A stretch of DNA of 64,000 bases from a virus: the IMG/VR virus record IMGVR_UViG_3300017917_000332, positions 1 to 64,000 of that record. The stretch is one strand, 5' to 3'. Under the pieces are notes generated by a model. The model saw only the letters and a list, made by a program, of their open reading frames with translations, was not told the origin of the DNA and made no database searches. Both the position numbers and the translations under genes were made by a program. Numbering within the stretch: the stretch's first letter is position 1; each line of letters opens with the position of its first letter. Of the stretch, positions 1-64,000 are shown piece by piece.

Positions 1-129
1 GAGTATCTGCTAGGTACTACACAAGAAGAATGGAATGATATTTTTAGAAACTTTAAACCTAGTGACTTATACTATAAATGGGTCACGACCTTTTACTGGC
101 CTAAGTTTTTTGAGAAGATAAAGAGTTAA
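1..129 (+). CDS. 3' end of a hypothetical protein entering the window (…EYLLGTTQEEWNDIFRNFKPSDLYYKWVTTFYWPKFFEKIKS*)
   Basis: Frame 1 is open from base 1 to TAA at 127-129. It overlaps the stop of the convergent ORF, as other convergent pairs here do. Confidence 0.5.
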   Translation, partial: EYLLGTTQEEWNDIFRNFKPSDLYYKWVTTFYWPKFFEKIKS

Positions 130-835
130 CGACTAAGTCTGCAAGTTTTTTGTTTGTTTCAATACCCGGATGTTTTAAATCTCTAGCAACATCTACAACT
201 TCAATATCTTTAGTTTCAAACTGATAGCAGGGAATCCCTAGTGCTTGTATGTACGTAGTTACACTCAAACGCATTATCTTGTAATAATGTTCTAACACAT
301 CAGTTTCAATTACCTTGTAGTACTTGTCAATAATAGGCTTATCGTATAAGTGTTTGATGTAGTCAATCCATGGGCCTAACAAATACTTAGGATCATCAGA
401 TGGGTGAAAAAATCTATAAGGTTCAGGCCATTGAACAACTATATATGCTGGTCGTTTCTTAATGTGTTGGGCCCAAGAAAATAAGTTATGTGTTACAACA
501 TCAGGTCCTGATGCTTCAACAGATAAGTTGTAATAATCCATACCTAGGCTTTTTGAAACTAAGTAGGGATATGTATCTTCTAGCGCAAGACCTGAACCAA
601 ATGTAATACTGCAACCTGCAAATAATACAAAGTCCTTGTCTAGTGTTTCGACGTCTACTGATCTATGCCCGTAGACATTTCTCTTGTAGGTTATATCTTT
701 ATTCCTGTAAATCCAATCTTGAGGTTGAGATTTTAAATTTAATTGATAGTTGTCGTAAGAGTCACTGCCTTCTAAAGTAAAATTAGAATGAGGAGCAGTT
801 TCAGAACCAATTAAGTTGTTGTGTAATTTAATCAT
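101..835 (-). CDS. SGNH/GDSL-like hydrolase or acyltransferase-fold protein
   Basis: Block-I-like FAGCSITFG, NLSVEASG, and C-terminal DLKHPG (DxxH). Confidence 0.6.
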   Translation of the reverse strand: MIKLHNNLIGSETAPHSNFTLEGSDSYDNYQLNLKSQPQDWIYRNKDITYKRNVYGHRSVDVETLDKDFVLFAGCSITFGSGLALEDTYPYLVSKSLGMDYYNLSVEASGPDVVTHNLFSWAQHIKKRPAYIVVQWPEPYRFFHPSDDPKYLLGPWIDYIKHLYDKPIIDKYYKVIETDVLEHYYKIMRLSVTTYIQALGIPCYQFETKDIEVVDVARDLKHPGIETNKKLADLVVNSLSSQKT

Positions 836-2057
836 ATCTTTTTATAAAAGGAAATAAAGACTGCCAATTAGTCGATCTTGATGTGTCGTATAAATCCAAT
901 ACTCTTGTTCTTTCTTTAACAACTTCATAAAAGTCTGCAGGTTCGGTTGATAAAATTTTCATCAATGCATTACACTGGTTAATAACTGTTTCGTCCATTG
1001 TTCGATAATGCTTGTTGTTATTTAAAAAATTAGTTACTGCTTCAACACATTTTATTTTTTGATCAGGTTCTAAATACTGTACACTAAAATAAGGAGGCCC
1101 TTGAACTATCTGCATATTCATTTCATACCAACTGTCAATTTGATTTGCTTTATCTTCAAATACCTCAAATATCTTTTCAATATCAAAAATATTAAAAATA
1201 GAAGCAGTAAAGGAAATACCTATTCGTATAGTTCTCATGCTGATAAGATCGTTTAAATTTTGCGTAAACTGAGAATACCTTCCTGGGTATCTAATAAATC
1301 TAAATTTCTCGTCATCTATATGATCCCAACTGACTACAATGCTGTGTTTTGGAAACAAAGAAATCTTATCAAAGATACTTTGATCGTATGTAATCATATT
1401 AGTCATGATGTTTAGATTAACATCAAAATTTTCATGCTCAATACATTTATCTATGACCTCTAATGCCATTGGATTAATTAAAGGTTCACCCCCTTGGAGG
1501 ATGATTGAGTTAGTATTTTCTAAAGCTAATGACAGGTTATCAGCTACGTTGTTTACACTTTCTAATGTTAATTTTCCAGCACTCCATTCTTCAATTTTAA
1601 TTAACCAAGAAGGAATAGCTACATTATTATCCCTCCATTGAGTAACTTCTTTGGCATGCTGGCTGCTGGCTAATTGATTACAGGTTATACATTTAAGGTT
1701 ACAGAGGTTTCCAGTTTTAATATCTAGGTCAAAAGGAAGGTCAGTTGTCGGGTCAAAATTATCAATGCTTTTTGATATCAATTGATTACTACGTTGTCTT
1801 CTGCTAACAAAACCGTTAGCTTCAGTATCCCAACAACGTTGACAGTTCTCGTTATACTTTCCTTCTATAAGATCTTTGCGAAGACTATTCATCGGATCCG
1901 AACGCCAAACATCTTCAACTTTGTCAGACATTACATTATAAAAAGTTCCGTCTTCTTTTTTTATACCTGTACAAAGACTGCTACAGCAAGGAAGATAATT
2001 TCCGTTCCTCTCTGTTGCAATATGTACGAATGGTAGTATGCAGAATGTATTACTCAT
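828..2057 (-). CDS. Radical SAM enzyme with N-terminal SPASM/twitch-like Cys domain (type A)
   Basis: CNLKCITC (CX3CX2C), GGEP; N-terminal CILPF…CC…CQRCW. Confidence 0.9.
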   Translation of the reverse strand: MSNTFCILPFVHIATERNGNYLPCCSSLCTGIKKEDGTFYNVMSDKVEDVWRSDPMNSLRKDLIEGKYNENCQRCWDTEANGFVSRRQRSNQLISKSIDNFDPTTDLPFDLDIKTGNLCNLKCITCNQLASSQHAKEVTQWRDNNVAIPSWLIKIEEWSAGKLTLESVNNVADNLSLALENTNSIILQGGEPLINPMALEVIDKCIEHENFDVNLNIMTNMITYDQSIFDKISLFPKHSIVVSWDHIDDEKFRFIRYPGRYSQFTQNLNDLISMRTIRIGISFTASIFNIFDIEKIFEVFEDKANQIDSWYEMNMQIVQGPPYFSVQYLEPDQKIKCVEAVTNFLNNNKHYRTMDETVINQCNALMKILSTEPADFYEVVKERTRVLDLYDTSRSTNWQSLFPFIKRYD

Positions 2058-3270
2058 CTTTTAAGTACGGAAACAGTGAGTAGGTATTAGTATTTCTAAT
2101 CTTGTCGTATCCTTCTATTAAACGCTGTCGTTCTGATACAACAAAATCATAATCTTCCGGGTCGCTTAATATTTCTTCAATCTTTGTCATCATAGCCATT
2201 AGATCGTAATCTTTAAAAATAAAATGGTCTTTATTTTTTTCAAGGTAGTCCTTGTGATCTTTTAAAACTTTTTCTTTTTGCTTTTTAGTAAGGTATGTTG
2301 TACTAAAATAGTCAGGCTGGAAAACATTTCGATAAATTACTCTGCCAGTAATTTTTCCCTGTCTAGTTAATTTTTCAAAATGATCTAATATATTAGGTAT
2401 ATCAAAAATATTAAAAATTGAAACGGTCATTGATATGTCTGTTTTGATATTTGGTGCTTCAGTTGTTAGTCTATCAAAGTTGTTTAAAAACTTTTCGTAG
2501 TTTGCAGGATATCTGATATAACTAAATTTTTCAGCAACAATGTGATCCCAACTAATTCCCAGTGTAATATTATTAAAGAACTTTAGTTTCTTAAGTAACT
2601 TATCTGACAAGCTAGTTAAGTTTGTAGTAATCTGCATATTAATATCAAACTGCTGATGTTCTATACAATAGTCTAGTATGCTGTCAAACAGAGGGTGTAT
2701 TAAAGGTTCGCCACCTTCGATTTCTAAGTAAGACGAGTTTTTTAATATAGAAGATATTTGGTCTGTTAGTTTTGTTTTTTCAAAGTCAATTTGATGGCCT
2801 TTGAAAGAATCAATAATTTTAAACCATTTTGGTTTTTCAATACCTTCTTTTTCAAATACTTCTAATTCTTTTTCTATCTGGTTACTATGATAATGGTTAC
2901 AAGTAATACACTTTAGATTGCAGGTATTATCAACCTTAATGCTTAATTGATGCGGCAACTCGTCGACATGACCGCTCTCTTGTATTCTATTCTCATACTG
3001 AGACAACCAAGCTCTGTTAGAACGTTGCCTTCTGCTTTCAACACCCCTTTCTTCGTGGTACCAGCAAGTTTTACAGTTCTTGTGTTTCTCACCGTTTATA
3101 AGAGCACGGCGAACTTCTTTATGAAAGTCCGAGTTCCACGATTCTTCAATTGAGTGTTTCTTAATATTGCAAGGAGAATACGAAACACTTGCAGGACAAA
3201 CCATGTAGTCTCCCGATCTTTCAATTGTAGAATTTATAAAAGGCAATATGCAGATAGTATCTTTATTCAT
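2050..3270 (-). CDS. Radical SAM enzyme, type A
   Basis: CNLKCITC, GGEP, N-terminal CILPF…C…CKTCW; paralog of both neighbours. Confidence 0.9.
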   Translation of the reverse strand: MNKDTICILPFINSTIERSGDYMVCPASVSYSPCNIKKHSIEESWNSDFHKEVRRALINGEKHKNCKTCWYHEERGVESRRQRSNRAWLSQYENRIQESGHVDELPHQLSIKVDNTCNLKCITCNHYHSNQIEKELEVFEKEGIEKPKWFKIIDSFKGHQIDFEKTKLTDQISSILKNSSYLEIEGGEPLIHPLFDSILDYCIEHQQFDINMQITTNLTSLSDKLLKKLKFFNNITLGISWDHIVAEKFSYIRYPANYEKFLNNFDRLTTEAPNIKTDISMTVSIFNIFDIPNILDHFEKLTRQGKITGRVIYRNVFQPDYFSTTYLTKKQKEKVLKDHKDYLEKNKDHFIFKDYDLMAMMTKIEEILSDPEDYDFVVSERQRLIEGYDKIRNTNTYSLFPYLKDE

Positions 3271-4568
3271 TCGTATCTCCTTAGGTACGGGAATAAAGAC
3301 ATATGATCAGTGTTACGCAGTGAATCGTACAAGTCTAACACTCTTGTTCTCTCTTTAACAACTTGGTCAAAGTCTAGCTGTTTAGGGCCCATGAAGCCTC
3401 TAATAGTTCTAATACTTTCTACCATCTCTGGATTATCTTTAAAAACCTTGTAGTGCTGATGTTTATCCAAATACTGATTAAATTTTGTTGCGGCAAGATC
3501 TTTTTGATCCTCGTCTAGGTATTTTAGATTAAAATAGTTAGGGTAATATATCATGCCCATATTAATAGTAAACTTACCAGCAACACGATTGCTAACTTCT
3601 TCCCAGTTTTCAAATATTTCCTCAACATCAAAAATATTAAAAATTCCCCAGGTAGTACTGAGTTTCTTTTCAATATGTTCAAACTCAAATATTTTGTCAA
3701 AGTTTCTTCTAAAATGGTTGTAGTCTGCAGGGTGACGAATAAAGTAAAACTTATCAGGATCTACATGATCGTAGCTGACATTTAACATTGGGTGTTTAAA
3801 CTTGTCCAAATGTCTAAGCGTCTTGTCATTGATTGTAGAAAGGTTGGTGATAATCTGAAGCATCATATGTTCAGCATAACCTGCTTCTACACATCTTTCT
3901 AACAGTCGTATAGTTGCAGGGTTAACTAACGGCTCGCCACCAACTATACTAAGATGTTTTGCTTGTTTAAGACTTGGCTCTAAGTTACTGATCAATTGTT
4001 CAACATCTAGATTTTTGGGATTAAAGTTATCCATGTTTATGTCAAACTTTTTAACTCTAGCGTCCCACATTTTAATTAACCCGGGAGTGTCTAAGTTTTG
4101 AGATTTCATCTTTAGAGACTCTTCGTGGTGCAGACTGCTACTTCCAGGGTAGCACATGATACATTTTAAATTGCACAGAGTACCGATCTTTAAATCAATA
4201 TTTGTTGGCGGCTCCGATAACACGTAGTCATTATTCAGTGCTTCTTGTATGTAAGGTTCGTAGTCTGGATATAAGTCCTTACATTCCACTAAGCTCTTTT
4301 GACGTCTACTAAATGCTCCCCGATCTTCAAACTCCCAGCAGTATTGACAAGTTGGATTCTTAACACCGTTTAGTAAATCTTTTCTAAGTGTTTTATAAAA
4401 GTCACTGTTCCACACTTGGTCAACAGAATGAGTCCTCATGTTATAAGGCTGTCCATTTTCATCATTAATGACTACTTCTTCAGAATAACAACAAACCCTA
4501 TAGTTGCCGTCGTTGGTTGATCCTATATGAGTAAATGGCAAGATACAAAATGTGGGATACTTTTTCAT
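3267..4568 (-). CDS. Radical SAM enzyme, type A
   Basis: CNLKCIMC, GGEP, CILPF…CC…CQYCW. Start moved to ATG 4568 (MKKYPTFC), 5 nt from a TAAATA motif. Confidence 0.9.
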   Translation of the reverse strand: MKKYPTFCILPFTHIGSTNDGNYRVCCYSEEVVINDENGQPYNMRTHSVDQVWNSDFYKTLRKDLLNGVKNPTCQYCWEFEDRGAFSRRQKSLVECKDLYPDYEPYIQEALNNDYVLSEPPTNIDLKIGTLCNLKCIMCYPGSSSLHHEESLKMKSQNLDTPGLIKMWDARVKKFDINMDNFNPKNLDVEQLISNLEPSLKQAKHLSIVGGEPLVNPATIRLLERCVEAGYAEHMMLQIITNLSTINDKTLRHLDKFKHPMLNVSYDHVDPDKFYFIRHPADYNHFRRNFDKIFEFEHIEKKLSTTWGIFNIFDVEEIFENWEEVSNRVAGKFTINMGMIYYPNYFNLKYLDEDQKDLAATKFNQYLDKHQHYKVFKDNPEMVESIRTIRGFMGPKQLDFDQVVKERTRVLDLYDSLRNTDHMSLFPYLRRYE

Positions 4569-4573
4569 TACAC

Positions 4574-4602
4574 TATTTAAGCATAATAGTAGCACATAAA
4601 TA
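4574..4602. promoter_or_regulatory. Divergent pair of TAAATA late-type promoter motifs
   Basis: TATTTA 4574-4579 (minus strand, 5 nt before ATG 4568) and TAAATA 4597-4602 (5 nt before ATG 4608). Confidence 0.65.
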
Positions 4603-4607
4603 GAAAC

Positions 4608-5786
4608 ATGAACACAGTAAACCTAGTAGTCAACCAATTTAATTTTGACGAAGAAATATTACTAAAAGCAGTTAAAGACAAGAGCGGAACCTATTTGGGT
4701 AAGACTGTTAGTCTATGCCACCACTGTCACCAGCATGTACCAGCTTACATATATCACGATCAAAAACATTTATGGATGGCCAAGGCTTGTAAGTTACACG
4801 GTGTTAGCCATCATATGATTGAAAGGGACTACGAGTTCTACAGTAATTTAAAGTACACCAAAAACACTTTTGGATTCACTCATAAAAATGTAATGACTGA
4901 AGTTACTGATAAATGTAATGCTAACTGTCCCCATTGTTATCATATTCCTGACAACTCAAAGCCGGATGTTAGTTACCAAGAACTAATTGCTAAAATAAAC
5001 AAGTGGTATAAAAAAGGCAGTGACACAAATATTATATTTGCAGGTGCCGAACCTTTGCTACGAAAAGACATTATTGAGTTAGTTGAGACTATAAACATCG
5101 AATTTCCGCAATCTAATATTGCGTCATTGACTAACGGCATTAGACTTGCTGACCGTCAGTTAGTTAAAGATTTAAAGTCTGCTGGACTAAAAAGTGTTCT
5201 TATAGGGCTGAATCATCCTAGTTATCTAAACACTCCTGTAATTAGACAGAAACAATTAGACTCTATTATTAACTGCCAAGAAGAAGGTATGAACATGTAT
5301 TACGTAGGATACACTATGAGCAGTACCTTAGAGCTGTTTGATATCCTAGATGAGATTATGAGTAACCCTTGGTATCCTCCTCAATTTAGAATACGCTACG
5401 GTAGTGACATTGGAAGATATCCCGAACAAGAAAGATTATACGTTAGCGATATCTATAAATTAATCAAACACTGGTGTGATAAGAATAACAAACACTTTGA
5501 GGATATGGAAGGTGATAATAACATTTATCACACTATGGTAAAAGTTGAAGGAAAGCCAATTCGTGTTATCCAATGGTGTGACGAGACTGATATACACATG
5601 GAAGAACTAAGAACCGGACCTTACTGCGATTTTGTTAGCGATGGTTTAACAAACTTCTTGCACCAAGTTATTAGACGCGATGTAGAAAAAAATAAAGGAA
5701 TAGTACTTCCTGATTTGCCCCCTACTAGATACCTAATGGAAAATCAGTTTGATTATTCTGAGTTAGATTTTAAAACTTTAAGATAA
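4608..5786 (+). CDS. Radical SAM enzyme with N-terminal rubredoxin-like CxxC-X20-CxxH domain (MJ0619/Tes-like architecture)
   Basis: SLCHHC…KACKLHG; EVTDKCNANCPHC; GAEP; TNG. Confidence 0.85.
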   Translation: MNTVNLVVNQFNFDEEILLKAVKDKSGTYLGKTVSLCHHCHQHVPAYIYHDQKHLWMAKACKLHGVSHHMIERDYEFYSNLKYTKNTFGFTHKNVMTEVTDKCNANCPHCYHIPDNSKPDVSYQELIAKINKWYKKGSDTNIIFAGAEPLLRKDIIELVETINIEFPQSNIASLTNGIRLADRQLVKDLKSAGLKSVLIGLNHPSYLNTPVIRQKQLDSIINCQEEGMNMYYVGYTMSSTLELFDILDEIMSNPWYPPQFRIRYGSDIGRYPEQERLYVSDIYKLIKHWCDKNNKHFEDMEGDNNIYHTMVKVEGKPIRVIQWCDETDIHMEELRTGPYCDFVSDGLTNFLHQVIRRDVEKNKGIVLPDLPPTRYLMENQFDYSELDFKTLR

Positions 5787-6367
5787 ATTTCTTTAAGAGT
5801 GTTGTTAGGCCATTGGATGTAATCTAAACACGCTCTTTCGTACAACAGAGCAACATCCAACTTACCATCTACTGCTAACTTCTCAACAACTTCTAAACGA
5901 TCTGCATTTAGTATTGGTTTGTAGAAATCAACATCAACGAGGCTTTCCTTATAGTTGCAGGATGTATAAAACGAATAAGCTCTTAGTGTTCCTTTGCTGT
6001 CTGTATAAAAACATTTAGGGTAAAAGTTAGGTTTATATATTTTATACTTGTGCAAATCTTTAACTATATTTTCAAGTTGCATTTGCCAGTTGTCTGGTAA
6101 GAAGTCTTCGCAACTATTTCCGTACCAGTCAAAGTATATCTTCTTGCGACCAATATCAACATTTACATGTTCGGGCATCCAAGAAACGTTGTAGCCTTTT
6201 AAGTCAAACAACATTCTACACTCACGCATGAAACTAGACTCAACTAGTTCTTTAGGGTATTTTGGATCAACAGGATTAAAATCAAGACATGCCTGTGTTT
6301 GGTCTTCATTAACTAATAGCGTAAAAAGACCTTGGTGTAGTCCGTTTGATTTAAAATTATTTTCCAC
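5753..6367 (-). CDS. Degenerate protein-kinase-like fold protein
   Basis: FMRECRML (alphaC-like), LHKYKIYKPNFYPKCF (catalytic-loop-like, lacks Asp); paralog of 14201..14893. Confidence 0.5.
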   Translation of the reverse strand: MENNFKSNGLHQGLFTLLVNEDQTQACLDFNPVDPKYPKELVESSFMRECRMLFDLKGYNVSWMPEHVNVDIGRKKIYFDWYGNSCEDFLPDNWQMQLENIVKDLHKYKIYKPNFYPKCFYTDSKGTLRAYSFYTSCNYKESLVDVDFYKPILNADRLEVVEKLAVDGKLDVALLYERACLDYIQWPNNTLKEIYLKVLKSNSE

Positions 6368-6371
6368 CTAG

Positions 6372-6390
6372 TATTTACTACTCATAAATA
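6372..6390. promoter_or_regulatory. Divergent pair of TAAATA late-type promoter motifs
   Basis: TATTTA 6372-6377 (4 nt before GTG 6367) and TAAATA 6385-6390 (4 nt before ATG 6395). Confidence 0.65.
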
Positions 6391-6394
6391 TCTG

Positions 6395-6922
6395 ATGAAA
6401 TTAATTAGAAACTGTAGTGATATAATTGATTGGGACTACGAAATATCGTTGTTGACTGACGGCAACAGGTTAGTTTACAATGATCAATCCTTTAACAAAG
6501 ATCTACCCCAATTCGCTAAAATGGATAAAGTTTGGCAAGACGCTGGGTATCAATATAACACTGACAGTATTGAGTGGATAAATTATTTTCCAAGGAAAGA
6601 ACTTATTGATAAGTTTTCCGAGCTAGTCGAAGCTAAACCGTGGATGGTTTGGTTCAGTAGAATAAAGCCTGGCAAGATGGCACCATGGCACGAGGATGTA
6701 CATTCAAAAATCAACGAAGTATTGTCTTTAGGAACACCTGTTAGATTCACCTGTTATGTACAGAACCCTCATGTAGGTCATGTTAGTATTGTAGAAAAAC
6801 ATTGTGTGTACATGCCTAATAAAGGGGACATCTATCAATGGCCTTCGCACGATGCGTGGCATTGCGGAATGAACGGCGGACTAGTTGACAAATATATGTT
6901 TAACTTTTGGGGTTACAGATGA
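6395..6922 (+). CDS. Fe(II)/2OG-dependent oxygenase-like (AspH/cupin) protein
   Basis: PGKMAPWHED (HxD) … WHCGMN (distal His). Confidence 0.7.
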   Translation: MKLIRNCSDIIDWDYEISLLTDGNRLVYNDQSFNKDLPQFAKMDKVWQDAGYQYNTDSIEWINYFPRKELIDKFSELVEAKPWMVWFSRIKPGKMAPWHEDVHSKINEVLSLGTPVRFTCYVQNPHVGHVSIVEKHCVYMPNKGDIYQWPSHDAWHCGMNGGLVDKYMFNFWGYR

Positions 6923-8511
6923 ATATAGTTATTGTAGGCGGCGGTTCAGCAGGTTGGATGACTGCTGGTTGGTTATCAAAAAAGAATCCGGGAAATAACA
7001 TTACTGTCATTGAAAGTAGCAATATACCTAAAATAGGTGTAGGTGAAAGCGTTACACCTCACGTTGCATCCTTCTTTTTAGAAATGGGTATTCCTGCAAA
7101 CCATTGGATGAACGCAACCGGATCTATCTATAAATTAGCTAACAAGTTTGTAAACTGGAAGACTGGCCAAGGTGAATACGAGTACTTCAGTTTTAACTAT
7201 ACCGTAGACAGTAACTTCTACTATAAAGATATAAGCCATCCGATATCTAAAGCAGACTGGCTAATATCTAATGACACGCAAAATAAAACTACAGACATCA
7301 TCTTAGAACTTATAAAGAACAAAGACCTTGATAAGTTTGACAAATATTTTAACAGTCAATACCACTACATGGAGAAAAACGTTTCTCCCTTCCTAGATGG
7401 AAAGTATTTACTTAACCCAATATACAGTTGGAGTCAACACATTAACGCCGACCTTGCGGCTGAATATATAAGAGATCACATTGCAATTCCAAACGGAGTT
7501 ACACTAATTAATCAAAAGATTACTAGCGTACAGACAACTGAAGGTTATATAAACTCTGTGACATTAGAAGATGGTAGGGTAGTAACTGCTGACTTGTTTG
7601 TTGATGCTTCAGGCTTCCATAAACTACTAACTAACGCTGTGGGCTGGAAGGAAAAAGTCTATACAGACAATCCTATAGATAGAGCATGGGTGTGTCAGCT
7701 AGACTATGAAAACCACGAATCTGAAATGGTTAACTATACACAAAGTATTGCCCAAAATCATGGTTGGTTATTTAAGATTGGATTGTATCATCGCATGGGG
7801 TCTGGATACTGTTATAGTTCTAGTCACTTGTCTGACGAACAAGCACTAGCTGATTATAAGTCTATGGTAAAGAATCTAAAGAGAGAACCAAGGCTAATAA
7901 AATGGACCCCGTCAAGATTAGAAAAGATGGCTGATAAAAATCTAGTAGCTGTAGGATTAAGTTGCGGATTTGTAGAGCCTATGGAAGCTAATGCTTTGTT
8001 TATTATTATCAACAGCATCGGTCAGCTTTCTTCTGCTATTAGACAGCAACAAGAAAAACAAGTTTGGGATTTTACTGAATTAAACGAAAAGCTGTCATAT
8101 GCTATTGACGATATTGCAGACTTTATTAAAGTTCACTATACACTAAGCAACAGAACACAAACAGATTTTTGGAACGACATGCGAGAATTACATAGAAAAG
8201 AAAACCATGTTGATCTTATCTACTCTAAGTATGTTCATCCTAACAATGTTATGACAAATGCTGTATCCGGATATTCATTATTTCCAGATTACATGTGGGC
8301 ACAATTAGCAACAGCATGGGACATAGACACTACAGGATGGTACAAGACTCCAGATCCGTTGACTGTAGAATTAGGCAAGATGCACTTTCAACACCAAGAA
8401 AGAAAGCACAATCTTGTATCTAGTAATATGGAAAACAACTTTAGATGGCTACAGTCTAATATCTTTAATGGACTTAGTTCTGCCGAATGGCAACAAAAGT
8501 ATATTAGTTAA
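6919..8511 (+). CDS. Flavin-dependent tryptophan-halogenase-family protein
   Basis: IVGGGSAGW, VGES, IYKLANKFVNW (catalytic Lys region), DLFVDASGF, GFVEPME; ATGA overlap with the upstream gene. Confidence 0.88.
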   Translation: MNIVIVGGGSAGWMTAGWLSKKNPGNNITVIESSNIPKIGVGESVTPHVASFFLEMGIPANHWMNATGSIYKLANKFVNWKTGQGEYEYFSFNYTVDSNFYYKDISHPISKADWLISNDTQNKTTDIILELIKNKDLDKFDKYFNSQYHYMEKNVSPFLDGKYLLNPIYSWSQHINADLAAEYIRDHIAIPNGVTLINQKITSVQTTEGYINSVTLEDGRVVTADLFVDASGFHKLLTNAVGWKEKVYTDNPIDRAWVCQLDYENHESEMVNYTQSIAQNHGWLFKIGLYHRMGSGYCYSSSHLSDEQALADYKSMVKNLKREPRLIKWTPSRLEKMADKNLVAVGLSCGFVEPMEANALFIIINSIGQLSSAIRQQQEKQVWDFTELNEKLSYAIDDIADFIKVHYTLSNRTQTDFWNDMRELHRKENHVDLIYSKYVHPNNVMTNAVSGYSLFPDYMWAQLATAWDIDTTGWYKTPDPLTVELGKMHFQHQERKHNLVSSNMENNFRWLQSNIFNGLSSAEWQQKYIS

Positions 8512-9311
8512 TAAAGATCAATATGATCTATTCCTAACTTTTTGCGAAACTCTTCTGTAAACTTACCATCAATTCTAAGACTATAGCTTTGCTCTATAAT
8601 CTTTTCGCCGCCGTGCCAATCAACATCATTCCACCATGCGGCTCTACAGTTAATATAGGTCTTGTCTTTTGTTTCAGGATCCCATAAATAAAATGCTTTT
8701 TTAGTATTAGGACGGATATGTATAAACTCGTTGCGATGCGGCTTAACTACATTAACACCGTTCTTAGCATCTAAATCTCTATGCTCAAAAGGAATACCAT
8801 CGTGGTCGCAGTGGAAAAATATAACCCTACCAATGTGTTCAAAGATGCCATTAGTAATAGTTGACTCGACCCATTTAACTACATTAGGAAAGTATGCGGC
8901 TTCCTCTGTTAGCTTTCTAGGTGCTGTTCGATCGTCCCAGCTACCTTCTTCCCATAGGAAGTAGTATATGTAAGGATCATAGGCGCCTAACGCCATCTTT
9001 AAGTAACGAGTAAATTTGTTTCTTGTTTGATGATCTTTAATATTACAATATAAATCCCAACCACCTCTTTTAATAGGATCGTCATCTGGTAATGCAAGGT
9101 ACTCCGATAATGCTTGGTATATTGGTTTCCAGTGAGGTTTGTAGCTCATGTCATCAAAAGTAAAACCTGGAGCCATCCATGTGCCTTCTTTAGCAAAGTG
9201 TCTAGCTTCTGCAAAGCCTCTAATAATCTCAGGCTGAAGTGCTTCAAACTCCTTCATATCCAAGTACTGCTCTAAATTAAAATAAGGATTTCCGTTTATA
9301 CCTTTGATCAT
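8508..9311 (-). CDS. Cupin/Fe(II)-2OG oxygenase-like protein
   Basis: IPFEHRD…WWNDVDWHGG…SLRIDG; paralog of 10621..11421. Confidence 0.55.
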   Translation of the reverse strand: MIKGINGNPYFNLEQYLDMKEFEALQPEIIRGFAEARHFAKEGTWMAPGFTFDDMSYKPHWKPIYQALSEYLALPDDDPIKRGGWDLYCNIKDHQTRNKFTRYLKMALGAYDPYIYYFLWEEGSWDDRTAPRKLTEEAAYFPNVVKWVESTITNGIFEHIGRVIFFHCDHDGIPFEHRDLDAKNGVNVVKPHRNEFIHIRPNTKKAFYLWDPETKDKTYINCRAAWWNDVDWHGGEKIIEQSYSLRIDGKFTEEFRKKLGIDHIDLY

Positions 9312-9312
9312 C

Positions 9313-10131
9313 TCAAAACCTCGGTGGCCATTTAAACCAATTTAACTCTTCAGGTGTGTTACTATTAATTACCTTTACTGTCCAATTGTCGACCCAGTCT
9401 TGGCATTCTTTAGATATCTTAACATCAGGGAATACTGTTTTAACATATTCTAAAAATACATTAGGCGTAGGATGAGGATCTTCATATTTTAATTTGACTG
9501 GAAGATCTGTTCCGTAGTTAATTAAAAGAAAATCATATAGACATGGTCTTGTTAAATTTTTAAAAACATCGATGTATGTATTCATAACATCTGTGTCGAA
9601 CGGAGGATTATTTAAAGTTTTAAAATCACCAACTTCAATTGCTTTAACAAAATCAATTAAATCTTGCCTAGACTGGTCTAATTGAAGAAAGTCGCCTTTG
9701 TTGTATGCGGCTATTCCAACAATCTCATCGGTGCTTAAAAATTTCCAGTTACAGCCCCAATCGTTTAGTACATGGATTGCCGCCGCAATACAGCCAAGCT
9801 CTTTAATTAGGCTTCCTTTTTCGCAGAAATACTTTTCAATCCAGTCGTTATCATATGCTCTATTTGTATGTACTCCTCCGCCAGCGAGCCATTTATCTTT
9901 TACATACCTATCTTCTCTTCCAAGGAATGTCCACATTATAACAACATTATCATCTTTAGATATGTTATGTTTATAACCTGCTTCCATTAACTGTAAAAAA
10001 ATACCAACATTACCTAAACCTGAGAACCCCCAGTTGTGATGGTCAAACTCATAGCCTAATATGTCAGCCCAAGTTGGCCAACGGTAATTAGTCATTGAAC
10101 AGCCAAATGTAAACAGTCTTTTCTTAATCAT
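9313..10131 (-). CDS. SGNH-like hydrolase/acyltransferase-fold protein
   Basis: FTFGCSMT, NWGFSGLGN, C-terminal DPHP. Confidence 0.6.
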   Translation of the reverse strand: MIKKRLFTFGCSMTNYRWPTWADILGYEFDHHNWGFSGLGNVGIFLQLMEAGYKHNISKDDNVVIMWTFLGREDRYVKDKWLAGGGVHTNRAYDNDWIEKYFCEKGSLIKELGCIAAAIHVLNDWGCNWKFLSTDEIVGIAAYNKGDFLQLDQSRQDLIDFVKAIEVGDFKTLNNPPFDTDVMNTYIDVFKNLTRPCLYDFLLINYGTDLPVKLKYEDPHPTPNVFLEYVKTVFPDVKISKECQDWVDNWTVKVINSNTPEELNWFKWPPRF

Positions 10132-10155
10132 GTTAAAATATAACTCAGGATTTTT

Positions 10156-10168
10156 TATTTAATAAATA
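10156..10168. promoter_or_regulatory. Back-to-back palindromic TATTTA-A-TAAATA late-type promoters
   Basis: TATTTA 10156-10161 and TAAATA 10163-10168 (6 nt before ATG 10175) lie between divergent genes. Confidence 0.6.
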
Positions 10169-10174
10169 CCTGCA

Positions 10175-10624
10175 ATGAACAAAACAAACATGAATCAGAT
10201 TGAAGAAGATATTAAAAATTGGGTGAAACACATATCAACTCCAACAGATGCTCTAAACGGGTTTAGTGTTTGTCCGTATGCAAAGGGAGCAGAATACAGT
10301 ATTGTTTTAACAGACGGTAGTGATATTAATCCGCCACCTTGGGATTTTGAATTATTAATCTATGTGCTTCCTGAATTTTGGTCTGAAAATGATCTTGTAA
10401 GTCTAGCAACAGAATATAATAAAATCTATACAGACCTAGTTTTCCTTCCAGACCACAAAGATAGGGATACATTTATTAATGGTGTTCAAACTAATAACGG
10501 GAAACATAACCTATTATTATGCCAATGGAGAGATAGTTTAAACGATGCAAGAGAAAAGCTATCTAAAACATTATACTATTCATTCTGGGATAAACAGTAC
10601 CTAGAAGAAATTCTAAAAACTTAG
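10175..10624 (+). CDS. Hypothetical protein, DUF1415-like N-terminus
   Basis: IKNWV…CPYAK motif. Confidence 0.5.
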   Translation: MNKTNMNQIEEDIKNWVKHISTPTDALNGFSVCPYAKGAEYSIVLTDGSDINPPPWDFELLIYVLPEFWSENDLVSLATEYNKIYTDLVFLPDHKDRDTFINGVQTNNGKHNLLLCQWRDSLNDAREKLSKTLYYSFWDKQYLEEILKT

Positions 10625-11421
10625 TTCCTAGAACTAAGTTCTTTCACTAGCCAGTCTTCAAATACACCTTCTATACGAATAGTCCAACTAATTGGTTTAA
10701 CAGGTTCAGCATCACCGTGAAAGTCGTGATTGTTCCAATAATAACTTATTCCACCTGAAATCTTGTAGTTAGCGCCATTTACCTCGTCTTGGACATATAG
10801 ATGTCTTAACTTTAGAGGATCAAACCACATAAAATGTTCTTGGTGATCGTAGTCATCTCGATTAAAGAACAGATCCTTATGCATAGGTACTGATTTACCA
10901 GAAGTCTTTAATAATAAGAATACTGGTCCCATTTTTTTAAAGGGTAGTGTTTCTGCCCAAGATCTCAAAGAAGCAAAGTTGTTAGAAGCCTCTGTCCAAA
11001 AGAAGTTAAAGTTATTTTCTTTTAAAGCATCACAGGGCTCATAATCCCAGAACTGCGGTTTTTCGTAGTCTCGAAGTACTAGGTATGTAAAGTATTCCTG
11101 CACTTTATATTCATAGGCTAACCAGTACTCAAACGCAATCTTGTCTGTTTCTAGTAGCTCTAGCCCCTTGGCTTTTTTTTCAGTATCAGTATCGTTAATC
11201 CAACAGTTATAAGCTGTAGCAAAATCTTTAGGAGAATCTTTTGCAGTATCTATTGTAGTAATATCATTAGCTACCTTAACATAGTTTGCTCTTATGTGAG
11301 CATGAGATTTTGCTATTCCGTAATTTACATCACTAACTAGGCTTAAAAGTTTTTCAGCATTGGAATAATGATCTAAACACACATAAGGCTTGCCAAATAC
11401 ACCTTTCATCACAAATTCCAA
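10621..11421 (-). CDS. Cupin/Fe(II)-2OG oxygenase-like protein
   Basis: VPMHKD…YWNNHDFHG…TIRIEG; paralog of 8508..9311. Confidence 0.55.
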   Translation of the reverse strand: MEFVMKGVFGKPYVCLDHYSNAEKLLSLVSDVNYGIAKSHAHIRANYVKVANDITTIDTAKDSPKDFATAYNCWINDTDTEKKAKGLELLETDKIAFEYWLAYEYKVQEYFTYLVLRDYEKPQFWDYEPCDALKENNFNFFWTEASNNFASLRSWAETLPFKKMGPVFLLLKTSGKSVPMHKDLFFNRDDYDHQEHFMWFDPLKLRHLYVQDEVNGANYKISGGISYYWNNHDFHGDAEPVKPISWTIRIEGVFEDWLVKELSSRN

Positions 11422-11969
11422 TACTCTTCTTTAATATCTAAAATCATAGTAACACGCCACTGGTCACTTTTGTTCCAACCGCCGTGCTTTTTCATACCGT
11501 CAAACGAAACAATATCGCCAGTGTCCCATCCTTTAGTTTCGCCTTCTACGTGGAAGCCTACAACATTTGGATCTGTACTAGGCATACTGATACCAATCAT
11601 AGTACCATATGCTCTAACCTTACCAACAACTTCTTCACTTAAATCCCAGTAATCGTCGGTGTGATCTGGAATATAACTCTTTGGCTGGATAAAGTTAACA
11701 CAGACGTTTAGTACCCCAGGGATACTTTTTAAAACCTTCATAGTCTTTGGCCAGTTCTGTGCATATTGGTCATTTATTCTAGTGGCATCAATCAGTGGTA
11801 GTCCCCACCAACCTAAATGATCACCTTCGCCATATCTTTCACTAAACTTAATACCGTCTTTAGTTGGCTCAAAATTTTCCTTCCATGTGCCGTATTCTTC
11901 AATAAGTGTATCTTTTAGTTCAACTAGTTTAGCATAGTGTTGGCATTTTTTAGAATCAATCCAGTTCAT
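11409..11969 (-). CDS. Aspartyl/asparaginyl beta-hydroxylase-family oxygenase
   Basis: PKSYIPDHTD…FDGMKKHGGWNKSDQWRVTMILD; AGGAG SD upstream. Confidence 0.8.
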   Translation of the reverse strand: MNWIDSKKCQHYAKLVELKDTLIEEYGTWKENFEPTKDGIKFSERYGEGDHLGWWGLPLIDATRINDQYAQNWPKTMKVLKSIPGVLNVCVNFIQPKSYIPDHTDDYWDLSEEVVGKVRAYGTMIGISMPSTDPNVVGFHVEGETKGWDTGDIVSFDGMKKHGGWNKSDQWRVTMILDIKEEYWNL

Positions 11970-11986
11970 ATTTTTCTCCTGATAAA

Positions 11987-13123
11987 TTATTTAAGTATTT
12001 TAGATAAGGTGTCTTTAATAAATGTCATTTCTTCTTGAGAAATGTCATAAAAACATAAATGCCAAAACTTGTCCCAGTTGTGATATAGACCAGAGTCATT
12101 TAGTGTTTGTTGAAAATTAGTAAAATCATTAGGATACGCTTGTATCATACTACCTTTAGCTGTAGCTGTTATACCCTTGTCTAGAAATATAGTTTCTAAG
12201 CTCTTGACATAAGGTATAACTGTGTTGTCTATGTAAGATAATAAGTTATTATTGTTAATAAAATCAATTGTTGCTACTGCGGCAACTGCACCTATAGTGT
12301 TAGTACTCCTAGTGTTACCTATTGCCAACCAACTGTTACTTACAACTTCTGTAATTTTAGAATCAAGAACAGTCAAACAGAGATTGTCGTGTCCTGAGGT
12401 CAATGCTTTTCCTAAAACTATTATGTTAGGCTTTAGTCCTAAAGAATGACTGTGTACCCAACAACCCATTCGTCCTATACCCGTTAGCACTTCGTCAACG
12501 CATAATAAAAGATTGTGTTTAGTAATTGTAGTTTGTAAAGAATTCCACCAATCGGCTGGGTTATCAGATAGGCCTTTTCCCCAAGGTACTGTATCTACTA
12601 ACACGCCTGCTATATTGTCTGCACCAATTTGGTTAACAGTTAATTCTAAATCATCAAAAAATTCTACAAATGTTACTGACGGCCAGTCTTTGCTAAAAGG
12701 TTGCCCGTGAACCATTTGCCATCCTGTAATCGAGCCACTGTGGTAACTATTTTTTCTAACAAGAATAACATTTCTTTTCTGTCCTTGTTCAGCCCAGTAG
12801 TTCCACATTATTTTTATAGCATTATCTACGGCATCGCTACCTGACAGTGCAGATATAAAAGAGCTATATCTACTATCAGTAATAGCATCAATAGACTCTT
12901 CTAAGTCGTTCCAAACTTTATGTTTCAGTCTCCAGAAACTTGTATTAGCATTATCTAAATGTAACTTTATTCTATCAGTAATAAACTTGTTACCGTAGCC
13001 TAATACGTTAGTGCCTGCAGATGCATGTAGATCAAATTTATTATTGATGTAATGACCAGATGCATTTAACAACACATCTGAGTTGTATCCTTGGTTTATT
13101 GTAAAAATATCTAAACGTTTCAT
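11987..13123 (-). CDS. PLP-dependent aminotransferase, class III
   Basis: SGSDAVDNAIK, SYHSG, DEVLTGIGRMG, LGKALTSG (PLP Lys). Confidence 0.9.
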   Translation of the reverse strand: MKRLDIFTINQGYNSDVLLNASGHYINNKFDLHASAGTNVLGYGNKFITDRIKLHLDNANTSFWRLKHKVWNDLEESIDAITDSRYSSFISALSGSDAVDNAIKIMWNYWAEQGQKRNVILVRKNSYHSGSITGWQMVHGQPFSKDWPSVTFVEFFDDLELTVNQIGADNIAGVLVDTVPWGKGLSDNPADWWNSLQTTITKHNLLLCVDEVLTGIGRMGCWVHSHSLGLKPNIIVLGKALTSGHDNLCLTVLDSKITEVVSNSWLAIGNTRSTNTIGAVAAVATIDFINNNNLLSYIDNTVIPYVKSLETIFLDKGITATAKGSMIQAYPNDFTNFQQTLNDSGLYHNWDKFWHLCFYDISQEEMTFIKDTLSKILK

Positions 13124-14157
13124 ACAATACTTCTTTTCTGACCTTCTCTCTCAAGGTCAAGAGTACAACAGTGAACTCCGCTTTCCCAGAATAGACCGTG
13201 TCGTAGTCTAGTAGAGTAGCATTCTATACCCTGTGACTCAAGATACTTTTCTAGCTTAGGTTGAGGATTGCTTAACAAAATCTTATTATGATCAAGTACT
13301 AGAACGTTTGTATCAAAACAAACATCTTGTGCATAACCTCGCCACTCACCAAACCACTTTTGCATCCAAGCTTCTGTAAACTTGCCGCCGCTAGCTTTCA
13401 TATCACTAACATACCGAGACAAGTCTGGAAACGAAACATAATCTTTTATTTCAATGACCCTTTTGTTTTGTAAGCAAACAGGTACCCAATCTTTAGTTAA
13501 GCAAACTACGGTTTCATCGTCGGTCATAAACCAACATTGATCAATGTGTCCCCAACCGTTAGAACTAGTACCGACATTATCTACTATGTTAGTTCCCCTA
13601 GGAAGATTTCTTCTCAACCATTCTTGTCCTAATTTAGTTCCCGGACCTTCATGATTTAAGATTAAACAGTCTCCGGTCTTAGATGCTGTAGCTGTATGCA
13701 ACAGCAATTTTTCTTTGTATCGTTCTTGGTATATTTCTACACCTTTAGTAAACCAAACTTCGTCATTTTGAAGTTTAGGAATATCAGGTATTGGCTGTTG
13801 TATCCAGTTATATCCCTGTTTAAACAATTCCGTAAAGATGTTATAATAAAAATACTGATCGTAATAACGTTCTTTCATGCTAGTAAATGTGCTGTATATA
13901 CAGTCGCCATATACTAGATATTGATCCCTTGGAACCATTGGAGGCATTACATTCTCAGCAGAGCTAGATACCGTTGGACGGTACACTTCGATGCCAAAAG
14001 ATTTTAAAAGAGTTGCTAAACTGTCAAAGTCTTCTTTGGTTTCTTCTAGTATTTTCGCAAGATATCCGTCAACTTGGTTGTTGTCGGTCTTGAAATCAGT
14101 TGTAGTATCTCCTACTACAACTTTGGTTAATCTATCCCATTCGGTCCAAACTGTCAT
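13120..14157 (-). CDS. Amidinotransferase (glycine/inosamine-phosphate amidinotransferase family)
   Basis: WTEWDRL..VVVG, PRD, GHID, SGVHCCTLDL.REG (Asp-His-Cys catalytic set). Confidence 0.88.
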   Translation of the reverse strand: MTVWTEWDRLTKVVVGDTTTDFKTDNNQVDGYLAKILEETKEDFDSLATLLKSFGIEVYRPTVSSSAENVMPPMVPRDQYLVYGDCIYSTFTSMKERYYDQYFYYNIFTELFKQGYNWIQQPIPDIPKLQNDEVWFTKGVEIYQERYKEKLLLHTATASKTGDCLILNHEGPGTKLGQEWLRRNLPRGTNIVDNVGTSSNGWGHIDQCWFMTDDETVVCLTKDWVPVCLQNKRVIEIKDYVSFPDLSRYVSDMKASGGKFTEAWMQKWFGEWRGYAQDVCFDTNVLVLDHNKILLSNPQPKLEKYLESQGIECYSTRLRHGLFWESGVHCCTLDLEREGQKRSIV

Positions 14158-14179
14158 AATAAAATTATTCTTTACACAC

Positions 14180-14196
14180 TACTTACCTGATAAGTA
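14180..14196. promoter_or_regulatory. Inverted pair of TAAGTA late-type promoter motifs
   Basis: TACTTA 14180-14185 and TAAGTA 14191-14196 (4 nt before ATG 14201). Confidence 0.55.
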
Positions 14197-14200
14197 CAGC

Positions 14201-14893
14201 ATGTTTCAAGAATACGAATACTACTATAACAATGTTCCAGGAATTGGACTTTGTAGAAATAATCTAATCTATACTAGTTTAATAAACAAAGATAAGACAG
14301 TGTTTGTCCAATGGTACCACAACGACAGCGAGTATCACAGGGGACAAAACCAAGTAGTCGATCCATCTAAGATGGAAGAAAAATGGTTAAGAGAAGTTAA
14401 TTACCTTACACAGATGCGAAATGCATATCCGGATTTGATTCCTAAAATTATTAAGATTGATCTGGACGCCAAGAAGATTTACTTAGAGATCGAAGGTCCC
14501 GACTTTTGGGAACAAGCAGGATGTGACACAAATAACTACGATAAAGTTCTTCCTGATTGGCAAGATCAAATGTTGAACATCATTCAATCACATCGTGAAT
14601 TAGGATTCCACAAATACAGTATGCACCCTAGCAGTTACTTTGTAGTTGGAGGTAAACTAAAAAGTATCAACTACTTCTTTACTTACAAGGATCATGAACC
14701 AAACATATCAATAGCAGACGTAGAAAGTCACATCTACTCAACTAGACAAGATGAGATGCGTAAGCACTTATCAACACTAGGTATAGATTGGAACAAACCT
14801 CAGCCGTGGAGTGTATTTGATACACTATGTTGGGAAAGTTTTAGAACTAACTATCCAGCAGAATTTATTGAGAAGGTCAAATGTATAAAATAA
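14201..14893 (+). CDS. Degenerate protein-kinase-like fold protein
   Basis: WLREVNYL, HRELGFHKYSMHPSSYF…LKSINYF (HxD/DFG equivalents altered). Start reset to ATG 14201 because the upstream extension overlaps the amidinotransferase antisense. Confidence 0.55.
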   Translation: MFQEYEYYYNNVPGIGLCRNNLIYTSLINKDKTVFVQWYHNDSEYHRGQNQVVDPSKMEEKWLREVNYLTQMRNAYPDLIPKIIKIDLDAKKIYLEIEGPDFWEQAGCDTNNYDKVLPDWQDQMLNIIQSHRELGFHKYSMHPSSYFVVGGKLKSINYFFTYKDHEPNISIADVESHIYSTRQDEMRKHLSTLGIDWNKPQPWSVFDTLCWESFRTNYPAEFIEKVKCIK

Positions 14894-15435
14894 TTCCGTG
14901 GAGTCAAGATCTCGACTTGACAGAGTTTTACAAAACAGCAGAAGAAAAAGGCTTTGTAAATAATGCTAGCCAAAAGATGCTCGTTGATAGTTTAGCAAAA
15001 GAGAAAGAATGGTGCGTGTGGATTCTTTACTACAACAATAACGCCATAGGCAGTGTAGGCGCACATTCTTTTCCTGAAATAGGTAATAACTGTTACAGAA
15101 TAGCGGTAAGGACCTGTGTCTTTTCTGATAAGCTACCGCACAACGGTCTTAGAACTGCAAATCAAATTGTAACACACCAACACGCAACTTCACAATTCTT
15201 AATACCTGCTTGCATAGATTGGGCACCAAAAGGTAGTAGATTGTTTATCACCAGCAACGAGAGCAGTGTTGGAACGCAAAGACTAGTACATAGAATCTTT
15301 GCACCAGCAATGGTTAAAACAGGACAGATGGCAAGAGTCTGTGAGATGCACTATAGAGGCACAGATCAAACAGTGTGGGAACTATTTCCAGATGTCTTTA
15401 TGGAGAATTTGAAGAAACACCCGCGTTGGCAATAA
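14881..15435 (+). CDS. GNAT-like acyltransferase-fold protein
   Basis: Size and pattern WILYYNNNAIGSVG…YRIAVRTC…LFITSN resemble GNAT folds; weak. Confidence 0.4.
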   Translation: MYKIIPWSQDLDLTEFYKTAEEKGFVNNASQKMLVDSLAKEKEWCVWILYYNNNAIGSVGAHSFPEIGNNCYRIAVRTCVFSDKLPHNGLRTANQIVTHQHATSQFLIPACIDWAPKGSRLFITSNESSVGTQRLVHRIFAPAMVKTGQMARVCEMHYRGTDQTVWELFPDVFMENLKKHPRWQ

Positions 15436-16507
15436 GTTTGTCTTCTAGGTCGTATTCTATACACGGGTCAAATATCCTTGCCGCACTTTCAGAGCAGATA
15501 AGACCGCAGGCCGCTAGCCTACCATCATCATAACCGTTGTCCCATCCTGCCTTTATCTTAGAAAAGAACTCACTGTTTACAACATCATACCAACTATTCT
15601 TGAGAATATTAACTTTATCACCACCGTAGTTTTCCCATAAGGTAGTCCAACTATCACCTAGTTCTTTAGTTTTATATAAATGAAAACAAGTTCCTGTGTA
15701 GACACAGGGGAAAACATATCCTTCTGCACTAATATAGATACTGCTCTTCCTTTGGGCTTCGCAGGTTATTGGACTGTTGTTAGATATGGCCAGAGCATCG
15801 TGTATTTTAAAAACTCGATGTTTGCTGAGAATTAGTGGATGTACTAATTGTTTATTCGTTGGTTGTTCAATTTTAATTTGAAGTTTCTTATTGATGCTTT
15901 GCATTTCAAAAAGCGCATCTAATAAGAACTTATGACTCTTACGAACAATAAATCTATCAAATCCTTGGCTCAATGCAAACTGTCTTGCTTCTTCAACTTG
16001 ATGTTCATTATGTTTAAAAGCAATCCACTGCCATTCAGCTTCGCCGCCTGCATCAATAAACGCTTTAGAATTTTCAACAACCTTATTCCATCGCACATTT
16101 ACTCTATAGATATGGTTAGTGTCTTCTAATCCGTCAATAGCAAATCTAACCCACGAGCCTTTTCCAAGGATAGTAGCAAGTTCTGCCCACCATTCTGGAT
16201 TACGCATACCACCGTTAGTACTAACTTTAATGTTAATATGGGGTGCTCTTTGCTTAATAGCCTTACAAACTTCTAAGAAATTTGGTGCGGCACAGGGATC
16301 ACCAACCATTCCGCTAAAGAATATAGTGTCTAAATTAGCTAAAACTTCACCAGGAATAGTTTCTGAATAGAACTCAACTGGCAAATAGCTTTGGTTGAAC
16401 CAACTATAATCGCCTGGTTTAAGTTCTCTAGTGCAACTTGGACAGGCCGCATTACATAATGCACTATGTTCAATGTCTAGTTCTTTGATCTGCTTGTAAA
16501 AATCCAT
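15398..16507 (-). CDS. Radical SAM/SPASM enzyme, type B
   Basis: CNAACPSCTR, GMVGDP, STNGG, FAIDG, FKHNEHQ, C-terminal C…G.VFPC…CGLIC; start at ATG 16507. Confidence 0.9.
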   Translation of the reverse strand: MDFYKQIKELDIEHSALCNAACPSCTRELKPGDYSWFNQSYLPVEFYSETIPGEVLANLDTIFFSGMVGDPCAAPNFLEVCKAIKQRAPHINIKVSTNGGMRNPEWWAELATILGKGSWVRFAIDGLEDTNHIYRVNVRWNKVVENSKAFIDAGGEAEWQWIAFKHNEHQVEEARQFALSQGFDRFIVRKSHKFLLDALFEMQSINKKLQIKIEQPTNKQLVHPLILSKHRVFKIHDALAISNNSPITCEAQRKSSIYISAEGYVFPCVYTGTCFHLYKTKELGDSWTTLWENYGGDKVNILKNSWYDVVNSEFFSKIKAGWDNGYDDGRLAACGLICSESAARIFDPCIEYDLEDKLIANAGVSSNSP

Positions 16508-16512
16508 GAATA

Positions 16513-16543
16513 TATTTATGGGGTGTGCTACCATGAATAAATA
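16513..16543. promoter_or_regulatory. Divergent pair of TAAATA late-type promoter motifs
   Basis: TATTTA 16513-16518 (5 nt before ATG 16507) and TAAATA 16538-16543 (5 nt before ATG 16549). Confidence 0.65.
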
Positions 16544-16548
16544 TTTCC

Positions 16549-17166
16549 ATGGAACGCCAAATTAAACTTGACCTCACTGCTGATATTAACGAACTTAGAG
16601 AGTTCTATAATACCATTAAGACAGACTTTGCTGACAGAAAATGGATAGCAACTGAGCAAGCAAAGTATATTAAACGAGAAGCATACAATAACCCAAACAT
16701 TGATCTTTCAAAGATGCCAGGCGGTTGGGCATTAACAACATATCTCAAAGACGACAGCCAAATATGCGCACCTTGGAATGTTTTAACTAACGATTTTACC
16801 GACGGAAAGAAAAGAACCAACATGGTATTTGGTATTGCAGAACGTCTATTAGATAAAATACCTATGGCATATAGACTAGGAATCAGTGTTACCCCAGGCG
16901 GCAACTATATTGAATCACACGAAGATGACGCATGGCATATACATTTTCCAATTTATAGTCCGCCTAAAAGTTTCTTTACCTGGGACAATGAGAATAGAGA
17001 ACCAGTAGACTGGGAACATTACGAAGCTGACGGAACTTCATGGGCGTTAAACACTCAACTAATGCACAGTGTTAAGAATTTAGATACAGAAGATAGAGTA
17101 CACATGTTCTTTAGCGTCAAGCAAGAAGACATGCCAGCATTGTTACAAATTACAGGACAGATATGA
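16549..17166 (+). CDS. AspH-like Fe(II)/2OG oxygenase
   Basis: PGGNYIESHED..HIHFPI…NTQLMHSVKN…DRVH. Confidence 0.7.
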   Translation: MERQIKLDLTADINELREFYNTIKTDFADRKWIATEQAKYIKREAYNNPNIDLSKMPGGWALTTYLKDDSQICAPWNVLTNDFTDGKKRTNMVFGIAERLLDKIPMAYRLGISVTPGGNYIESHEDDAWHIHFPIYSPPKSFFTWDNENREPVDWEHYEADGTSWALNTQLMHSVKNLDTEDRVHMFFSVKQEDMPALLQITGQI

Positions 17167-17762
17167 AGATACTAATAACAGGCCATACTACTGGCCTAGG
17201 AGAATTTCTTGCCGATCATTTCTCTAAAGATGGACACGTTATAATAGGTGTTAGTAGATCTACCGGGTTTGACCTAACTAAAGATGTTAGTAAAGTAGAG
17301 AGTCTAGCAAAAGACTGTGACCTAGTAGTTTTAAATTCAAATGCCGGCCAAATGGAACTACTAGAGCTGTTGGCATTAGAGAAAAAGTTAATAGTTATGG
17401 GAAGTATTGCAGGTCAATACGATCAACTTATTCAAAGTGAATACAGTAGCACCAAGAAAAAACTTGCCGAACGTTGTAAAAATCTAAGTTTAGATCCAAA
17501 AGTTAAACTACTTCACCTCACAATATCTATGTTAGAAGATGCTATAAGTACTGACAAAGGAATTACTTTTCTAGAAGTTTACCAAACTATTAACAGTTGG
17601 TTAGGTAATCCGTGTTATAATAACATAGATTACGAATTTAAACTAACGCCATTCACTTTAGAGCAAATTAAAACTAAGTTTGGCGCAACACAAGAAAGCA
17701 TCGATAGAATTACACAAAATGTCTGTGACCGAACAAAAGCACAAGTTTTACCAAATACTTGA
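17163..17762 (+). CDS. Short-chain dehydrogenase/reductase (SDR)
   Basis: ILITGHTTGLG Rossmann motif, MGS, YSSTK (YxxxK). Confidence 0.8.
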   Translation: MKILITGHTTGLGEFLADHFSKDGHVIIGVSRSTGFDLTKDVSKVESLAKDCDLVVLNSNAGQMELLELLALEKKLIVMGSIAGQYDQLIQSEYSSTKKKLAERCKNLSLDPKVKLLHLTISMLEDAISTDKGITFLEVYQTINSWLGNPCYNNIDYEFKLTPFTLEQIKTKFGATQESIDRITQNVCDRTKAQVLPNT

Positions 17763-19110
17763 AGAGAAAACTGGTAGCAAAACATTCTGTATCCTTCCTT
17801 GGATACACTTTGCAACACGACCAAACGGCGATATGCGACTCTGCTGTTCTGCCAACGCTAGTGGTGCCGGTCACGATCACACTATTGGACTAGTAAAAAA
17901 CGAATCGGGTGTCCCTGCAAACTTTGGTAATAGTAAACCTTTAGAAGCCTGGAACAATCAATACATGCGAGATGTCCGTCTAACTATGTTAGAGGGAAAA
18001 ATTCCAGCTAGTTGTAGCAAGTGTATCGGTGAAGAAGACAAAGGGGTAATTAGTAAACGCCTTTGGGAAACCTATACTTGGATGGAAGATGGTATTGACA
18101 TTGAAGAACTAGTTAAACAGACTAAAGAAGACGGCACTGTTCCTGACAAATTAACATACTTGGACCTTAGACTAGGGCACACTTGCAACCTTAAATGCGT
18201 AATGTGTAGTCCGCACGACAGTAGTCGATGGGTTCAAGATCACGAAAAGCTCTTAAAGAAGACTACTATCCCTATTATAGCAGAGCAAATGGACTGGGAT
18301 AGCAAAACGTTTAATAATACATGGTACGAAAACCCAGATTTCTGGGAACAAATTAATGCTCAGATTCCAAATCTAAAACAAGTTTATTTTGCAGGTGGCG
18401 AACCTTTGATGATCAAAGAACATAAAAAGTTCTTACAAGAAATTATTAGACAAGGTTATGCTGACAAGATCCTTATAAGATACAACAGTAATGCGTTATT
18501 ACTAGATGACGAAACTATCGACTTGTGGAAATCTTTTTCTAAAGTTAAATTTGCTGTTAGTTTAGATGCGGCTGACCAACGCAACTGGTATATTAGATAT
18601 CCTAGTGACTGGGACACTATTGTAAAGAATCTTCATAAGTTAGATAACACACCTAGCAACATACAAGTAAGTATTGCTACCGCTATACAGATTCTAAACA
18701 TTAAACACCTTCCAGACTTTGCTCGTTGGAAGATAACACAGAACTTTAAGAAGATTAACTTTGAAAATGTTACAGGCGGTATCGAAGCCGGCGGTGGCAT
18801 TTTTAATATGCACCTTTTGTACTTGCCAACATTCCTAAGTATTCGTTGTTTGCCTCAAGCAGATAAAGCAGAGGTTAGGAAGATATTTGGAGAATTTGCA
18901 AACTGGTTGCAGGTTAACTACAGACAAGATAAAGATTTTTGGAAAGATAATCCCTACGGTTGGAAACGTTGGCAGGCTATACTAGACTTTATGGACTCTG
19001 AAGATCACACTAACCAGTTGCCTGCGTTTAAAGAATACATAGAAAATCTAGACAGCATTCGAGGTACAGATTTTAAATCTATCTTTCCAGAACTAGCGCA
19101 TCTATTATGA
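17719..19110 (+). CDS. Radical SAM enzyme, type A
   Basis: FCILPW…LCC…CSKC; CNLKCVMC; GGEP; start at ATG 17719 (MSVTEQ). Confidence 0.9.
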   Translation: MSVTEQKHKFYQILEEKTGSKTFCILPWIHFATRPNGDMRLCCSANASGAGHDHTIGLVKNESGVPANFGNSKPLEAWNNQYMRDVRLTMLEGKIPASCSKCIGEEDKGVISKRLWETYTWMEDGIDIEELVKQTKEDGTVPDKLTYLDLRLGHTCNLKCVMCSPHDSSRWVQDHEKLLKKTTIPIIAEQMDWDSKTFNNTWYENPDFWEQINAQIPNLKQVYFAGGEPLMIKEHKKFLQEIIRQGYADKILIRYNSNALLLDDETIDLWKSFSKVKFAVSLDAADQRNWYIRYPSDWDTIVKNLHKLDNTPSNIQVSIATAIQILNIKHLPDFARWKITQNFKKINFENVTGGIEAGGGIFNMHLLYLPTFLSIRCLPQADKAEVRKIFGEFANWLQVNYRQDKDFWKDNPYGWKRWQAILDFMDSEDHTNQLPAFKEYIENLDSIRGTDFKSIFPELAHLL

Positions 19111-20123
19111 ACGTTGTAAAAGTTCTTCAAAAATGGCCTAACGACACGTTACGCATCGAAATGATGATCGGTAACACTTGTAATTACAAGTGTTGGTACT
19201 GCTTTCCCGGTAGTAACGAAGGCACACATCGCTGGCCAGACTTTGAAAGATTTAAAACCAATACACATCATTTGCTGAAGTATTACCAAGAACAGCTAGG
19301 AAAAAATAAGTTTGAAATACATTTCATCGGCGGCGAACCAACGCTGTGGCCTGAACTCGGCGAGTATGTAAAGTATCTCAAAGAGAATTTTAATGTGGTA
19401 ACTTCTATGAGTACTAACGGATCAAGAACGATTCGTTGGTGGAAAGAATACGGAAAGTACTTTGATAAAGTAGTTATAAGCTGTCATTACGAAGCAATTG
19501 ATGTACAGCATGTATGCGATGTTGGAGATATTTTATACGATCAAAAAGTTATTGTCGGCGGATTAGTATTAATGGATCCTAACAACTGGGACAAGTGTTG
19601 GGAAGTCATGAAAGGTGTCTGTAAAAGTAAAAGGAGTTGGGGTGTTGACCTTCAAGAACTTTACGTACAAGGCCAAAAGATTGAATATACCCCTGAACAA
19701 ATAAAACTCTTAAGAAAGCATCGCTTTAGACAAATAAACATTTTTCACTTTTTTAAAAATAACAAACACACTCTACAAAGAGTGAAAGTTGAATTTGAAA
19801 ACGGTAAAACTCAACGAGTAAAAAGCAACGAGATTATTCTAAACAAGTGGAATAAGTTTAAAGGTTGGGACTGTAATCTTGGCATTGACAGTATTTTTAT
19901 CAGTAAAGAAGGATACGTTACAGGTGCCTGCGGTGAAAAACTTTACAACCTTGACTTTAAATATAATATTATGGATCAAGACTTTCCACAAAAGTTCAAT
20001 CCATCAATTACCACAACTACCTGTTATCAAGAAAATTGCTGGTGTCAACCAGAGTCTAACTTAACTAAGAGTCAAGAAAATCCTGTTTACACTAAAAAGA
20101 TTATTCCGATACTACCTGTTTAG
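19107..20123 (+). CDS. Radical SAM/SPASM enzyme, type C
   Basis: CNYKCWYC, GGEPT, STNG, C-terminal WDCNLG…AC…CYQENCWC. Confidence 0.9.
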   Translation: MNVVKVLQKWPNDTLRIEMMIGNTCNYKCWYCFPGSNEGTHRWPDFERFKTNTHHLLKYYQEQLGKNKFEIHFIGGEPTLWPELGEYVKYLKENFNVVTSMSTNGSRTIRWWKEYGKYFDKVVISCHYEAIDVQHVCDVGDILYDQKVIVGGLVLMDPNNWDKCWEVMKGVCKSKRSWGVDLQELYVQGQKIEYTPEQIKLLRKHRFRQINIFHFFKNNKHTLQRVKVEFENGKTQRVKSNEIILNKWNKFKGWDCNLGIDSIFISKEGYVTGACGEKLYNLDFKYNIMDQDFPQKFNPSITTTTCYQENCWCQPESNLTKSQENPVYTKKIIPILPV

Positions 20124-20994
20124 TAATAGGAATATCTGCGGCACACGTACACCAGTCTCTAGTACATATAACTGGATCGCTAGGAGCAACAAAGCTATCT
20201 TCATAAATGTTGCCTAGGCTACCACCAACTCTACAAGTTGCTCGATGTACTTCCCCATCCCAATTGATCATGAGGCTTTCGAGACCGGCGTTACATGTCC
20301 AGTCTTTATACTTGTTTAGATGTAACTTAATCACATCGTTAGCATGTATTACTTGTTCGTTATCAATTACACAGTTACCTTGAACTGTAGCATCTTGTTC
20401 TTTAATCCATGCTAGGTCATCTGGGTGATAACGCATGTCGTCAAACAGATTATGATCGCCTTCTGTCCATCGAATTCGTCTTACGGTACACGGAATACTG
20501 TCATGTATCAATAGTCCCCTAACAAACTTAACTTGATGCATGTAGTCATGATGCGACATAATCTGACCAATGAGTTTTTTATTAGATTTTTCTGCTAACT
20601 GTTGTAATGTTTTAACTACTCTTCGCCACTCGAATTCAAAATGTATGCTAAACACATACTGTTCTACTGGTAATGATTGATAAAACTCAAACGGTAAAGT
20701 GCCGTTAGTTGTTACACTGATCCAACTAACACCTTTATACTTTGCATACTTTACTAGTTCGTAAAACTTAGGGTGTACACAGGGTTCGCCGCCTGTGAAA
20801 CTTAGGCGAACGGGTTTATTTAAAGACACTAGTTTATCTATAGCAGACTTTAACACTTCTATATCAGTGTGCGGACTAGAATTGTCATGTATCGAACTTG
20901 GACAATAGCTACAATCGTAATTGCAACGTTTGCCTAAGTTCCATTCAACCTTAATGCTATCTTGATGAGGCCAACGACTAGTTACCTTAAACAT
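20101..20994 (-). CDS. Radical SAM/SPASM enzyme, type C
   Basis: CNYDCSYC, GGEP, TTNG, WTCNAG…ATC…CTRDWCTCAAD. Confidence 0.9.
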   Translation of the reverse strand: MFKVTSRWPHQDSIKVEWNLGKRCNYDCSYCPSSIHDNSSPHTDIEVLKSAIDKLVSLNKPVRLSFTGGEPCVHPKFYELVKYAKYKGVSWISVTTNGTLPFEFYQSLPVEQYVFSIHFEFEWRRVVKTLQQLAEKSNKKLIGQIMSHHDYMHQVKFVRGLLIHDSIPCTVRRIRWTEGDHNLFDDMRYHPDDLAWIKEQDATVQGNCVIDNEQVIHANDVIKLHLNKYKDWTCNAGLESLMINWDGEVHRATCRVGGSLGNIYEDSFVAPSDPVICTRDWCTCAADIPITKQVVSE

Positions 20995-22252
20995 AAGGTT
21001 TAAACTCCGGAACTGCTTGAAGAAGATCTTGATTTCTAGTTTTATCTAATCTTCGATTAAATTCTAAAAAGTCATTCCATAGATGACTTTGATCTTTAGC
21101 ACGTAGATAGTTAATGTTATCTTTTATCTGTTGCTGTGTGATTTTTTCTAGTATAGGATACTTCTCGACGTTGCTAAAAGTAAACACACGACTTGCTATT
21201 GCTTCGAGCCTAGATATTGCTAGTTCTTTTAGATCTTGTGGCAAGACTTGTGCTGACAATACATTAGGATAACTAACTCTATGGCTATAAAAGACAATGT
21301 TTAAGTGATTGATGAAATAATCAATACATTCCGCTGCCTGTAATATATTACCCGCTTGGGCTGTGAATGCCCCGACAACTCTACTAACATTTGGTATCGT
21401 TTGTATTTCTCTAATGTTAGCCTCCACTTGAGAAAAGTTACCGTTACCACGAATGTAATTATAAACATCGTGAATGCCGTCAATGCTAACATTAACGGCA
21501 ACTGACTTAAAATAAGGCCAATAGTCATGAATTGTTCTTCCTTTGCTTATACCTAGTGTTGTTCCATTGGTTGCATACTTGATTTCAATACTCTTTCCAT
21601 AAGGTTTAAGCATATCTAAAATCTTATAGTGATGAGGATCCATTAACGGCTCACCGCCCGCAAATTCTACACGCCTAAAATGTGGAAGTAACTTTTCAAA
21701 ACTAGCCCACCATTTATCTGTATCATCAAATGGTCCAATATATTGTCCAGGCTTCTGAACTAATTTTCCAATAGTTGGCACTAGATAGTTGTTTTCTTTT
21801 TCGTAAAAGGGTTTTACTTCGTCCCAGTCTTGCCAGCTAGTGCTGTCTAAAGGATTGCACATTCTGCATTTTAGATTGCAGAGGTTATTAATTTTAATTT
21901 CCATTGTAGGAAATTCAAAAGGCAATGTATAGTTGTCAGTTAACTGATCAAGTGCTGTTGGATATAAGTTTATTCTAGCTTCGGGTATGACGCCGTTGAT
22001 GTGTCGTTGTCTTAGACTTTCAACGCCCTGATCTTCTAGATCAAAACAAGGCTTACATACATCAGGACGCCCTCCGTTTAAGACTTGTCGTCTAACTTCT
22101 TGCATCTTAGAATTGTTCCATACCTCTTCTAAGCTATTTTCTTGTATCCAGCCAATAGGTTGACTGCGGCAACATATTTTAATTGCACCGTCTTCTCGTG
22201 TTGCCAGTCCTGTAAAAGGATGCATACAGAATGTCTTACTTTGATTGTTCAA
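20987..22252 (-). CDS. Radical SAM enzyme, type A
   Basis: FCMHPF…ICC…CKPCF; CNLKCRMC; GGEP. Probable TTG start at 22252, overlapping the upstream gene's end. Confidence 0.88.
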   Translation of the reverse strand: MNNQSKTFCMHPFTGLATREDGAIKICCRSQPIGWIQENSLEEVWNNSKMQEVRRQVLNGGRPDVCKPCFDLEDQGVESLRQRHINGVIPEARINLYPTALDQLTDNYTLPFEFPTMEIKINNLCNLKCRMCNPLDSTSWQDWDEVKPFYEKENNYLVPTIGKLVQKPGQYIGPFDDTDKWWASFEKLLPHFRRVEFAGGEPLMDPHHYKILDMLKPYGKSIEIKYATNGTTLGISKGRTIHDYWPYFKSVAVNVSIDGIHDVYNYIRGNGNFSQVEANIREIQTIPNVSRVVGAFTAQAGNILQAAECIDYFINHLNIVFYSHRVSYPNVLSAQVLPQDLKELAISRLEAIASRVFTFSNVEKYPILEKITQQQIKDNINYLRAKDQSHLWNDFLEFNRRLDKTRNQDLLQAVPEFKPYV

Positions 22253-22952
22253 TTGCCCACTCTCGTTCTTTACACCAAAAACATTTCCCGCACGTTGGCA
22301 CAAACTGTCCCGGTGTGTAGGTCTCATAAGTTATGTTTGGAAATTCGCCTTCACAACTTCTGGTTAAGTTTAACAACTTTTCAAGACCTAATTCTTTATA
22401 TTTTAACACAATCCAACTCTTATCTACAAACCTAAAAGGATGACAAGCTAACTTGCCCAAATGAATCATTTTTTCTAAATGCCTGTTATCATTAGTTGGA
22501 TCGATATTTCTTGCTTCTGGACCGCCTTCGACATTTTTAGGATTTCGAGTAACTCCGTTAAAGTATGCATCGACGTCGTAGGTAATGCATACGTATTCTG
22601 CAAAAGATCTTAATTCTAAAGTATCACCGCTAACAGTTTTACCATACTCATCTGTTATCATTGTACCATAGGCGTGTTCCATTTCTGGAGGTATAAAATT
22701 AGTATGTAACTCAAAGTTTATATGAACAAACTCTTGTCTTAACCAATTATAAACATTTTTAAAATCTTGTTGTTGCCAAGGTTTAGTTTTCCAGCACCGT
22801 ATGTTATTAATAATGTGTACGGTAAACGGCTCAACACTATTATCTTTAACTGTTTGGCATACCATATAAGCCAACAAGGCACTGTCAGCACCGCCGCTAA
22901 CGGCAATAGCAACGCTTCTCCAATCTTTGCTAAACGGTATTTCAACTTTCAT
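22236..22952 (-). CDS. QueC-like PP-loop ATPase (adenine nucleotide alpha-hydrolase superfamily)
   Basis: VSGGADS PP-loop; C-terminal TRSC…CGKCFWCKER Zn site as in QueC; YGQ/PxRN motifs not seen. Confidence 0.7.
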   Translation of the reverse strand: MKVEIPFSKDWRSVAIAVSGGADSALLAYMVCQTVKDNSVEPFTVHIINNIRCWKTKPWQQQDFKNVYNWLRQEFVHINFELHTNFIPPEMEHAYGTMITDEYGKTVSGDTLELRSFAEYVCITYDVDAYFNGVTRNPKNVEGGPEARNIDPTNDNRHLEKMIHLGKLACHPFRFVDKSWIVLKYKELGLEKLLNLTRSCEGEFPNITYETYTPGQFVPTCGKCFWCKEREWAIEQSK

Positions 22953-22963
22953 AAGTATAATTA
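22952..22963. promoter_or_regulatory. Interdigitated divergent late-type promoter motifs
   Basis: TAAGTA 22952-22957 lies 5 nt before + ATG 22963; palindromic TAATTA 22958-22963 lies 5 nt before - ATG 22952. Confidence 0.5.
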
Positions 22964-23640
22964 TGCTCACAAAACTTCCACAGAAATTTTCTATAGACCC
23001 AATAGTTGATCAAGTTAACAACTTATCTTTTGAAAAAAGATTGGATCTTAATCGTCCAACTGGTAAGTTTTTTAACGACCCTTGGGAAACATTGTCAGAA
23101 TTTCAAAACACTCCAATTGGCGAAGTTTTAAATACAGTTGGATCAATTGGGCAAGCAAGACTTTTAAAGTTAGAATCTGCTGAAAGTTATACTGCTCATG
23201 CTGACCCCGACGATAGAATACATCTTGCTATTGTTACTAATCCGTATAGTTTTTTAGTTGACATAACCGATAATCATCTACATCATTTGCCAGCTGACGG
23301 TCAGCTTTGGTATATGGATACTGGGAAGATTCATGTTGCGGCAAACTGGGGAGCCACTACACGAATACACTTAAACATTAGGGTATTATTACCTAAACTA
23401 GATAGATCTAAAGAAGTTCTACAGATTAAAGTGCTTAGTGGCGGTTTTGATTGGAAACAAGCATCTTACTTGCCAATTATGAAACTAGTTAATAAAGATG
23501 TAAAGTCTGGAAACATTACTGGATTTGAGTCAAGCAACGAAAAAGAACTTTTCTTAAACATAAACGACAAGTCTGAGATTATTAAGATGCTAGAGAATAT
23601 AAAGCAACACGGTATAGATATAATTACCAATACTTTATAG
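22963..23640 (+). CDS. AspH-like Fe(II)/2OG oxygenase with C-terminal extension
   Basis: YTAHADPDDRIHLAI…MDTGKIHVAAN…RIHL. Confidence 0.7.
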   Translation: MLTKLPQKFSIDPIVDQVNNLSFEKRLDLNRPTGKFFNDPWETLSEFQNTPIGEVLNTVGSIGQARLLKLESAESYTAHADPDDRIHLAIVTNPYSFLVDITDNHLHHLPADGQLWYMDTGKIHVAANWGATTRIHLNIRVLLPKLDRSKEVLQIKVLSGGFDWKQASYLPIMKLVNKDVKSGNITGFESSNEKELFLNINDKSEIIKMLENIKQHGIDIITNTL

Positions 23641-24730
23641 GATCTTCTTTCTTAACAGTTCCCTCAACTAATTGTTTAAGATTAGTTGAACAACTCTTAA
23701 CACATACTAATTTCTTATCAGTTGTAAAGTGCTTGGGCAAGGTTTCATTCCAATTTGAGTCTAACAATACTTGTATAATGTTAGAACCATGCAATGATGG
23801 AATACCAATATCTTGTTTGATATCTTCTCCGGATATGCGCAATCTTTCTCTGATAATAAAGTCTGCGCCAGTAGTTGGTAAATGCTCTGCTGTCATTAAA
23901 CTACCAACGAAACAACATGGCCATACTTCTCCAAGCGCATTTACAAATAAATCTTTTCCTGTTGCACACTTGGCATCGATAATAGAATCATCAATCATCT
24001 TTTTGTAGACTTCTTTATCAACTAGTCTAACAAAATTTGGTTGCATTACTTTTTCGCCAAACTCAGGAAGTGTTGGACTTTGAATGTAGTATTCAATGTT
24101 TCCTTGCTTATCTTTAACGGGATAATTTTCTAATCCGTAAAATCTTTGTGTTGGTTTTAAAGCAACTTCGTCAAAGCCTAGACCTAATAGAAAGTCTTTT
24201 AGCTCGTGGACTCTAGCTTCATTATGCTTAAAAATAATAGTATCGGACTTTGCTCGGCCACCGGCTGCAATATATGTCTTTGCATTTTCAATAACCTTAG
24301 ACCAACTAGTGTTTCTTCTGTAGATTTCGTGTTCACCTTCAAACCCGTCAATGGCAAAAATAACATGACCTCTATTGCCAAGGACCTTAGCAAGACTTGT
24401 CCACCAGTCTTTGTTTCTTAGACTGCCGTTAGTGTGTATGTCAAGTCTACAGGTTTCTTTTGTGTTCTCTACAAGGTACTGAAAAATTTCTAAACAATCT
24501 CTAGCAAGTAGGGGATCTCCGTTATTGCCGCAGGCATAAAAGTGATCCAACTGCATTAGAAACTCTCTAGGAAACCACTGTTTAAATTCTTCTAACGAAA
24601 TTTCTACGTTTCTAATATGACTTCTTTCTGCACCACCAAATACGTTTCTTGGACACATAGGACACGCGGCTTGGCACTTATCAGTCAGCTCGATATGTAC
24701 TGATTTAATGTTATAAGGATATACTTGCAT
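23624..24730 (-). CDS. Radical SAM/SPASM enzyme, type B
   Basis: CQAACPMCPR, CGNNGDP, HTNGS, FAIDG, FKHNE, G.VWPCC, CVKSC. Confidence 0.9.
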   Translation of the reverse strand: MQVYPYNIKSVHIELTDKCQAACPMCPRNVFGGAERSHIRNVEISLEEFKQWFPREFLMQLDHFYACGNNGDPLLARDCLEIFQYLVENTKETCRLDIHTNGSLRNKDWWTSLAKVLGNRGHVIFAIDGFEGEHEIYRRNTSWSKVIENAKTYIAAGGRAKSDTIIFKHNEARVHELKDFLLGLGFDEVALKPTQRFYGLENYPVKDKQGNIEYYIQSPTLPEFGEKVMQPNFVRLVDKEVYKKMIDDSIIDAKCATGKDLFVNALGEVWPCCFVGSLMTAEHLPTTGADFIIRERLRISGEDIKQDIGIPSLHGSNIIQVLLDSNWNETLPKHFTTDKKLVCVKSCSTNLKQLVEGTVKKEDPIKYW

Positions 24731-25331
24731 CGCGTTTTCCAATAATCATAAATCTTTTATATAAGGGTAACTCTAGTTCGCCGGCCCAGATAACATTTAA
24801 ACGACTTTGATCTTTAAACTGTTCTAAAGATTCAGCTATCCTTACGTGTTCTGGTATTTGATAGTTGTTAGACTGCAACACAATCAAACTATCTAAAGGT
24901 AATTTAGATAGCCACTTATCGTATTGCTCTTGTGTAATGTGTTCAAAGCTAGTGTTGATAATAATGTCAGCGCGACTATTGTATTCGCACATATCAGCAG
25001 TTACAGCACGAAACCGTCCTGTTTGTAGTTCTAGCTGATTCATTGTGTTGGCAATCTCTTCGCAGGTTGGGTCTATGTCAATACTGGTTATTCTTTCAAT
25101 AAACATAGTGCTTTGAAACATCAAACTTGCTAGAGTGCCTACCCAACCTCCGTGAATGTCTATAGTTGGCCAATCTTTATGATGATATCGTTGCTTCTGT
25201 AGCTCATCAATAAGCCATTCTTTACTACGTATCTGTCCCTTCCAGAATGCGTCCATAGTACGCATAGGATCTTTGCTGTTTCTAATAGCTAACATCCAGT
25301 AATGGATGTGATCGAGGTCAAGCTCTATCAA
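24711..25331 (-). CDS. Class I SAM-dependent methyltransferase-like protein
   Basis: IDIHGGWVG (motif I variant), SIDID, TADM, INTSFEH. Confidence 0.65.
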   Translation of the reverse strand: MIELDLDHIHYWMLAIRNSKDPMRTMDAFWKGQIRSKEWLIDELQKQRYHHKDWPTIDIHGGWVGTLASLMFQSTMFIERITSIDIDPTCEEIANTMNQLELQTGRFRAVTADMCEYNSRADIIINTSFEHITQEQYDKWLSKLPLDSLIVLQSNNYQIPEHVRIAESLEQFKDQSRLNVIWAGELELPLYKRFMIIGKRDASISL

Positions 25332-26310
25332 ACTGTGCTCCTAGCTTATCAAATTTACCGCACTGTTTAGCACACTCTAACAAAGGCTCTTTGTCCCAAG
25401 TGTCTGATATCTTTCCAAAATATCCACTATCAAACATTTCTTTTAGAGACATTTTGTTAAGATTAGGAATAGTTCTAATACGATCCATATAGTCTACTCG
25501 AGAATCTTGCCTAGGCAAAATCCATTGGAAATCTAACCAACAGCAGGGACTTACGTTTCCGTTTGCCGCAACATAAAGTTGATTAGTTTGTTTTGCTTTA
25601 CAACTAATTGATGAAGGCTTAATCTCAATAATAGATTCTTGAACCTGCTGTATCATTCCAGAACTTCTTTCTGTAGGATAAATGATATGAGTAGTATAAC
25701 CTTCATCGTCGAGAACATGTAATTTGTTCCCTGTAAACCGTGAAGTATGTTTTGTAGTAAAGTGTTTGAATCCGTATTGCTCGCTAAGAGCTTTGCAGTC
25801 CTCTACTTGATGTTCGTTATGTTTAAAAACTAGCATGTGCCATTCAGCATTGCCACCTGCTTCGATAAATGCCTTAGCATTTTCAATAATCTTGTGCCAG
25901 TCCGTTGATATACGATATAAATGATGTGTGTCAGCTAGTCCATCTATGCCAAAAGTAGTTCTTACATCAAGTTTAGCAAGCTCTTTCCACCATTCGGTAG
26001 TCCTAGCACTTCCGTTAGTATGCATACTCAAAGCAATATTAGGGTTATGCTCTTTGAGATACTGATAAATTTCTAAAGTATCTTGGGCAATAATAGGATC
26101 GCCTAGGTTACCACACATGATTAAACTTCCTAGTTGCTTAACAAAGTCAACTGGGAACCATTCTTTAAACTGTTCAAGTGTAATCTCCTCAAGGTCAATT
26201 AACGGATTCATTATACCGCCATTGACTCTTCTAGGACACATAGGACACCTAGCTTGGCATTTAGATGTTACTTCAAGGTGTATAGATTTTATATCTTCGT
26301 AATTGTACAT
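25318..26310 (-). CDS. Radical SAM/SPASM enzyme, type B
   Basis: CQARCPMCPR, CGNLGDP, HTNGS, FGIDG, FKHNEHQ, VSPCC, CAKQC. Confidence 0.9.
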   Translation of the reverse strand: MYNYEDIKSIHLEVTSKCQARCPMCPRRVNGGIMNPLIDLEEITLEQFKEWFPVDFVKQLGSLIMCGNLGDPIIAQDTLEIYQYLKEHNPNIALSMHTNGSARTTEWWKELAKLDVRTTFGIDGLADTHHLYRISTDWHKIIENAKAFIEAGGNAEWHMLVFKHNEHQVEDCKALSEQYGFKHFTTKHTSRFTGNKLHVLDDEGYTTHIIYPTERSSGMIQQVQESIIEIKPSSISCKAKQTNQLYVAANGNVSPCCWLDFQWILPRQDSRVDYMDRIRTIPNLNKMSLKEMFDSGYFGKISDTWDKEPLLECAKQCGKFDKLGAQFDRA

Positions 26311-27287
26311 GTCTTTGGTATTTTCGAATCTGCTGAACTAACGCAACTAGGTGTAATACACTGTTGCGGTTGTTTAAACAATTCAAATCCTGTTGTTAGT
26401 GTGCCTAGTGGTTGATCGTGGCAACTGTAGCTACGTTTAACCTCGGCTCCCCTGATTATAACACTTTGATATCCAGCATTACAAGTCCAGTTGGTAAATT
26501 TATTAAATCCAAATGCATTAAATCTTTCAGCTTGATCAAACAAGTATTCTGTGTTGTCTTTGTCATACAGAGCAATTTGATAAACTTCTTCACCTTGAGA
26601 CTGTTGAGGGAAACCATTTTTCATTAAATGAATCATGTCTTCAGTATATCCATCAACTACTTGACTAGCAGTTGGATCGCTTTGTGGCTTTAGAGTAACG
26701 TTAATTCCTCTACTGTGCAGTCTAGACATCCTGTCGTAAAGCTCGTAGAACTTTTCTGGAACCATAACTTGATTAACAGTAACGTAGACGTTTTCGTCAA
26801 TAAGTTTTAAACACTTGTCTCCAAATTCAGATTCTTTAGCAAATTCTGCATGATAGCTGGCTGTAATACTTCTGCGCTGTAAAGCAGATGTTATACTTGC
26901 CCAGGTCTTCCACCAATTGATGCTGGGACTAAGATTAGTAGTCATGTGTATGCTTTGATATGGGCTGACTAAATCTTGTTCTAAATGTCTAGTTAGGTCT
27001 AGCAGTCTTTTATAAGCAGTAGGTTCCCCGCCACTAAAACTCCAATGAAATTCAGTAAATCCATTTTGGCGAGCTTGCCGTTTGATTTCATCAATAGTCT
27101 GAACATATAATTCAAATGATTGGTAATCGAGCTCATCGGACCTAGCATAGGGCCAGCAGTAAGAACATTTATAATTACAGAAGCGACCAAGTATCCAACT
27201 AACAGAAAACAATGGCCTATTGAGCATTGTCCTTTGTCCAAAACGGACAATATCCTTAAATGGTATAGTATCGAAGTTCATTGACAC
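26289..27287 (-). CDS. Radical SAM/SPASM enzyme, type C
   Basis: CNYKCSYC, SGGEPT, MTTN, WTCNAG…SC…CITPSCVSSAD; start may be ATG 27281. Confidence 0.9.
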   Translation of the reverse strand: MSMNFDTIPFKDIVRFGQRTMLNRPLFSVSWILGRFCNYKCSYCWPYARSDELDYQSFELYVQTIDEIKRQARQNGFTEFHWSFSGGEPTAYKRLLDLTRHLEQDLVSPYQSIHMTTNLSPSINWWKTWASITSALQRRSITASYHAEFAKESEFGDKCLKLIDENVYVTVNQVMVPEKFYELYDRMSRLHSRGINVTLKPQSDPTASQVVDGYTEDMIHLMKNGFPQQSQGEEVYQIALYDKDNTEYLFDQAERFNAFGFNKFTNWTCNAGYQSVIIRGAEVKRSYSCHDQPLGTLTTGFELFKQPQQCITPSCVSSADSKIPKTCTITKI

Positions 27288-27309
27288 TATTTACAAACGA
27301 ATATATAAT
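27281..27309 (+). promoter_or_regulatory. Consensus sigma70 (early) promoter
   Basis: TTGACA 27281-27286, 17-bp spacer, TATAAT 27304-27309; predicted +1 falls at about the first base of the tRNA-like RNA. Confidence 0.85.
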
Positions 27310-27315
27310 TACAAT

Positions 27316-27424
27316 GTAGACGTGAGTGTAACTGGTAAACCTCCTCCAAAGGCTTCGGCCGGCGGAGGGTCCGGGGCTAGCCAATATGGCGCCTTTGTAG
27401 GTTCGAATCCTACCGTCTACACCA
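27316..27424 (+). ncRNA. 109-nt tRNA-like RNA lacking a canonical anticodon loop
   Basis: Acceptor stem GTAGACG/CGTCTAC plus A and encoded CCA; T arm GTAGG-TTCGAAT-CCTAC; D-loop-like AACTGGTAA; CCTCC/GGAGG stem enclosing GGC-TTCG-GCC; long variable arm. Confidence 0.85.
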
Positions 27425-27451
27425 AATAACTTAGGCACAGTAGAGGCAGAC

Positions 27452-27781
27452 ATGAGAAGAACGTTAGCAGTTTTGTTAGCAGTAGTTTCAACAGCTAGTT
27501 GGGCACAACTTGAAAAAAGTCCGTACGACACTTTCGATGCTACTAAAAAGATGTCAGAAACTGTAACTATTACATGGAAGACTGTGCCAAACGTACAAGA
27601 AGTTTGTAATAAAGAATCTAAAAGTAGAGGTAAAGGAACATTTGGTTATGCAGTCGACGCTTGTGCATTTTGGGACAAGAGTTTAAGCGGTACAGTCTGT
27701 ACTATTGTAACTAAACCAAGACCTAACTATTGGGACGTAGGACACGAAATGCGGCATTGTTTCCAAGGTAATTGGCACTAG
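27452..27781 (+). CDS. Secreted small protein with HExxH motif
   Basis: Signal peptide MRRTLAVLLAVVSTASWA; GHEMRHC near the C-terminus; GAGG SD. Confidence 0.6.
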   Translation: MRRTLAVLLAVVSTASWAQLEKSPYDTFDATKKMSETVTITWKTVPNVQEVCNKESKSRGKGTFGYAVDACAFWDKSLSGTVCTIVTKPRPNYWDVGHEMRHCFQGNWH

Positions 27782-27782
27782 A

Positions 27783-28340
27783 ATGAAAAAAGTTTCAAAA
27801 AGCCCAGAACGTCATACCTTTCAAAAAGAAGGGTACATAGAACGCCAGAAAGAAAAAGGCGAGCCTCTTAACGAGAGCTATCTCGAGATGTTTGATAAAA
27901 TCCTTGAACAAGATAAACATAAGTTCGACGATCCAGAATCTCACAAAGATAACTTAGAGTACGACTTACTTACTACTGATTGGATTTTAGAAAAAGTTCG
28001 TGCTAGCGAAGCCTATGCCCAAAATTTATATGCGGCTATGTGCAACAACGACTTTATACGCAGAGAAATGTGGCCCATTCTTAAAGAAGAAAAATGGAGT
28101 TGCTCTTGGAGGTATGCCGGTGGTATAATTGCAGATATGCGCCAAGAAGGTGACTACATTGATTGGTACTGTTCAGGCATGGGCGGACTCAATCGAGAGT
28201 ACGAAGGTGACGAAACTAACGAAGAATGGCAAAAGCGTACAGGGTATGTTCCCGAAAGTGTAGTGACTGACGAGATTGAAAAAGATTTAAATCAACTAGG
28301 ATGGATTGTGGTTAAATATGACGATGCAGAGAACATTTAA
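27783..28340 (+). CDS. Hypothetical phage protein
   Basis: 185-aa ORF in a co-directional operon. Confidence 0.7.
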   Translation: MKKVSKSPERHTFQKEGYIERQKEKGEPLNESYLEMFDKILEQDKHKFDDPESHKDNLEYDLLTTDWILEKVRASEAYAQNLYAAMCNNDFIRREMWPILKEEKWSCSWRYAGGIIADMRQEGDYIDWYCSGMGGLNREYEGDETNEEWQKRTGYVPESVVTDEIEKDLNQLGWIVVKYDDAENI

Positions 28341-28491
28341 AGCAGAAGAAATTTTTGAAGAAATTCCCGGGGATCCCGATAACGTCATGATGAAAATTCC
28401 TGACGAAATTTGTGAAGCCCAGGGATGGAAAGAGGGAGACACATTGAATATTCAAGTAGAAGACGGTAAGATTATCGTCACAAAGGTATAA
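28324..28491 (+). CDS. AbrB/MazE/SpoVT-like DNA-binding protein
   Basis: MKIPDEICEAQGWKEGDTLNIQVEDGKIIV pattern; TAAATA 28313-28318 lies 5 nt before ATG 28324. Confidence 0.7.
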   Translation: MQRTFKAEEIFEEIPGDPDNVMMKIPDEICEAQGWKEGDTLNIQVEDGKIIVTKV

Positions 28492-28709
28492 TGGCAAAAG
28501 ACGATATCATTGAACTAACTGGTGTTGTTGAGGAAGTATTGCCAGGCAACATGTTTAGAGTTAAGGTAGAAAACATGCAGGCTATTTTACTCTGTTACAT
28601 GGGTGGAAAATTAAAACAACATAAGATCCGAATAATCTTAGGTGATAAGGTCAAAGTGGAAGTAAGCCCATACGATCTTACGAAGGGTAGAGTAACTTAT
28701 AGGTTATAA
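28491..28709 (+). CDS. infA: Translation initiation factor IF-1
   Basis: 72 aa; MAKDDIIE.TG.V.EVLP..MFRV…IRIILGDKVKVEVSPYDLTKGRVTYR. Confidence 0.95.
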   Translation: MAKDDIIELTGVVEEVLPGNMFRVKVENMQAILLCYMGGKLKQHKIRIILGDKVKVEVSPYDLTKGRVTYRL

Positions 28710-28711
28710 TC

Positions 28712-29386
28712 ATGAACAGCGTTTTGGAAACTGTATGCGGTATTTGTAACAGGGTTCGCCTAAAAACAAAAACTGGCACAAACTTCCAGACACTGTTAAA
28801 AGAGATACGCCGAGAGTTTCGAAAAACTGACATTGACCTAAAGATTAAAAGTCAGTCAAAAAAGTTCTTAACCCAAGAAGAATTCTACGTTAATGCCTAT
28901 TATGACTCCGAAGACGATTTAGAAAAAGAAACGCCAATTGAAGTTATAATATATCACAACTTTAATAAAGAAGTAGTTTGGGACGAGAAACAAATTACTG
29001 ATCTTCTTGTACAGGTTTTTGATGCAGTTGTACATGAAATAAAACATCAAAGACAAAGTCGCAAACGACAACATATCCAATATTGGGATCACCACGATGC
29101 TGGATATCACTACAGAGAATACCTTCAAGATCCTGACGAAATTGATGCGTATGCATTTAGTATAGCAATCGAACTCTGTAGAACTTTGGGCAAACACAGA
29201 GCAATTCGTTATATGCCAAAGTTCACTGCCCTTGCTAGGCTTAAGATCAACGACCAATATGCTAGTCCAAACTTAAATGCTTATGTAAGCCATTTTGAAA
29301 AACCAATCAGCCCGTTACTACGTCTGTTAGCCAAAAAGATCTATGTGCGTCTGAAAAAGATTGACACCGATTACATTTTCCAGTAA
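28712..29386 (+). CDS. HExxH zincin-like protein
   Basis: VVHEIKHQRQ…YLQDPDEIDAYA. Confidence 0.6.
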   Translation: MNSVLETVCGICNRVRLKTKTGTNFQTLLKEIRREFRKTDIDLKIKSQSKKFLTQEEFYVNAYYDSEDDLEKETPIEVIIYHNFNKEVVWDEKQITDLLVQVFDAVVHEIKHQRQSRKRQHIQYWDHHDAGYHYREYLQDPDEIDAYAFSIAIELCRTLGKHRAIRYMPKFTALARLKINDQYASPNLNAYVSHFEKPISPLLRLLAKKIYVRLKKIDTDYIFQ

Positions 29387-29389
29387 AAT
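29361..29389 (+). promoter_or_regulatory. sigma70 promoter
   Basis: TTGACA-N17-TAAAAT. Confidence 0.7.
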
Positions 29390-29423
29390 ACAAACATCTT
29401 AAAACTTCCGGCACAATCCCAAA

Positions 29424-30119
29424 ATGGAAAAAGAATTTTCGGTACAGCAGGTTCTTGCCCTAGCCTGCGCCGCACAGCGATACAACAAAGACTATCTAAA
29501 AGAAACTGTTCCGGTTTATAGCAACGACATGAAAATCATGAGCTATAAATGGGCTAACAAAATGCTGGTGTTGCTAACTCTAATGCCAGAGAATCATCGA
29601 AAGGCTACCCCTGACGAGCCAAATCCACCAATCCTAAAACCAAATCAAGAAGATGTAACCTTAGCAGATGAAATTACAAAATACTTTCGACGTTTGATGT
29701 TTGCGGCAGTACAAGGTGAAAACGAATTTCAAACCAAAGTCAACAGTCTACTAGAAAGCGATATTGTAAAACCTAGCGAAATTGGATTCATTGCCTGTTT
29801 GCCTAGCGTGTATAAAAGAGACTACTCTCAAAATCAAATTAAAAAACGTGTAAAAACAGTTGACAGCGAATACCTTGCCGAAGTAGGAGAAAACATTCTT
29901 GACAAGGACTGCGAAATACTAGAGTGCAATCGCTCAAAGAACTATGATGCTTGGAACGTTTGTGCTATAATTGATAATAAAATGGTCAGTTGGTTTAGTA
30001 AAGTTGATATGAAACTTGGGCCCGCTGTTGTAGTAAAAGCCAAAGTTAAAGATCATAGTAAGCATTGGAAACACGAAAACCCTGTAACTAGATTAAACTA
30101 TGTAAAGGCAGTGCAATGA
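29424..30119 (+). CDS. Hypothetical protein (possible C-terminal OB-like strand pattern)
   Basis: 231-aa ORF after the promoter. Confidence 0.65.
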   Translation: MEKEFSVQQVLALACAAQRYNKDYLKETVPVYSNDMKIMSYKWANKMLVLLTLMPENHRKATPDEPNPPILKPNQEDVTLADEITKYFRRLMFAAVQGENEFQTKVNSLLESDIVKPSEIGFIACLPSVYKRDYSQNQIKKRVKTVDSEYLAEVGENILDKDCEILECNRSKNYDAWNVCAIIDNKMVSWFSKVDMKLGPAVVVKAKVKDHSKHWKHENPVTRLNYVKAVQ

Positions 30120-30553
30120 ACGAAGATCAAGAGTTTATGGACTACGAAAAATTTGCCGAACGGTTAGAGAAGTCTTATCCAAAAATGTATAGTGGCAAAT
30201 ACGGTGGCTTTGCTGTAGGCAAAGGTTGGTGGCCAATCATTGAGAGCTTGAGTGAAAATATCCAGCAACACATTGAATGGGCAAACAGAACAGAAGAAGT
30301 TTGTCCACAGGTAGTTGTAGAACAAGTTAAAGAAAAGTTTGGCGGCTTGCGTTTCTACTATCAAGGCGGTGACGAGCAAATCCACGGAATGGTTCGTATG
30401 GCCGAAGCGTGGGCAGGAATGGCCTGTGAAGAGTGCGGAGGCATTGGCAAGCGTAGAGGTGGTGGTTGGGTCCGTACATTATGTGATGTACATGAAGCAG
30501 AATATCAAGCACGTCAAGAAAAATACGCAAAAGAGAATGGATTAGAGCTATGA
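30116..30553 (+). CDS. Hypothetical phage protein with KEKFGGLRFY and CxxC…CxxH motifs
   Basis: QVKEKFGGLRFY, CEECG, TLCDVH; ATGA coupling. Confidence 0.7.
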   Translation: MNEDQEFMDYEKFAERLEKSYPKMYSGKYGGFAVGKGWWPIIESLSENIQQHIEWANRTEEVCPQVVVEQVKEKFGGLRFYYQGGDEQIHGMVRMAEAWAGMACEECGGIGKRRGGGWVRTLCDVHEAEYQARQEKYAKENGLEL

Positions 30554-30801
30554 CTAAGAAAGAACTGAAGATTGAATTTGCACCAGGTTGTTTTGACAAC
30601 TTTGAAGGGACTCAAGAAGAACTTGACGAAATGGTTGCTGAAATTCAAAATATGTTTGCAAATAAATCTTCTGAAGAAATTGCGGCTATGAGTCGTCCTT
30701 TGACCGAAGAAGACTTTGACGATTTGCCAGAAGATGTTAAACTTCAACTGCTGGACCTTGATCCTGAAGACCTAACACAACCAAAAAGGAAATTACAATG
30801 A
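30550..30801 (+). CDS. Acidic hypothetical protein
   Basis: ATGA-coupled on both sides. Confidence 0.65.
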   Translation: MTKKELKIEFAPGCFDNFEGTQEELDEMVAEIQNMFANKSSEEIAAMSRPLTEEDFDDLPEDVKLQLLDLDPEDLTQPKRKLQ

Positions 30802-31361
30802 TTACCTTGAAAGATTTTTTAGAAGCTGTTGACTATAAAATTACAGGTGGCAGTGAGTTCCAATGGGAATGCTTTGGCCCAAACGCTCGGTATCTTGATG
30901 CTAACGACGGTGATGGTTCAGACAGCAATTACAGCATCAATGCTATTTTTGACAGCGTTGACCAAACTGTATATGTCATTGAAGCATGGGATTACCTAAC
31001 TGATAGAGAGTATCGTTGGTTCAACCCTGACTACAAGTTTAGCTACGATGACGAAGCTTCTGGTAGAGACATTGATCCTAACGAGTCGCTTGACGGTCGA
31101 CGTTATATCGATCTCGAAGTTCCGGAAGATATTTTGGAAAAGATTCACGCTATTGTTGCCGGAGAAGAATACGACAGCCGTGTAAAAGTTCCAGTTGACT
31201 TCACCGACGAAGAACTGTTAAAATATATGAAACTAGCGCATGATCGTGATATCACCTTTAACCAATTAGTTGAAGAAGCATTACGCCATGCTATATCTGA
31301 ACACCAAGCTGGGCGTCTAACTAGAGAGGACGCACAGCGTTTTATACGAGAACGAGAATGA
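30798..31361 (+). CDS. Hypothetical protein with C-terminal ribbon-helix-helix-like segment
   Basis: VPVDFTDEELLKYMKLAHDRDITFNQLVEEAL. Confidence 0.6.
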   Translation: MITLKDFLEAVDYKITGGSEFQWECFGPNARYLDANDGDGSDSNYSINAIFDSVDQTVYVIEAWDYLTDREYRWFNPDYKFSYDDEASGRDIDPNESLDGRRYIDLEVPEDILEKIHAIVAGEEYDSRVKVPVDFTDEELLKYMKLAHDRDITFNQLVEEALRHAISEHQAGRLTREDAQRFIRERE

Positions 31362-32212
31362 AAATTACACTAGTATCAGATCTCCATCTCGAGTTTTCTG
31401 ATTGCTTTGATATTAAAAATGAAAACAACGCAGATGTGTTGATCCTTGGCGGCGACATTATGATTGCCGAGGACCTACACGACCATCCGCACGTTCCTAG
31501 TATTTACGAATACGGCTCATTTGCCGACTTGGGTCGTAAGCAAAAGCGTGTGCAAACATTCCGTGATTTCCTAACACGGATGAGCAATCTGTTTCCGCAT
31601 GTTATCTATGTTGCTGGTAATCACGAGTTCTATCACGGCAAGTGGGTCAAGGGTATTCAGTATCTGCGTGAAACTTGCGCACAGTATCCTAATGTTCACT
31701 TCCTCGAACGTGACACTGTTAAAATAGACGATGTGACCTTTGTGGGCGGTACACTGTGGACTGACATGAACAAAGGTGATCCCTTAACACTTCATGCTGT
31801 TCGAGATATGATGAATGACTATAGGATTATCCGCAACGATGATAAGGGCTATACAACTCTTAAGCCTGCAGATACAGTTATTCGTCACCGTGAAACACTA
31901 AACTACATTCGTAGTGTTGTAGCAGAACGACATGATGAAAAGTTTGTTGTTGTCGGACATCACAGTCCTAGCCATCAAAGTATTCATCCGCAATATGCAC
32001 ACGACAGTTTAATGAACGGCGCATATCACAGCGACCTGAGTGAGTTCATTTTGGATCACCCACAGATCAAACTGTGGACACATGGACATACTCATCATTG
32101 CTTTGACTATGTAATTGGCGAAACAAGAATTGTCTGTAACCCACGTGGTTACGAAAACGATGGTTACAGCGAAGACACTGGCTGGAACCCAAACTTAATT
32201 TTGGAGGTTTAA
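31358..32212 (+). CDS. Calcineurin-like metallophosphoesterase
   Basis: SDLHLE, GGD, GNHEFY, GHHSP, HGHTH. Confidence 0.9.
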   Translation: MKITLVSDLHLEFSDCFDIKNENNADVLILGGDIMIAEDLHDHPHVPSIYEYGSFADLGRKQKRVQTFRDFLTRMSNLFPHVIYVAGNHEFYHGKWVKGIQYLRETCAQYPNVHFLERDTVKIDDVTFVGGTLWTDMNKGDPLTLHAVRDMMNDYRIIRNDDKGYTTLKPADTVIRHRETLNYIRSVVAERHDEKFVVVGHHSPSHQSIHPQYAHDSLMNGAYHSDLSEFILDHPQIKLWTHGHTHHCFDYVIGETRIVCNPRGYENDGYSEDTGWNPNLILEV

Positions 32213-32395
32213 ATGGAACAAGAAAATAAGACACCAACTATTAGCGAGATGCTAAGAATTACTGCTGGGAATAATCAAGCACTGTTGATTAAGATTGCAG
32301 ATCGAATTGATGAAATGCAAGCAGAGATTGACAGGCTTGCCCAGCGTGTAATTGAACTAGAAGGTTCGCAAAATGACAATCCAAAGTCTGAATGA
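32213..32395 (+). CDS. Small coiled-coil hypothetical protein
   Basis: GGAGG SD, 60 aa. Confidence 0.6.
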   Translation: MEQENKTPTISEMLRITAGNNQALLIKIADRIDEMQAEIDRLAQRVIELEGSQNDNPKSE

Positions 32396-32699
32396 GAAAG
32401 AATTTAAGCTATTTAAAAAATGGCTAAAGAGTCACTTGGCCTTTGGGCCAGTGACTGTAACTTTTACCAAAAAAGATGGTACCGAACGGGTTATGGAATG
32501 TACAACCAAACCAGAACTTGTTCCAGTTGACATAGTTGAAGAAAAGCATTATACTAACACAAATGATCCTGTAGACTTTCCTAAGCCAAAACGTGAAAAG
32601 AAAGTTAATGAAGATGTATGTCCAGTGTTTGATCTCGAAGCACAACATTGGAAAAGTTTTCGCTGGGATTCTGTAAAATCTGTTTCAATTAAACTCTGA
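32373..32699 (+). CDS. WYL_2/Sm-like SH3 beta-barrel phage protein
   Basis: VTFTKKDGTERVMECT…VFDLEAQHWKSFRWDSV. Confidence 0.65.
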   Translation: MTIQSLNEKEFKLFKKWLKSHLAFGPVTVTFTKKDGTERVMECTTKPELVPVDIVEEKHYTNTNDPVDFPKPKREKKVNEDVCPVFDLEAQHWKSFRWDSVKSVSIKL

Positions 32700-32707
32700 A
32701 AGTTATT

Positions 32708-33157
32708 ATGAAAATTGGTCTTAGTTATAGTAGATGCATCCGAGATATTGTAGATGGTGCAGTAGACATCAATGACGTTTTGGTAATTATTGCTCGTACA
32801 GACTTTGATCCTAGAGATGACAAACAATGGGCAGGTATCTGGAAGGGCTACGGTGGCGGCTCTGAAGGAAACTCAATGCGAGGCTTTTTTAGTGGTAGCC
32901 ACCCAGAATGGGATGGCTATGATGATGACATGGAGCAAAAATTCCGCGAAGTTAGTATTCAACTTTGGGATGAAGGTAAGTTTCATCAGCCTCGTAAGTT
33001 TGGTGCTCACCCACGTAGACTTCCACATATTTGGCTAGAAACTATTCTTCCAAGTGAAGAATTAGACCAAAATCCTGGTATCAAAGCCGCTTGGAATAAA
33101 TTTCAAACCTTGGCTAGCTTGTCTAGCGTAGACTTGAATAAAGACCATCAAGTATGA
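32708..33157 (+). CDS. Hypothetical protein
   Basis: 149-aa ORF in operon. Confidence 0.65.
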   Translation: MKIGLSYSRCIRDIVDGAVDINDVLVIIARTDFDPRDDKQWAGIWKGYGGGSEGNSMRGFFSGSHPEWDGYDDDMEQKFREVSIQLWDEGKFHQPRKFGAHPRRLPHIWLETILPSEELDQNPGIKAAWNKFQTLASLSSVDLNKDHQV

Positions 33158-33684
33158 AACTCCTTGCCTTACTAGCACTAGCAGTTTCGTTGCCGGTACT
33201 AGCACAAGAATCTTGTGTAGTCAAGCAAACTAGCCAAATGGTTAACCAACGTAAAGTGGGTGCCGTAACTGATCTAGTTAAAAATAAAAGTCCAAACAAA
33301 TGCCAGGTCCGTTTTAAGATAAATGTCGACGGAGATTGGCATACTATAAATTGGACTCAAGAAGGACTTTGGCAGGAAGAGATTCTTTGCGCCGACGCAA
33401 TTCGTCATGGTACTAACGACCTTTTGGTAAGATTGCCTGGAGTTTATAAAACTGAAACTATCACCGTCTGCACTGACAAACCAAAAGTTTTGGCTAAAGG
33501 GTACGAAGGTTTAGAAACTGAATTCGGCATTGATCGTTCCAAATTCAAAGGCTACTTCCGAGCAGGCCACGCTGTTAAATGTAGATTCTTTAATGGGTTC
33601 TACGACAGTGGTAAAGAGATTTCGGCTAGCGGAGTCATTTGCCTAAACAATAATGAACTTTGGACAGTGATTGACAAGTTCTGA
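33154..33684 (+). CDS. Secreted Cys-containing hypothetical protein
   Basis: Signal peptide MKLLALLALAVSLPVLA. Confidence 0.65.
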   Translation: MKLLALLALAVSLPVLAQESCVVKQTSQMVNQRKVGAVTDLVKNKSPNKCQVRFKINVDGDWHTINWTQEGLWQEEILCADAIRHGTNDLLVRLPGVYKTETITVCTDKPKVLAKGYEGLETEFGIDRSKFKGYFRAGHAVKCRFFNGFYDSGKEISASGVICLNNNELWTVIDKF

Positions 33685-33685
33685 C

Positions 33686-33714
33686 TTGACAACTATCTCT
33701 GTTGGCTTTACAAT
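33686..33714 (+). promoter_or_regulatory. sigma70 promoter
   Basis: TTGACA-N17-TACAAT. Confidence 0.75.
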
Positions 33715-33746
33715 ACAAAGTATCGTAATTCGATAGAGAGGCATTT

Positions 33747-33875
33747 ATGAAGGCATTTATTTTAGGCACAATCTTTGGTTTGGTACTAGCTACTGTTGGT
33801 TTCAGCGGTATTGCTCGTATGCTTGACAAAGGCATTGACACAGTTAAAACACAGTCACAGGAGATGGCAAAATGA
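33747..33875 (+). CDS. 42-aa single-TM protein (not in ORF track)
   Basis: MKAFILGTIFGLVLATVGFSGIARMLDKGIDTVKTQSQEMAK; GAGAGG SD; ATGA-coupled to the next gene. Confidence 0.65.
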   Translation: MKAFILGTIFGLVLATVGFSGIARMLDKGIDTVKTQSQEMAK

Positions 33876-33994
33876 AAATGGTACTTGCAATTTTGGTTTC
33901 CATTATGCTTACCGCTTGTGGTACAATCGGTGGTGCAGTTTCCGGCGCTGGCTCCGATTTGACTAAAGCCGGGGAATGGATTCGTTCAAAATGA
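33872..33994 (+). CDS. 40-aa entericidin (EcnA/B)-like lipoprotein (not in ORF track)
   Basis: MKMVLAILVSIMLTAC-GTIGGAVSGAGSDLTKAGEWIRSK; lipobox LTAC; AGGAG SD. Confidence 0.65.
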   Translation: MKMVLAILVSIMLTACGTIGGAVSGAGSDLTKAGEWIRSK

Positions 33995-34545
33995 GAAAAC
34001 TAATTCTACTGCCAATCTTAGCCGCACTTACAGCCTGTGGAACAACTGATCCCTACGGTAAAAGAGCAGAGCAAGAACAAAGACGTCAAGCCCGTGCTAT
34101 CGAACAGTCTATCGACAAAGCACCTAAATGGATGTTCGAGCTTCCTGTAAGTTCTAGTGCAGTATTTGAAAACGGTACTGCTGTTAGTGGCGACTGGATG
34201 ATGGCCGATGCCAAAGCCAAGGCGACTGCTTATGGTAAGATCTGTATGATGGCGGGCGGCACAGCAAGCCAACAGACTAAAATTTATCGTACCGACAGTG
34301 AAGTAACTTCAACTGAACTCAGCGAACAAGCTATCAAAACTGGTTGCAAGAGTGTAGACCTTACAGGTGTTGAAGTTAAAGACAAGAAAGTTGTCCAAGA
34401 AGGTAACCGTTACCGAGTATATGTTCTTGTAGTATTGCCAACTGGTGACGCTAATATTCTTCGCAAGGCTTCCGATGCTCGTAAGCAAAGAGATCTTGCT
34501 GAAAAACGTGCTCCAGAAGCATTTAAAGAAATGGAACGTCAATGA
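33991..34545 (+). CDS. Lipoprotein (LPP20-like)
   Basis: MRKLILLPILAALTAC lipobox; APKW…A.A.A pattern. Confidence 0.65.
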   Translation: MRKLILLPILAALTACGTTDPYGKRAEQEQRRQARAIEQSIDKAPKWMFELPVSSSAVFENGTAVSGDWMMADAKAKATAYGKICMMAGGTASQQTKIYRTDSEVTSTELSEQAIKTGCKSVDLTGVEVKDKKVVQEGNRYRVYVLVVLPTGDANILRKASDARKQRDLAEKRAPEAFKEMERQ

Positions 34546-34718
34546 TTAGAGTAATTCTTCTTTTTATAATTCTAGCGGCACTAGTTTGGGGCGCCATCAT
34601 TGGTGTTCAAAAACTTTCAGGTAAACAAGCCTTGGACTTGACTAAGGCTGGCGTTTACGCTATAATTAGTTCATCAGTTGCAGTTGCTCTGATGTTTGTA
34701 TTAGTTGAACTTTTTTAA
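34542..34718 (+). CDS. 58-aa two-TM membrane protein (not in ORF track)
   Basis: MIRVILLFIILAALVWGAIIG…VYAIISSSVAVALMFVLVELF; ATGA-coupled. Confidence 0.55.
   Translation: MIRVILLFIILAALVWGAIIGVQKLSGKQALDLTKAGVYAIISSSVAVALMFVLVELF
34638..34666 (+). promoter_or_regulatory. sigma70 promoter
   Basis: TTGACT-N17-TATAAT. Confidence 0.7.
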
Positions 34719-34725
34719 GGTTTAT

Positions 34726-34812
34726 ATGATTAATGATTTTTGGTTGCGGCCCCTGTACTTTGTACTTGGATTCGTTGTTTGTTTTTTTCTAATGGTTAAA
34801 GGATTTATTTAA
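34726..34812 (+). CDS. 28-aa hydrophobic peptide (not in ORF track)
   Basis: MINDFWLRPLYFVLGFVVCFFLMVKGFI; AAGG SD; fills the gap before the SPFH gene. Confidence 0.45.
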   Translation: MINDFWLRPLYFVLGFVVCFFLMVKGFI

Positions 34813-34813
34813 A

Positions 34814-35608
34814 ATGAAACGTATTTTTACTCTCTCCATTCTTGCCGCCGCAGTTCTTGCTACTGGCTGTACTCGTATTGAAACAGGTGAAGTCGGAGTC
34901 CGTGTTGGCTTTGACAAGCAGGTTAAATCGGGTGAACTTATGCCTGGTTCGTTCAATCAGGTTTTGATTGGCGATGTGTTGACTTTCCCAGTTAAGGATG
35001 TAAACGTTGTCATCGATAACATGACTCCTGTTGCCAAAGATAACTCAACCATGAAAGATTTGGATATGGTTGTTGTCTACAACATTAATCCTCAACAAGT
35101 ATCGGAACTCTATTCAACTAAGAACCGTGCCTTCCACGCAGAAGCCAAAGGCGATGTTTATCTAATGTATAACTACATCGTCCAAAACGCCCGTAATGCT
35201 ATGTACAAGGCCGCCCGTAAGTACGAAGCACTAGACATGGCTGATAACCGTGAAGCAATGGAAACTCAGGTCCGAGAAGAAATTCAAAAGAACCTTGCTG
35301 AAGAAAAGCTGGACGGTACTATTACTATCAGCCAAGTGTTGATTCGTAACGTAACTCCTGCTGACTCAGTCGTTGAATCTGCTAACGCACTAGTCCGTGC
35401 CAAGAATGAACTCAAGCAGAAAGAAGTAGAAGTTAAGACTGCTGAAGCAGAAGCACGTCGAATGGCCGCTCTTGCTAACAACTCTGCCAGTTCAATCGCA
35501 TTTATGAACGCACAGGCCGCACTTAATATCTCCGAAGGTATTAAGAATGGTAAGGTACAGACTATTGTTGTTCCATCTAACATGACATCTTTGATGTTGC
35601 CTAAGTAA
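34814..35608 (+). CDS. SPFH/band-7 (prohibitin-like) protein
   Basis: GEVGVRV.F, band-7 core, Ala/Glu-rich coiled-coil tail; N-terminal LATGC lipobox-like motif. Confidence 0.85.
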   Translation: MKRIFTLSILAAAVLATGCTRIETGEVGVRVGFDKQVKSGELMPGSFNQVLIGDVLTFPVKDVNVVIDNMTPVAKDNSTMKDLDMVVVYNINPQQVSELYSTKNRAFHAEAKGDVYLMYNYIVQNARNAMYKAARKYEALDMADNREAMETQVREEIQKNLAEEKLDGTITISQVLIRNVTPADSVVESANALVRAKNELKQKEVEVKTAEAEARRMAALANNSASSIAFMNAQAALNISEGIKNGKVQTIVVPSNMTSLMLPK

Positions 35609-35609
35609 T

Positions 35610-35795
35610 ATGTTGTGGACTTTAATACTGTTTGCACATGCCGGTATTATGAGTGATAAGGACTCCATGGCACTGACCACAGTGCCTGGATTCCAAAGTC
35701 AAGCTCAATGTCAAGCCGCAGGCGAAGCATCTAAGAAGATGGCATCAGCAACTACCAAAGTAATCAAATATCACTGTGTAGAGGTTACAAAATGA
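35610..35795 (+). CDS. Small exported protein with Cys pair
   Basis: Hydrophobic N-terminus, F.S.AQC.AAG…YHC. Confidence 0.55.
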   Translation: MLWTLILFAHAGIMSDKDSMALTTVPGFQSQAQCQAAGEASKKMASATTKVIKYHCVEVTK

Positions 35796-36136
35796 GTTTT
35801 CTAAGTTTTCTAGGGTTTGGCAAAATGGTTGAAGATGGTGCAAAAGTTCTAGAGTTTCCAAAACCAAAAGTCGTTGCACCTATGCCGCCTGTCGCTCCTC
35901 CCAAGAAGTCCGAACCTAAAGAGCATTATCGTGTAGGTTATGTTGCCGAAACCGGCATGACTACACTAACCATTCTATCAAACGATGGATGGGGTAGCAT
36001 TACACTAAGTATGAATCGCGAAGCCTGTGAAGCAATGATTAGACTTCTTCGTGCAACATACGATGACAGCTTTACTCCGGAAGACGATCCAGATGGTGGA
36101 TTACCTGTAGAAGAAAGTGAAGCAAAAGTAGCTTAA
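35792..36136 (+). CDS. Hypothetical protein
   Basis: ATGA-coupled; Pro-rich linker. Confidence 0.6.
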
Positions 36137-36155
36137 TATTAAAAATGGAGTAATA

Positions 36156-36776
36156 ATGACAAGACTAATTCCAACCGTTATCGAAACTGAAGCACGTGGC
36201 GAACGTGCTTATGACATTTACAGTCGCTTGCTTAAAGACCGTATTGTTATGCTTGATAGTGATGTTAACGAGCATACTGCCAGTGTTATTGTCGCACAGC
36301 TTCTATTCTTAGAAAGCCAAGGAAACGAAGACATCCAGTTCTTTATTAATAGTCCAGGTGGTCTGGTTACAGCTGGCTTGGCTATCTATGACACAATGCA
36401 GTTTATTAAACCTGATGTATCAACTATTGTTTTGGGACAGGCCGCAAGTATGGGGTCGTTCCTAGCACAGGCGGGTGCGCCGGGTAAACGTTTTGTCTTG
36501 CCCGAAAGCCGTACAATGGTACACCGTGTTAGTTCGGGTACACCAGGTACACGTGGATCTGTCCACGTACAAGAACTTCAATTTGAAGACGCAAAACGTA
36601 CCTATGAAGAAAGCCAGCGTATTAACAAGCGTTTAACTGAGCTATATGTTAAGCATAATACAGCGGGCAAAACCTACGATCAGCTTTACGAAACTATGAA
36701 ATTTGACACGTTCCTAAGTGCAGATCAGGCTGTAGAATACGGTTTAGCCGATAAAGTTATCACCAAACGCCCTTGA
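36156..36776 (+). CDS. clpP: ATP-dependent Clp protease proteolytic subunit
   Basis: [28 protein letters not shown] (Ser), MVH (His), DTFLSA (Asp). Confidence 0.95.
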
Positions 36777-36817
36777 TAAATCCTGTATCTGTGTTAGAAT
36801 ATAAATATACGCAGATA
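36773..36817 (+). promoter_or_regulatory. Late promoter TATAAATA inside a hairpin, plus a possible sigma70 promoter
   Basis: TATAAATA 36800-36807 flanked by TATCTGTGT/ACGCAGATA; TTGATA-N16-TAGAAT. Confidence 0.5.
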
Positions 36818-36837
36818 ATGATCAAAAAGGGCTCGCC

Positions 36838-37410
36838 GTGAAAAAATTAGAGGAATTTACCGCTGACGAACGAATTAATGTTAAACTACTCGATAATCAT
36901 GTACATTTCTTAGTAGGTGAAATTGAAGAAGAAAACGTTAATAATTGTATTCGTTGGATTACATACGAGAACCTAGACTTTAAAGAAAAAACTCTTACAC
37001 TGTATATCAACTCAACGGGCGGTGACTTATACCAAGCATTGGCCCTAATTGATATCATGAAGTCTAGTAATCACCCAATTAGAGTAGTTGGAATTGGTGC
37101 TGTAATGAGTGCGGCATTTTTGATATTTGCTAGCGGTACTAAAGGTGAGCGGGCGGCCGCTTCGAACACTAGTTTTATGTGTCATCAGTTCAGTTCTGGA
37201 ATAGAAGCCAAATATCACGACATCAAAGCCGAAATGAAAGAAAACGAATCATTAAACACCAAAATGGTTAACATTCTCAAAGAGGCTACAGGACTGCCAA
37301 CAGCCAAAGTTAAAGCCAAATTGCTACCGGCTTCGGACGTTTATCTTAGCGCAGACGAAGTAGTTGATTTGGGTGTAGCTGATTATATTTTGGGCTTAGA
37401 AGAAGAATAA
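36838..37410 (+). CDS. clpP: Second, divergent ClpP-family subunit
   Basis: YINSTGG, GAVMSAA, MCHQ, DVYLSA. Confidence 0.85.
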   Translation: MKKLEEFTADERINVKLLDNHVHFLVGEIEEENVNNCIRWITYENLDFKEKTLTLYINSTGGDLYQALALIDIMKSSNHPIRVVGIGAVMSAAFLIFASGTKGERAAASNTSFMCHQFSSGIEAKYHDIKAEMKENESLNTKMVNILKEATGLPTAKVKAKLLPASDVYLSADEVVDLGVADYILGLEEE

Positions 37411-37413
37411 TCC

Positions 37414-37442
37414 TTGACATTTGTTAGTGTTGGTTGTATAAT
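37414..37442 (+). promoter_or_regulatory. Consensus sigma70 promoter
   Basis: TTGACA-N17-TATAAT. Confidence 0.85.
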
Positions 37443-37470
37443 AGACTTATATAATTAACTAAGGACCAAA

Positions 37471-38790
37471 ATGACAACTCCATGGGAAGTTATCAAACAG
37501 TTAGAAGCAGATTCTAGCCGTCTAAACAAAGAAGCAATTATCTTTGACCAAGCAAGAGAAGGCAACGAAGAATTCTTCCAAGGGTGCAGACTAGCACTTG
37601 ATACCCTAATTACTTTTGGTCTTAAACAAATTCCGGAGAAAACAAATGAAGATGGCCCTGGCTTACCTTGGGATGGTTTTAATAGCGTTGTTCAACGTCT
37701 ATGTAATCGTGACATCACAGGTAACAATGCCCGTTCCGCTGTTGATGCGATGATGAACACTGCCACTAAGGCACAGTGGAATGATTGGTATCGTCGTATC
37801 CTTATCAAAGATCTACGTTGCGGTACTAGCGAAAAGACCGTTAACAAAGTTGTAGAAAAAGAATGGCCCGAATATGCAGTTCCTGTTTTTAGTTGCCAGC
37901 TTGCTCATGATAGTTCTAATCATGAGGGAAAGGTTTCAGGCAAGAAATATATCGAAGTCAAGCTCGATGGCGTTCGAGTTCTTACTATTGTTCGTACAGA
38001 TGGTCGCGTTGATCAATTTAGTCGCAATGGTAAAGAGCTGGTAAACTTTGAACATATCACTAAACAGATCAGTGAAGTTGTAAAAAAAGATCCACCTAAG
38101 TATGACCTTGTGTTAGATGGCGAGGTTATGTCTAGCTCATTCCAGGATCTTATGAAGCAGGTACATCGTAAGTCAGATGTCGAAGCTAATGACGCTGTCC
38201 TACATCTGTTCGACATGTGTCCACTAGACAAGTTTCAAGAAGGTCGTTGGGATAAGGATCAAGAAACTCGTAGTCTTTATGTCTACGAATGGCATAAGAA
38301 ACACAAAGCTGATCTGCCTAATGTTCGTGTCGTTGGACACGAACTTGTAGACCTTGCTACCGACGAAGGCAAAAAACGTTTCAAAGAAATTAATCAGTTT
38401 GCCATCGACGGTGGCTTCGAAGGTATTATGATCAAGGATCCGAAGGCTCCTTATGAATGTAAGCGTACTGCTAGCTGGCTCAAACTCAAACCATTTATCG
38501 AAGTAAGTTTGACTGTTGTTGCTGTTGAAGAAGGAACTGGTCGTAACGTAGGTAAACTTGGTGCATTAGTCTGTGAGGGTGTAGATGACGGAAAAGCAAT
38601 TCGTGTTAACGTGGGGTCTGGGTTTTCTGATTCCGATCGTGATTCTTTTTGGAATAGTCGTGAAACCATTGTTGGGCAAGTTGTGGAAGTCCGTGCTGAC
38701 GCTATCACACAAAACCAGGATGGAAGTTACTCTTTACGCTTTCCGCGCTTCCTACATTTTAGAGGGTTTGACAATGGCGAGAAAATATGA
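37471..38790 (+). CDS. lig: ATP-dependent DNA ligase
   Basis: EVKLDGVR (KxDG), DGEV, EGIMIK, WLKLK, SLRFPRF. Confidence 0.95.
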   Translation: MTTPWEVIKQLEADSSRLNKEAIIFDQAREGNEEFFQGCRLALDTLITFGLKQIPEKTNEDGPGLPWDGFNSVVQRLCNRDITGNNARSAVDAMMNTATKAQWNDWYRRILIKDLRCGTSEKTVNKVVEKEWPEYAVPVFSCQLAHDSSNHEGKVSGKKYIEVKLDGVRVLTIVRTDGRVDQFSRNGKELVNFEHITKQISEVVKKDPPKYDLVLDGEVMSSSFQDLMKQVHRKSDVEANDAVLHLFDMCPLDKFQEGRWDKDQETRSLYVYEWHKKHKADLPNVRVVGHELVDLATDEGKKRFKEINQFAIDGGFEGIMIKDPKAPYECKRTASWLKLKPFIEVSLTVVAVEEGTGRNVGKLGALVCEGVDDGKAIRVNVGSGFSDSDRDSFWNSRETIVGQVVEVRADAITQNQDGSYSLRFPRFLHFRGFDNGEKI

Positions 38791-39022
38791 TATCAGACGA
38801 AGTATGCATAAGGACATGTTATACGGTTCGTTACTCGAACTAAGTAAAAATTCAAGAGTTTGGCACGAAAGCTCTGTAAGTCCTGAGTACAGTCACTTGA
38901 CCGAGGAAGGCAAAGATGCTATTATACATGTAGTTGAAGAACTGTTCCGAGGGCTCCAAACTATACATAAACAAGAAGTCAACGAAGAAGCCAAACGTCA
39001 AACTCTAGAGTCTTTAAAATGA
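38774..39022 (+). CDS. Hypothetical protein
   Basis: Start reset to ATG 38774 (MARKYD) to avoid a long overlap with the ligase. Confidence 0.55.
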   Translation: MARKYDIRRSMHKDMLYGSLLELSKNSRVWHESSVSPEYSHLTEEGKDAIIHVVEELFRGLQTIHKQEVNEEAKRQTLESLK

Positions 39023-39258
39023 TTGAGTTTACTAATCATATGAAAAAGAATGACATAAAAGCTATTCGTCAGGGCGATGATAACTTCATGCTGTCTGACG
39101 GATTGGTTATGTACCCTAGGGCAATGATTCATATCTTGCCCGAGTGTCCTGCAAACATACGACATTATATCCAATGGGCTGTTGCAGAAGGATACCTAAA
39201 GACAGTTGCACATGTTCAAGGAAAAGAATTAACTTGGGAAAAATTAACAAATGACTAA
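39019..39258 (+). CDS. Hypothetical protein
   Basis: ATGA-coupled ORF. Confidence 0.55.
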   Translation: MIEFTNHMKKNDIKAIRQGDDNFMLSDGLVMYPRAMIHILPECPANIRHYIQWAVAEGYLKTVAHVQGKELTWEKLTND

Positions 39259-39622
39259 TCCGTTTCGTGATCAAGAAAAATTTATGCGGGCTTGCGATCA
39301 AACCGTAGGCGAATACAACGAAGCACAGTATAAACTATACCTCGACCTTATGGAAGAGGAATGGAAAGAACTAAGAGTAGCACTAGACAGCGGTGATCGT
39401 GTAGAGCAGTTAGACGCCTTACTTGACTTTATTGTTGTTACGACAGGTGCTATTCACAGTGCCGGTTTCAACGGCGAAGGCGGTTGGAAAGAAGTTATGA
39501 GTACTAACTTTGCTAAGATTGATAAAGAAACTGGCAAGGTTCGTAAGCGTGAAGATGGCAAGGTTTTAAAACCTATAGGCTGGGTTCCTCCAGACCTCAA
39601 ACCTTTTATTAACAAGGAGTAA
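39251..39622 (+). CDS. MazG-like/PRA-PH nucleotide pyrophosphohydrolase
   Basis: EEWKEL…EQLDALLD, N..K…KREDGKVLKP. Confidence 0.85.
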   Translation: MTNPFRDQEKFMRACDQTVGEYNEAQYKLYLDLMEEEWKELRVALDSGDRVEQLDALLDFIVVTTGAIHSAGFNGEGGWKEVMSTNFAKIDKETGKVRKREDGKVLKPIGWVPPDLKPFINKE

Positions 39623-39625
39623 TAT

Positions 39626-40318
39626 ATGTTTGGTACAAGTTATTCAGGCGGTATGTCAACATATCGCTCAGCAACACAGATTAATAGTGCAATGGCACGT
39701 GTCTATGGACACATGGGCCTAGCAGTTATTACATCTATGATTGTTAGTTTTCTAGTAGGAAACAGTGCCGCACTAATGGCATTTTTCTTTACTGGCATTA
39801 TGAAGTGGATTGTAATTTTTGCACCGCTAGTAGCTATCCTAGCTGTTAGCTTTGCAATGGATAAGTTTAGCAAAAGTGCGCTAACCATTTTCCTACACGG
39901 CTTTGCCGCACTAATGGGATTGAGCTTTGCTACAATCTTTGTAGTCTATAACCTAGGTAGCATTGTATCAGCGTTTATGGCTGCGGCTGTATTGTTTGGT
40001 GTCATGAGTTTCTACGGTTATTTTACTAAAAAGAACTTAGACTCTTTTGGATCATTTTTGCTTGTAGGGCTAATTGCAATCATTATCGCTAGCATCATTA
40101 ATATCTTTATTGGTAGCACAGTATTCCAGATGGTAATTAGTGCTATTGCAGTACTTGTGTTCTTAGGTCTAACTGCCTACGATACGCAAAAGATTCGTGA
40201 AATGGTCAGCTACGATAACGATGGCAAGGCAGAAATTATGGGCGCACTAAGCCTATACCTAGACTTTATTAACCTGTTCCTATCATTGCTACAACTATTT
40301 GGCGGACGTAAGGATTAA
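39626..40318 (+). CDS. Bax inhibitor-1/YccA family membrane protein
   Basis: About 7 TM segments; YDTQKI…GALSLYLDFINLF. Confidence 0.92.
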   Translation: MFGTSYSGGMSTYRSATQINSAMARVYGHMGLAVITSMIVSFLVGNSAALMAFFFTGIMKWIVIFAPLVAILAVSFAMDKFSKSALTIFLHGFAALMGLSFATIFVVYNLGSIVSAFMAAAVLFGVMSFYGYFTKKNLDSFGSFLLVGLIAIIIASIINIFIGSTVFQMVISAIAVLVFLGLTAYDTQKIREMVSYDNDGKAEIMGALSLYLDFINLFLSLLQLFGGRKD

Positions 40319-40320
40319 AA

Positions 40321-41160
40321 ATGCGTAACCACTACTGGACATGTTCAAAATTTGCCGACTGGCTTCGCGGTACTACCAAACTAAAAATGGGTACTGCGGA
40401 GCAGTGGGATGAATGGGAAAGTCGTGCAAAACGTGACTACCCTGTCCGGTGGTGGCTTGCAGAAGAAGGCCTTGATTACCTTCAAAAGATCGTTTTCTTT
40501 ATTCCGGATAAGTTATATGCTATTAAGTACTATATCAACAATCGTTGGGTCACTAGCACTCATTGCCTTACTGCACACCCTCGAGACATCAAGCGTGGGC
40601 AATGGCAAGATGTTGGCAACAGGTTTCTTCCTTGTCTTTTTAACGAGCTTGTTGATTTTGTGGAAGTAGAATTAGCATGGTGGCATATTGCATGGGCAGA
40701 CAAAGATGAAAAGAACAAATATAAAGCACCGTTCTGGGCGACAGGTTGGTTCCGTTGGAGAACTTGGCGCTGTCCACAAGCTGGACTTGACAACTTGGAG
40801 TGGCAACGCAATCTACGTTGGAAAGCTGATGAAGTCGGAGATGATAGCCCAGACATTGGCAAGCCAACTCCGCAAGCCATTAAAGCACAAGAAATCTTAG
40901 ACTTGTACAAGTGGTGGACTGAAACATATCGTAATCGTCCAGATCCGCATGATGCTAGTGGGTGGAGTGCTTACTGTGAAGCAAGTCGAGAAGCTAATGG
41001 TGGCAAACTCAGCTGGAATGGACATAAAGACAATCCAGAACTTAAAAAGATGAGCAACAAGGCACACAAACTACTTCGTAAGATTGAGGCGGCTTATGAG
41101 AAAGAAGATGAAGAAATGATGATTCGTCTTATCAAGGTTCGCCACGGGCTATGGACATAG
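40321..41160 (+). CDS. Trp-rich hypothetical phage protein
   Basis: 279-aa ORF with AAGGA SD. Confidence 0.7.
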   Translation: MRNHYWTCSKFADWLRGTTKLKMGTAEQWDEWESRAKRDYPVRWWLAEEGLDYLQKIVFFIPDKLYAIKYYINNRWVTSTHCLTAHPRDIKRGQWQDVGNRFLPCLFNELVDFVEVELAWWHIAWADKDEKNKYKAPFWATGWFRWRTWRCPQAGLDNLEWQRNLRWKADEVGDDSPDIGKPTPQAIKAQEILDLYKWWTETYRNRPDPHDASGWSAYCEASREANGGKLSWNGHKDNPELKKMSNKAHKLLRKIEAAYEKEDEEMMIRLIKVRHGLWT

Positions 41161-41384
41161 AAGTACGAGAAGGCAATTATAGATGGCTAGCAGAGGTTTG
41201 GAGTGATGATGATTCCGAACCTCTTGTTGCAGAAGGCTTTAAAGAACCCTATCCTGAAGAAACATACCAGGAAATAAATCAATGGTGCATCGATAATTTA
41301 GGGTATCATGCAAGAACTTCGTACCATGTCTTTGAATTCAAAAAGCGTTCGGACTTAGACTGGTTTTTACTCCGTTGGTCATAA
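41151..41384 (+). CDS. Hypothetical protein
   Basis: WC…F.FK…D..WFLLRW small phage-protein pattern. Confidence 0.6.
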   Translation: MDIEVREGNYRWLAEVWSDDDSEPLVAEGFKEPYPEETYQEINQWCIDNLGYHARTSYHVFEFKKRSDLDWFLLRWS

Positions 41385-41392
41385 TTAGTAAT

Positions 41393-42763
41393 ATGAACGA
41401 AAAAACCATATGGCTTAAAGAAGCCAAAACTGTATTAGATAGAACTGGCCCAGGTATGTGCCTTGCAAAATGGTTGCAGGTAACACTACACTTGCAAAAT
41501 GGCCATACTCACAGTTGCCACCATCCCAACACCCACAAAATACCTTTAGAAGAAATACAAGCAGATCCCAGTGCTTTACATAATACTTCGTTTAAAAAAG
41601 AACAACGCAAACTAATGATGACTGGACAGCGTCCAGACGAGTGCCATTACTGCTGGAATATTGAAGACAATGTGCCGGCAGGCGCAGATGTTTTTAGTGA
41701 TAGAATCTACAAGAGCACTGAAGATTGGGCAGGTGAAAAGCATTACTTTGATGTAATGATTAAAGGTTGGGAACAGAATATTAATCCAACATACCTTGAA
41801 GTTAGTTTTAGTCACGCATGTAATTTTAAGTGTGCCTATTGTAGTCCTCACATTAGCAGTAAGTGGATGGAAGAAATTGAACAGCACGGCGAGTATCCAA
41901 CTAGTTTCAAATACAACAGTCTAGAACATACCAAGTACCAAAACAAAATGCCAATTCCATTAAAGGAAGACAATCCGTATGTAGAAGCATTTTGGAAATG
42001 GTGGCCTAGTGTTTATCCAAACCTGCATACATTCCGTATCACCGGCGGCGAACCATTAATGAGTAAAGATACTTTTAAAGTTCTTGACTATATCATTGAA
42101 AATCCTAATCCTAAACTAGAACTTGCCATCAACAGTAATTGCGTACTTCCAGATAAACTATTTGACAAGTTTCTTGAAAAGATTAAAGTTATTCAAGAAA
42201 ATAACCTAGTAAAAAAATTCACTCTGTTTACTAGTGCAGAAGCATATGGTAATAAAGCAGAATATATTCGTAACGGAATGAATTATGAAACTTGGTTATC
42301 TAACTGTCATAAATTTTTAGAAACTATCCCTAACGCACATTTTAGTATAATGAGTACGTATAATGCTTTATCGATTACTTCTTATACAGAATTTCTAAAA
42401 GATGTTTTAATTTTAAAATTGAAACATTATAATACATCAAGAGGTATTACATTAGATATTCCATATCTAGATAATCCAAAATGGATGAGTGTGAGAATAT
42501 TACCAACCGAGTACGTTCCAATGTTGCTCAAACAAGTTCAATTTATGAAAGATAATAACTGCGAGGGCAAAGGATTCCAAAGTTGGGAAATTGAAAAGTT
42601 GGATAGAATCCAATATCTAATGAAAGAAGATCCAGAACAAAATTGGCTTAAGGATTTTTGGATATTCTTTGACGAACACGATCGTAGAAGGAATACTAGC
42701 TTTTTGGACACATTCCCAGAGCTAGCCAAATTTTATAACGACTGTAAAAAATTGAGCAGTTGA
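41393..42763 (+). CDS. Radical SAM enzyme, type A
   Basis: MCLAKW…SCHH…CHYCW; CNFKCAYC; TGGEP; TAATTA 41382-41387 lies 5 nt before ATG 41393. Confidence 0.9.
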   Translation: MNEKTIWLKEAKTVLDRTGPGMCLAKWLQVTLHLQNGHTHSCHHPNTHKIPLEEIQADPSALHNTSFKKEQRKLMMTGQRPDECHYCWNIEDNVPAGADVFSDRIYKSTEDWAGEKHYFDVMIKGWEQNINPTYLEVSFSHACNFKCAYCSPHISSKWMEEIEQHGEYPTSFKYNSLEHTKYQNKMPIPLKEDNPYVEAFWKWWPSVYPNLHTFRITGGEPLMSKDTFKVLDYIIENPNPKLELAINSNCVLPDKLFDKFLEKIKVIQENNLVKKFTLFTSAEAYGNKAEYIRNGMNYETWLSNCHKFLETIPNAHFSIMSTYNALSITSYTEFLKDVLILKLKHYNTSRGITLDIPYLDNPKWMSVRILPTEYVPMLLKQVQFMKDNNCEGKGFQSWEIEKLDRIQYLMKEDPEQNWLKDFWIFFDEHDRRRNTSFLDTFPELAKFYNDCKKLSS

Positions 42764-42788
42764 CAATCCAATCAGTTGGTGCTATAAT
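42760..42788 (+). promoter_or_regulatory. Consensus sigma70 promoter with extended -10
   Basis: TTGACA-N17-TATAAT with TGn. Confidence 0.85.
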
Positions 42789-42820
42789 ATACATATTGTT
42801 AAACATTAGGAGTGATTCAA

Positions 42821-44023
42821 ATGGCAAAGACCGCAACTAAAACTCGTGTTACCAAAAAGCAAGTTATTGCCCATCGTACTCGTGCTACGAAGGATACTAG
42901 CCCTGTTTGGGACGGTTGCGAATCTTGGACTGGTGATGAGTTTCATCGTCACTTTCGTCGTGCTATGGACTACTACCGTCTTGAGTCCGATATTAAAAGT
43001 TACAAGCCGTTTGTAATTAAATGGATGGAAACTCAAAAAGCCGCTAAGGGAGATATTGCGGCTGTTAAAAAAGTCAAAGACAATCGTATTAGCACCACTA
43101 TGGGTGCTATTGCTCACTGCCTATTGCGTGGTATGCAACCTCAACGTGCTGATTTTAACAACGGCAAGGACACTGCGGCTTGGCTTCGCAATGAAATTGT
43201 TCAAGTAATCAATGCAGGCAAGGATGACGTTGATCCAGAAATTGCAGCCGCTGAAAAAGAAGCCGCAAAGACAGATGTGTATGTTCCCAGCATCCAAGAA
43301 CGTGTTCGTGATGCGGCTTATGCTATGACTGAAGAACTGGAAGATGCTTATCACAGTTTTCAAACTGATCCAGAGAACTTTGATCCCAAAGCGTTCAAGG
43401 TGTTGAGCCTGTTGCGTGGCAAAGGTGTTAAAGCCGCACATGCTCGTATTATCAAGGACTTTTATGCCCGCGATTTGGCAGAGCTAAACGAATTGGCTAG
43501 TGGCAAAGCCGACGATCAACTTCGTGAAGGTTACAGCCATCGTAGCCGCAAACAGATTAAGAACTTTATTGCGTTCTTGCAAGAAATTGAATCAGCTTGC
43601 AAAATGCTTATGGAAGAAGCCAAAGTTAACAAGAAGCCACGTGCTAAAAAGGCTGTTCCTGCAGAAAAGATTGTTGCTAAACTCAAGTACCTCAAAGTAT
43701 TTGAACAGCTCAAACTAGTTAGTATCAATCCTGTAGATATCCTTCGTGCTAAGGAACTGTGGATCTACAACACTAAAACACGCAAACTAGGCAAGTATGT
43801 TGCTGGCGAGTTTAGCGAATTAGGTGTTAAAGGCACTACAATTACTGGGTTTGATGAGAACGCTAGTATCCAGAAAACTCTGCGTAAACCGGAAGAAAAA
43901 CTCAAAGAATTTAAGAGTGCAGGCAAGGTTGCACTACGCAAATTCCTAGAAGATATCAACGCTGTTGATACTAAAATGAATGGTCGTATCAACGAAGACA
44001 CTATCTTGCTCAAAGTAGCGTAA
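42821..44023 (+). CDS. Conserved-looking basic early phage protein, function unknown
   Basis: AGGAG SD, strong codon bias, own promoter and terminator. Confidence 0.75.
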   Translation: MAKTATKTRVTKKQVIAHRTRATKDTSPVWDGCESWTGDEFHRHFRRAMDYYRLESDIKSYKPFVIKWMETQKAAKGDIAAVKKVKDNRISTTMGAIAHCLLRGMQPQRADFNNGKDTAAWLRNEIVQVINAGKDDVDPEIAAAEKEAAKTDVYVPSIQERVRDAAYAMTEELEDAYHSFQTDPENFDPKAFKVLSLLRGKGVKAAHARIIKDFYARDLAELNELASGKADDQLREGYSHRSRKQIKNFIAFLQEIESACKMLMEEAKVNKKPRAKKAVPAEKIVAKLKYLKVFEQLKLVSINPVDILRAKELWIYNTKTRKLGKYVAGEFSELGVKGTTITGFDENASIQKTLRKPEEKLKEFKSAGKVALRKFLEDINAVDTKMNGRINEDTILLKVA

Positions 44024-44024
44024 C

Positions 44025-44053
44025 AAAATAGGGCCCTAAGGCCCTATTTTTTT
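44025..44053 (+). terminator. Rho-independent terminator
   Basis: AAAATAGGGCC-CTAA-GGCCCTATTTTTTT. Confidence 0.85.
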
Positions 44054-44103
44054 GGCTTTAGGATACTCGTTATCTAAGATAAATACTGGACGAGAGACCT
44101 ATT

Positions 44104-45594
44104 ATGAGCCAAATTTTTACAATCGAAAACGACAAAATCGTAATCAAAAAGCTGTTATTAGAAGAGCTTCAAGGGAACATTGTTCACCATGGTGAACTAA
44201 GCCTAAGTGGCCCTGTTGAAGTTACTGGCGAGTTAACAGTTGATACACTCAAAGTTAAAAACCTTATTACCGAGTCTTCAATAAAGAATGCTACGTTTGG
44301 CGAATGGGCAGTCATTGAAGAAGCAGACCTTTTAGGTAAAGGTTTAAGTTGGACTTGGGGTAAAGGTCATGTAAGTTTAGGTTATAGACCCGGGGGTCGT
44401 TTAGGCGTTAACGGTGATGTAGATCTCGATGCAGGTAAATCATATCAAATTAACGGTGTTACTGTCCTTTCGGAAACAGAGCTTGCTCCGCAAGTTACTA
44501 AGAGTAGATTAAAGGAACTTGGCCCTCTAAAAGGCCTAAGAGTAACCGGAGACGCACTCGTTGGTGAATTTGCATATTTCAATAGCAATACACAACGCTT
44601 AGGTATCGGAACAGACGAGCCTAATGGTAATCTTAGTGTTGCCCAGGGTGACTTAGAAGCAATTATCAGTTTTAATAAAGATGGTATAGTAGAAATTGGT
44701 TCCTATACTAACACTGATGTGTCGATTGTAACTGATAACACCTCAAGGGTAACATTTAAGAAAACAGGCGAAACAGTATTTGGTAACGAAGTAACAAAAA
44801 ACGCAGATGTAAGAATTTACGGTACACTAACTGTTGACACTGTAGTTACTGACAATAGAATTGATCGTTATCAACCTTTAGAGTTTAAAACATCTAGAGA
44901 GCGCGGTATATACGGACAGGGTTTAATTTGGACTGGCACTGGCAATATGCGTCAATTAATTATGATGGCTAATCCAGACAGACTGTGGACTACAGAAAAT
45001 CTTGACCTTGCCGCTGACCGCAGTTACTATATTAACGGAGAGCCTGTATTATCTTCAGTAGGTTTAGGTAGTTCCGTTACACAGTCAAATCTATCAAAAT
45101 TAGGTACGCTAGAAAGCCTAACAGTAGCTGGCGAAGCTACTTTTATGGAACGTGTTAATGCTAGCCGTACAGTTATTAACGCAAAAGTTATTGAGTTTAA
45201 TGATGGTTCTGACTTTGTTATTTCAAATTCAAAACTCCATGCTAGCGACAAGATGAGTTTCTCTGTAAGAGGAGACGAAGTCTACTACGCAGACTTAAAC
45301 GAAATCGCAGTCGGTAACAAACAAAATCCTAATAGACCAGTAAAGGTATTTGGCCAATTAACTGTCGGTGTTAACAATCCAGATCCAGATATTAGTCTTG
45401 CAGTCAAGGGAAATATCAGCTTTGCTGATAAAAAGTTCTTAACAGGGTCATCTGCGCCTGCACAAGGTTCATTCTCTAAAGGAGATGTTTGCTGGAACAA
45501 TAATCCTGCACCAGACAACTACATTGGTTGGGTTTGTGTTGAAACAGGTTCACCGGGTCGTTGGCTACCATTTGGTTCTATCGCTAGACAATAA
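44104..45594 (+). CDS. Virion structural protein (fibre-like, beta-rich)
   Basis: Repeated YxINGxxVLS…S.L..LG.L..L.V.G units, RLGIGTDEP, C-terminal GW.C…G.PG.W; TAAATA 44080-44085 upstream. Confidence 0.65.
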   Translation: MSQIFTIENDKIVIKKLLLEELQGNIVHHGELSLSGPVEVTGELTVDTLKVKNLITESSIKNATFGEWAVIEEADLLGKGLSWTWGKGHVSLGYRPGGRLGVNGDVDLDAGKSYQINGVTVLSETELAPQVTKSRLKELGPLKGLRVTGDALVGEFAYFNSNTQRLGIGTDEPNGNLSVAQGDLEAIISFNKDGIVEIGSYTNTDVSIVTDNTSRVTFKKTGETVFGNEVTKNADVRIYGTLTVDTVVTDNRIDRYQPLEFKTSRERGIYGQGLIWTGTGNMRQLIMMANPDRLWTTENLDLAADRSYYINGEPVLSSVGLGSSVTQSNLSKLGTLESLTVAGEATFMERVNASRTVINAKVIEFNDGSDFVISNSKLHASDKMSFSVRGDEVYYADLNEIAVGNKQNPNRPVKVFGQLTVGVNNPDPDISLAVKGNISFADKKFLTGSSAPAQGSFSKGDVCWNNNPAPDNYIGWVCVETGSPGRWLPFGSIARQ

Positions 45595-45654
45595 TCTGTA
45601 CTTTTTATAGATTTTGCGACGCCTATAAATATTTGTCACAAGGCAAATACTATT

Positions 45655-45984
45655 ATGGGCAAAATTACAGAACAACTACATAAACAAATCAAAGGCTGGA
45701 GAGTTTATTCGGTTATAGCACCGGCAATATTCACAGCCGCATCAGCGTGGCTATACCTTCATTATGGTACACCGTTCGAAACTATTTTTTACACAGGCTT
45801 AATCGTTTTATCAGTTACTTGTATCAGTTGGTGGCATTGGAGTCTATCAACTATGGTTACTATGTTAGCCATTATGAAAGACACAGACGACCACTTTGAA
45901 GGCGTCCAACAAGAACTAAAACGACTAAGAGAAAATATGAAACCGGACTTACGTGTAGTCAAATCTATTGACATTAACAAATAA
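45655..45984 (+). CDS. Two-TM membrane protein with C-terminal coiled coil (holin-like topology possible)
   Basis: Two hydrophobic segments; TATAAATA 45624-45631 upstream. Confidence 0.55.
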   Translation: MGKITEQLHKQIKGWRVYSVIAPAIFTAASAWLYLHYGTPFETIFYTGLIVLSVTCISWWHWSLSTMVTMLAIMKDTDDHFEGVQQELKRLRENMKPDLRVVKSIDINK

Positions 45985-45995
45985 ATTAGTATAAT
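45968..45995 (+). promoter_or_regulatory. sigma70 promoter for queD
   Basis: TTGACA-N16-TATAAT. Confidence 0.7.
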
Positions 45996-46001
45996 TATAG
46001 T

Positions 46002-46072
46002 ATGCGGTCTTAGACGCTCAACCCGCATTATAAATTCTGCGTGTCATCAAACTTGCTACTTTTATAAAGGAG
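46002..46072 (+). promoter_or_regulatory. Putative cis-regulatory pseudoknot (preQ1-I-riboswitch-like) in the queD leader
   Basis: P1 ATGCGG/CCGCAT, loop TCTTAGACGCTCAAC, A-rich tail, loop-tail pairing ACGC/GCGT or TAGA/TCTG. Confidence 0.45.
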
Positions 46073-46079
46073 AGAAGAG

Positions 46080-46607
46080 ATGGCAAAATATCTTTCAACA
46101 AAAACTTACGGTAACGATAGAGGTCTATCTTGCTGTTTTAGACAATGGCGCAGTACCCATAGCCATTGCTCACTACTACACGGATACTCAATTGGTATAA
46201 AATTAATTTTTGAATCCGAAACACTAGACGATCGTAATTGGGTTATGGACTTTGGCGGTTTAAAAGAGTTCAAAGAGTGGGCCGAATATATGTTCGACCA
46301 TACTACTGTAATTGCACAAGACGATCCAATGTTAGATAGATTTAAAGAAATGTCTGGATGGAGTAGCAATCCAGAACATGACGGTAATCCAGACCGTGTT
46401 CAAACTGAACCATATCGACGTAATGGTGTTTGCGACCTACGTATTGTAGAAGGTGTAGGTTGCGAACTATTTGCTAAAATGTGCTACGAAAAAATGGATT
46501 GGTTATTGAAGAACGGCAACCATCGATACCCTATCAACTCTACAGTACGCATTAAGAGTGCAGAAGTGTTTGAACATGCGGGGAACTCAGCAATCTACGA
46601 AGTATGA
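46080..46607 (+). CDS. queD: 6-carboxy-5,6,7,8-tetrahydropterin synthase (QueD/PTPS family)
   Basis: HCSLLHGY, VMDFGGLK, FDH, GCE, C-terminal V.E. Confidence 0.85.
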   Translation: MAKYLSTKTYGNDRGLSCCFRQWRSTHSHCSLLHGYSIGIKLIFESETLDDRNWVMDFGGLKEFKEWAEYMFDHTTVIAQDDPMLDRFKEMSGWSSNPEHDGNPDRVQTEPYRRNGVCDLRIVEGVGCELFAKMCYEKMDWLLKNGNHRYPINSTVRIKSAEVFEHAGNSAIYEV

Positions 46608-46795
46608 ACAGTTTTGAAAAAATCTGGGCCAGGGCTACTGGCCACTTAATGGGCAATACTGATGAGGATCGTCCAGATGTACCGATTCTAACTTTGCGAG
46701 AAGCAAGAATCGCTTTGTTTTTAAAAACTTTTTGGGTTGTAATCCACGTAGTCACTTGTTGTTTTATTATCGCTAACACTATTAGACATTGGTAA
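46604..46795 (+). CDS. Small membrane protein
   Basis: ATGA-coupled; C-terminal TM. Confidence 0.65.
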   Translation: MNSFEKIWARATGHLMGNTDEDRPDVPILTLREARIALFLKTFWVVIHVVTCCFIIANTIRHW

Positions 46796-46803
46796 AGCAA
46801 ACA

Positions 46804-46849
46804 TTGACTTTCTAAGGACATAATGCTATAATGTATTATGTCCTTTTTT
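46804..46849 (+). terminator. Intrinsic terminator hairpin whose loop is the -10 box of the uvsE promoter
   Basis: AAGGACATAATGC-TATAAT-GTATTATGTCCTT + TTTT; TTGACT 46804-46809, N17, TATAAT 46827-46832. Confidence 0.7.
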
Positions 46850-46862
46850 ATTACTCACACAC

Positions 46863-47879
46863 ATGACTAAACGTATTGGTTTTGCCTGCAAATGGATTGA
46901 CCGCCCAGACCAAGTAGATGGTATCAAAGCCAAAGACGACTGCAAACAGTACAACACTGGTACTACTACAGTGGCTTGGCTCAAACGTCAAACTCGAGAC
47001 GTTGCAGAAGAAAAACTATGGGATTTGATGAAAGGCAACATTGAGTCCATTCGTAAACTTGTAACTAAAGTGGGAGAACAAGATGTTAACCTTAGAATGG
47101 TTCGCCTTTCAAGCGATATTCTGCCTGTCTACACTGAGCCTAGTTGGCGGTATTTTTGGCAGCTTCCTGACGTACGACAATATGCAGAGAGGCATTTTGC
47201 AGAGGTCGGTCGCATTGCCCGTGATCGGAATGTGCGCCTTAGTTTCCATCCTGGGCAGTTTACCGTTCTGGCTAGCGACAATCCTGATATTGTAAATAGA
47301 AGTACTGAGGAGTTTGAATATCATGTGGATATGGCCCGCTGGATGGGATACGGCAAATCATTTCAAGACTTTAAAATCAACGTCCACATTGCGGGTCGAG
47401 CCGGTCCAGCCGGTATCATCAGTGTGCTTTCACGACTCACTCCAGAAGCAAGAAACTGTATTACTATCGAGAACGAAGAAAATGCGTGGGGGCTCAACTC
47501 AACACTCGAACTCGCAAAACATTGCGCCCTTGTACTCGATATACACCATCACTGGTGCCGTGAAGGAGAGTACATTCAACCCACCGACGATAGAGTTCTA
47601 CGTGTAATCGATTCATGGCGTGGTGTTCGTCCAGTTATTCACTACAGCATTAGTCGCGAAGATGTTCTTGTAGACCACTGTAATAAAACACTACCAGACT
47701 ACAAAACACTACTAGGATTTGGATACAAAAAAGCTAAACTTCGAGCACACAGCAACTTCTACTGGAACAACGCTGTCAACGATTGGGCCGCTAGTTTCTG
47801 GGAACACTGCGATATTATGTGCGAGAGCAAAGCTAAGAATCTAGCCAGCTTTGAGTTTCACCAACATGCCATTAGATAA
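46863..47879 (+). CDS. uvsE: UV damage endonuclease (UVDE)
   Basis: RLSSDILP, RLSFHPGQFTVLAS, INVH, TIENEE, VLDIHHH, HYS, AHS, DIMCESKAK. Confidence 0.93.
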   Translation: MTKRIGFACKWIDRPDQVDGIKAKDDCKQYNTGTTTVAWLKRQTRDVAEEKLWDLMKGNIESIRKLVTKVGEQDVNLRMVRLSSDILPVYTEPSWRYFWQLPDVRQYAERHFAEVGRIARDRNVRLSFHPGQFTVLASDNPDIVNRSTEEFEYHVDMARWMGYGKSFQDFKINVHIAGRAGPAGIISVLSRLTPEARNCITIENEENAWGLNSTLELAKHCALVLDIHHHWCREGEYIQPTDDRVLRVIDSWRGVRPVIHYSISREDVLVDHCNKTLPDYKTLLGFGYKKAKLRAHSNFYWNNAVNDWAASFWEHCDIMCESKAKNLASFEFHQHAIR

Positions 47880-48108
47880 GACAGTGTGGTCTTACGACAG
47901 TAATCAAGCATGGAAAGATCACTGTATTGGCTGGAAAAAACAGCTATCAATCATTCCGAGATATTGTTTTTACAGTAACAAACTTATCTGGTTACAAATG
48001 GCATATAAGGGAACAGCGATGTGGACAGGTCCCGGTGAACCTGTCTTTGAACATCGCTGGGTTAATAAAAACCAATACCTTTTAGAAAAAGTAAAAGGTA
48101 CTATTTAG
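47866..48108 (+). CDS. Hypothetical protein
   Basis: PRYCFYSNKLIWL pattern; start at ATG 47866. Confidence 0.55.
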   Translation: MPLDKTVWSYDSNQAWKDHCIGWKKQLSIIPRYCFYSNKLIWLQMAYKGTAMWTGPGEPVFEHRWVNKNQYLLEKVKGTI

Positions 48109-48341
48109 GCCTTAGGTGCTTTTGGTGCCTTTGGCTTTCTTGGTGCTTTTGGTTTTGCACCGCCCTGCTTCTTAGGCTTTTGACCGCCTTGTTTTTTAGC
48201 AGGTGCTGGCTTTGCTTGAGGTTCTGGTGCTTTTTCTACAACAGGTGCAGGTTCTTGTACAACAGGTGCCTCAACCTTATAAGGTGCTTCTGGTGCTGGT
48301 TGGCTACCAATACCAAAAAGCTTCTTAAAAAAGTTAATCAT
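48105..48341 (-). CDS. Small Pro/Lys/Ala-rich basic protein
   Basis: AAGGAG SD, TAAATA (minus strand, 48361-48366), KKQGG x2 and PKA repeats. Confidence 0.7.
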   Translation of the reverse strand: MINFFKKLFGIGSQPAPEAPYKVEAPVVQEPAPVVEKAPEPQAKPAPAKKQGGQKPKKQGGAKPKAPRKPKAPKAPKA

Positions 48342-48392
48342 AGTTAATCTCCTTGTTGATTATTTATGATTAAATATGCTACTATATTAAAA

Positions 48393-49319
48393 ATGATGGA
48401 AAATACTCCTGTTATTACTGTTACCTGTGCTAGAGATTTGCCAATGCTAGAATTGCAGGCTCAAAGCATACACAATTTTTTATCTAAAGATTGTCCAGTA
48501 TTCATTATAGTAAACGAAGATGATACAGATTTTTGGCAGTTAGAATTTGATAAAAACATAAAACATTATTATCAACATCATAAACTAACTATTATCTATA
48601 AAAGCGAATTTCAAAGCAATTGGTCACAGTGGATACCGAGTATTGCCAACCCCTGGTCTGTGGGTTGGGAAACTCAACAGATACTAAAGTTAGCAATCTC
48701 TGAGAAAATACACTCGCCTCGGTATCTTGTTTTAGACAGTCAGAACTTTTTAATTAAACATTGGGATCCGAGTGTATATCCTCAAATGGGGTCTAAGGTT
48801 CCAGCAAGACCCGGCAATTTTGTTATGCCTGTAGAAATCTGGAACCAGTACTCAGAAAGTCTCGATATTAGTCTAGCACCTCCTACAGACAGCACAATGT
48901 CTATGTGTACTCCAATATTTTTTAAAACTAAGCTAGTTAAAACATTAATTGAACACGCAGGTGGCATTGTTAAGTTTACAAACTGGTTTAAAAATGCCAG
49001 CAAAATTAAAAGCGAATTTATACTTTACTTAATTTGGGCTGAAAAACAAAACGGGTTTGAAAGACACCATTATATGATTGATATATCTAAAGACTGGGCT
49101 AATCCGTACCTACGAGACTGTAGAACAGAAGAAGAATTTAACAACTTCGTATCGTTTGTTGGAGTACACGATTCACACGCATGGATCAGCATAAATCACA
49201 GAGCGTGGGGTAACATGACCCAAGAACAATACAAAAACCTCAGCACGGTTCTTTCTCACTACAATCTAACTCCAAAGTTTGAGCAATACCGTAGCGAATA
49301 CGTAGACATTAAAATTTAA
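48393..49319 (+). CDS. Glycosyltransferase-like protein (DUF6492/GT-A-like)
   Basis: GWETQQILKL…YLVLDSQNF; TAAATA 48371-48376 upstream. Confidence 0.55.
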   Translation: MMENTPVITVTCARDLPMLELQAQSIHNFLSKDCPVFIIVNEDDTDFWQLEFDKNIKHYYQHHKLTIIYKSEFQSNWSQWIPSIANPWSVGWETQQILKLAISEKIHSPRYLVLDSQNFLIKHWDPSVYPQMGSKVPARPGNFVMPVEIWNQYSESLDISLAPPTDSTMSMCTPIFFKTKLVKTLIEHAGGIVKFTNWFKNASKIKSEFILYLIWAEKQNGFERHHYMIDISKDWANPYLRDCRTEEEFNNFVSFVGVHDSHAWISINHRAWGNMTQEQYKNLSTVLSHYNLTPKFEQYRSEYVDIKI

Positions 49320-49330
49320 ATAAATATAGG

Positions 49331-49888
49331 ATGTACAATTTTATCAAGTGGACTTTAAACGAAGGCAAAACTCCAAAAACCTTAGAATTACTGCCTTTGC
49401 CATATAAAAAAGACGAATTAGATCCTGCTATCAGCGAGGACACAATCAACTACCACTATGGTAAATTAGCCAAAGCATACGTTACACGTTTTAATGACGG
49501 CGAGGGCGATGCTGAATTTAACGAAGCTGGTGCATTTTTACACAACATACTATTTCAACAATATCAAGCACCTAGTAGAAATAATATTCCAGACGGAACT
49601 GCGGCTGAATTTATAGAAAAACACTGGAAAACATTTGATCGTTTTCAACAGGAATTTAACAAAGTTGCAATGTCTATACAGGGTAGCGGGTGGGTTTATT
49701 TGGCTAGAGATGGCGAAATAAAGACCGTTACAAACCATCAAATCAAGCAAGATATCGTATTGTTAATTGATTGGTGGGAACATGCTTGGGCATTAGATTA
49801 TCAACACGATAAGAAAAAATACTTAGAAAACCAGTGGAAGATTATTAACTGGAATGTAATTAGTGCTAGAGTTGGCCTAGTTGTTTAA
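49331..49888 (+). CDS. Fe/Mn superoxide dismutase
   Basis: LPY…L.PAISE.T..YH, HNILF, GSGW, DWWEHAW; TAAATA 49321-49326 lies 4 nt before ATG. Confidence 0.9.
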   Translation: MYNFIKWTLNEGKTPKTLELLPLPYKKDELDPAISEDTINYHYGKLAKAYVTRFNDGEGDAEFNEAGAFLHNILFQQYQAPSRNNIPDGTAAEFIEKHWKTFDRFQQEFNKVAMSIQGSGWVYLARDGEIKTVTNHQIKQDIVLLIDWWEHAWALDYQHDKKKYLENQWKIINWNVISARVGLVV

Positions 49889-50153
49889 GACTGCTAACTG
49901 GCATATCCCATATCTTACGAGCTTCAACACCCTTTTCCTGTGCAAACTTTTTAACATCACAGTCACCACAAACGTGGTAGTAATTATTGTTTAAACGCTT
50001 AGGATCCATGTTTCCCTTGTCTCGTTTAAATATTCCTTGGCAACAATCACAACGAAAGATCAACACAGTTTTCTTTCGTGTATAGGCATGCATAGTACCG
50101 TACTTACTCTTACGGTAGTGCGCTTGTTGTGCGTATTCTTGTCCCAAGTACAT
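49866..50153 (-). CDS. Zn-finger hypothetical protein
   Basis: CDCC…CGDC; TAAATA (minus strand, 50159-50164) lies 5 nt before ATG. Confidence 0.65.
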   Translation of the reverse strand: MYLGQEYAQQAHYRKSKYGTMHAYTRKKTVLIFRCDCCQGIFKRDKGNMDPKRLNNNYYHVCGDCDVKKFAQEKGVEARKIWDMPVSSLKQLGQL

Positions 50154-50213
50154 ATTACTATTTACATTAAGGTTATAAAATCCTTTTGCTAAATATGATA
50201 TCGAGGGGCTATT

Positions 50214-50537
50214 GTGATCACAATTACTGATTCAGCAAAACAAAAAATCAAAGACCTTCTTTACGAAGAGGGCAATCCTAAACTATCGCTAAGAACTTTT
50301 ATACAAGGCGGTGGCTGTAGCGGCTTTAGCTACGGCTTTACGTTTGATGAAGAAATTAACGAGGACGATTTTGAGATTCCTCTAGACGAGTTTAAAGTAC
50401 TTGTAGACAGCATGAGCATGACTTATCTACAAGGTGCAGAGATTGACTTTGTAGAAGATCTACATGGCAGTCAGTTTTCAATTAAGAATCCAAACGCAAC
50501 TACTACCTGCGGTTGCGGATCAAGTTTCGGAGTATAA
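50214..50537 (+). CDS. erpA: A-type Fe-S carrier (ErpA/IscA, HesB family)
   Basis: [20 protein letters not shown]; TAAATA 50190-50195 upstream. Confidence 0.9.
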
Positions 50538-50542
50538 TATAA

Positions 50543-62271
<11,729 letters not shown>

Positions 62272-62272
<1 letters not shown>

Positions 62273-64000
62273 TGGCTAAGCAAGTAATCAACATTGGAAC
62301 AGTAGCTAATGATAAAAGCGGTGATCCGTTACGCACCGCTTTTGCCAAAGTAAACAATAACTTTACAGAACTTTATAACATAATCGAAACTGCAAGTTTA
62401 ACGGAATTAGCTCAAGACTATGCAGCCGCAATGTTTACTGGTGGTACACATAGCGGTATTGCTGTAACATATGACGACGCTAACAATAAACTAAACTTAG
62501 CAGTTGATGCGTTAGATTTATCAGCAGTATCTCAAGACATTGTTCCAGACTCAGACAATACCCACGATTTAGGATCCCCAACTAAACAATGGCGACACGT
62601 ATATACTTCGGGCGGCAGTATTTACTTAGATAATATTAAACTTACAAACGTAAACGGCAAATTTACTGCTACTAAAGTTATTAATCCAGGTGAAGAAAAC
62701 GAAGCAGAGGATCCGGAAGATTCAGATGCTACCAGCGAAATAGGTGGGGGTGGAGGACAGGGGTTACCATCTATCACTATACCAGCGACTCCCGTAGTAC
62801 TCTACAAAGGCCTACAGGCCAGTTATGGTGTTGTACATTCTAACAATAATAGTAATGAACTAAATGTCAACAAGATAGTTATACATAAGCCAGCAACTAC
62901 TACATTAACTATAGATCCAACAGGCAATCAAGACGATTTCCAAGTCAGCGGATTAGGCAGTAGTGATGTCCTAGCTATGTTTGTAGTCTACGGTGATACC
63001 AACGGGGCTAAGCCGTTAAGCGCACTACAAAACTTTACCCGAGCAGTTATTGACAATGTTATTTTAGTTGACGGTGTAACAGGAGACTTTCGCACAGTTG
63101 ACCAAATGAAGACTGCGTTCTATGGCAACTATCAGATTTTAGCCAGTGCCGCAGGTGGATTATACACTAACTTCCAATTCTTGGCAAACAATGTCAACAC
63201 CCTAACAGGAGGAGCAACTACTACTCGTGAAGGCAGTGGAGCGGTGTTTGAAATTACAGATGTTGGCAATGGTACTTACCAAACGCAGGGTACACTGAAC
63301 CCTGGCACTAACTATCGTGAAGGACACAAGATCAAAATTTTAGGCACTGACTTGGGCGGTGTGACTCCAGACAATGACTGTATCATAACTTTAGGTGCTA
63401 CTGGCGAAAATGGATCTGTGTTTTTATGGAGTGTAGAAGGCACGGCAGCAGGCGCTGGCCCTGACCCAATAATATATTCTCCAGTAAGTGGCACTAACAT
63501 CGATGTAGGCAGCGGATTAGCCATTGCCAGTGTTAATAACAATAACGGAACATTAGAAATCAGCGCATTCGGATTAGGTAACAACTATGTGGTAGGTGAT
63601 GTGATTACCCTAGCTGGCGACGAACTCGAAGGTGGTGTAACACCAGATAACGATATGACTCTTACAGTTACTAATGTAGGTAATATTCGTGGTCCAGCAT
63701 TTGGAGTCACAGTCTCTGGAACATTACCAAGGTTATGGCCCTTGAACAATGTCTCCGATGGTGGAGTGGACCAATACGACACAGCCAACTACATCAATAC
63801 CAATCTTGCTAACCAAATCAACTACAACGGTGGCAACACAGTTGTAGACGGTACACTGGCGTTTGGCGCGGGCAGTACCTACAGTTTCGTCTATGACACA
63901 GCGATATTTGGTTTATTCGTCACAGGCAACGGCGCTACATCAATCAGCACCAGCGGTAACAGCGGAGCAGACGGTGGCAGTACCACTGAAACAGGTTATG
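62272..64000 (+). CDS. Virion fibre protein, 5' part (runs off window; not in ORF track)
   Basis: MAKQVINIGTVANDKSGDPLRTAFAKVNNNFTELY, paralogous to the giant protein's N-terminus; IVPDSDNTHDLGSPTKQW motif; TAATG coupling. Confidence 0.8.

Follow-up and report, generated by a model that had tools for sequence, protein, structure and literature searches.

A conserved core and a variable shell of radical SAM and auxiliary enzymes at one end of a hypervariable island in an uncultured T4-like jumbo phage

The window (the whole stretch of viral DNA analysed, 64,000 nucleotides) comes from an uncultured T4-like jumbo phage and carries one end of a hypervariable enzyme island. Ligase, ClpP-like protease, baseplate and virion genes in the window confirm its phage origin; the island may be cut on the left, because window position 1 is also the end of the contig. 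Exactly 12 genes within 101–27287 match PF04055 (Pfam scan and six-frame search), the number of radical SAM enzymes given by an initial annotation made from the sequence alone. In the Pfam scan, 11 of the 12 exceed the gathering score, the exception being g18 (29.0 vs 29.5; 31.3 in the six-frame search). The four subfamilies proposed at that stage are recovered by HMM and by all-against-all clustering: an N-terminal-twitch group (g02, g03, g04, g21, g24), a group with a C-terminal SPASM-like part (g18, g27, g29), a short group (g22, g23, g30) and one Zn-ribbon/Tes-like enzyme (g05). Family scans of 101–27287 found no NRPS/PKS, transporter, PqqD/RRE or carrier-protein domains, and there is no space for a precursor gene because every intergenic gap is below 45 nt, in line with the earlier reading that NRPS/PKS, transporter and precursor peptide are absent. 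It also remains the case that no characterised pathway matching this gene set was found.

The right part of the island (g21–g30, 17.7–27.3 kb) is its core. Two of its genes encode N_Twi_rSAM proteins: g21 (17680–19110, plus strand; NF033640 404 bits; true start uncertain, near 17758) is the best conserved core gene, with 59–85% identity in 79 viral contigs and more than 4500 metagenome homologues, and g24 (20987–22327, minus strand; NF033640 319 bits; true start uncertain) is 63–78% identical in relatives. Short radical SAM proteins are encoded by g22 (19107–20123, plus; PF04055 50.6 bits; viperin- and MoaA-type matches only partial), g23 (20101–20994, minus; PF04055 47.7 bits), which is STM4011-like (NF038073 54.7 bits, below cut-off) and found in all five genomes compared, and g30 (26289–27281, minus; PF04055 43.7 bits; start revised to ATG 27281). 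The radical SAM gene g27 (23624–24742, minus; PF04055 35.8 bits) groups with g18 and with g29, a radical SAM/SPASM gene (25318–26310, minus; PF04055 43 bits, SPASM 29 bits). The PP-loop ATPase label of g25 (22236–22952, minus) stands: it is a QueC-like ATP pyrophosphatase with an SGGxDS motif, a QueC-like model and a C-terminal Cys cluster, in which SGGADS and CxxCxxC are invariant. The closest folds to its AlphaFold model (pLDDT 78.5) are QueC (3BL5, 2PG3) and Cap9 (9NTO), and the fold also resembles tRNA thiolases or TilS; the QueC HMM scores below threshold. The product of g26 (22963–23640, plus; PF05118 21.7 bits) is an Fe/2OG beta-hydroxylase of Cpz10 type (g26 profile vs Cpz10, 7V4F, E 6e-18); the substrate of Cpz10 is a small nucleoside-antibiotic intermediate (PMC9814697). 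The methyltransferase label of g28 (24711–25331, minus) is kept tentatively on GxGxG-like and acidic motifs of Rossmann type and on Atlas neighbours, which are viral ‘methyltransferase’ clusters; a PDB search with g28 gave no match. A tRNA-shaped, anticodon-less RNA adjoins g30 and is conserved with covariation in at least 10 relatives.

The left part (g01–g20) is variable among relatives. Its radical SAM genes are the N_Twi_rSAM members g02 (828–2057, minus; NF033640 269 bits vs a cut-off of 170; PF04055 plus an N-terminal SPASM match), g03 (2050–3270, minus; 282 bits) and g04 (3267–4568, minus; 287 bits; start revised to ATG 4568), together with g05 (4608–5786, plus), whose N-terminal Zn ribbon is of the Tes/TrsS/HMPTM type (PF04055 60 bits; PF23545 E 1.7e-10; TrsS and Tes matches below cut-off), and g18 (15398–16507, minus; PF04055; SPASM-like C-terminus; start revised to ATG 16507). 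Three auxiliary labels proved right: g08 (6907–8511, plus) is a flavin-dependent halogenase (Trp_halogenase, PF04820, E 1e-88) with homologues, 28–31% identical, in 62 phage records, mostly cyanophages; g14 (11987–13123, minus) is a class III (omega) aminotransferase (Aminotran_3, PF00202, E 3e-31); and g15 (13120–14157, minus) is an amidinotransferase with a C-terminal HCCT motif and PDB matches to HsvA (1e-15), StrB1 (2e-11), AGAT (3e-8) and SxtG.

Other labels fared less evenly. Six HxD…H oxygenases had been proposed; g26, g13 (11409–11969, minus; PF05118 61 bits; weak OlsC and LpxO matches) and g19 (16549–17166, plus; PF05118 26 bits vs cut-off 22.6) are indeed Asp/Arg-hydroxylase-type cupins, but g07 and g12 find no support. 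Neither a family nor the g26 profile matches g07 (6395–6922, plus), and g12 (10621–11421, minus) is a paralogue of g09 (24% identity, alignment A5). The conserved g09 (8508–9311, minus; 53–86% identity in all four larger relatives) is possibly a divergent cupin of the same type, a lead from an Atlas neighbour cluster with PF05118 (score 0.96) that PDB and hhalign comparisons did not support. An SDR is suggested for g20 (17163–17762, plus) by its Rossmann N-terminus only (adh_short 23.6 bits, below cut-off; 34 of 34 weak PDB matches are SDRs). The two proposed kinase-fold proteins, g16 (14201–14893, plus; start revised to ATG 14201; 44–61% identity in relatives) and its distant paralogue g06 (5753–6367, minus; 22% identity to g16, alignment A6), may be such, as the A6 profile and g16 match protein kinases weakly (E 0.002). 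A GNAT was not confirmed in g17 (14881–15435, plus), which is conserved (37–71% identity in relatives) and has no PDB or family match; nor were SGNH-like proteins in g01 (101–835, minus; 244 aa; only DUF6473, 23 bits, below the cut-off of 27; homologues at 25–44% in some relatives) and g10 (9313–10131, minus; no matches). The 149-aa g11 (10175–10624, plus) has no matches.

The genes of the island are spread over both strands in about 13 short units, of which 11 begin 4–6 nt after a T4-late-type box, (C/A)ATAA(A/G/T)TA. The expected number of island unit starts with TAA(A/G/T)TA at this spacing before the start codon is far fewer than 1, so the association noticed initially lies far above chance; in the whole window, 13 true gene starts follow the box, 11 of them within the island. 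ATAAATA is rarer than expected (11 copies vs 22 ± 5), with 8 of these copies located immediately before a start. Divergent boxes occur at g04/g05 (4574–4602, both strands), with CTTAAATA on the minus strand and CATAAATA on the plus strand, each followed by 5 nt and ATG (TAAATA 5 nt before the g04 ATG 4568), and at g18/g19 (16513–16543, both strands), with ATAAATA at 16513–16519 (minus) and 16537–16543 (plus) and CATAAATA 5 nt upstream of the g18 ATG 16507. At g25/g26 (22952–22963, both strands), where the start codons are 10 nt apart, the divergent boxes overlap (CATAAGTA on the plus and CATAATTA on the minus strand, each with 5 nt before ATG). Single boxes precede g11 (AATAAATA, 6 nt upstream of ATG) and g16 (GATAAGTA, 4 nt upstream of ATG 14201). 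Distant relatives keep the box at the corresponding junctions: the overlapping g25/g26 layout is also present in G001, G002 and G005, and TAAATA lies 6–10 nt before the g30 ATG in about 25 relatives.

The same late-type box precedes the unit with a giant ORF and baseplate genes. Sigma-70 sites in the island reach 10/12 at best, none strong, whereas the coding strand of 27.3–47.3 kb holds three perfect (12/12) and six 11/12 sites, which upholds the earlier distinction from sigma-70 promoters. Relatives encode a gp55-like late sigma and the T4 gp23 capsid gene. Because 11 unit starts sit 4–6 nt after a T4-late-type box, the island is predicted to be expressed late, as leaderless mRNAs, probably by host RNA polymerase with a gp55-type phage sigma. 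It had been argued that late timing speaks against DNA precursors. This argument is weak in itself, as post-replicative DNA modification is also late; a DNA route is disfavoured because no TGT/DpdA is found in near-complete relatives, not because of timing.

A synteny comparison across related phages, proposed by the initial annotation, shows the core to be conserved in the majority of 79 related IMG/VR contigs. It is likewise present in four larger relatives, of which two are near-complete genomes (331 and 358 kb; 93% and 100% complete). The ‘mega-cluster’ claimed at first is thus a real island; it is not uniform, being rather a conserved core with a hypervariable shell. Each larger relative gathers 13–21 radical SAM genes into one island, and 72 of the 76 radical SAM matches in five records fall inside islands (22–56 kb spans); the four exceptions comprise a single gene in each of G001, G004 and G005 and a weak sub-cut-off match in G003. 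The 74 radical SAM genes of the five genomes form 31 orthogroups, many of them singletons; five are shared by all the genomes and contain the seven core radical SAM genes. Gene order is reshuffled from relative to relative, and despite this rearrangement eight core orthogroups remain grouped in each of the five genomes and in the majority of the 79 loci. Synonymous sites are saturated (pS 0.71–0.88) and pN is 0.10–0.33 (12 genes), so the genes are under purifying selection.

The core also recurs in part in predatory Bdellovibrio-type bacteria, as judged by sequence comparison. g30 is 47–56% identical to genes in Bdellovibrionales MAGs, and the N_Twi_rSAM family is abundant and forms islands in Bdellovibrionota chromosomes. 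In one Bdellovibrionales island, g21-, g28-, g29- and g30-like genes are accompanied by genes for a CMP-sugar-type cytidylyltransferase and a NodU/CmcH carbamoyltransferase. ACP, ketosynthase, GT2 and PIG-L deacetylase genes are neighbours of distant N_Twi homologues in Paenibacillus and Eubacterium. A characterised N_Twi_rSAM protein was not found, and no member of this main enzyme family of the island appears ever to have been characterised. Radical SAM cassettes of this kind are already mentioned in passing in two papers. In T4-like marine myophages, islands that are hypervariable and combine radical SAM cassettes with glycosyltransferase and Asp/Asn beta-hydroxylase genes have been described (PMC7029224).

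The tentatively favoured explanation, held at somewhat less than even probability, is that the island tailors a non-ribosomal small molecule. The core would use radical C–H/C–C chemistry to build a polar scaffold that carries a carboxylate and resembles a sugar, nucleoside or amino acid, and would contribute its amidation, hydroxylation and methylation, with g25 catalysing ATP-dependent activation of a carboxylate; the shell would add strain-specific decoration to the same scaffold by amination, amidination, hydroxylation and halogenation; and the product might act at a late stage of infection, bound to the virion or to the surface of the infected cell. We infer a small-molecule substrate because the g15 matches are all small-molecule enzymes, an omega-aminotransferase is present, the nearest solved relative of g26 is Cpz10, the nearest folds of g25 include QueC, and the scans of the island gave no precursor gene, RRE, protease or transporter; the biosynthetic neighbours of distant N_Twi homologues and the two sugar- and carbamoyl-type enzymes of the Bdellovibrionales island point the same way. 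An A-type Fe–S cluster carrier in the window (50214–50537, plus; PF01521 E 1e-22), likely a helper for the many Fe–S enzymes, adds support, as do the two copies flanking the G001 island. Against this explanation, family scans of the window detected neither glycosyltransferases nor nucleotidyltransferases, and no carrier protein or exporter either. A cytidylyltransferase was not found in any of the 79 phage loci or in the islands of the four larger relatives; among these, G001 alone has a carbamoyltransferase, at a distance of about 25 kb from the core. Peptides or proteins are very often the substrates of SPASM/twitch radical SAM enzymes and of Asp/Asn hydroxylases, Cap9, likewise among the folds nearest to g25, is a protein modifier, and the shuffled order and near per-unit promoters also fit independent enzymes.

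Maturation of virion proteins is an unlikely alternative, in which the radical SAM/SPASM-twitch enzymes, hydroxylases, methyltransferase and kinase-fold proteins would cross-link, hydroxylate or methylate phage structural proteins (e.g. the 3909-aa virion protein or fibres) late in infection. The box shared with the giant-ORF and baseplate unit suits it, as do the standing of auxiliary-cluster radical SAM enzymes as classic peptide/protein maturases, the naming of PF05118 after protein Asp/Asn hydroxylases and the weak kinase likeness of g16/g06. The top fold matches of the g21 model include the peptide maturases CteB, SkfB and SuiB, which fit no worse than nucleotide/sugar enzymes (all TM ≤0.43). 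However, the core neither contains nor adjoins an RRE/PqqD domain or a candidate substrate gene; no protein-modifying relatives are known for the amidinotransferase, the omega-aminotransferase or the halogenase; and N_Twi_rSAM islands also occur in Bdellovibrionota chromosomes, which have no virion.

Two further explanations carry a small probability each. The product might be a modified sugar or lipid that is displayed by the infected cell and blocks superinfection or alters receptors, as proposed for LPS-type genes of pelagimyophage host-recognition clusters. Similar islands in marine myophages (PMC7029224), the lipid-enzyme matches of g13 (OlsC, LpxO) and g05 (lipid synthase Tes), the Paenibacillus ACP/ketosynthase/GT2 cluster and a hypervariability suggestive of diversifying selection speak for this idea, but those lipid-enzyme matches are all far below family cut-offs, late expression leaves exclusion little time to be useful, and glycosyltransferases, flippases and membrane proteins are all absent from the window. 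Similarly improbable is a plastic region, of the sort known in T4-like genomes (PMC7029224), that gathers independent radical SAM and auxiliary genes with their own promoters and unrelated substrates: the tiny alternating-strand units with a box each, the reshuffled order and the many singleton orthogroups agree with it, but the persistence of eight core orthogroups, the concentration of radical SAM matches in islands and the co-occurrence of part of the gene set in Bdellovibrionales do not. Modification of nucleic acids, either of phage DNA once replicated or of an RNA (e.g. the tRNA-shaped RNA beside g30), is very improbable: QueC-like, radical SAM, methyltransferase and hydroxylase chemistry is typical of tRNA/7-deazapurine pathways, g25 folds like QueC and tRNA thiolases or TilS, the clade encodes GTP cyclohydrolase I and QueD/PTPS, and the RNA covaries, but a TGT/DpdA was found in none of the five records, the 93% and 100% complete genomes among them, those two genomes yielded no QueC above threshold, the radical SAM genes gave no match reaching any QueE cut-off, and the RNA is absent from the G001, G002, G003 and G005 islands and the cellular loci examined.

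Beyond the range 101–27287, a 13th radical SAM gene, of the N_Twi_rSAM family, lies at 41393–42763 (plus; NF033640 349 bits). It is preceded, as in the island, by the box CATAATTA with 5 nt before ATG, and is orthologous (38–49%) to second-module genes in relatives.

Thirty ORFs occupy positions 101-27287 almost without gaps. The initial annotation counted twelve radical SAM genes among them, and exactly twelve Pfam PF04055 matches are found in this island, all flagged for CX3CX2C in a motif scan; g18 is borderline: against a cut-off of 29.5, it scores 29.0 bits in the Pfam scan and 31.3 in a six-frame search. The proposed division into four subfamilies is also supported, HMMs and all-against-all clustering agreeing on an N-terminal twitch-like group (g02, g03, g04, g21 and g24), a C-terminal SPASM-like group (g18, g27 and g29), a short radical SAM group (g22, g23 and g30) and a single gene, g05, with a zinc ribbon of the Tes/TrsS/HMPTM group. 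One more radical SAM gene, the 13th, lies outside the island at 41393-42763 (+), isolated among other genes; 5 nt separate its ATG from a preceding late-type box. In the islands of related phages, its orthologues (38-49%) are twitch-group genes of a second module.

The 13th gene and all five members of the twitch-like group exceed the 170-bit cut-off of the NCBIfam family NF033640 (N_Twi_rSAM), with full-length scores of 269 (g02), 282 (g03), 287 (g04), 404 (g21), 319 (g24) and 349 bits (41.4-kb gene). Four invariant cysteines precede CX3CX2C, itself invariant in these six paralogues, and mark an N-terminal twitch-like domain; profile positions 9-77 align with the twitch domain of BtrN. Compared with solved radical SAM enzymes, the profile yields generic matches only (a Tes-type synthase, MoaA, SkfB, the BtrN twitch, BlsE and viperin), and the best structural match of the AlphaFold model of g21 (pLDDT 77), at TM 0.43, is likewise generic radical SAM only. 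For N_Twi_rSAM, neither a characterised member nor a close solved structure was found; NF033640 is a catalogued family only, and membership therefore says nothing about the reaction.

Several other enzyme labels are firmly upheld. The halogenase g08 (E 1e-88) is 28-31% identical to halogenase genes ("tryptophan halogenase") in 62 phage records, mostly T4-like cyanophages, a group whose characterised member is presumably VirX1 of cyanophage Syn10. In the clade of the window it is an accessory gene: among the relatives examined, a copy occurs only in G003 (33% identity). The class III aminotransferase g14 is a firm match. The amidinotransferase g15 matches HsvA (1e-15), StrB1 (2e-11) and AGAT (3e-8) and belongs to the GME superfamily, the match extending through the C-terminus and its catalytic Cys region. 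The PP-loop protein g25 has an invariant SGGADS motif and a QueC-like predicted structure. Of six proteins called oxygenase-like, the three Asp_Arg_Hydrox cupins (g13, g19 and g26) are firm, g09 is a tentative cupin, and g07 and g12 were not confirmed; the g26 profile matches Cpz10 (E 6e-18), and hhalign comparisons of g09/g12 and of g07 with that profile were not significant. SDR (g20), methyltransferase (g28) and kinase-fold (g16/g06, E 0.002) assignments are similarly tentative. The GNAT label of g17 and the SGNH labels of g01 and g10 were not confirmed: profile searches against solved structures returned nothing for g17 or g10, nor for g25, g28 and g09/g12, and g01 and g10 show no similarity to each other.

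What the initial annotation reported as missing is indeed missing. Neither NRPS/PKS nor transporter families occur among the Pfam matches of the island genes, and the island has no carrier-protein domain (PP-binding is found in G002 only, far from its island). All intergenic gaps are shorter than 45 nt, which therefore leaves no free small ORF and no space for a precursor peptide gene, and no RRE/PqqD-like domain, leader protease or exporter is present among Pfam matches at E 0.01 or better. RiPP clusters (sactipeptides, and proteusins such as polytheonamide) resemble the island in that several radical SAM enzymes with auxiliary clusters occur alongside genes for hydroxylases and methyltransferases; however, the island has no precursor, RRE, leader protease or exporter, and it does have an amidinotransferase and an omega-aminotransferase. 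A RiPP reading was rejected on the missing precursor gene, RRE and protease.

The window covers bases 1-64000 of a linear 74,452-base IMG/VR virus record of about 20% completeness (CheckV). Its right half encodes an ATP-dependent DNA ligase, two ClpP-like proteases, a metallophosphoesterase, QueD/PTPS, an endonuclease, a virion structural protein, a 3909-aa ORF and baseplate-wedge-like genes; the protease genes are a tandem pair of ClpP-like/head-maturation-protease-like genes (206 and 190 aa) at 36156-37410 (+). Near-complete relatives of 331 and 358 kb carry a T4-type gp23 capsid gene, and together with the gene content this shows that the record comes from an uncultured T4-like jumbo phage, of which it is a fragment. 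No isolated phage proved closely related: megablast of 20 kb gave no match, and a g21 protein search of a phage collection returned four distant records only.

Searching with g21 recovered 79 related viral loci at 59-85% identity and more than 4500 homologues in metagenomes. In synteny tables, g21-g30 (the core) recur in most of the 79 loci and g01-g20 (the shell) are patchy; the halogenase and g10-g15 are near-unique to the genome of the window, and g06, g07, g09, g16 and g17 are common to some relatives. Each of five further records of the clade (G001-G005) has 13-21 radical SAM genes, almost all of them within a single island of 22-56 kb. Of their 76 radical SAM matches, 72 fall in islands, the other four being one gene each in G001, G004 and G005 and a weak sub-cut-off match in G003. 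Islands were compared in detail for G001, G002, G003 and G005, G004 closely mirroring G002. The window and these four relatives together have 74 radical SAM genes in 31 orthogroups (35% identity). Five orthogroups (the g21, g23, g24 and g30 types and the g27/g29 type) occur in all five genomes, as do the g25, g26 and g28 types, and island gene order varies among relatives. Ten G002 island genes are without assignment, their Pfam searches being empty.

Decay, which the initial annotation named as evidence that would speak against its reading, is contradicted by pN values of 0.10-0.33 against pS values of 0.71-0.88. Since pN is low although synonymous sites are saturated, these substitution patterns indicate that the genes are maintained by selection and are not decaying. 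The island is real, selected and widespread. T4-like aquatic phages carry plastic enzyme islands, of which it represents a variant rich in radical SAM genes. Pelagimyophages and cyanomyophages have a hypervariable, non-syntenic host recognition cluster with radical SAM cassettes, and an Asp/Asn beta-hydroxylase is core to all their genomes in the same study (Zaragoza-Solas et al. 2020, PMC7029224). That cluster lies between VrlC and gp14 with tail fibres and many glycosyltransferases, whereas neither fibre nor glycosyltransferase families were found among the 30 island genes, which sets the island apart from a structural-module island; it is also radical SAM-dominated and sits in a genome of about 330-360 kb. 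Also similar is a T4-like marine environmental viral genome of 183 kb with 12 radical SAM genes, an A-type Fe-S carrier and Fe-S assembly genes, cited as an example of Fe-S-related genes with the cluster itself unanalysed (Nishimura et al. 2017, PMC5332604); here there are 12 + 1 radical SAM genes and an A-type carrier. The 183-kb genome was not among the records returned by the g21 search of the phage collection. The literature found on the function of such islands consists of passing mentions, function being analysed in neither PMC5332604 nor PMC7029224.

The sequence features behind the promoter claims hold as well: eleven island units begin behind the same TAA(A/G/T)TA motif as the virion-gene unit, and strong sigma70 sites lie beyond the island, in the region with early-type genes. 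ATAAATA occurs 11 times in the window (22 +/- 5 in shuffles), and eight copies lie just 5' of a same-strand start. TAA[AGT]TA is followed 4-6 nt on by a long-ORF start in 15 of its 139 copies, and 13 of these 15 are real gene starts. Eleven are island starts, on the minus strand at 4568, 6367, 16507, 22952 and 27281 and on the plus strand at 4608, 6395, 10175, 14201, 16549 and 22963, each preceded at 4-6 nt by a TATAAATA-like box, as expected of a T4-type late unit. The other two are the 13th radical SAM gene (41393) and a unit beginning at 49331. This unit (49331-64000, +) starts with AATAAATA, 4 nt and ATG and contains a 185-aa ORF, an A-type Fe-S carrier (50214-50537 (+); PF01521, E 1e-22), the 3909-aa ORF and the baseplate-wedge-like genes; an Fe-S helper and structural genes thus share one unit. 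The box scan shifted six start codons, and several internal genes (e.g. g03 and g13) have a Shine-Dalgarno-like GGAG instead. In about 25 relatives a box lies 6-10 nt before the start of g30.

The box consensus, (C/A)ATAAATA, is the T4 late promoter consensus, and a gp55-like sigma is encoded by four relatives (E 1e-6 to 1e-7) and absent from the 74-kb fragment, itself some 20% of a genome. Sigma-70 sites in the island reach 10/12 at best and none is strong, against three perfect and six 11/12 sites, all on the coding strand, at 27.3-47.3 kb; the flank at 27-43 kb carries early-type genes. The T4-late-type box, the gp55-like sigma of relatives and the island's want of a strong sigma-70 site thus give good grounds to infer late, leaderless transcription. 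The region 5' of gp23 in relatives is uninformative on this point, gp23 being located inside an operon. Especially compact is a two-way promoter at 22940-22975, where the start codons of g25 (-) and g26 (+) are 10 nt apart and each start lies 5 nt past a TAA[GT]TA box lodged in the first codons of the other gene; such a layout would imply leaderless mRNAs. The same junction with its box is present in G001, G002 and G005; G003 differs in that a sigma-70-type TTGACA-N16-TATAAT precedes the ATG of its g25 homologue by 5 nt. Compact two-way late promoters with putatively leaderless starts would offer a tidy model for T4-type late transcription beyond T4.

Cellular homologues of N_Twi are found overwhelmingly in Bdellovibrionales/Oligoflexia assemblies. 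Five such genomes have 10-15 copies each above the cut-off, mostly in islands, one of which packs at least seven radical SAM genes into 12 kb of a 3.04-Mb contig. Among 151 evenly sampled genomes of the phylum, 31 carry the family, in as many as 11 or more copies, compared with none of 14 model organisms. Bdellovibrionales islands, each with 7-12 or more radical SAM genes from the same families as the phage islands, lie at 2.13-2.16 Mb of contig C2 of G010 (loci L086 and L133) and at 141-172 kb of contig C91 of G006 (L175 and L176). The G006 island contains g21-, g28-, g29- and g30-like genes 34-48% identical to those of the window, together with a CMP-sugar-type cytidylyltransferase, a NodU/CmcH carbamoyltransferase and a nitroreductase, and it has two genes that share 59-66% identity with genes of G003. 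A second radical SAM module of G003 (C1 74-81 kb, L167) is 58-66% protein-identical to Bdellovibrionales genes. The QueC-like g25 is nearly phage-specific, being found in one of 151 Bdellovibrionota genomes and there inside a radical SAM island. The identity of the G003 module suggests that these phages and the phylum have exchanged genes recently; the link with Bdellovibrionota as a whole is a sign of gene exchange, and perhaps of the host, and it offers a cultivable route to the island chemistry. Distant N_Twi genes also occur in small-molecule clusters of cultured Firmicutes. The single-copy Paenibacillus gene (L146, 8278-16281) neighbours an ACP, a FabG-like SDR, two ketosynthases and a GT2, and that of Eubacterium (L140, 6096-13513) neighbours two further radical SAM genes, a PIG-L deacetylase and a PP-binding/C39-like protein.

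The product is not given by homology. On a tentative reading, the conserved core and the variable shell may tailor a small molecule. Points for a non-ribosomal small molecule are the solved relatives of g15, all of which act on small amines, the omega-aminotransferase, the Cpz10-like g26 and the QueC-like g25, as well as the joint absence of precursor, RRE, protease and exporter. Cpz10, the closest solved relative of g26, is a hydroxylase of a nucleoside-antibiotic intermediate (PMC9814697), and QueC, among the nearest folds of g25, activates a small-molecule carboxylate. The genes around cellular N_Twi homologues lean in this direction too. Aminoglycoside/aminocyclitol pathways (BtrN, StrB1, APH-type kinases) are similar in the BtrN-twitch alignment, the StrB1-like amidinotransferase, the aminotransferase and the SDR-like and kinase-fold-like proteins, but the island has neither cyclitol synthase nor glycosyltransferase, its aminotransferase is of class III, and g13-g15 are missing in most relatives. 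Several findings tell against a sugar reading: no glycosyltransferase or nucleotidyltransferase is present in the window; the cytidylyltransferase is absent from the phage loci compared; the carbamoyltransferase occurs in G001 only, far from the core; and a tight link of the core with sugar-activating genes was not found in phages. The commitment is therefore limited to small-molecule tailoring. A more specific version, rather doubtful at present, is that the island and its Bdellovibrionota counterparts form a new biosynthetic route built on N_Twi, in which the core would make a new scaffold and the fast-changing shell strain-specific variants; if so, a large natural-product-like pathway would be carried and diversified by bacterial viruses.

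Maturation of virion proteins is unlikely. It agrees with the late box, with the classes of enzyme present and with certain fold matches, but it comes with no substrate gene or recognition domain and leaves the bacterial chromosomal islands unexplained. Remodelling of the host envelope by these enzymes is less probable still. The same can be said of a collection of unrelated enzymes, with which the many tiny units and shuffled order agree, but not the persistent co-location of eight core orthogroups.

Radical SAM enzymes carry out some of biology's hardest reactions, and the 74 genes and 31 orthogroups of five genomes are dominated by a family in which no characterised member was found. About 8% of a 350-kb genome is spent on oxygen-sensitive Fe-S enzymes, with the phage's own Fe-S carrier besides, which argues for an important gain. 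The phage clade is abundant in metagenomes, and because homologues of one core gene exceed 4500, natural production of the molecule is probably very large in scale.

Modification of nucleic acids is very unlikely. The QueC-like fold of g25, the presence of FolE and QueD in the clade, and a tRNA-like RNA adjoining g30 favour it and recall the phage 7-deazaguanine pathway (FolE-QueD-QueE-QueC-DpdA). However, TGT/DpdA (PF01702) was not found in the window's record or in G001, G002, G003 and G005, which include genomes 93% and 100% complete; no QueC or QueE equivalog is present; and the RNA is missing from the islands of the four relatives. Against QueC models, g25 scores 16.6 bits with PF06508 (cut-off 22) and has no NCBIfam QueC match, the likeness being one of fold only (TM 0.5-0.6). 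GTP cyclohydrolase I occurs in G001, G002, G003 and G005, and QueD/PTPS lies at 45968-46607 (+) behind a perfect sigma-70 promoter (12/12). With FolE and QueD scattered and neither TGT nor true QueC/QueE, a 7-deazaguanine DNA route was rejected. That the anticodon-less RNA beside g30 is a carrier on which the molecule is built is hardly credible.

This RNA was not called by ARAGORN or Rfam, which found nothing in the window, and it is absent from the cellular loci as from the islands of G001, G002, G003 and G005. It lies at 27316-27424 (+) and is tRNA-shaped, with a 7-bp acceptor stem, a T arm, a long variable arm and an encoded CCA; a long hairpin replaces the anticodon loop, and the RNA is preceded at 7 nt by a -10 box resembling TATAAT. 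It stands beside a g30 homologue in at least 10 distinct relatives, with compensatory changes.

Follow-up and report, generated by a model that had tools for sequence, protein, structure and literature searches.

Late mRNAs of phage T4 have leaders that contain a Shine-Dalgarno (SD) sequence. Their promoters, TATAAATA, are read by gp55 with the co-activator gp33 and the sliding clamp gp45 (PMC2988020, PMC7892883). Late promoters of the form ATAAATA have been predicted in CBB and GAP32, two RaK2-like jumbo phages, and a gp55-like sigma factor in PA5oct (PMC5259590, PMC7318152); the PA5oct paper mentions neither “leaderless” nor a late motif of the TAAATA type. Most middle and late mRNAs of phiYS40, a phage of Thermus thermophilus, are described as leaderless by Sevostyanova et al. 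(2007; PMC1885378), as summarized in PMC3594737. Among Deinococcus-Thermus bacteria, the phylum of that host, the -10 region commonly adjoins ORFs, with leaderless mRNA (PMC12340547, PMC3160421).

The window analyzed here covers the initial 64 kb of a viral contig of 74 kb from an uncultured phage, a jumbo myophage of the PA5oct/RaK2 lineage with a genome of ~330 to 370 kb and 60 to 64% A+T. The motif described as genome-wide in an earlier note on this DNA is present across the contig, which by CheckV is only 20% complete. A relative, G001 (331 kb, 93% complete), served for comparison. Gene starts came from a simple in-house caller (first ATG in the longest ORFs), giving 82 genes, and the start-codon test covered all 2,362 ATGs of the contig; an annotation-free test compared counts of TAAATA-N5-ATG with a backwards control and with neighboring spacers.

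Enrichment and conservation of the box at start codons

The box was found 4 to 6 nt before the ATG at 13 of 82 gene starts in the contig versus 5 of 2,280 other ATGs (18 of 2,362 ATGs carry it; odds ratio, 86; Fisher P = 3e-16), so the proximity to start codons reported earlier goes beyond chance. TAAATA-N5-ATG occurred 6 times in the contig (backwards control, 0; neighboring spacers, 0 to 2) and 20 times in G001 (1; 1 to 9), and all 20 G001 sites open ORFs of at least 70 codons (background, 20%; P about 1e-14). None of the TAAATA-N5 sites in G001 precedes GTG. Elsewhere the box is depleted: TAADTA was observed 139 times in the contig versus 244 ± 19 in shuffles, and TAAATA is under-represented more than 2-fold in both the contig (45 versus 84 to 103 expected) and G001 (146 versus 304 to 381). 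Sense-oriented copies at most 40 nt upstream of a start make up 40 to 45% of all TAAATA, in a zone that covers 2.2% of strand positions. This purging elsewhere, the orientation upstream of genes, and the position before virion and packaging genes in G001 agree with the earlier proposal of a T4-type late promoter.

The active core of the box is (A/T/G)TAAATA. The hexamer was originally given as TAA(A/G/T)TA, of which TAAATA holds as the core and TAAGTA as a minor variant, whereas TAATTA showed no enrichment at 4 to 6 nt and stayed near background. All hexamer sites and all seven inverted pairs in the earlier note were recovered, and one further TAAATA, at 27281(-), had been missed (Table 1).

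Box and spacing are kept in the G001 orthologs at 4608, 6395, 16507/16549, and 22952/22963, in gaps that have otherwise diverged; in these pairs, protein conservation with synonymous changes begins at codon 1 or 2. The ortholog of 4608 keeps ATAAATA (spacer 4), and that of 6395 has GTAAATA (spacer 4) with protein conservation from residue 1. The first ATG of the 16507 ortholog aligns with ours behind TTAAATA at spacer 5, and the 16549 ortholog has TATAAATA at spacer 5 and synonymous codon changes from codon 2 on. The 22952/22963 gap is only 10 bp, so that the predicted promoters overlap and each box overlaps the other gene’s start codon; the G001 gap is 12 bp and carries TTAAATA (spacer 5) and ATAAATA (spacer 7). 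The box of 22952(-) is TAATTA, but its ortholog has a true TAAATA. For 4568, whose start codon lies 39 bp from that of the divergent 4608, the ortholog has TAAATA with ATA at spacer 5, an ATG 3 nt later, and an in-frame stop just upstream.

Other sites are less secure. The ortholog of 6367 lacks a conserved ATG. Two sites, 14201 and 27281, are not conserved in G001: the region upstream of the 14201 ortholog has no box, with homology starting at the residue matching 14210, and the 27281 ortholog has an SD instead. The 28324 ORF (55 codons) overlaps the end of gene 27783-28340 and has no homolog in G001, and the box of 41393, a T variant, contains the preceding gene’s stop codon. Motif-based start corrections proposed at 4568, 14201, and 16507 appear reasonable, and orthologs support the starts at 16507, 22952, and 22963.

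Table 1. Boxes and sigma70-type promoters in the window
Feature	Coordinates	Strand	Remarks
TAAATA (4574-4579) + 5 nt + ATG 4568	4566..4579	-	Radical SAM/SPASM gene
TAAATA + 5 nt + ATG 4608	4597..4610	+	Radical SAM with HMPTM-type zinc ribbon
TAAATA + 4 nt + GTG 6367	6365..6377	-	Possible abutting promoter; uncertain because of GTG start
ATAAATA + 4 nt + ATG 6395	6385..6397	+	Predicted abutting late promoter
ATAAATA + 6 nt + ATG 10175	10163..10177	+	Predicted abutting late promoter
ATAAGTA + 4 nt + ATG 14201	14191..14203	+	Abutting, G variant; start shifts from 13991 to 14201
ATAAATA + 5 nt + ATG 16507	16505..16518	-	Radical SAM; start shifts from 16534
ATAAATA + 5 nt + ATG 16549	16538..16551	+	Hydroxylase-like; divergent partner of 16507
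ATAATTA + 5 nt + ATG 22952	within 22950..22965	-	Predicted abutting promoter
ATAAGTA + 5 nt + ATG 22963	within 22950..22965	+	Predicted abutting promoter
GTAAATA + 6 nt + ATG 27281	27279..27293	-	Putative abutting late promoter; absent from earlier list
TTAAATA + 5 nt + ATG 28324	28313..28326	+	Doubtful site
ATAATTA + 5 nt + ATG 41393	41382..41395	+	Radical SAM; weak site
ATAAATA + 4 nt + ATG 49331	49321..49333	+	Abutting; directly after preceding gene’s stop codon
GTAAATA + 5 nt + ATG 50153	50151..50164	-	Predicted abutting late promoter
TAAATA (10156-10161), 24 nt before ATG 10131	10129..10161	-	Leadered, without clear SD
TTAAATA, 18 nt before ATG 11969	11967..11993	-	AGGAG between; Asp/Asn hydroxylase-like gene
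TAAGTA, 22 nt before ATG 14157	14155..14185	-	Possible leadered promoter; G variant, weaker evidence
ATAAATA, 18 nt before ATG 44104	44080..44106	+	GAGAG purine run between; virion-protein-like
TATAAATA, 23 nt before ATG 45655	45626..45657	+	Predicted leadered late promoter
ATAAATA (48361-48366), 19 nt before ATG 48341	within 48339..48376	-	AAGGAG between
TTAAATA (48371-48376)	within 48339..48376	+	DUF6492 gene; start 48366 or 48393
CTAAATA, 18 nt before GTG 50214	50190..50216	+	GAGGGG between; leadered
Sigma70-type TTGACA-N17-TATAAT	37414..37442	+	Perfect (12/12 matches); before DNA ligase gene
Other sigma70-type promoters	27281-27309, 42760-42788, 45968-45995	+	Perfect (12/12 matches each)

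Two layouts of the box

Boxes in the contig occur in two layouts. In the abutting layout (~13 genes), the box lies 4 to 6 nt (mode, 5) before the ATG without an SD, and in the leadered layout (~9 genes) it lies 18 to 30 nt upstream, in several cases with an SD-like purine run between. In the contig and in G001 alike, about half of the boxes lie 18 to 38 nt upstream with an SD in between, with leadered examples at 44104, 48341(-), and GTG 50214, whose operon holds a 3,909-aa virion-type gene. The idea of a leaderless late regulon beside SD-led early genes therefore fits the abutting class in its spacing, lack of SD, exclusive use of ATG, and 5′ structure but is too simple as a split: late units are not leaderless throughout, and early genes are not uniformly SD led, since several sigma70-type promoters with perfect matches likewise abut the ATG, at spacer 6 to 7. 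Abutting genes in G001 include those for the terminase large subunit, tail tube, head-tail adaptor, and virion proteins, and leadered ones include those for the baseplate wedge, sheath, fibers, and hub.

As had been suggested from the closeness of the box, no SD accompanies it in the abutting class, where an SD 4-mer was found in 0 of 33 genes versus 152 of 338 others (45%; P = 1.7e-8); the leadered class has one in 15 of 31. Abutting genes start exclusively with ATG, GTG 6367(-) being the sole, doubtful exception. With GC content equal, the first 40 nt of their mRNAs showed less structure than those of other genes (-1.5 versus -3.3 kcal/mol; P = 1e-4). Low 5′ structure is a known determinant of leaderless translation (PMC8459731), and the weak structure of the abutting class fits it.

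An inverted pair of boxes occupies eight of the nine divergent gaps of the window. At 10156, 14180, 48361, and 50190 the pair is present, but one box of each lies 18 to 24 nt from its start and is leadered rather than abutting. The 10156 and 10163 boxes stand back to back with 1 nt between them, as do those at 48361 and 48371 with 4 nt.

A gp55-like sigma factor and a proposed mechanism

No gp55 gene was found in the 74-kb contig; the gp55-like sigma factor that the earlier note expected is present in G001. It is a 321-aa protein (phrog_12791, E = 2e-86; phrog_234, E = 6e-27) that retains five of seven T4 box-pocket residues (changes, L54Y and H95F) and carries an insertion of ~140 aa, and the closest cultured homologs of this long form are in the CBB/GAP32/PA5oct group (43 to 48% identity). 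Its gene adjoins an SbcD/gp47 homolog, an arrangement shared with T4, as are the core box, the virion and packaging genes downstream, and the lack of a -35 element. A Sigma70_r2-type sigma was not found in G001. T4-type gp33 and gp45 were not detectable, G001 included, nor did the CBB authors find them, so that the mechanism known from T4 may not apply here in unaltered form. Further differences from T4 are the insertion in the sigma factor and the shortened box, in which -12 can be A, T, or G and -13 any base.

We consider it probable that the box is a late promoter used in two layouts and that the abutting class is leaderless. (A/T/G)TAAATA would then be a shortened form of the T4 box, read by host RNA polymerase with a phage gp55-like sigma whose gene would lie outside the 20% fragment. 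In the leadered layout, the box 18 to 38 nt before the start codon would act as in T4, with an SD between. In the abutting layout, the transcript would start at the A of the AUG or within 1 to 3 nt of it; lacking a ribosome-binding leader, such messages would depend on a 70S ribosome and initiator tRNA that recognize the 5′-terminal AUG, as in leaderless translation. The leaderless late reading is well supported, with leaderlessness inferred from a +1 extrapolated from T4. Late transcription in T4 starts 6 nt after the box, and the flipped bases at -12, -9, and -8 set the box at -13 to -6, so that a 5-nt spacer would place +1 on the A of the ATG. The sigma70 -10 hexamer occupies -12 to -7, and its leaderless spacer should therefore be one base longer (6), which is where sigma70-type promoters in G001 peak before ATG. 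In divergent gaps, two promoters would stand back to back, with start codons 10 to 41 bp apart and each box tied to its own gene; their open complexes would have to overlap, and they would probably fire alternately.

Alternative explanations

The box might be a late promoter without the abutting messages being leaderless, if a divergent sigma acting without gp33 and gp45 set a different +1 or if read-through transcripts supplied leaders. G001 has a secondary peak at spacer 7 to 8, which implies 2- to 3-nt leaders or a flexible +1, and the altered sigma (its insertion, L54Y, and H95F) and the undetected gp33 and gp45 point the same way; 49331, directly behind its upstream gene, could be translationally coupled. 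We nevertheless judge this unlikely, because the sharp mode at 5 nt, the ATG-only starts, the missing SD, and the low 5′ structure are hard to explain otherwise, the sigma70-type peak has a spacer longer by one base, which a constraint of +1 to the A of the AUG would predict, and the gaps of 10 to 41 bp are too short to hold a further promoter outside the neighboring gene. Ribosomal protein S1 is able to bind leaders rich in A and U, and a spacing of 4 to 8 nt (typically 5) resembles that from SD to AUG, so UAAAUA could instead be an SD-independent ribosome-binding or enhancer element in transcripts that start upstream. That the same box also lies 18 to 38 nt ahead of canonical late genes that have a normal SD in the interval, where it cannot be the ribosome site, makes this rather improbable. 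The motif also corresponds to the late box in T4, in cyanophages, and in CBB/GAP32; its purging from coding sequence on both strands is better explained by a DNA signal; and sigma70 -10 hexamers show a parallel ATG-abutting peak.

Because inverted pairs recur in nearly all divergent gaps, TATTTA...TAAATA could also be a palindromic operator bound by a dimeric regulator of the phage instead of a pair of independent promoters. This is very unlikely, since the half-sites are 0 to 25 nt apart while the distance from each box to its own ATG is fixed, and boxes without a partner keep this spacing before unidirectional genes, as at 49331, at 27281, and at most sites of G001. That an AT-rich hexamer simply arose by chance in intergenic DNA rich in A and T, as the base composition and the background level of TAATTA might suggest, has a negligible probability given the positional, ORF, and depletion statistics and the ortholog conservation; for TAAATA, it is refuted by the start-codon enrichment, depletion, and conservation.

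Comparison with other phages and leaderless systems

The abutting layout is absent from T4 and the nearest cultured relatives. T4 showed no clear excess of box-N5-ATG (10 versus 5 in the control), and TAAATA-N5-ATG was not in excess of the control in RaK2 (5 versus 17), GAP32 (5 versus 8), or PA5oct (15 versus 12), although CBB resembles our phage in having ATAAATA before structural genes. Nor is the layout present in cyanophages. On the account cited above, phiYS40 is similar as a lytic phage whose later classes are leaderless from promoters abutting the start codon. Promoters of phiYS40 are read by host sigma. The promoter here would be of the gp55 kind, leaderless messages would come from only about half of the late units, and an SD 4-mer is present in 45% of G001 genes. 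With Deinococcus-Thermus and other leaderless-rich bacteria, the contig shares a -10-type box that keeps a constant short distance to the ATG without an SD; unlike the cellular sigma-A arrangement, it is viral and has two classes of promoter that differ in their spacing. The cultured Pelagibacter myophage HTVC008M (147 kb; classified under Kyanoviridae; gp33 detectable) is not closely related to the phage studied here. Its TAAATA-N5-ATG count showed a moderate excess (14 versus 4 in the control), and its sites often read TAAATAGTA..ATG, like those of 50153 and 4568 here.

Phage identity and gene content

The contig (74,452 bp; IMG/VR), whose first 64 kb make up the window, has a CheckV completeness of ~20%, and gene starts were taken from a simple caller of our own (82 genes). 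Megablast with 24 kb of the sequence found no close relative among 50,697 phage records, and ARAGORN and Rfam found no tRNAs or Rfam families in the window. Among cultured phages, the PA5oct group and the RaK2/121Q-like jumbo phages come closest. A total of ~55 of the 82 genes, radical SAM cluster included, are shared at 25 to 97% amino-acid identity with a relative, IMGVR_UViG_3300017917_001123 (G001; 331,570 bp, 93% complete). The window encodes a T4 gp9/10-like baseplate protein, a virion-type ORF of 3,909 aa, DNA ligase, UvdE, MazG, two ClpP-like proteases, and a virion-protein-like gene; a terminase annotation is also among the gene matches of the phage. The baseplate, MazG, ClpP-like, and terminase annotations and the affinities with PA5oct/RaK2 identify the phage as a jumbo myophage of the T4 superfamily. 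An N4-like phage, a cyanophage, and baculovirus- or poxvirus-type TAAG/TAAAT late initiators were rejected on the same grounds.

Features of the contig and of its relative G001 (single positions are start codons)
Genome	Position	Strand	Feature	Remarks
Contig	1-27,300	alternating	Many radical SAM/SPASM enzymes, tryptophan halogenase, Asp/Asn hydroxylase-like proteins, aminotransferase
Contig	101-27287	alternating	27-kb cluster, mostly behind late-type boxes	At least seven radical SAM proteins (five with SPASM domains), tryptophan halogenase, two Asp/Asn hydroxylase-like proteins, class-III aminotransferase; kept in G001 at 239-271 kb
Contig	11969	-	Leadered start	AGGAG between box and start
Contig	27281-27309	+	Perfect (12/12) TTGACA-N16/17-TATAAT	Overlaps start of minus-strand gene 27281; then ~140 nt without obvious ORF
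Contig	36156-36776	+	ClpP/prohead-protease-like gene	phrog_94, E = 2e-39
Contig	36838-37410	+	ClpP/prohead-protease-like gene, adjacent to the preceding one	phrog_94, E = 3e-31
Contig	37414-37442	+	Perfect (12/12) TTGACA-N16/17-TATAAT
Contig	41393		Eighth radical SAM gene
Contig	42760-42788	+	Perfect (12/12) TTGACA-N16/17-TATAAT
Contig	44104		Leadered start	Virion-protein-like
Contig	45655		Leadered start
Contig	45968-45995	+	Perfect (12/12) TTGACA-N16/17-TATAAT
Contig	48341	-	Leadered start	AAGGAG between box and start
Contig	50214		Leadered start, GTG	GAGGGG between box and start; heads operon of 3,909-aa gene
Contig	50543-62272	+	3,909-aa ORF	Immediately 5' of gp9/10-like baseplate gene
Contig	66797, 67850, 70468		Leadered starts	Past window end
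Contig	73160-73205		TTGACA-N17-TAAAAT + 7 nt, start at 73203	Beyond window; no SD
G001	42472, 43831, 207653, 21538, 10516		Perfect or near TTGACA-N17-TATAAT, ATG 6-7 nt on	No SD
G001	229269	-	Perfect or near TTGACA-N17-TATAAT, ATG 6-7 nt on	No SD
G001	121,399-122,364 (L009:1000-1965)		gp55-like gene	321 aa versus 185 aa in T4
G001	265,650-265,690	-	Ortholog of gene 4568: TAAATA-N5-ATA-ATG	In-frame stop just upstream

A TAAATA box lies immediately before start codons

An earlier note had described a TAA(A/G/T)TA hexamer (TAADTA) 4 to 6 nt before start codons, and all of its sites and seven inverted pairs are present at their coordinates. Three of the starts are nevertheless weak—28324 (a 55-codon overlapping ORF), 41393 (a T variant with a stop codon), and 6367 (GTG)—and a good site, 27281(-), was missing. 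Compared with shuffled sequence, TAADTA is under-represented overall (139 observed versus 244 ± 19 in shuffles) and is concentrated 4 to 6 nt before gene starts. The hexamer lies at this distance from 18 of the 2,362 ATGs in the contig; 13 of the 18 are gene starts (11 first-ATG starts, 14201, and 16507(-)), versus 5 of 2,280 ATGs that are not gene starts (odds ratio 86; P = 3e-16).

Counted free of annotation, the contig has 6 copies of TAAATA-N5-ATG and a backwards control none; G001 has 20, versus 1 in the control, with counts of 1 to 9 at neighboring spacers. Each of the 20 sites in G001 begins an ORF of ≥70 codons (P ~1e-14), against a background in which ORFs of ≥60 codons follow 20% of all ATGs. 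The codon that follows TAAATA-N5 is ATG in 20 cases in G001, with no GTG and one TTG (probably internal), and in all 6 cases in the contig; the GTG at 6367, itself uncertain, is the lone exception to this ATG-only rule.

When genes with a box at spacer 4 to 6 were pooled across the two genomes, 28 had TAAATA, 3 TAAGTA, and 4 TAATTA. The motif as first proposed needs narrowing: TAATTA, whose count at these spacers is near background, was rejected as a member. A logo of 84 boxes reads DTAAATA, in which A, T, or G and almost never C precedes the core, with no conserved positions farther upstream. TAAATA is itself >2-fold under-represented (45 versus 84 to 103 expected in the contig; 146 versus 304 to 381 in G001), and the sense-strand stretches of ≤40 nt that precede start codons, comprising 2.2% of strand positions, contain 40 to 45% of its copies. 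Such a distribution is characteristic of a DNA signal counter-selected elsewhere.

Late genes occur in two layouts

Besides these abutting boxes, the 82 upstream regions listed for the contig include a second, leadered class, in which 18 to 30 nt separate box and start and often include an SD-like purine run. The spacer histogram of G001 is likewise bimodal, peaking sharply at 5 (17 genes), with a shoulder at 7 to 8 and a broad hump at 18 to 33. An SD 4-mer precedes 0 of 33 G001 genes of the abutting class (box 3 to 8 nt before the ATG), 15 of 31 of the leadered class (14 to 40 nt), and 152 of 338 (45%) of all genes outside the abutting class, leadered genes included (P = 1.7e-8 for SD absence, abutting versus all other genes). 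The contig has none in nine abutting genes.

Annotations in G001 place canonical late genes in both layouts: terminase large subunit, tail tube, head-tail adaptor, and virion structural proteins are abutting, and baseplate wedge, tail sheath, tail fibers, and baseplate hub are leadered. Box-preceded late genes in the window are the virion-protein-like 44104 and the operon of the 3,909-aa gene. A proposed division into leaderless late genes and SD-led early genes is too simple, given leadered late genes that have SD sequences and sigma70-type promoters that abut an ATG.

The box resembles T4 late promoters, and the relative encodes a gp55-like sigma

The 6-nt core of T4 late promoters is exactly the core of the phage box, with positions -13 and -12 relaxed; as in T4-type promoters, a -10 box like TATAAATA occurs without a -35 element. 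The core is shared by the T4 late box (PMC2988020), the cyanophage late box NATAAATA (PMC2984593), and the late box ATAAATA of the RaK2-like phages CBB and GAP32 (PMC5259590). TAAATA is a poor sigma70 -10 element. Considering that perfect TTGACA-N16/17-TATAAT promoters occur in the same DNA, host sigma specificity is ordinary, and something else must read the box.

A T4 gp55 query had no match in the 74-kb contig, which we attribute to its being a fragment (~20% of the genome), and G001 encodes a gp55-like protein of 321 aa with 34% identity to T4 gp55 over residues 22 to 116 (E = 2e-7). The protein was recognized by PHROGs only (phrog_12791, E = 2e-86; phrog_234, E = 6e-27), with no Pfam family, and its gene adjoins an SbcD/gp47 homolog, as in T4. 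In T4, seven residues make up the pockets for box bases -12, -9, and -8; of these, the G001 protein retains N13, R57, F86, Y97, and T99 and has Y and F in place of L54 and H95. No conventional sigma (Sigma70_r2) was found in G001.

The long form of gp55 has a ~140-aa insertion after the N-terminal helix, also present in PA5oct, and the T4 activation mechanism may consequently not apply unchanged. The sliding clamp gp45 had no match in the contig, G001, or PA5oct (T4 gp45 protein and Pfam PF09116; T4 control, E = 4e-53), and a Syn9 query for the co-activator gp33 had none in G001 or PA5oct but matched HTVC008M. Absence of gp33 and gp45 was likewise reported by the authors of the CBB study (PMC5259590). 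The insertion might substitute for gp33/gp45, and G001-type phages may have divergent analogues of these proteins.

Abutting boxes predict leaderless mRNAs

Flipped bases at -12, -9, and -8 in the T4 open complex place TATAAATA at -13 to -6, such that a 5-nt spacer would put +1 on the A of the ATG. With the same geometry, spacers of 4, 6, and 7 to 8 would put +1 within 1 to 3 nt of that A. We infer from the 5-nt spacing and T4 geometry that the 5' end lies on or near the start codon. Leaderless translation has three known determinants, namely the identity of the start codon, the length of the leader, and accessibility (PMC8459731). The first 40 nt of abutting mRNAs are less structured at equal GC (mean MFE, -1.5 versus -3.3 kcal/mol; P = 1e-4). 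In orthologous gaps (4608, 6395, 16507/16549, and 22952/22963), box and spacing are kept while other intergenic DNA has diverged, and protein conservation with synonymous changes from codon 1-2 indicates that these ATGs are real starts. In the G001 ortholog of gene 4568, the predicted leader is 3 nt, which suggests that near-leaderless variants are tolerated.

Sigma70-type promoters (TTGAC-N17-19-TANNNT) number 110 in G001, and those abutting an ATG are most frequent at spacer 6 (9 sites, of which 7 have long ORFs; 0 to 3 at neighboring spacers). The sigma70 -10 hexamer spans -12 to -7, so a spacer of 6 puts +1 on the A. Because such promoters lie 6 to 7 nt before an ATG without SD, some early, host-sigma genes also look leaderless by sequence. 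The box spacing could alternatively be set by an RNA-level signal to the ribosome. However, gp55-type and sigma70-type promoters peak at different spacers, both with leaderless geometry, and a leaderless distance particular to each promoter class points to a constraint on transcription start instead. The abutting messages are thus probably leaderless, a reading that fits five independent features: SD absence, the ATG-only rule, low structure, the orthologous gaps, and the sigma70-type spacing. Taking the analysis as a whole, we consider it quite likely that gp55-type late promoters yield leaderless or near-leaderless mRNAs.

Six 11/12 matches add to the four perfect ones on the + strand of the 27- to 47-kb block of the window, a dense set of consensus host-type promoters.

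Back-to-back boxes

An inverted box pair occurs in 8 of 9 divergent gaps. The distance from each paired box to its own gene is kept while the inter-box distance ranges from 0 to 25 nt; this combination indicates two promoters instead of a single palindromic operator. A gap of 10 bp separates the start codons at 22952/22963, where both boxes overlap the ATG of the opposite gene, an arrangement kept in G001 with a 12-bp gap. Open complexes would be unable to coexist here, and the two promoters would be expected to fire alternately.

Comparison with other phages and a wider proposal

T4 late transcription is a textbook system, in which late messages are usually given ordinary ribosome-binding leaders. 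By the same count of TAAATA-N5-ATG versus backwards control, an excess was absent from T4 (10 versus 5), PA5oct (15 versus 12), RaK2 (5 versus 17), GAP32 (5 versus 8), Syn9 (3 versus 3), and S-PM2 (5 versus 3), and was moderate in Pelagibacter phage HTVC008M (14 versus 4). The PA5oct transcriptome paper gives sigma70-like promoters only. Later-class mRNAs of Thermus phage phiYS40 are known to be leaderless, and -10 regions adjoining ORFs are known in Deinococcus-Thermus. A full-text literature search turned up no description of gp55-type boxes joined to start codons.

A more elaborate scheme, which we regard as improbable, would combine both layouts, a translational switch, and promoter toggles. 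The long-form gp55 sigma, without gp33/gp45, would make late mRNAs of two kinds, SD-led and truly leaderless, the latter encoding terminase, tail tube, adaptor, and, here, the large radical SAM enzyme cluster. This leaderless set would be selectively translated or timed through a phage-induced change in the host initiation machinery, adding a translational switch to the transcriptional one, and back-to-back promoters with a common melted region would toggle expression between divergent genes. A search of the contig and G001 for IF3_C and ribosomal protein S21, candidate helpers that might favor leaderless translation, found neither.

If the layout is confirmed, a class of virion, packaging, and auxiliary-enzyme genes of abundant uncultured aquatic phages would be translated leaderlessly, and such phages may exploit or induce a host state favoring leaderless translation, as proposed for phiYS40. 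Gene finders that expect an SD would mis-call such starts, several of which are corrected here, and box-N5-ATG offers a simple rule for calling late genes and their exact N termini in metagenomic phage contigs. The layout also marks the 27-kb radical SAM cluster as putatively late expressed, judging by its promoters.

Other features of the window

Residues 373 to 457 of the 3,909-aa protein match Pfam Phycobilisome marginally (22.7 bits versus a cut-off of 22.2), and the protein's G001 counterpart covers only residues 3164 to 3357. The second of the adjacent protease-like genes has a GTG start with an ATAAATA box 30 nt upstream.
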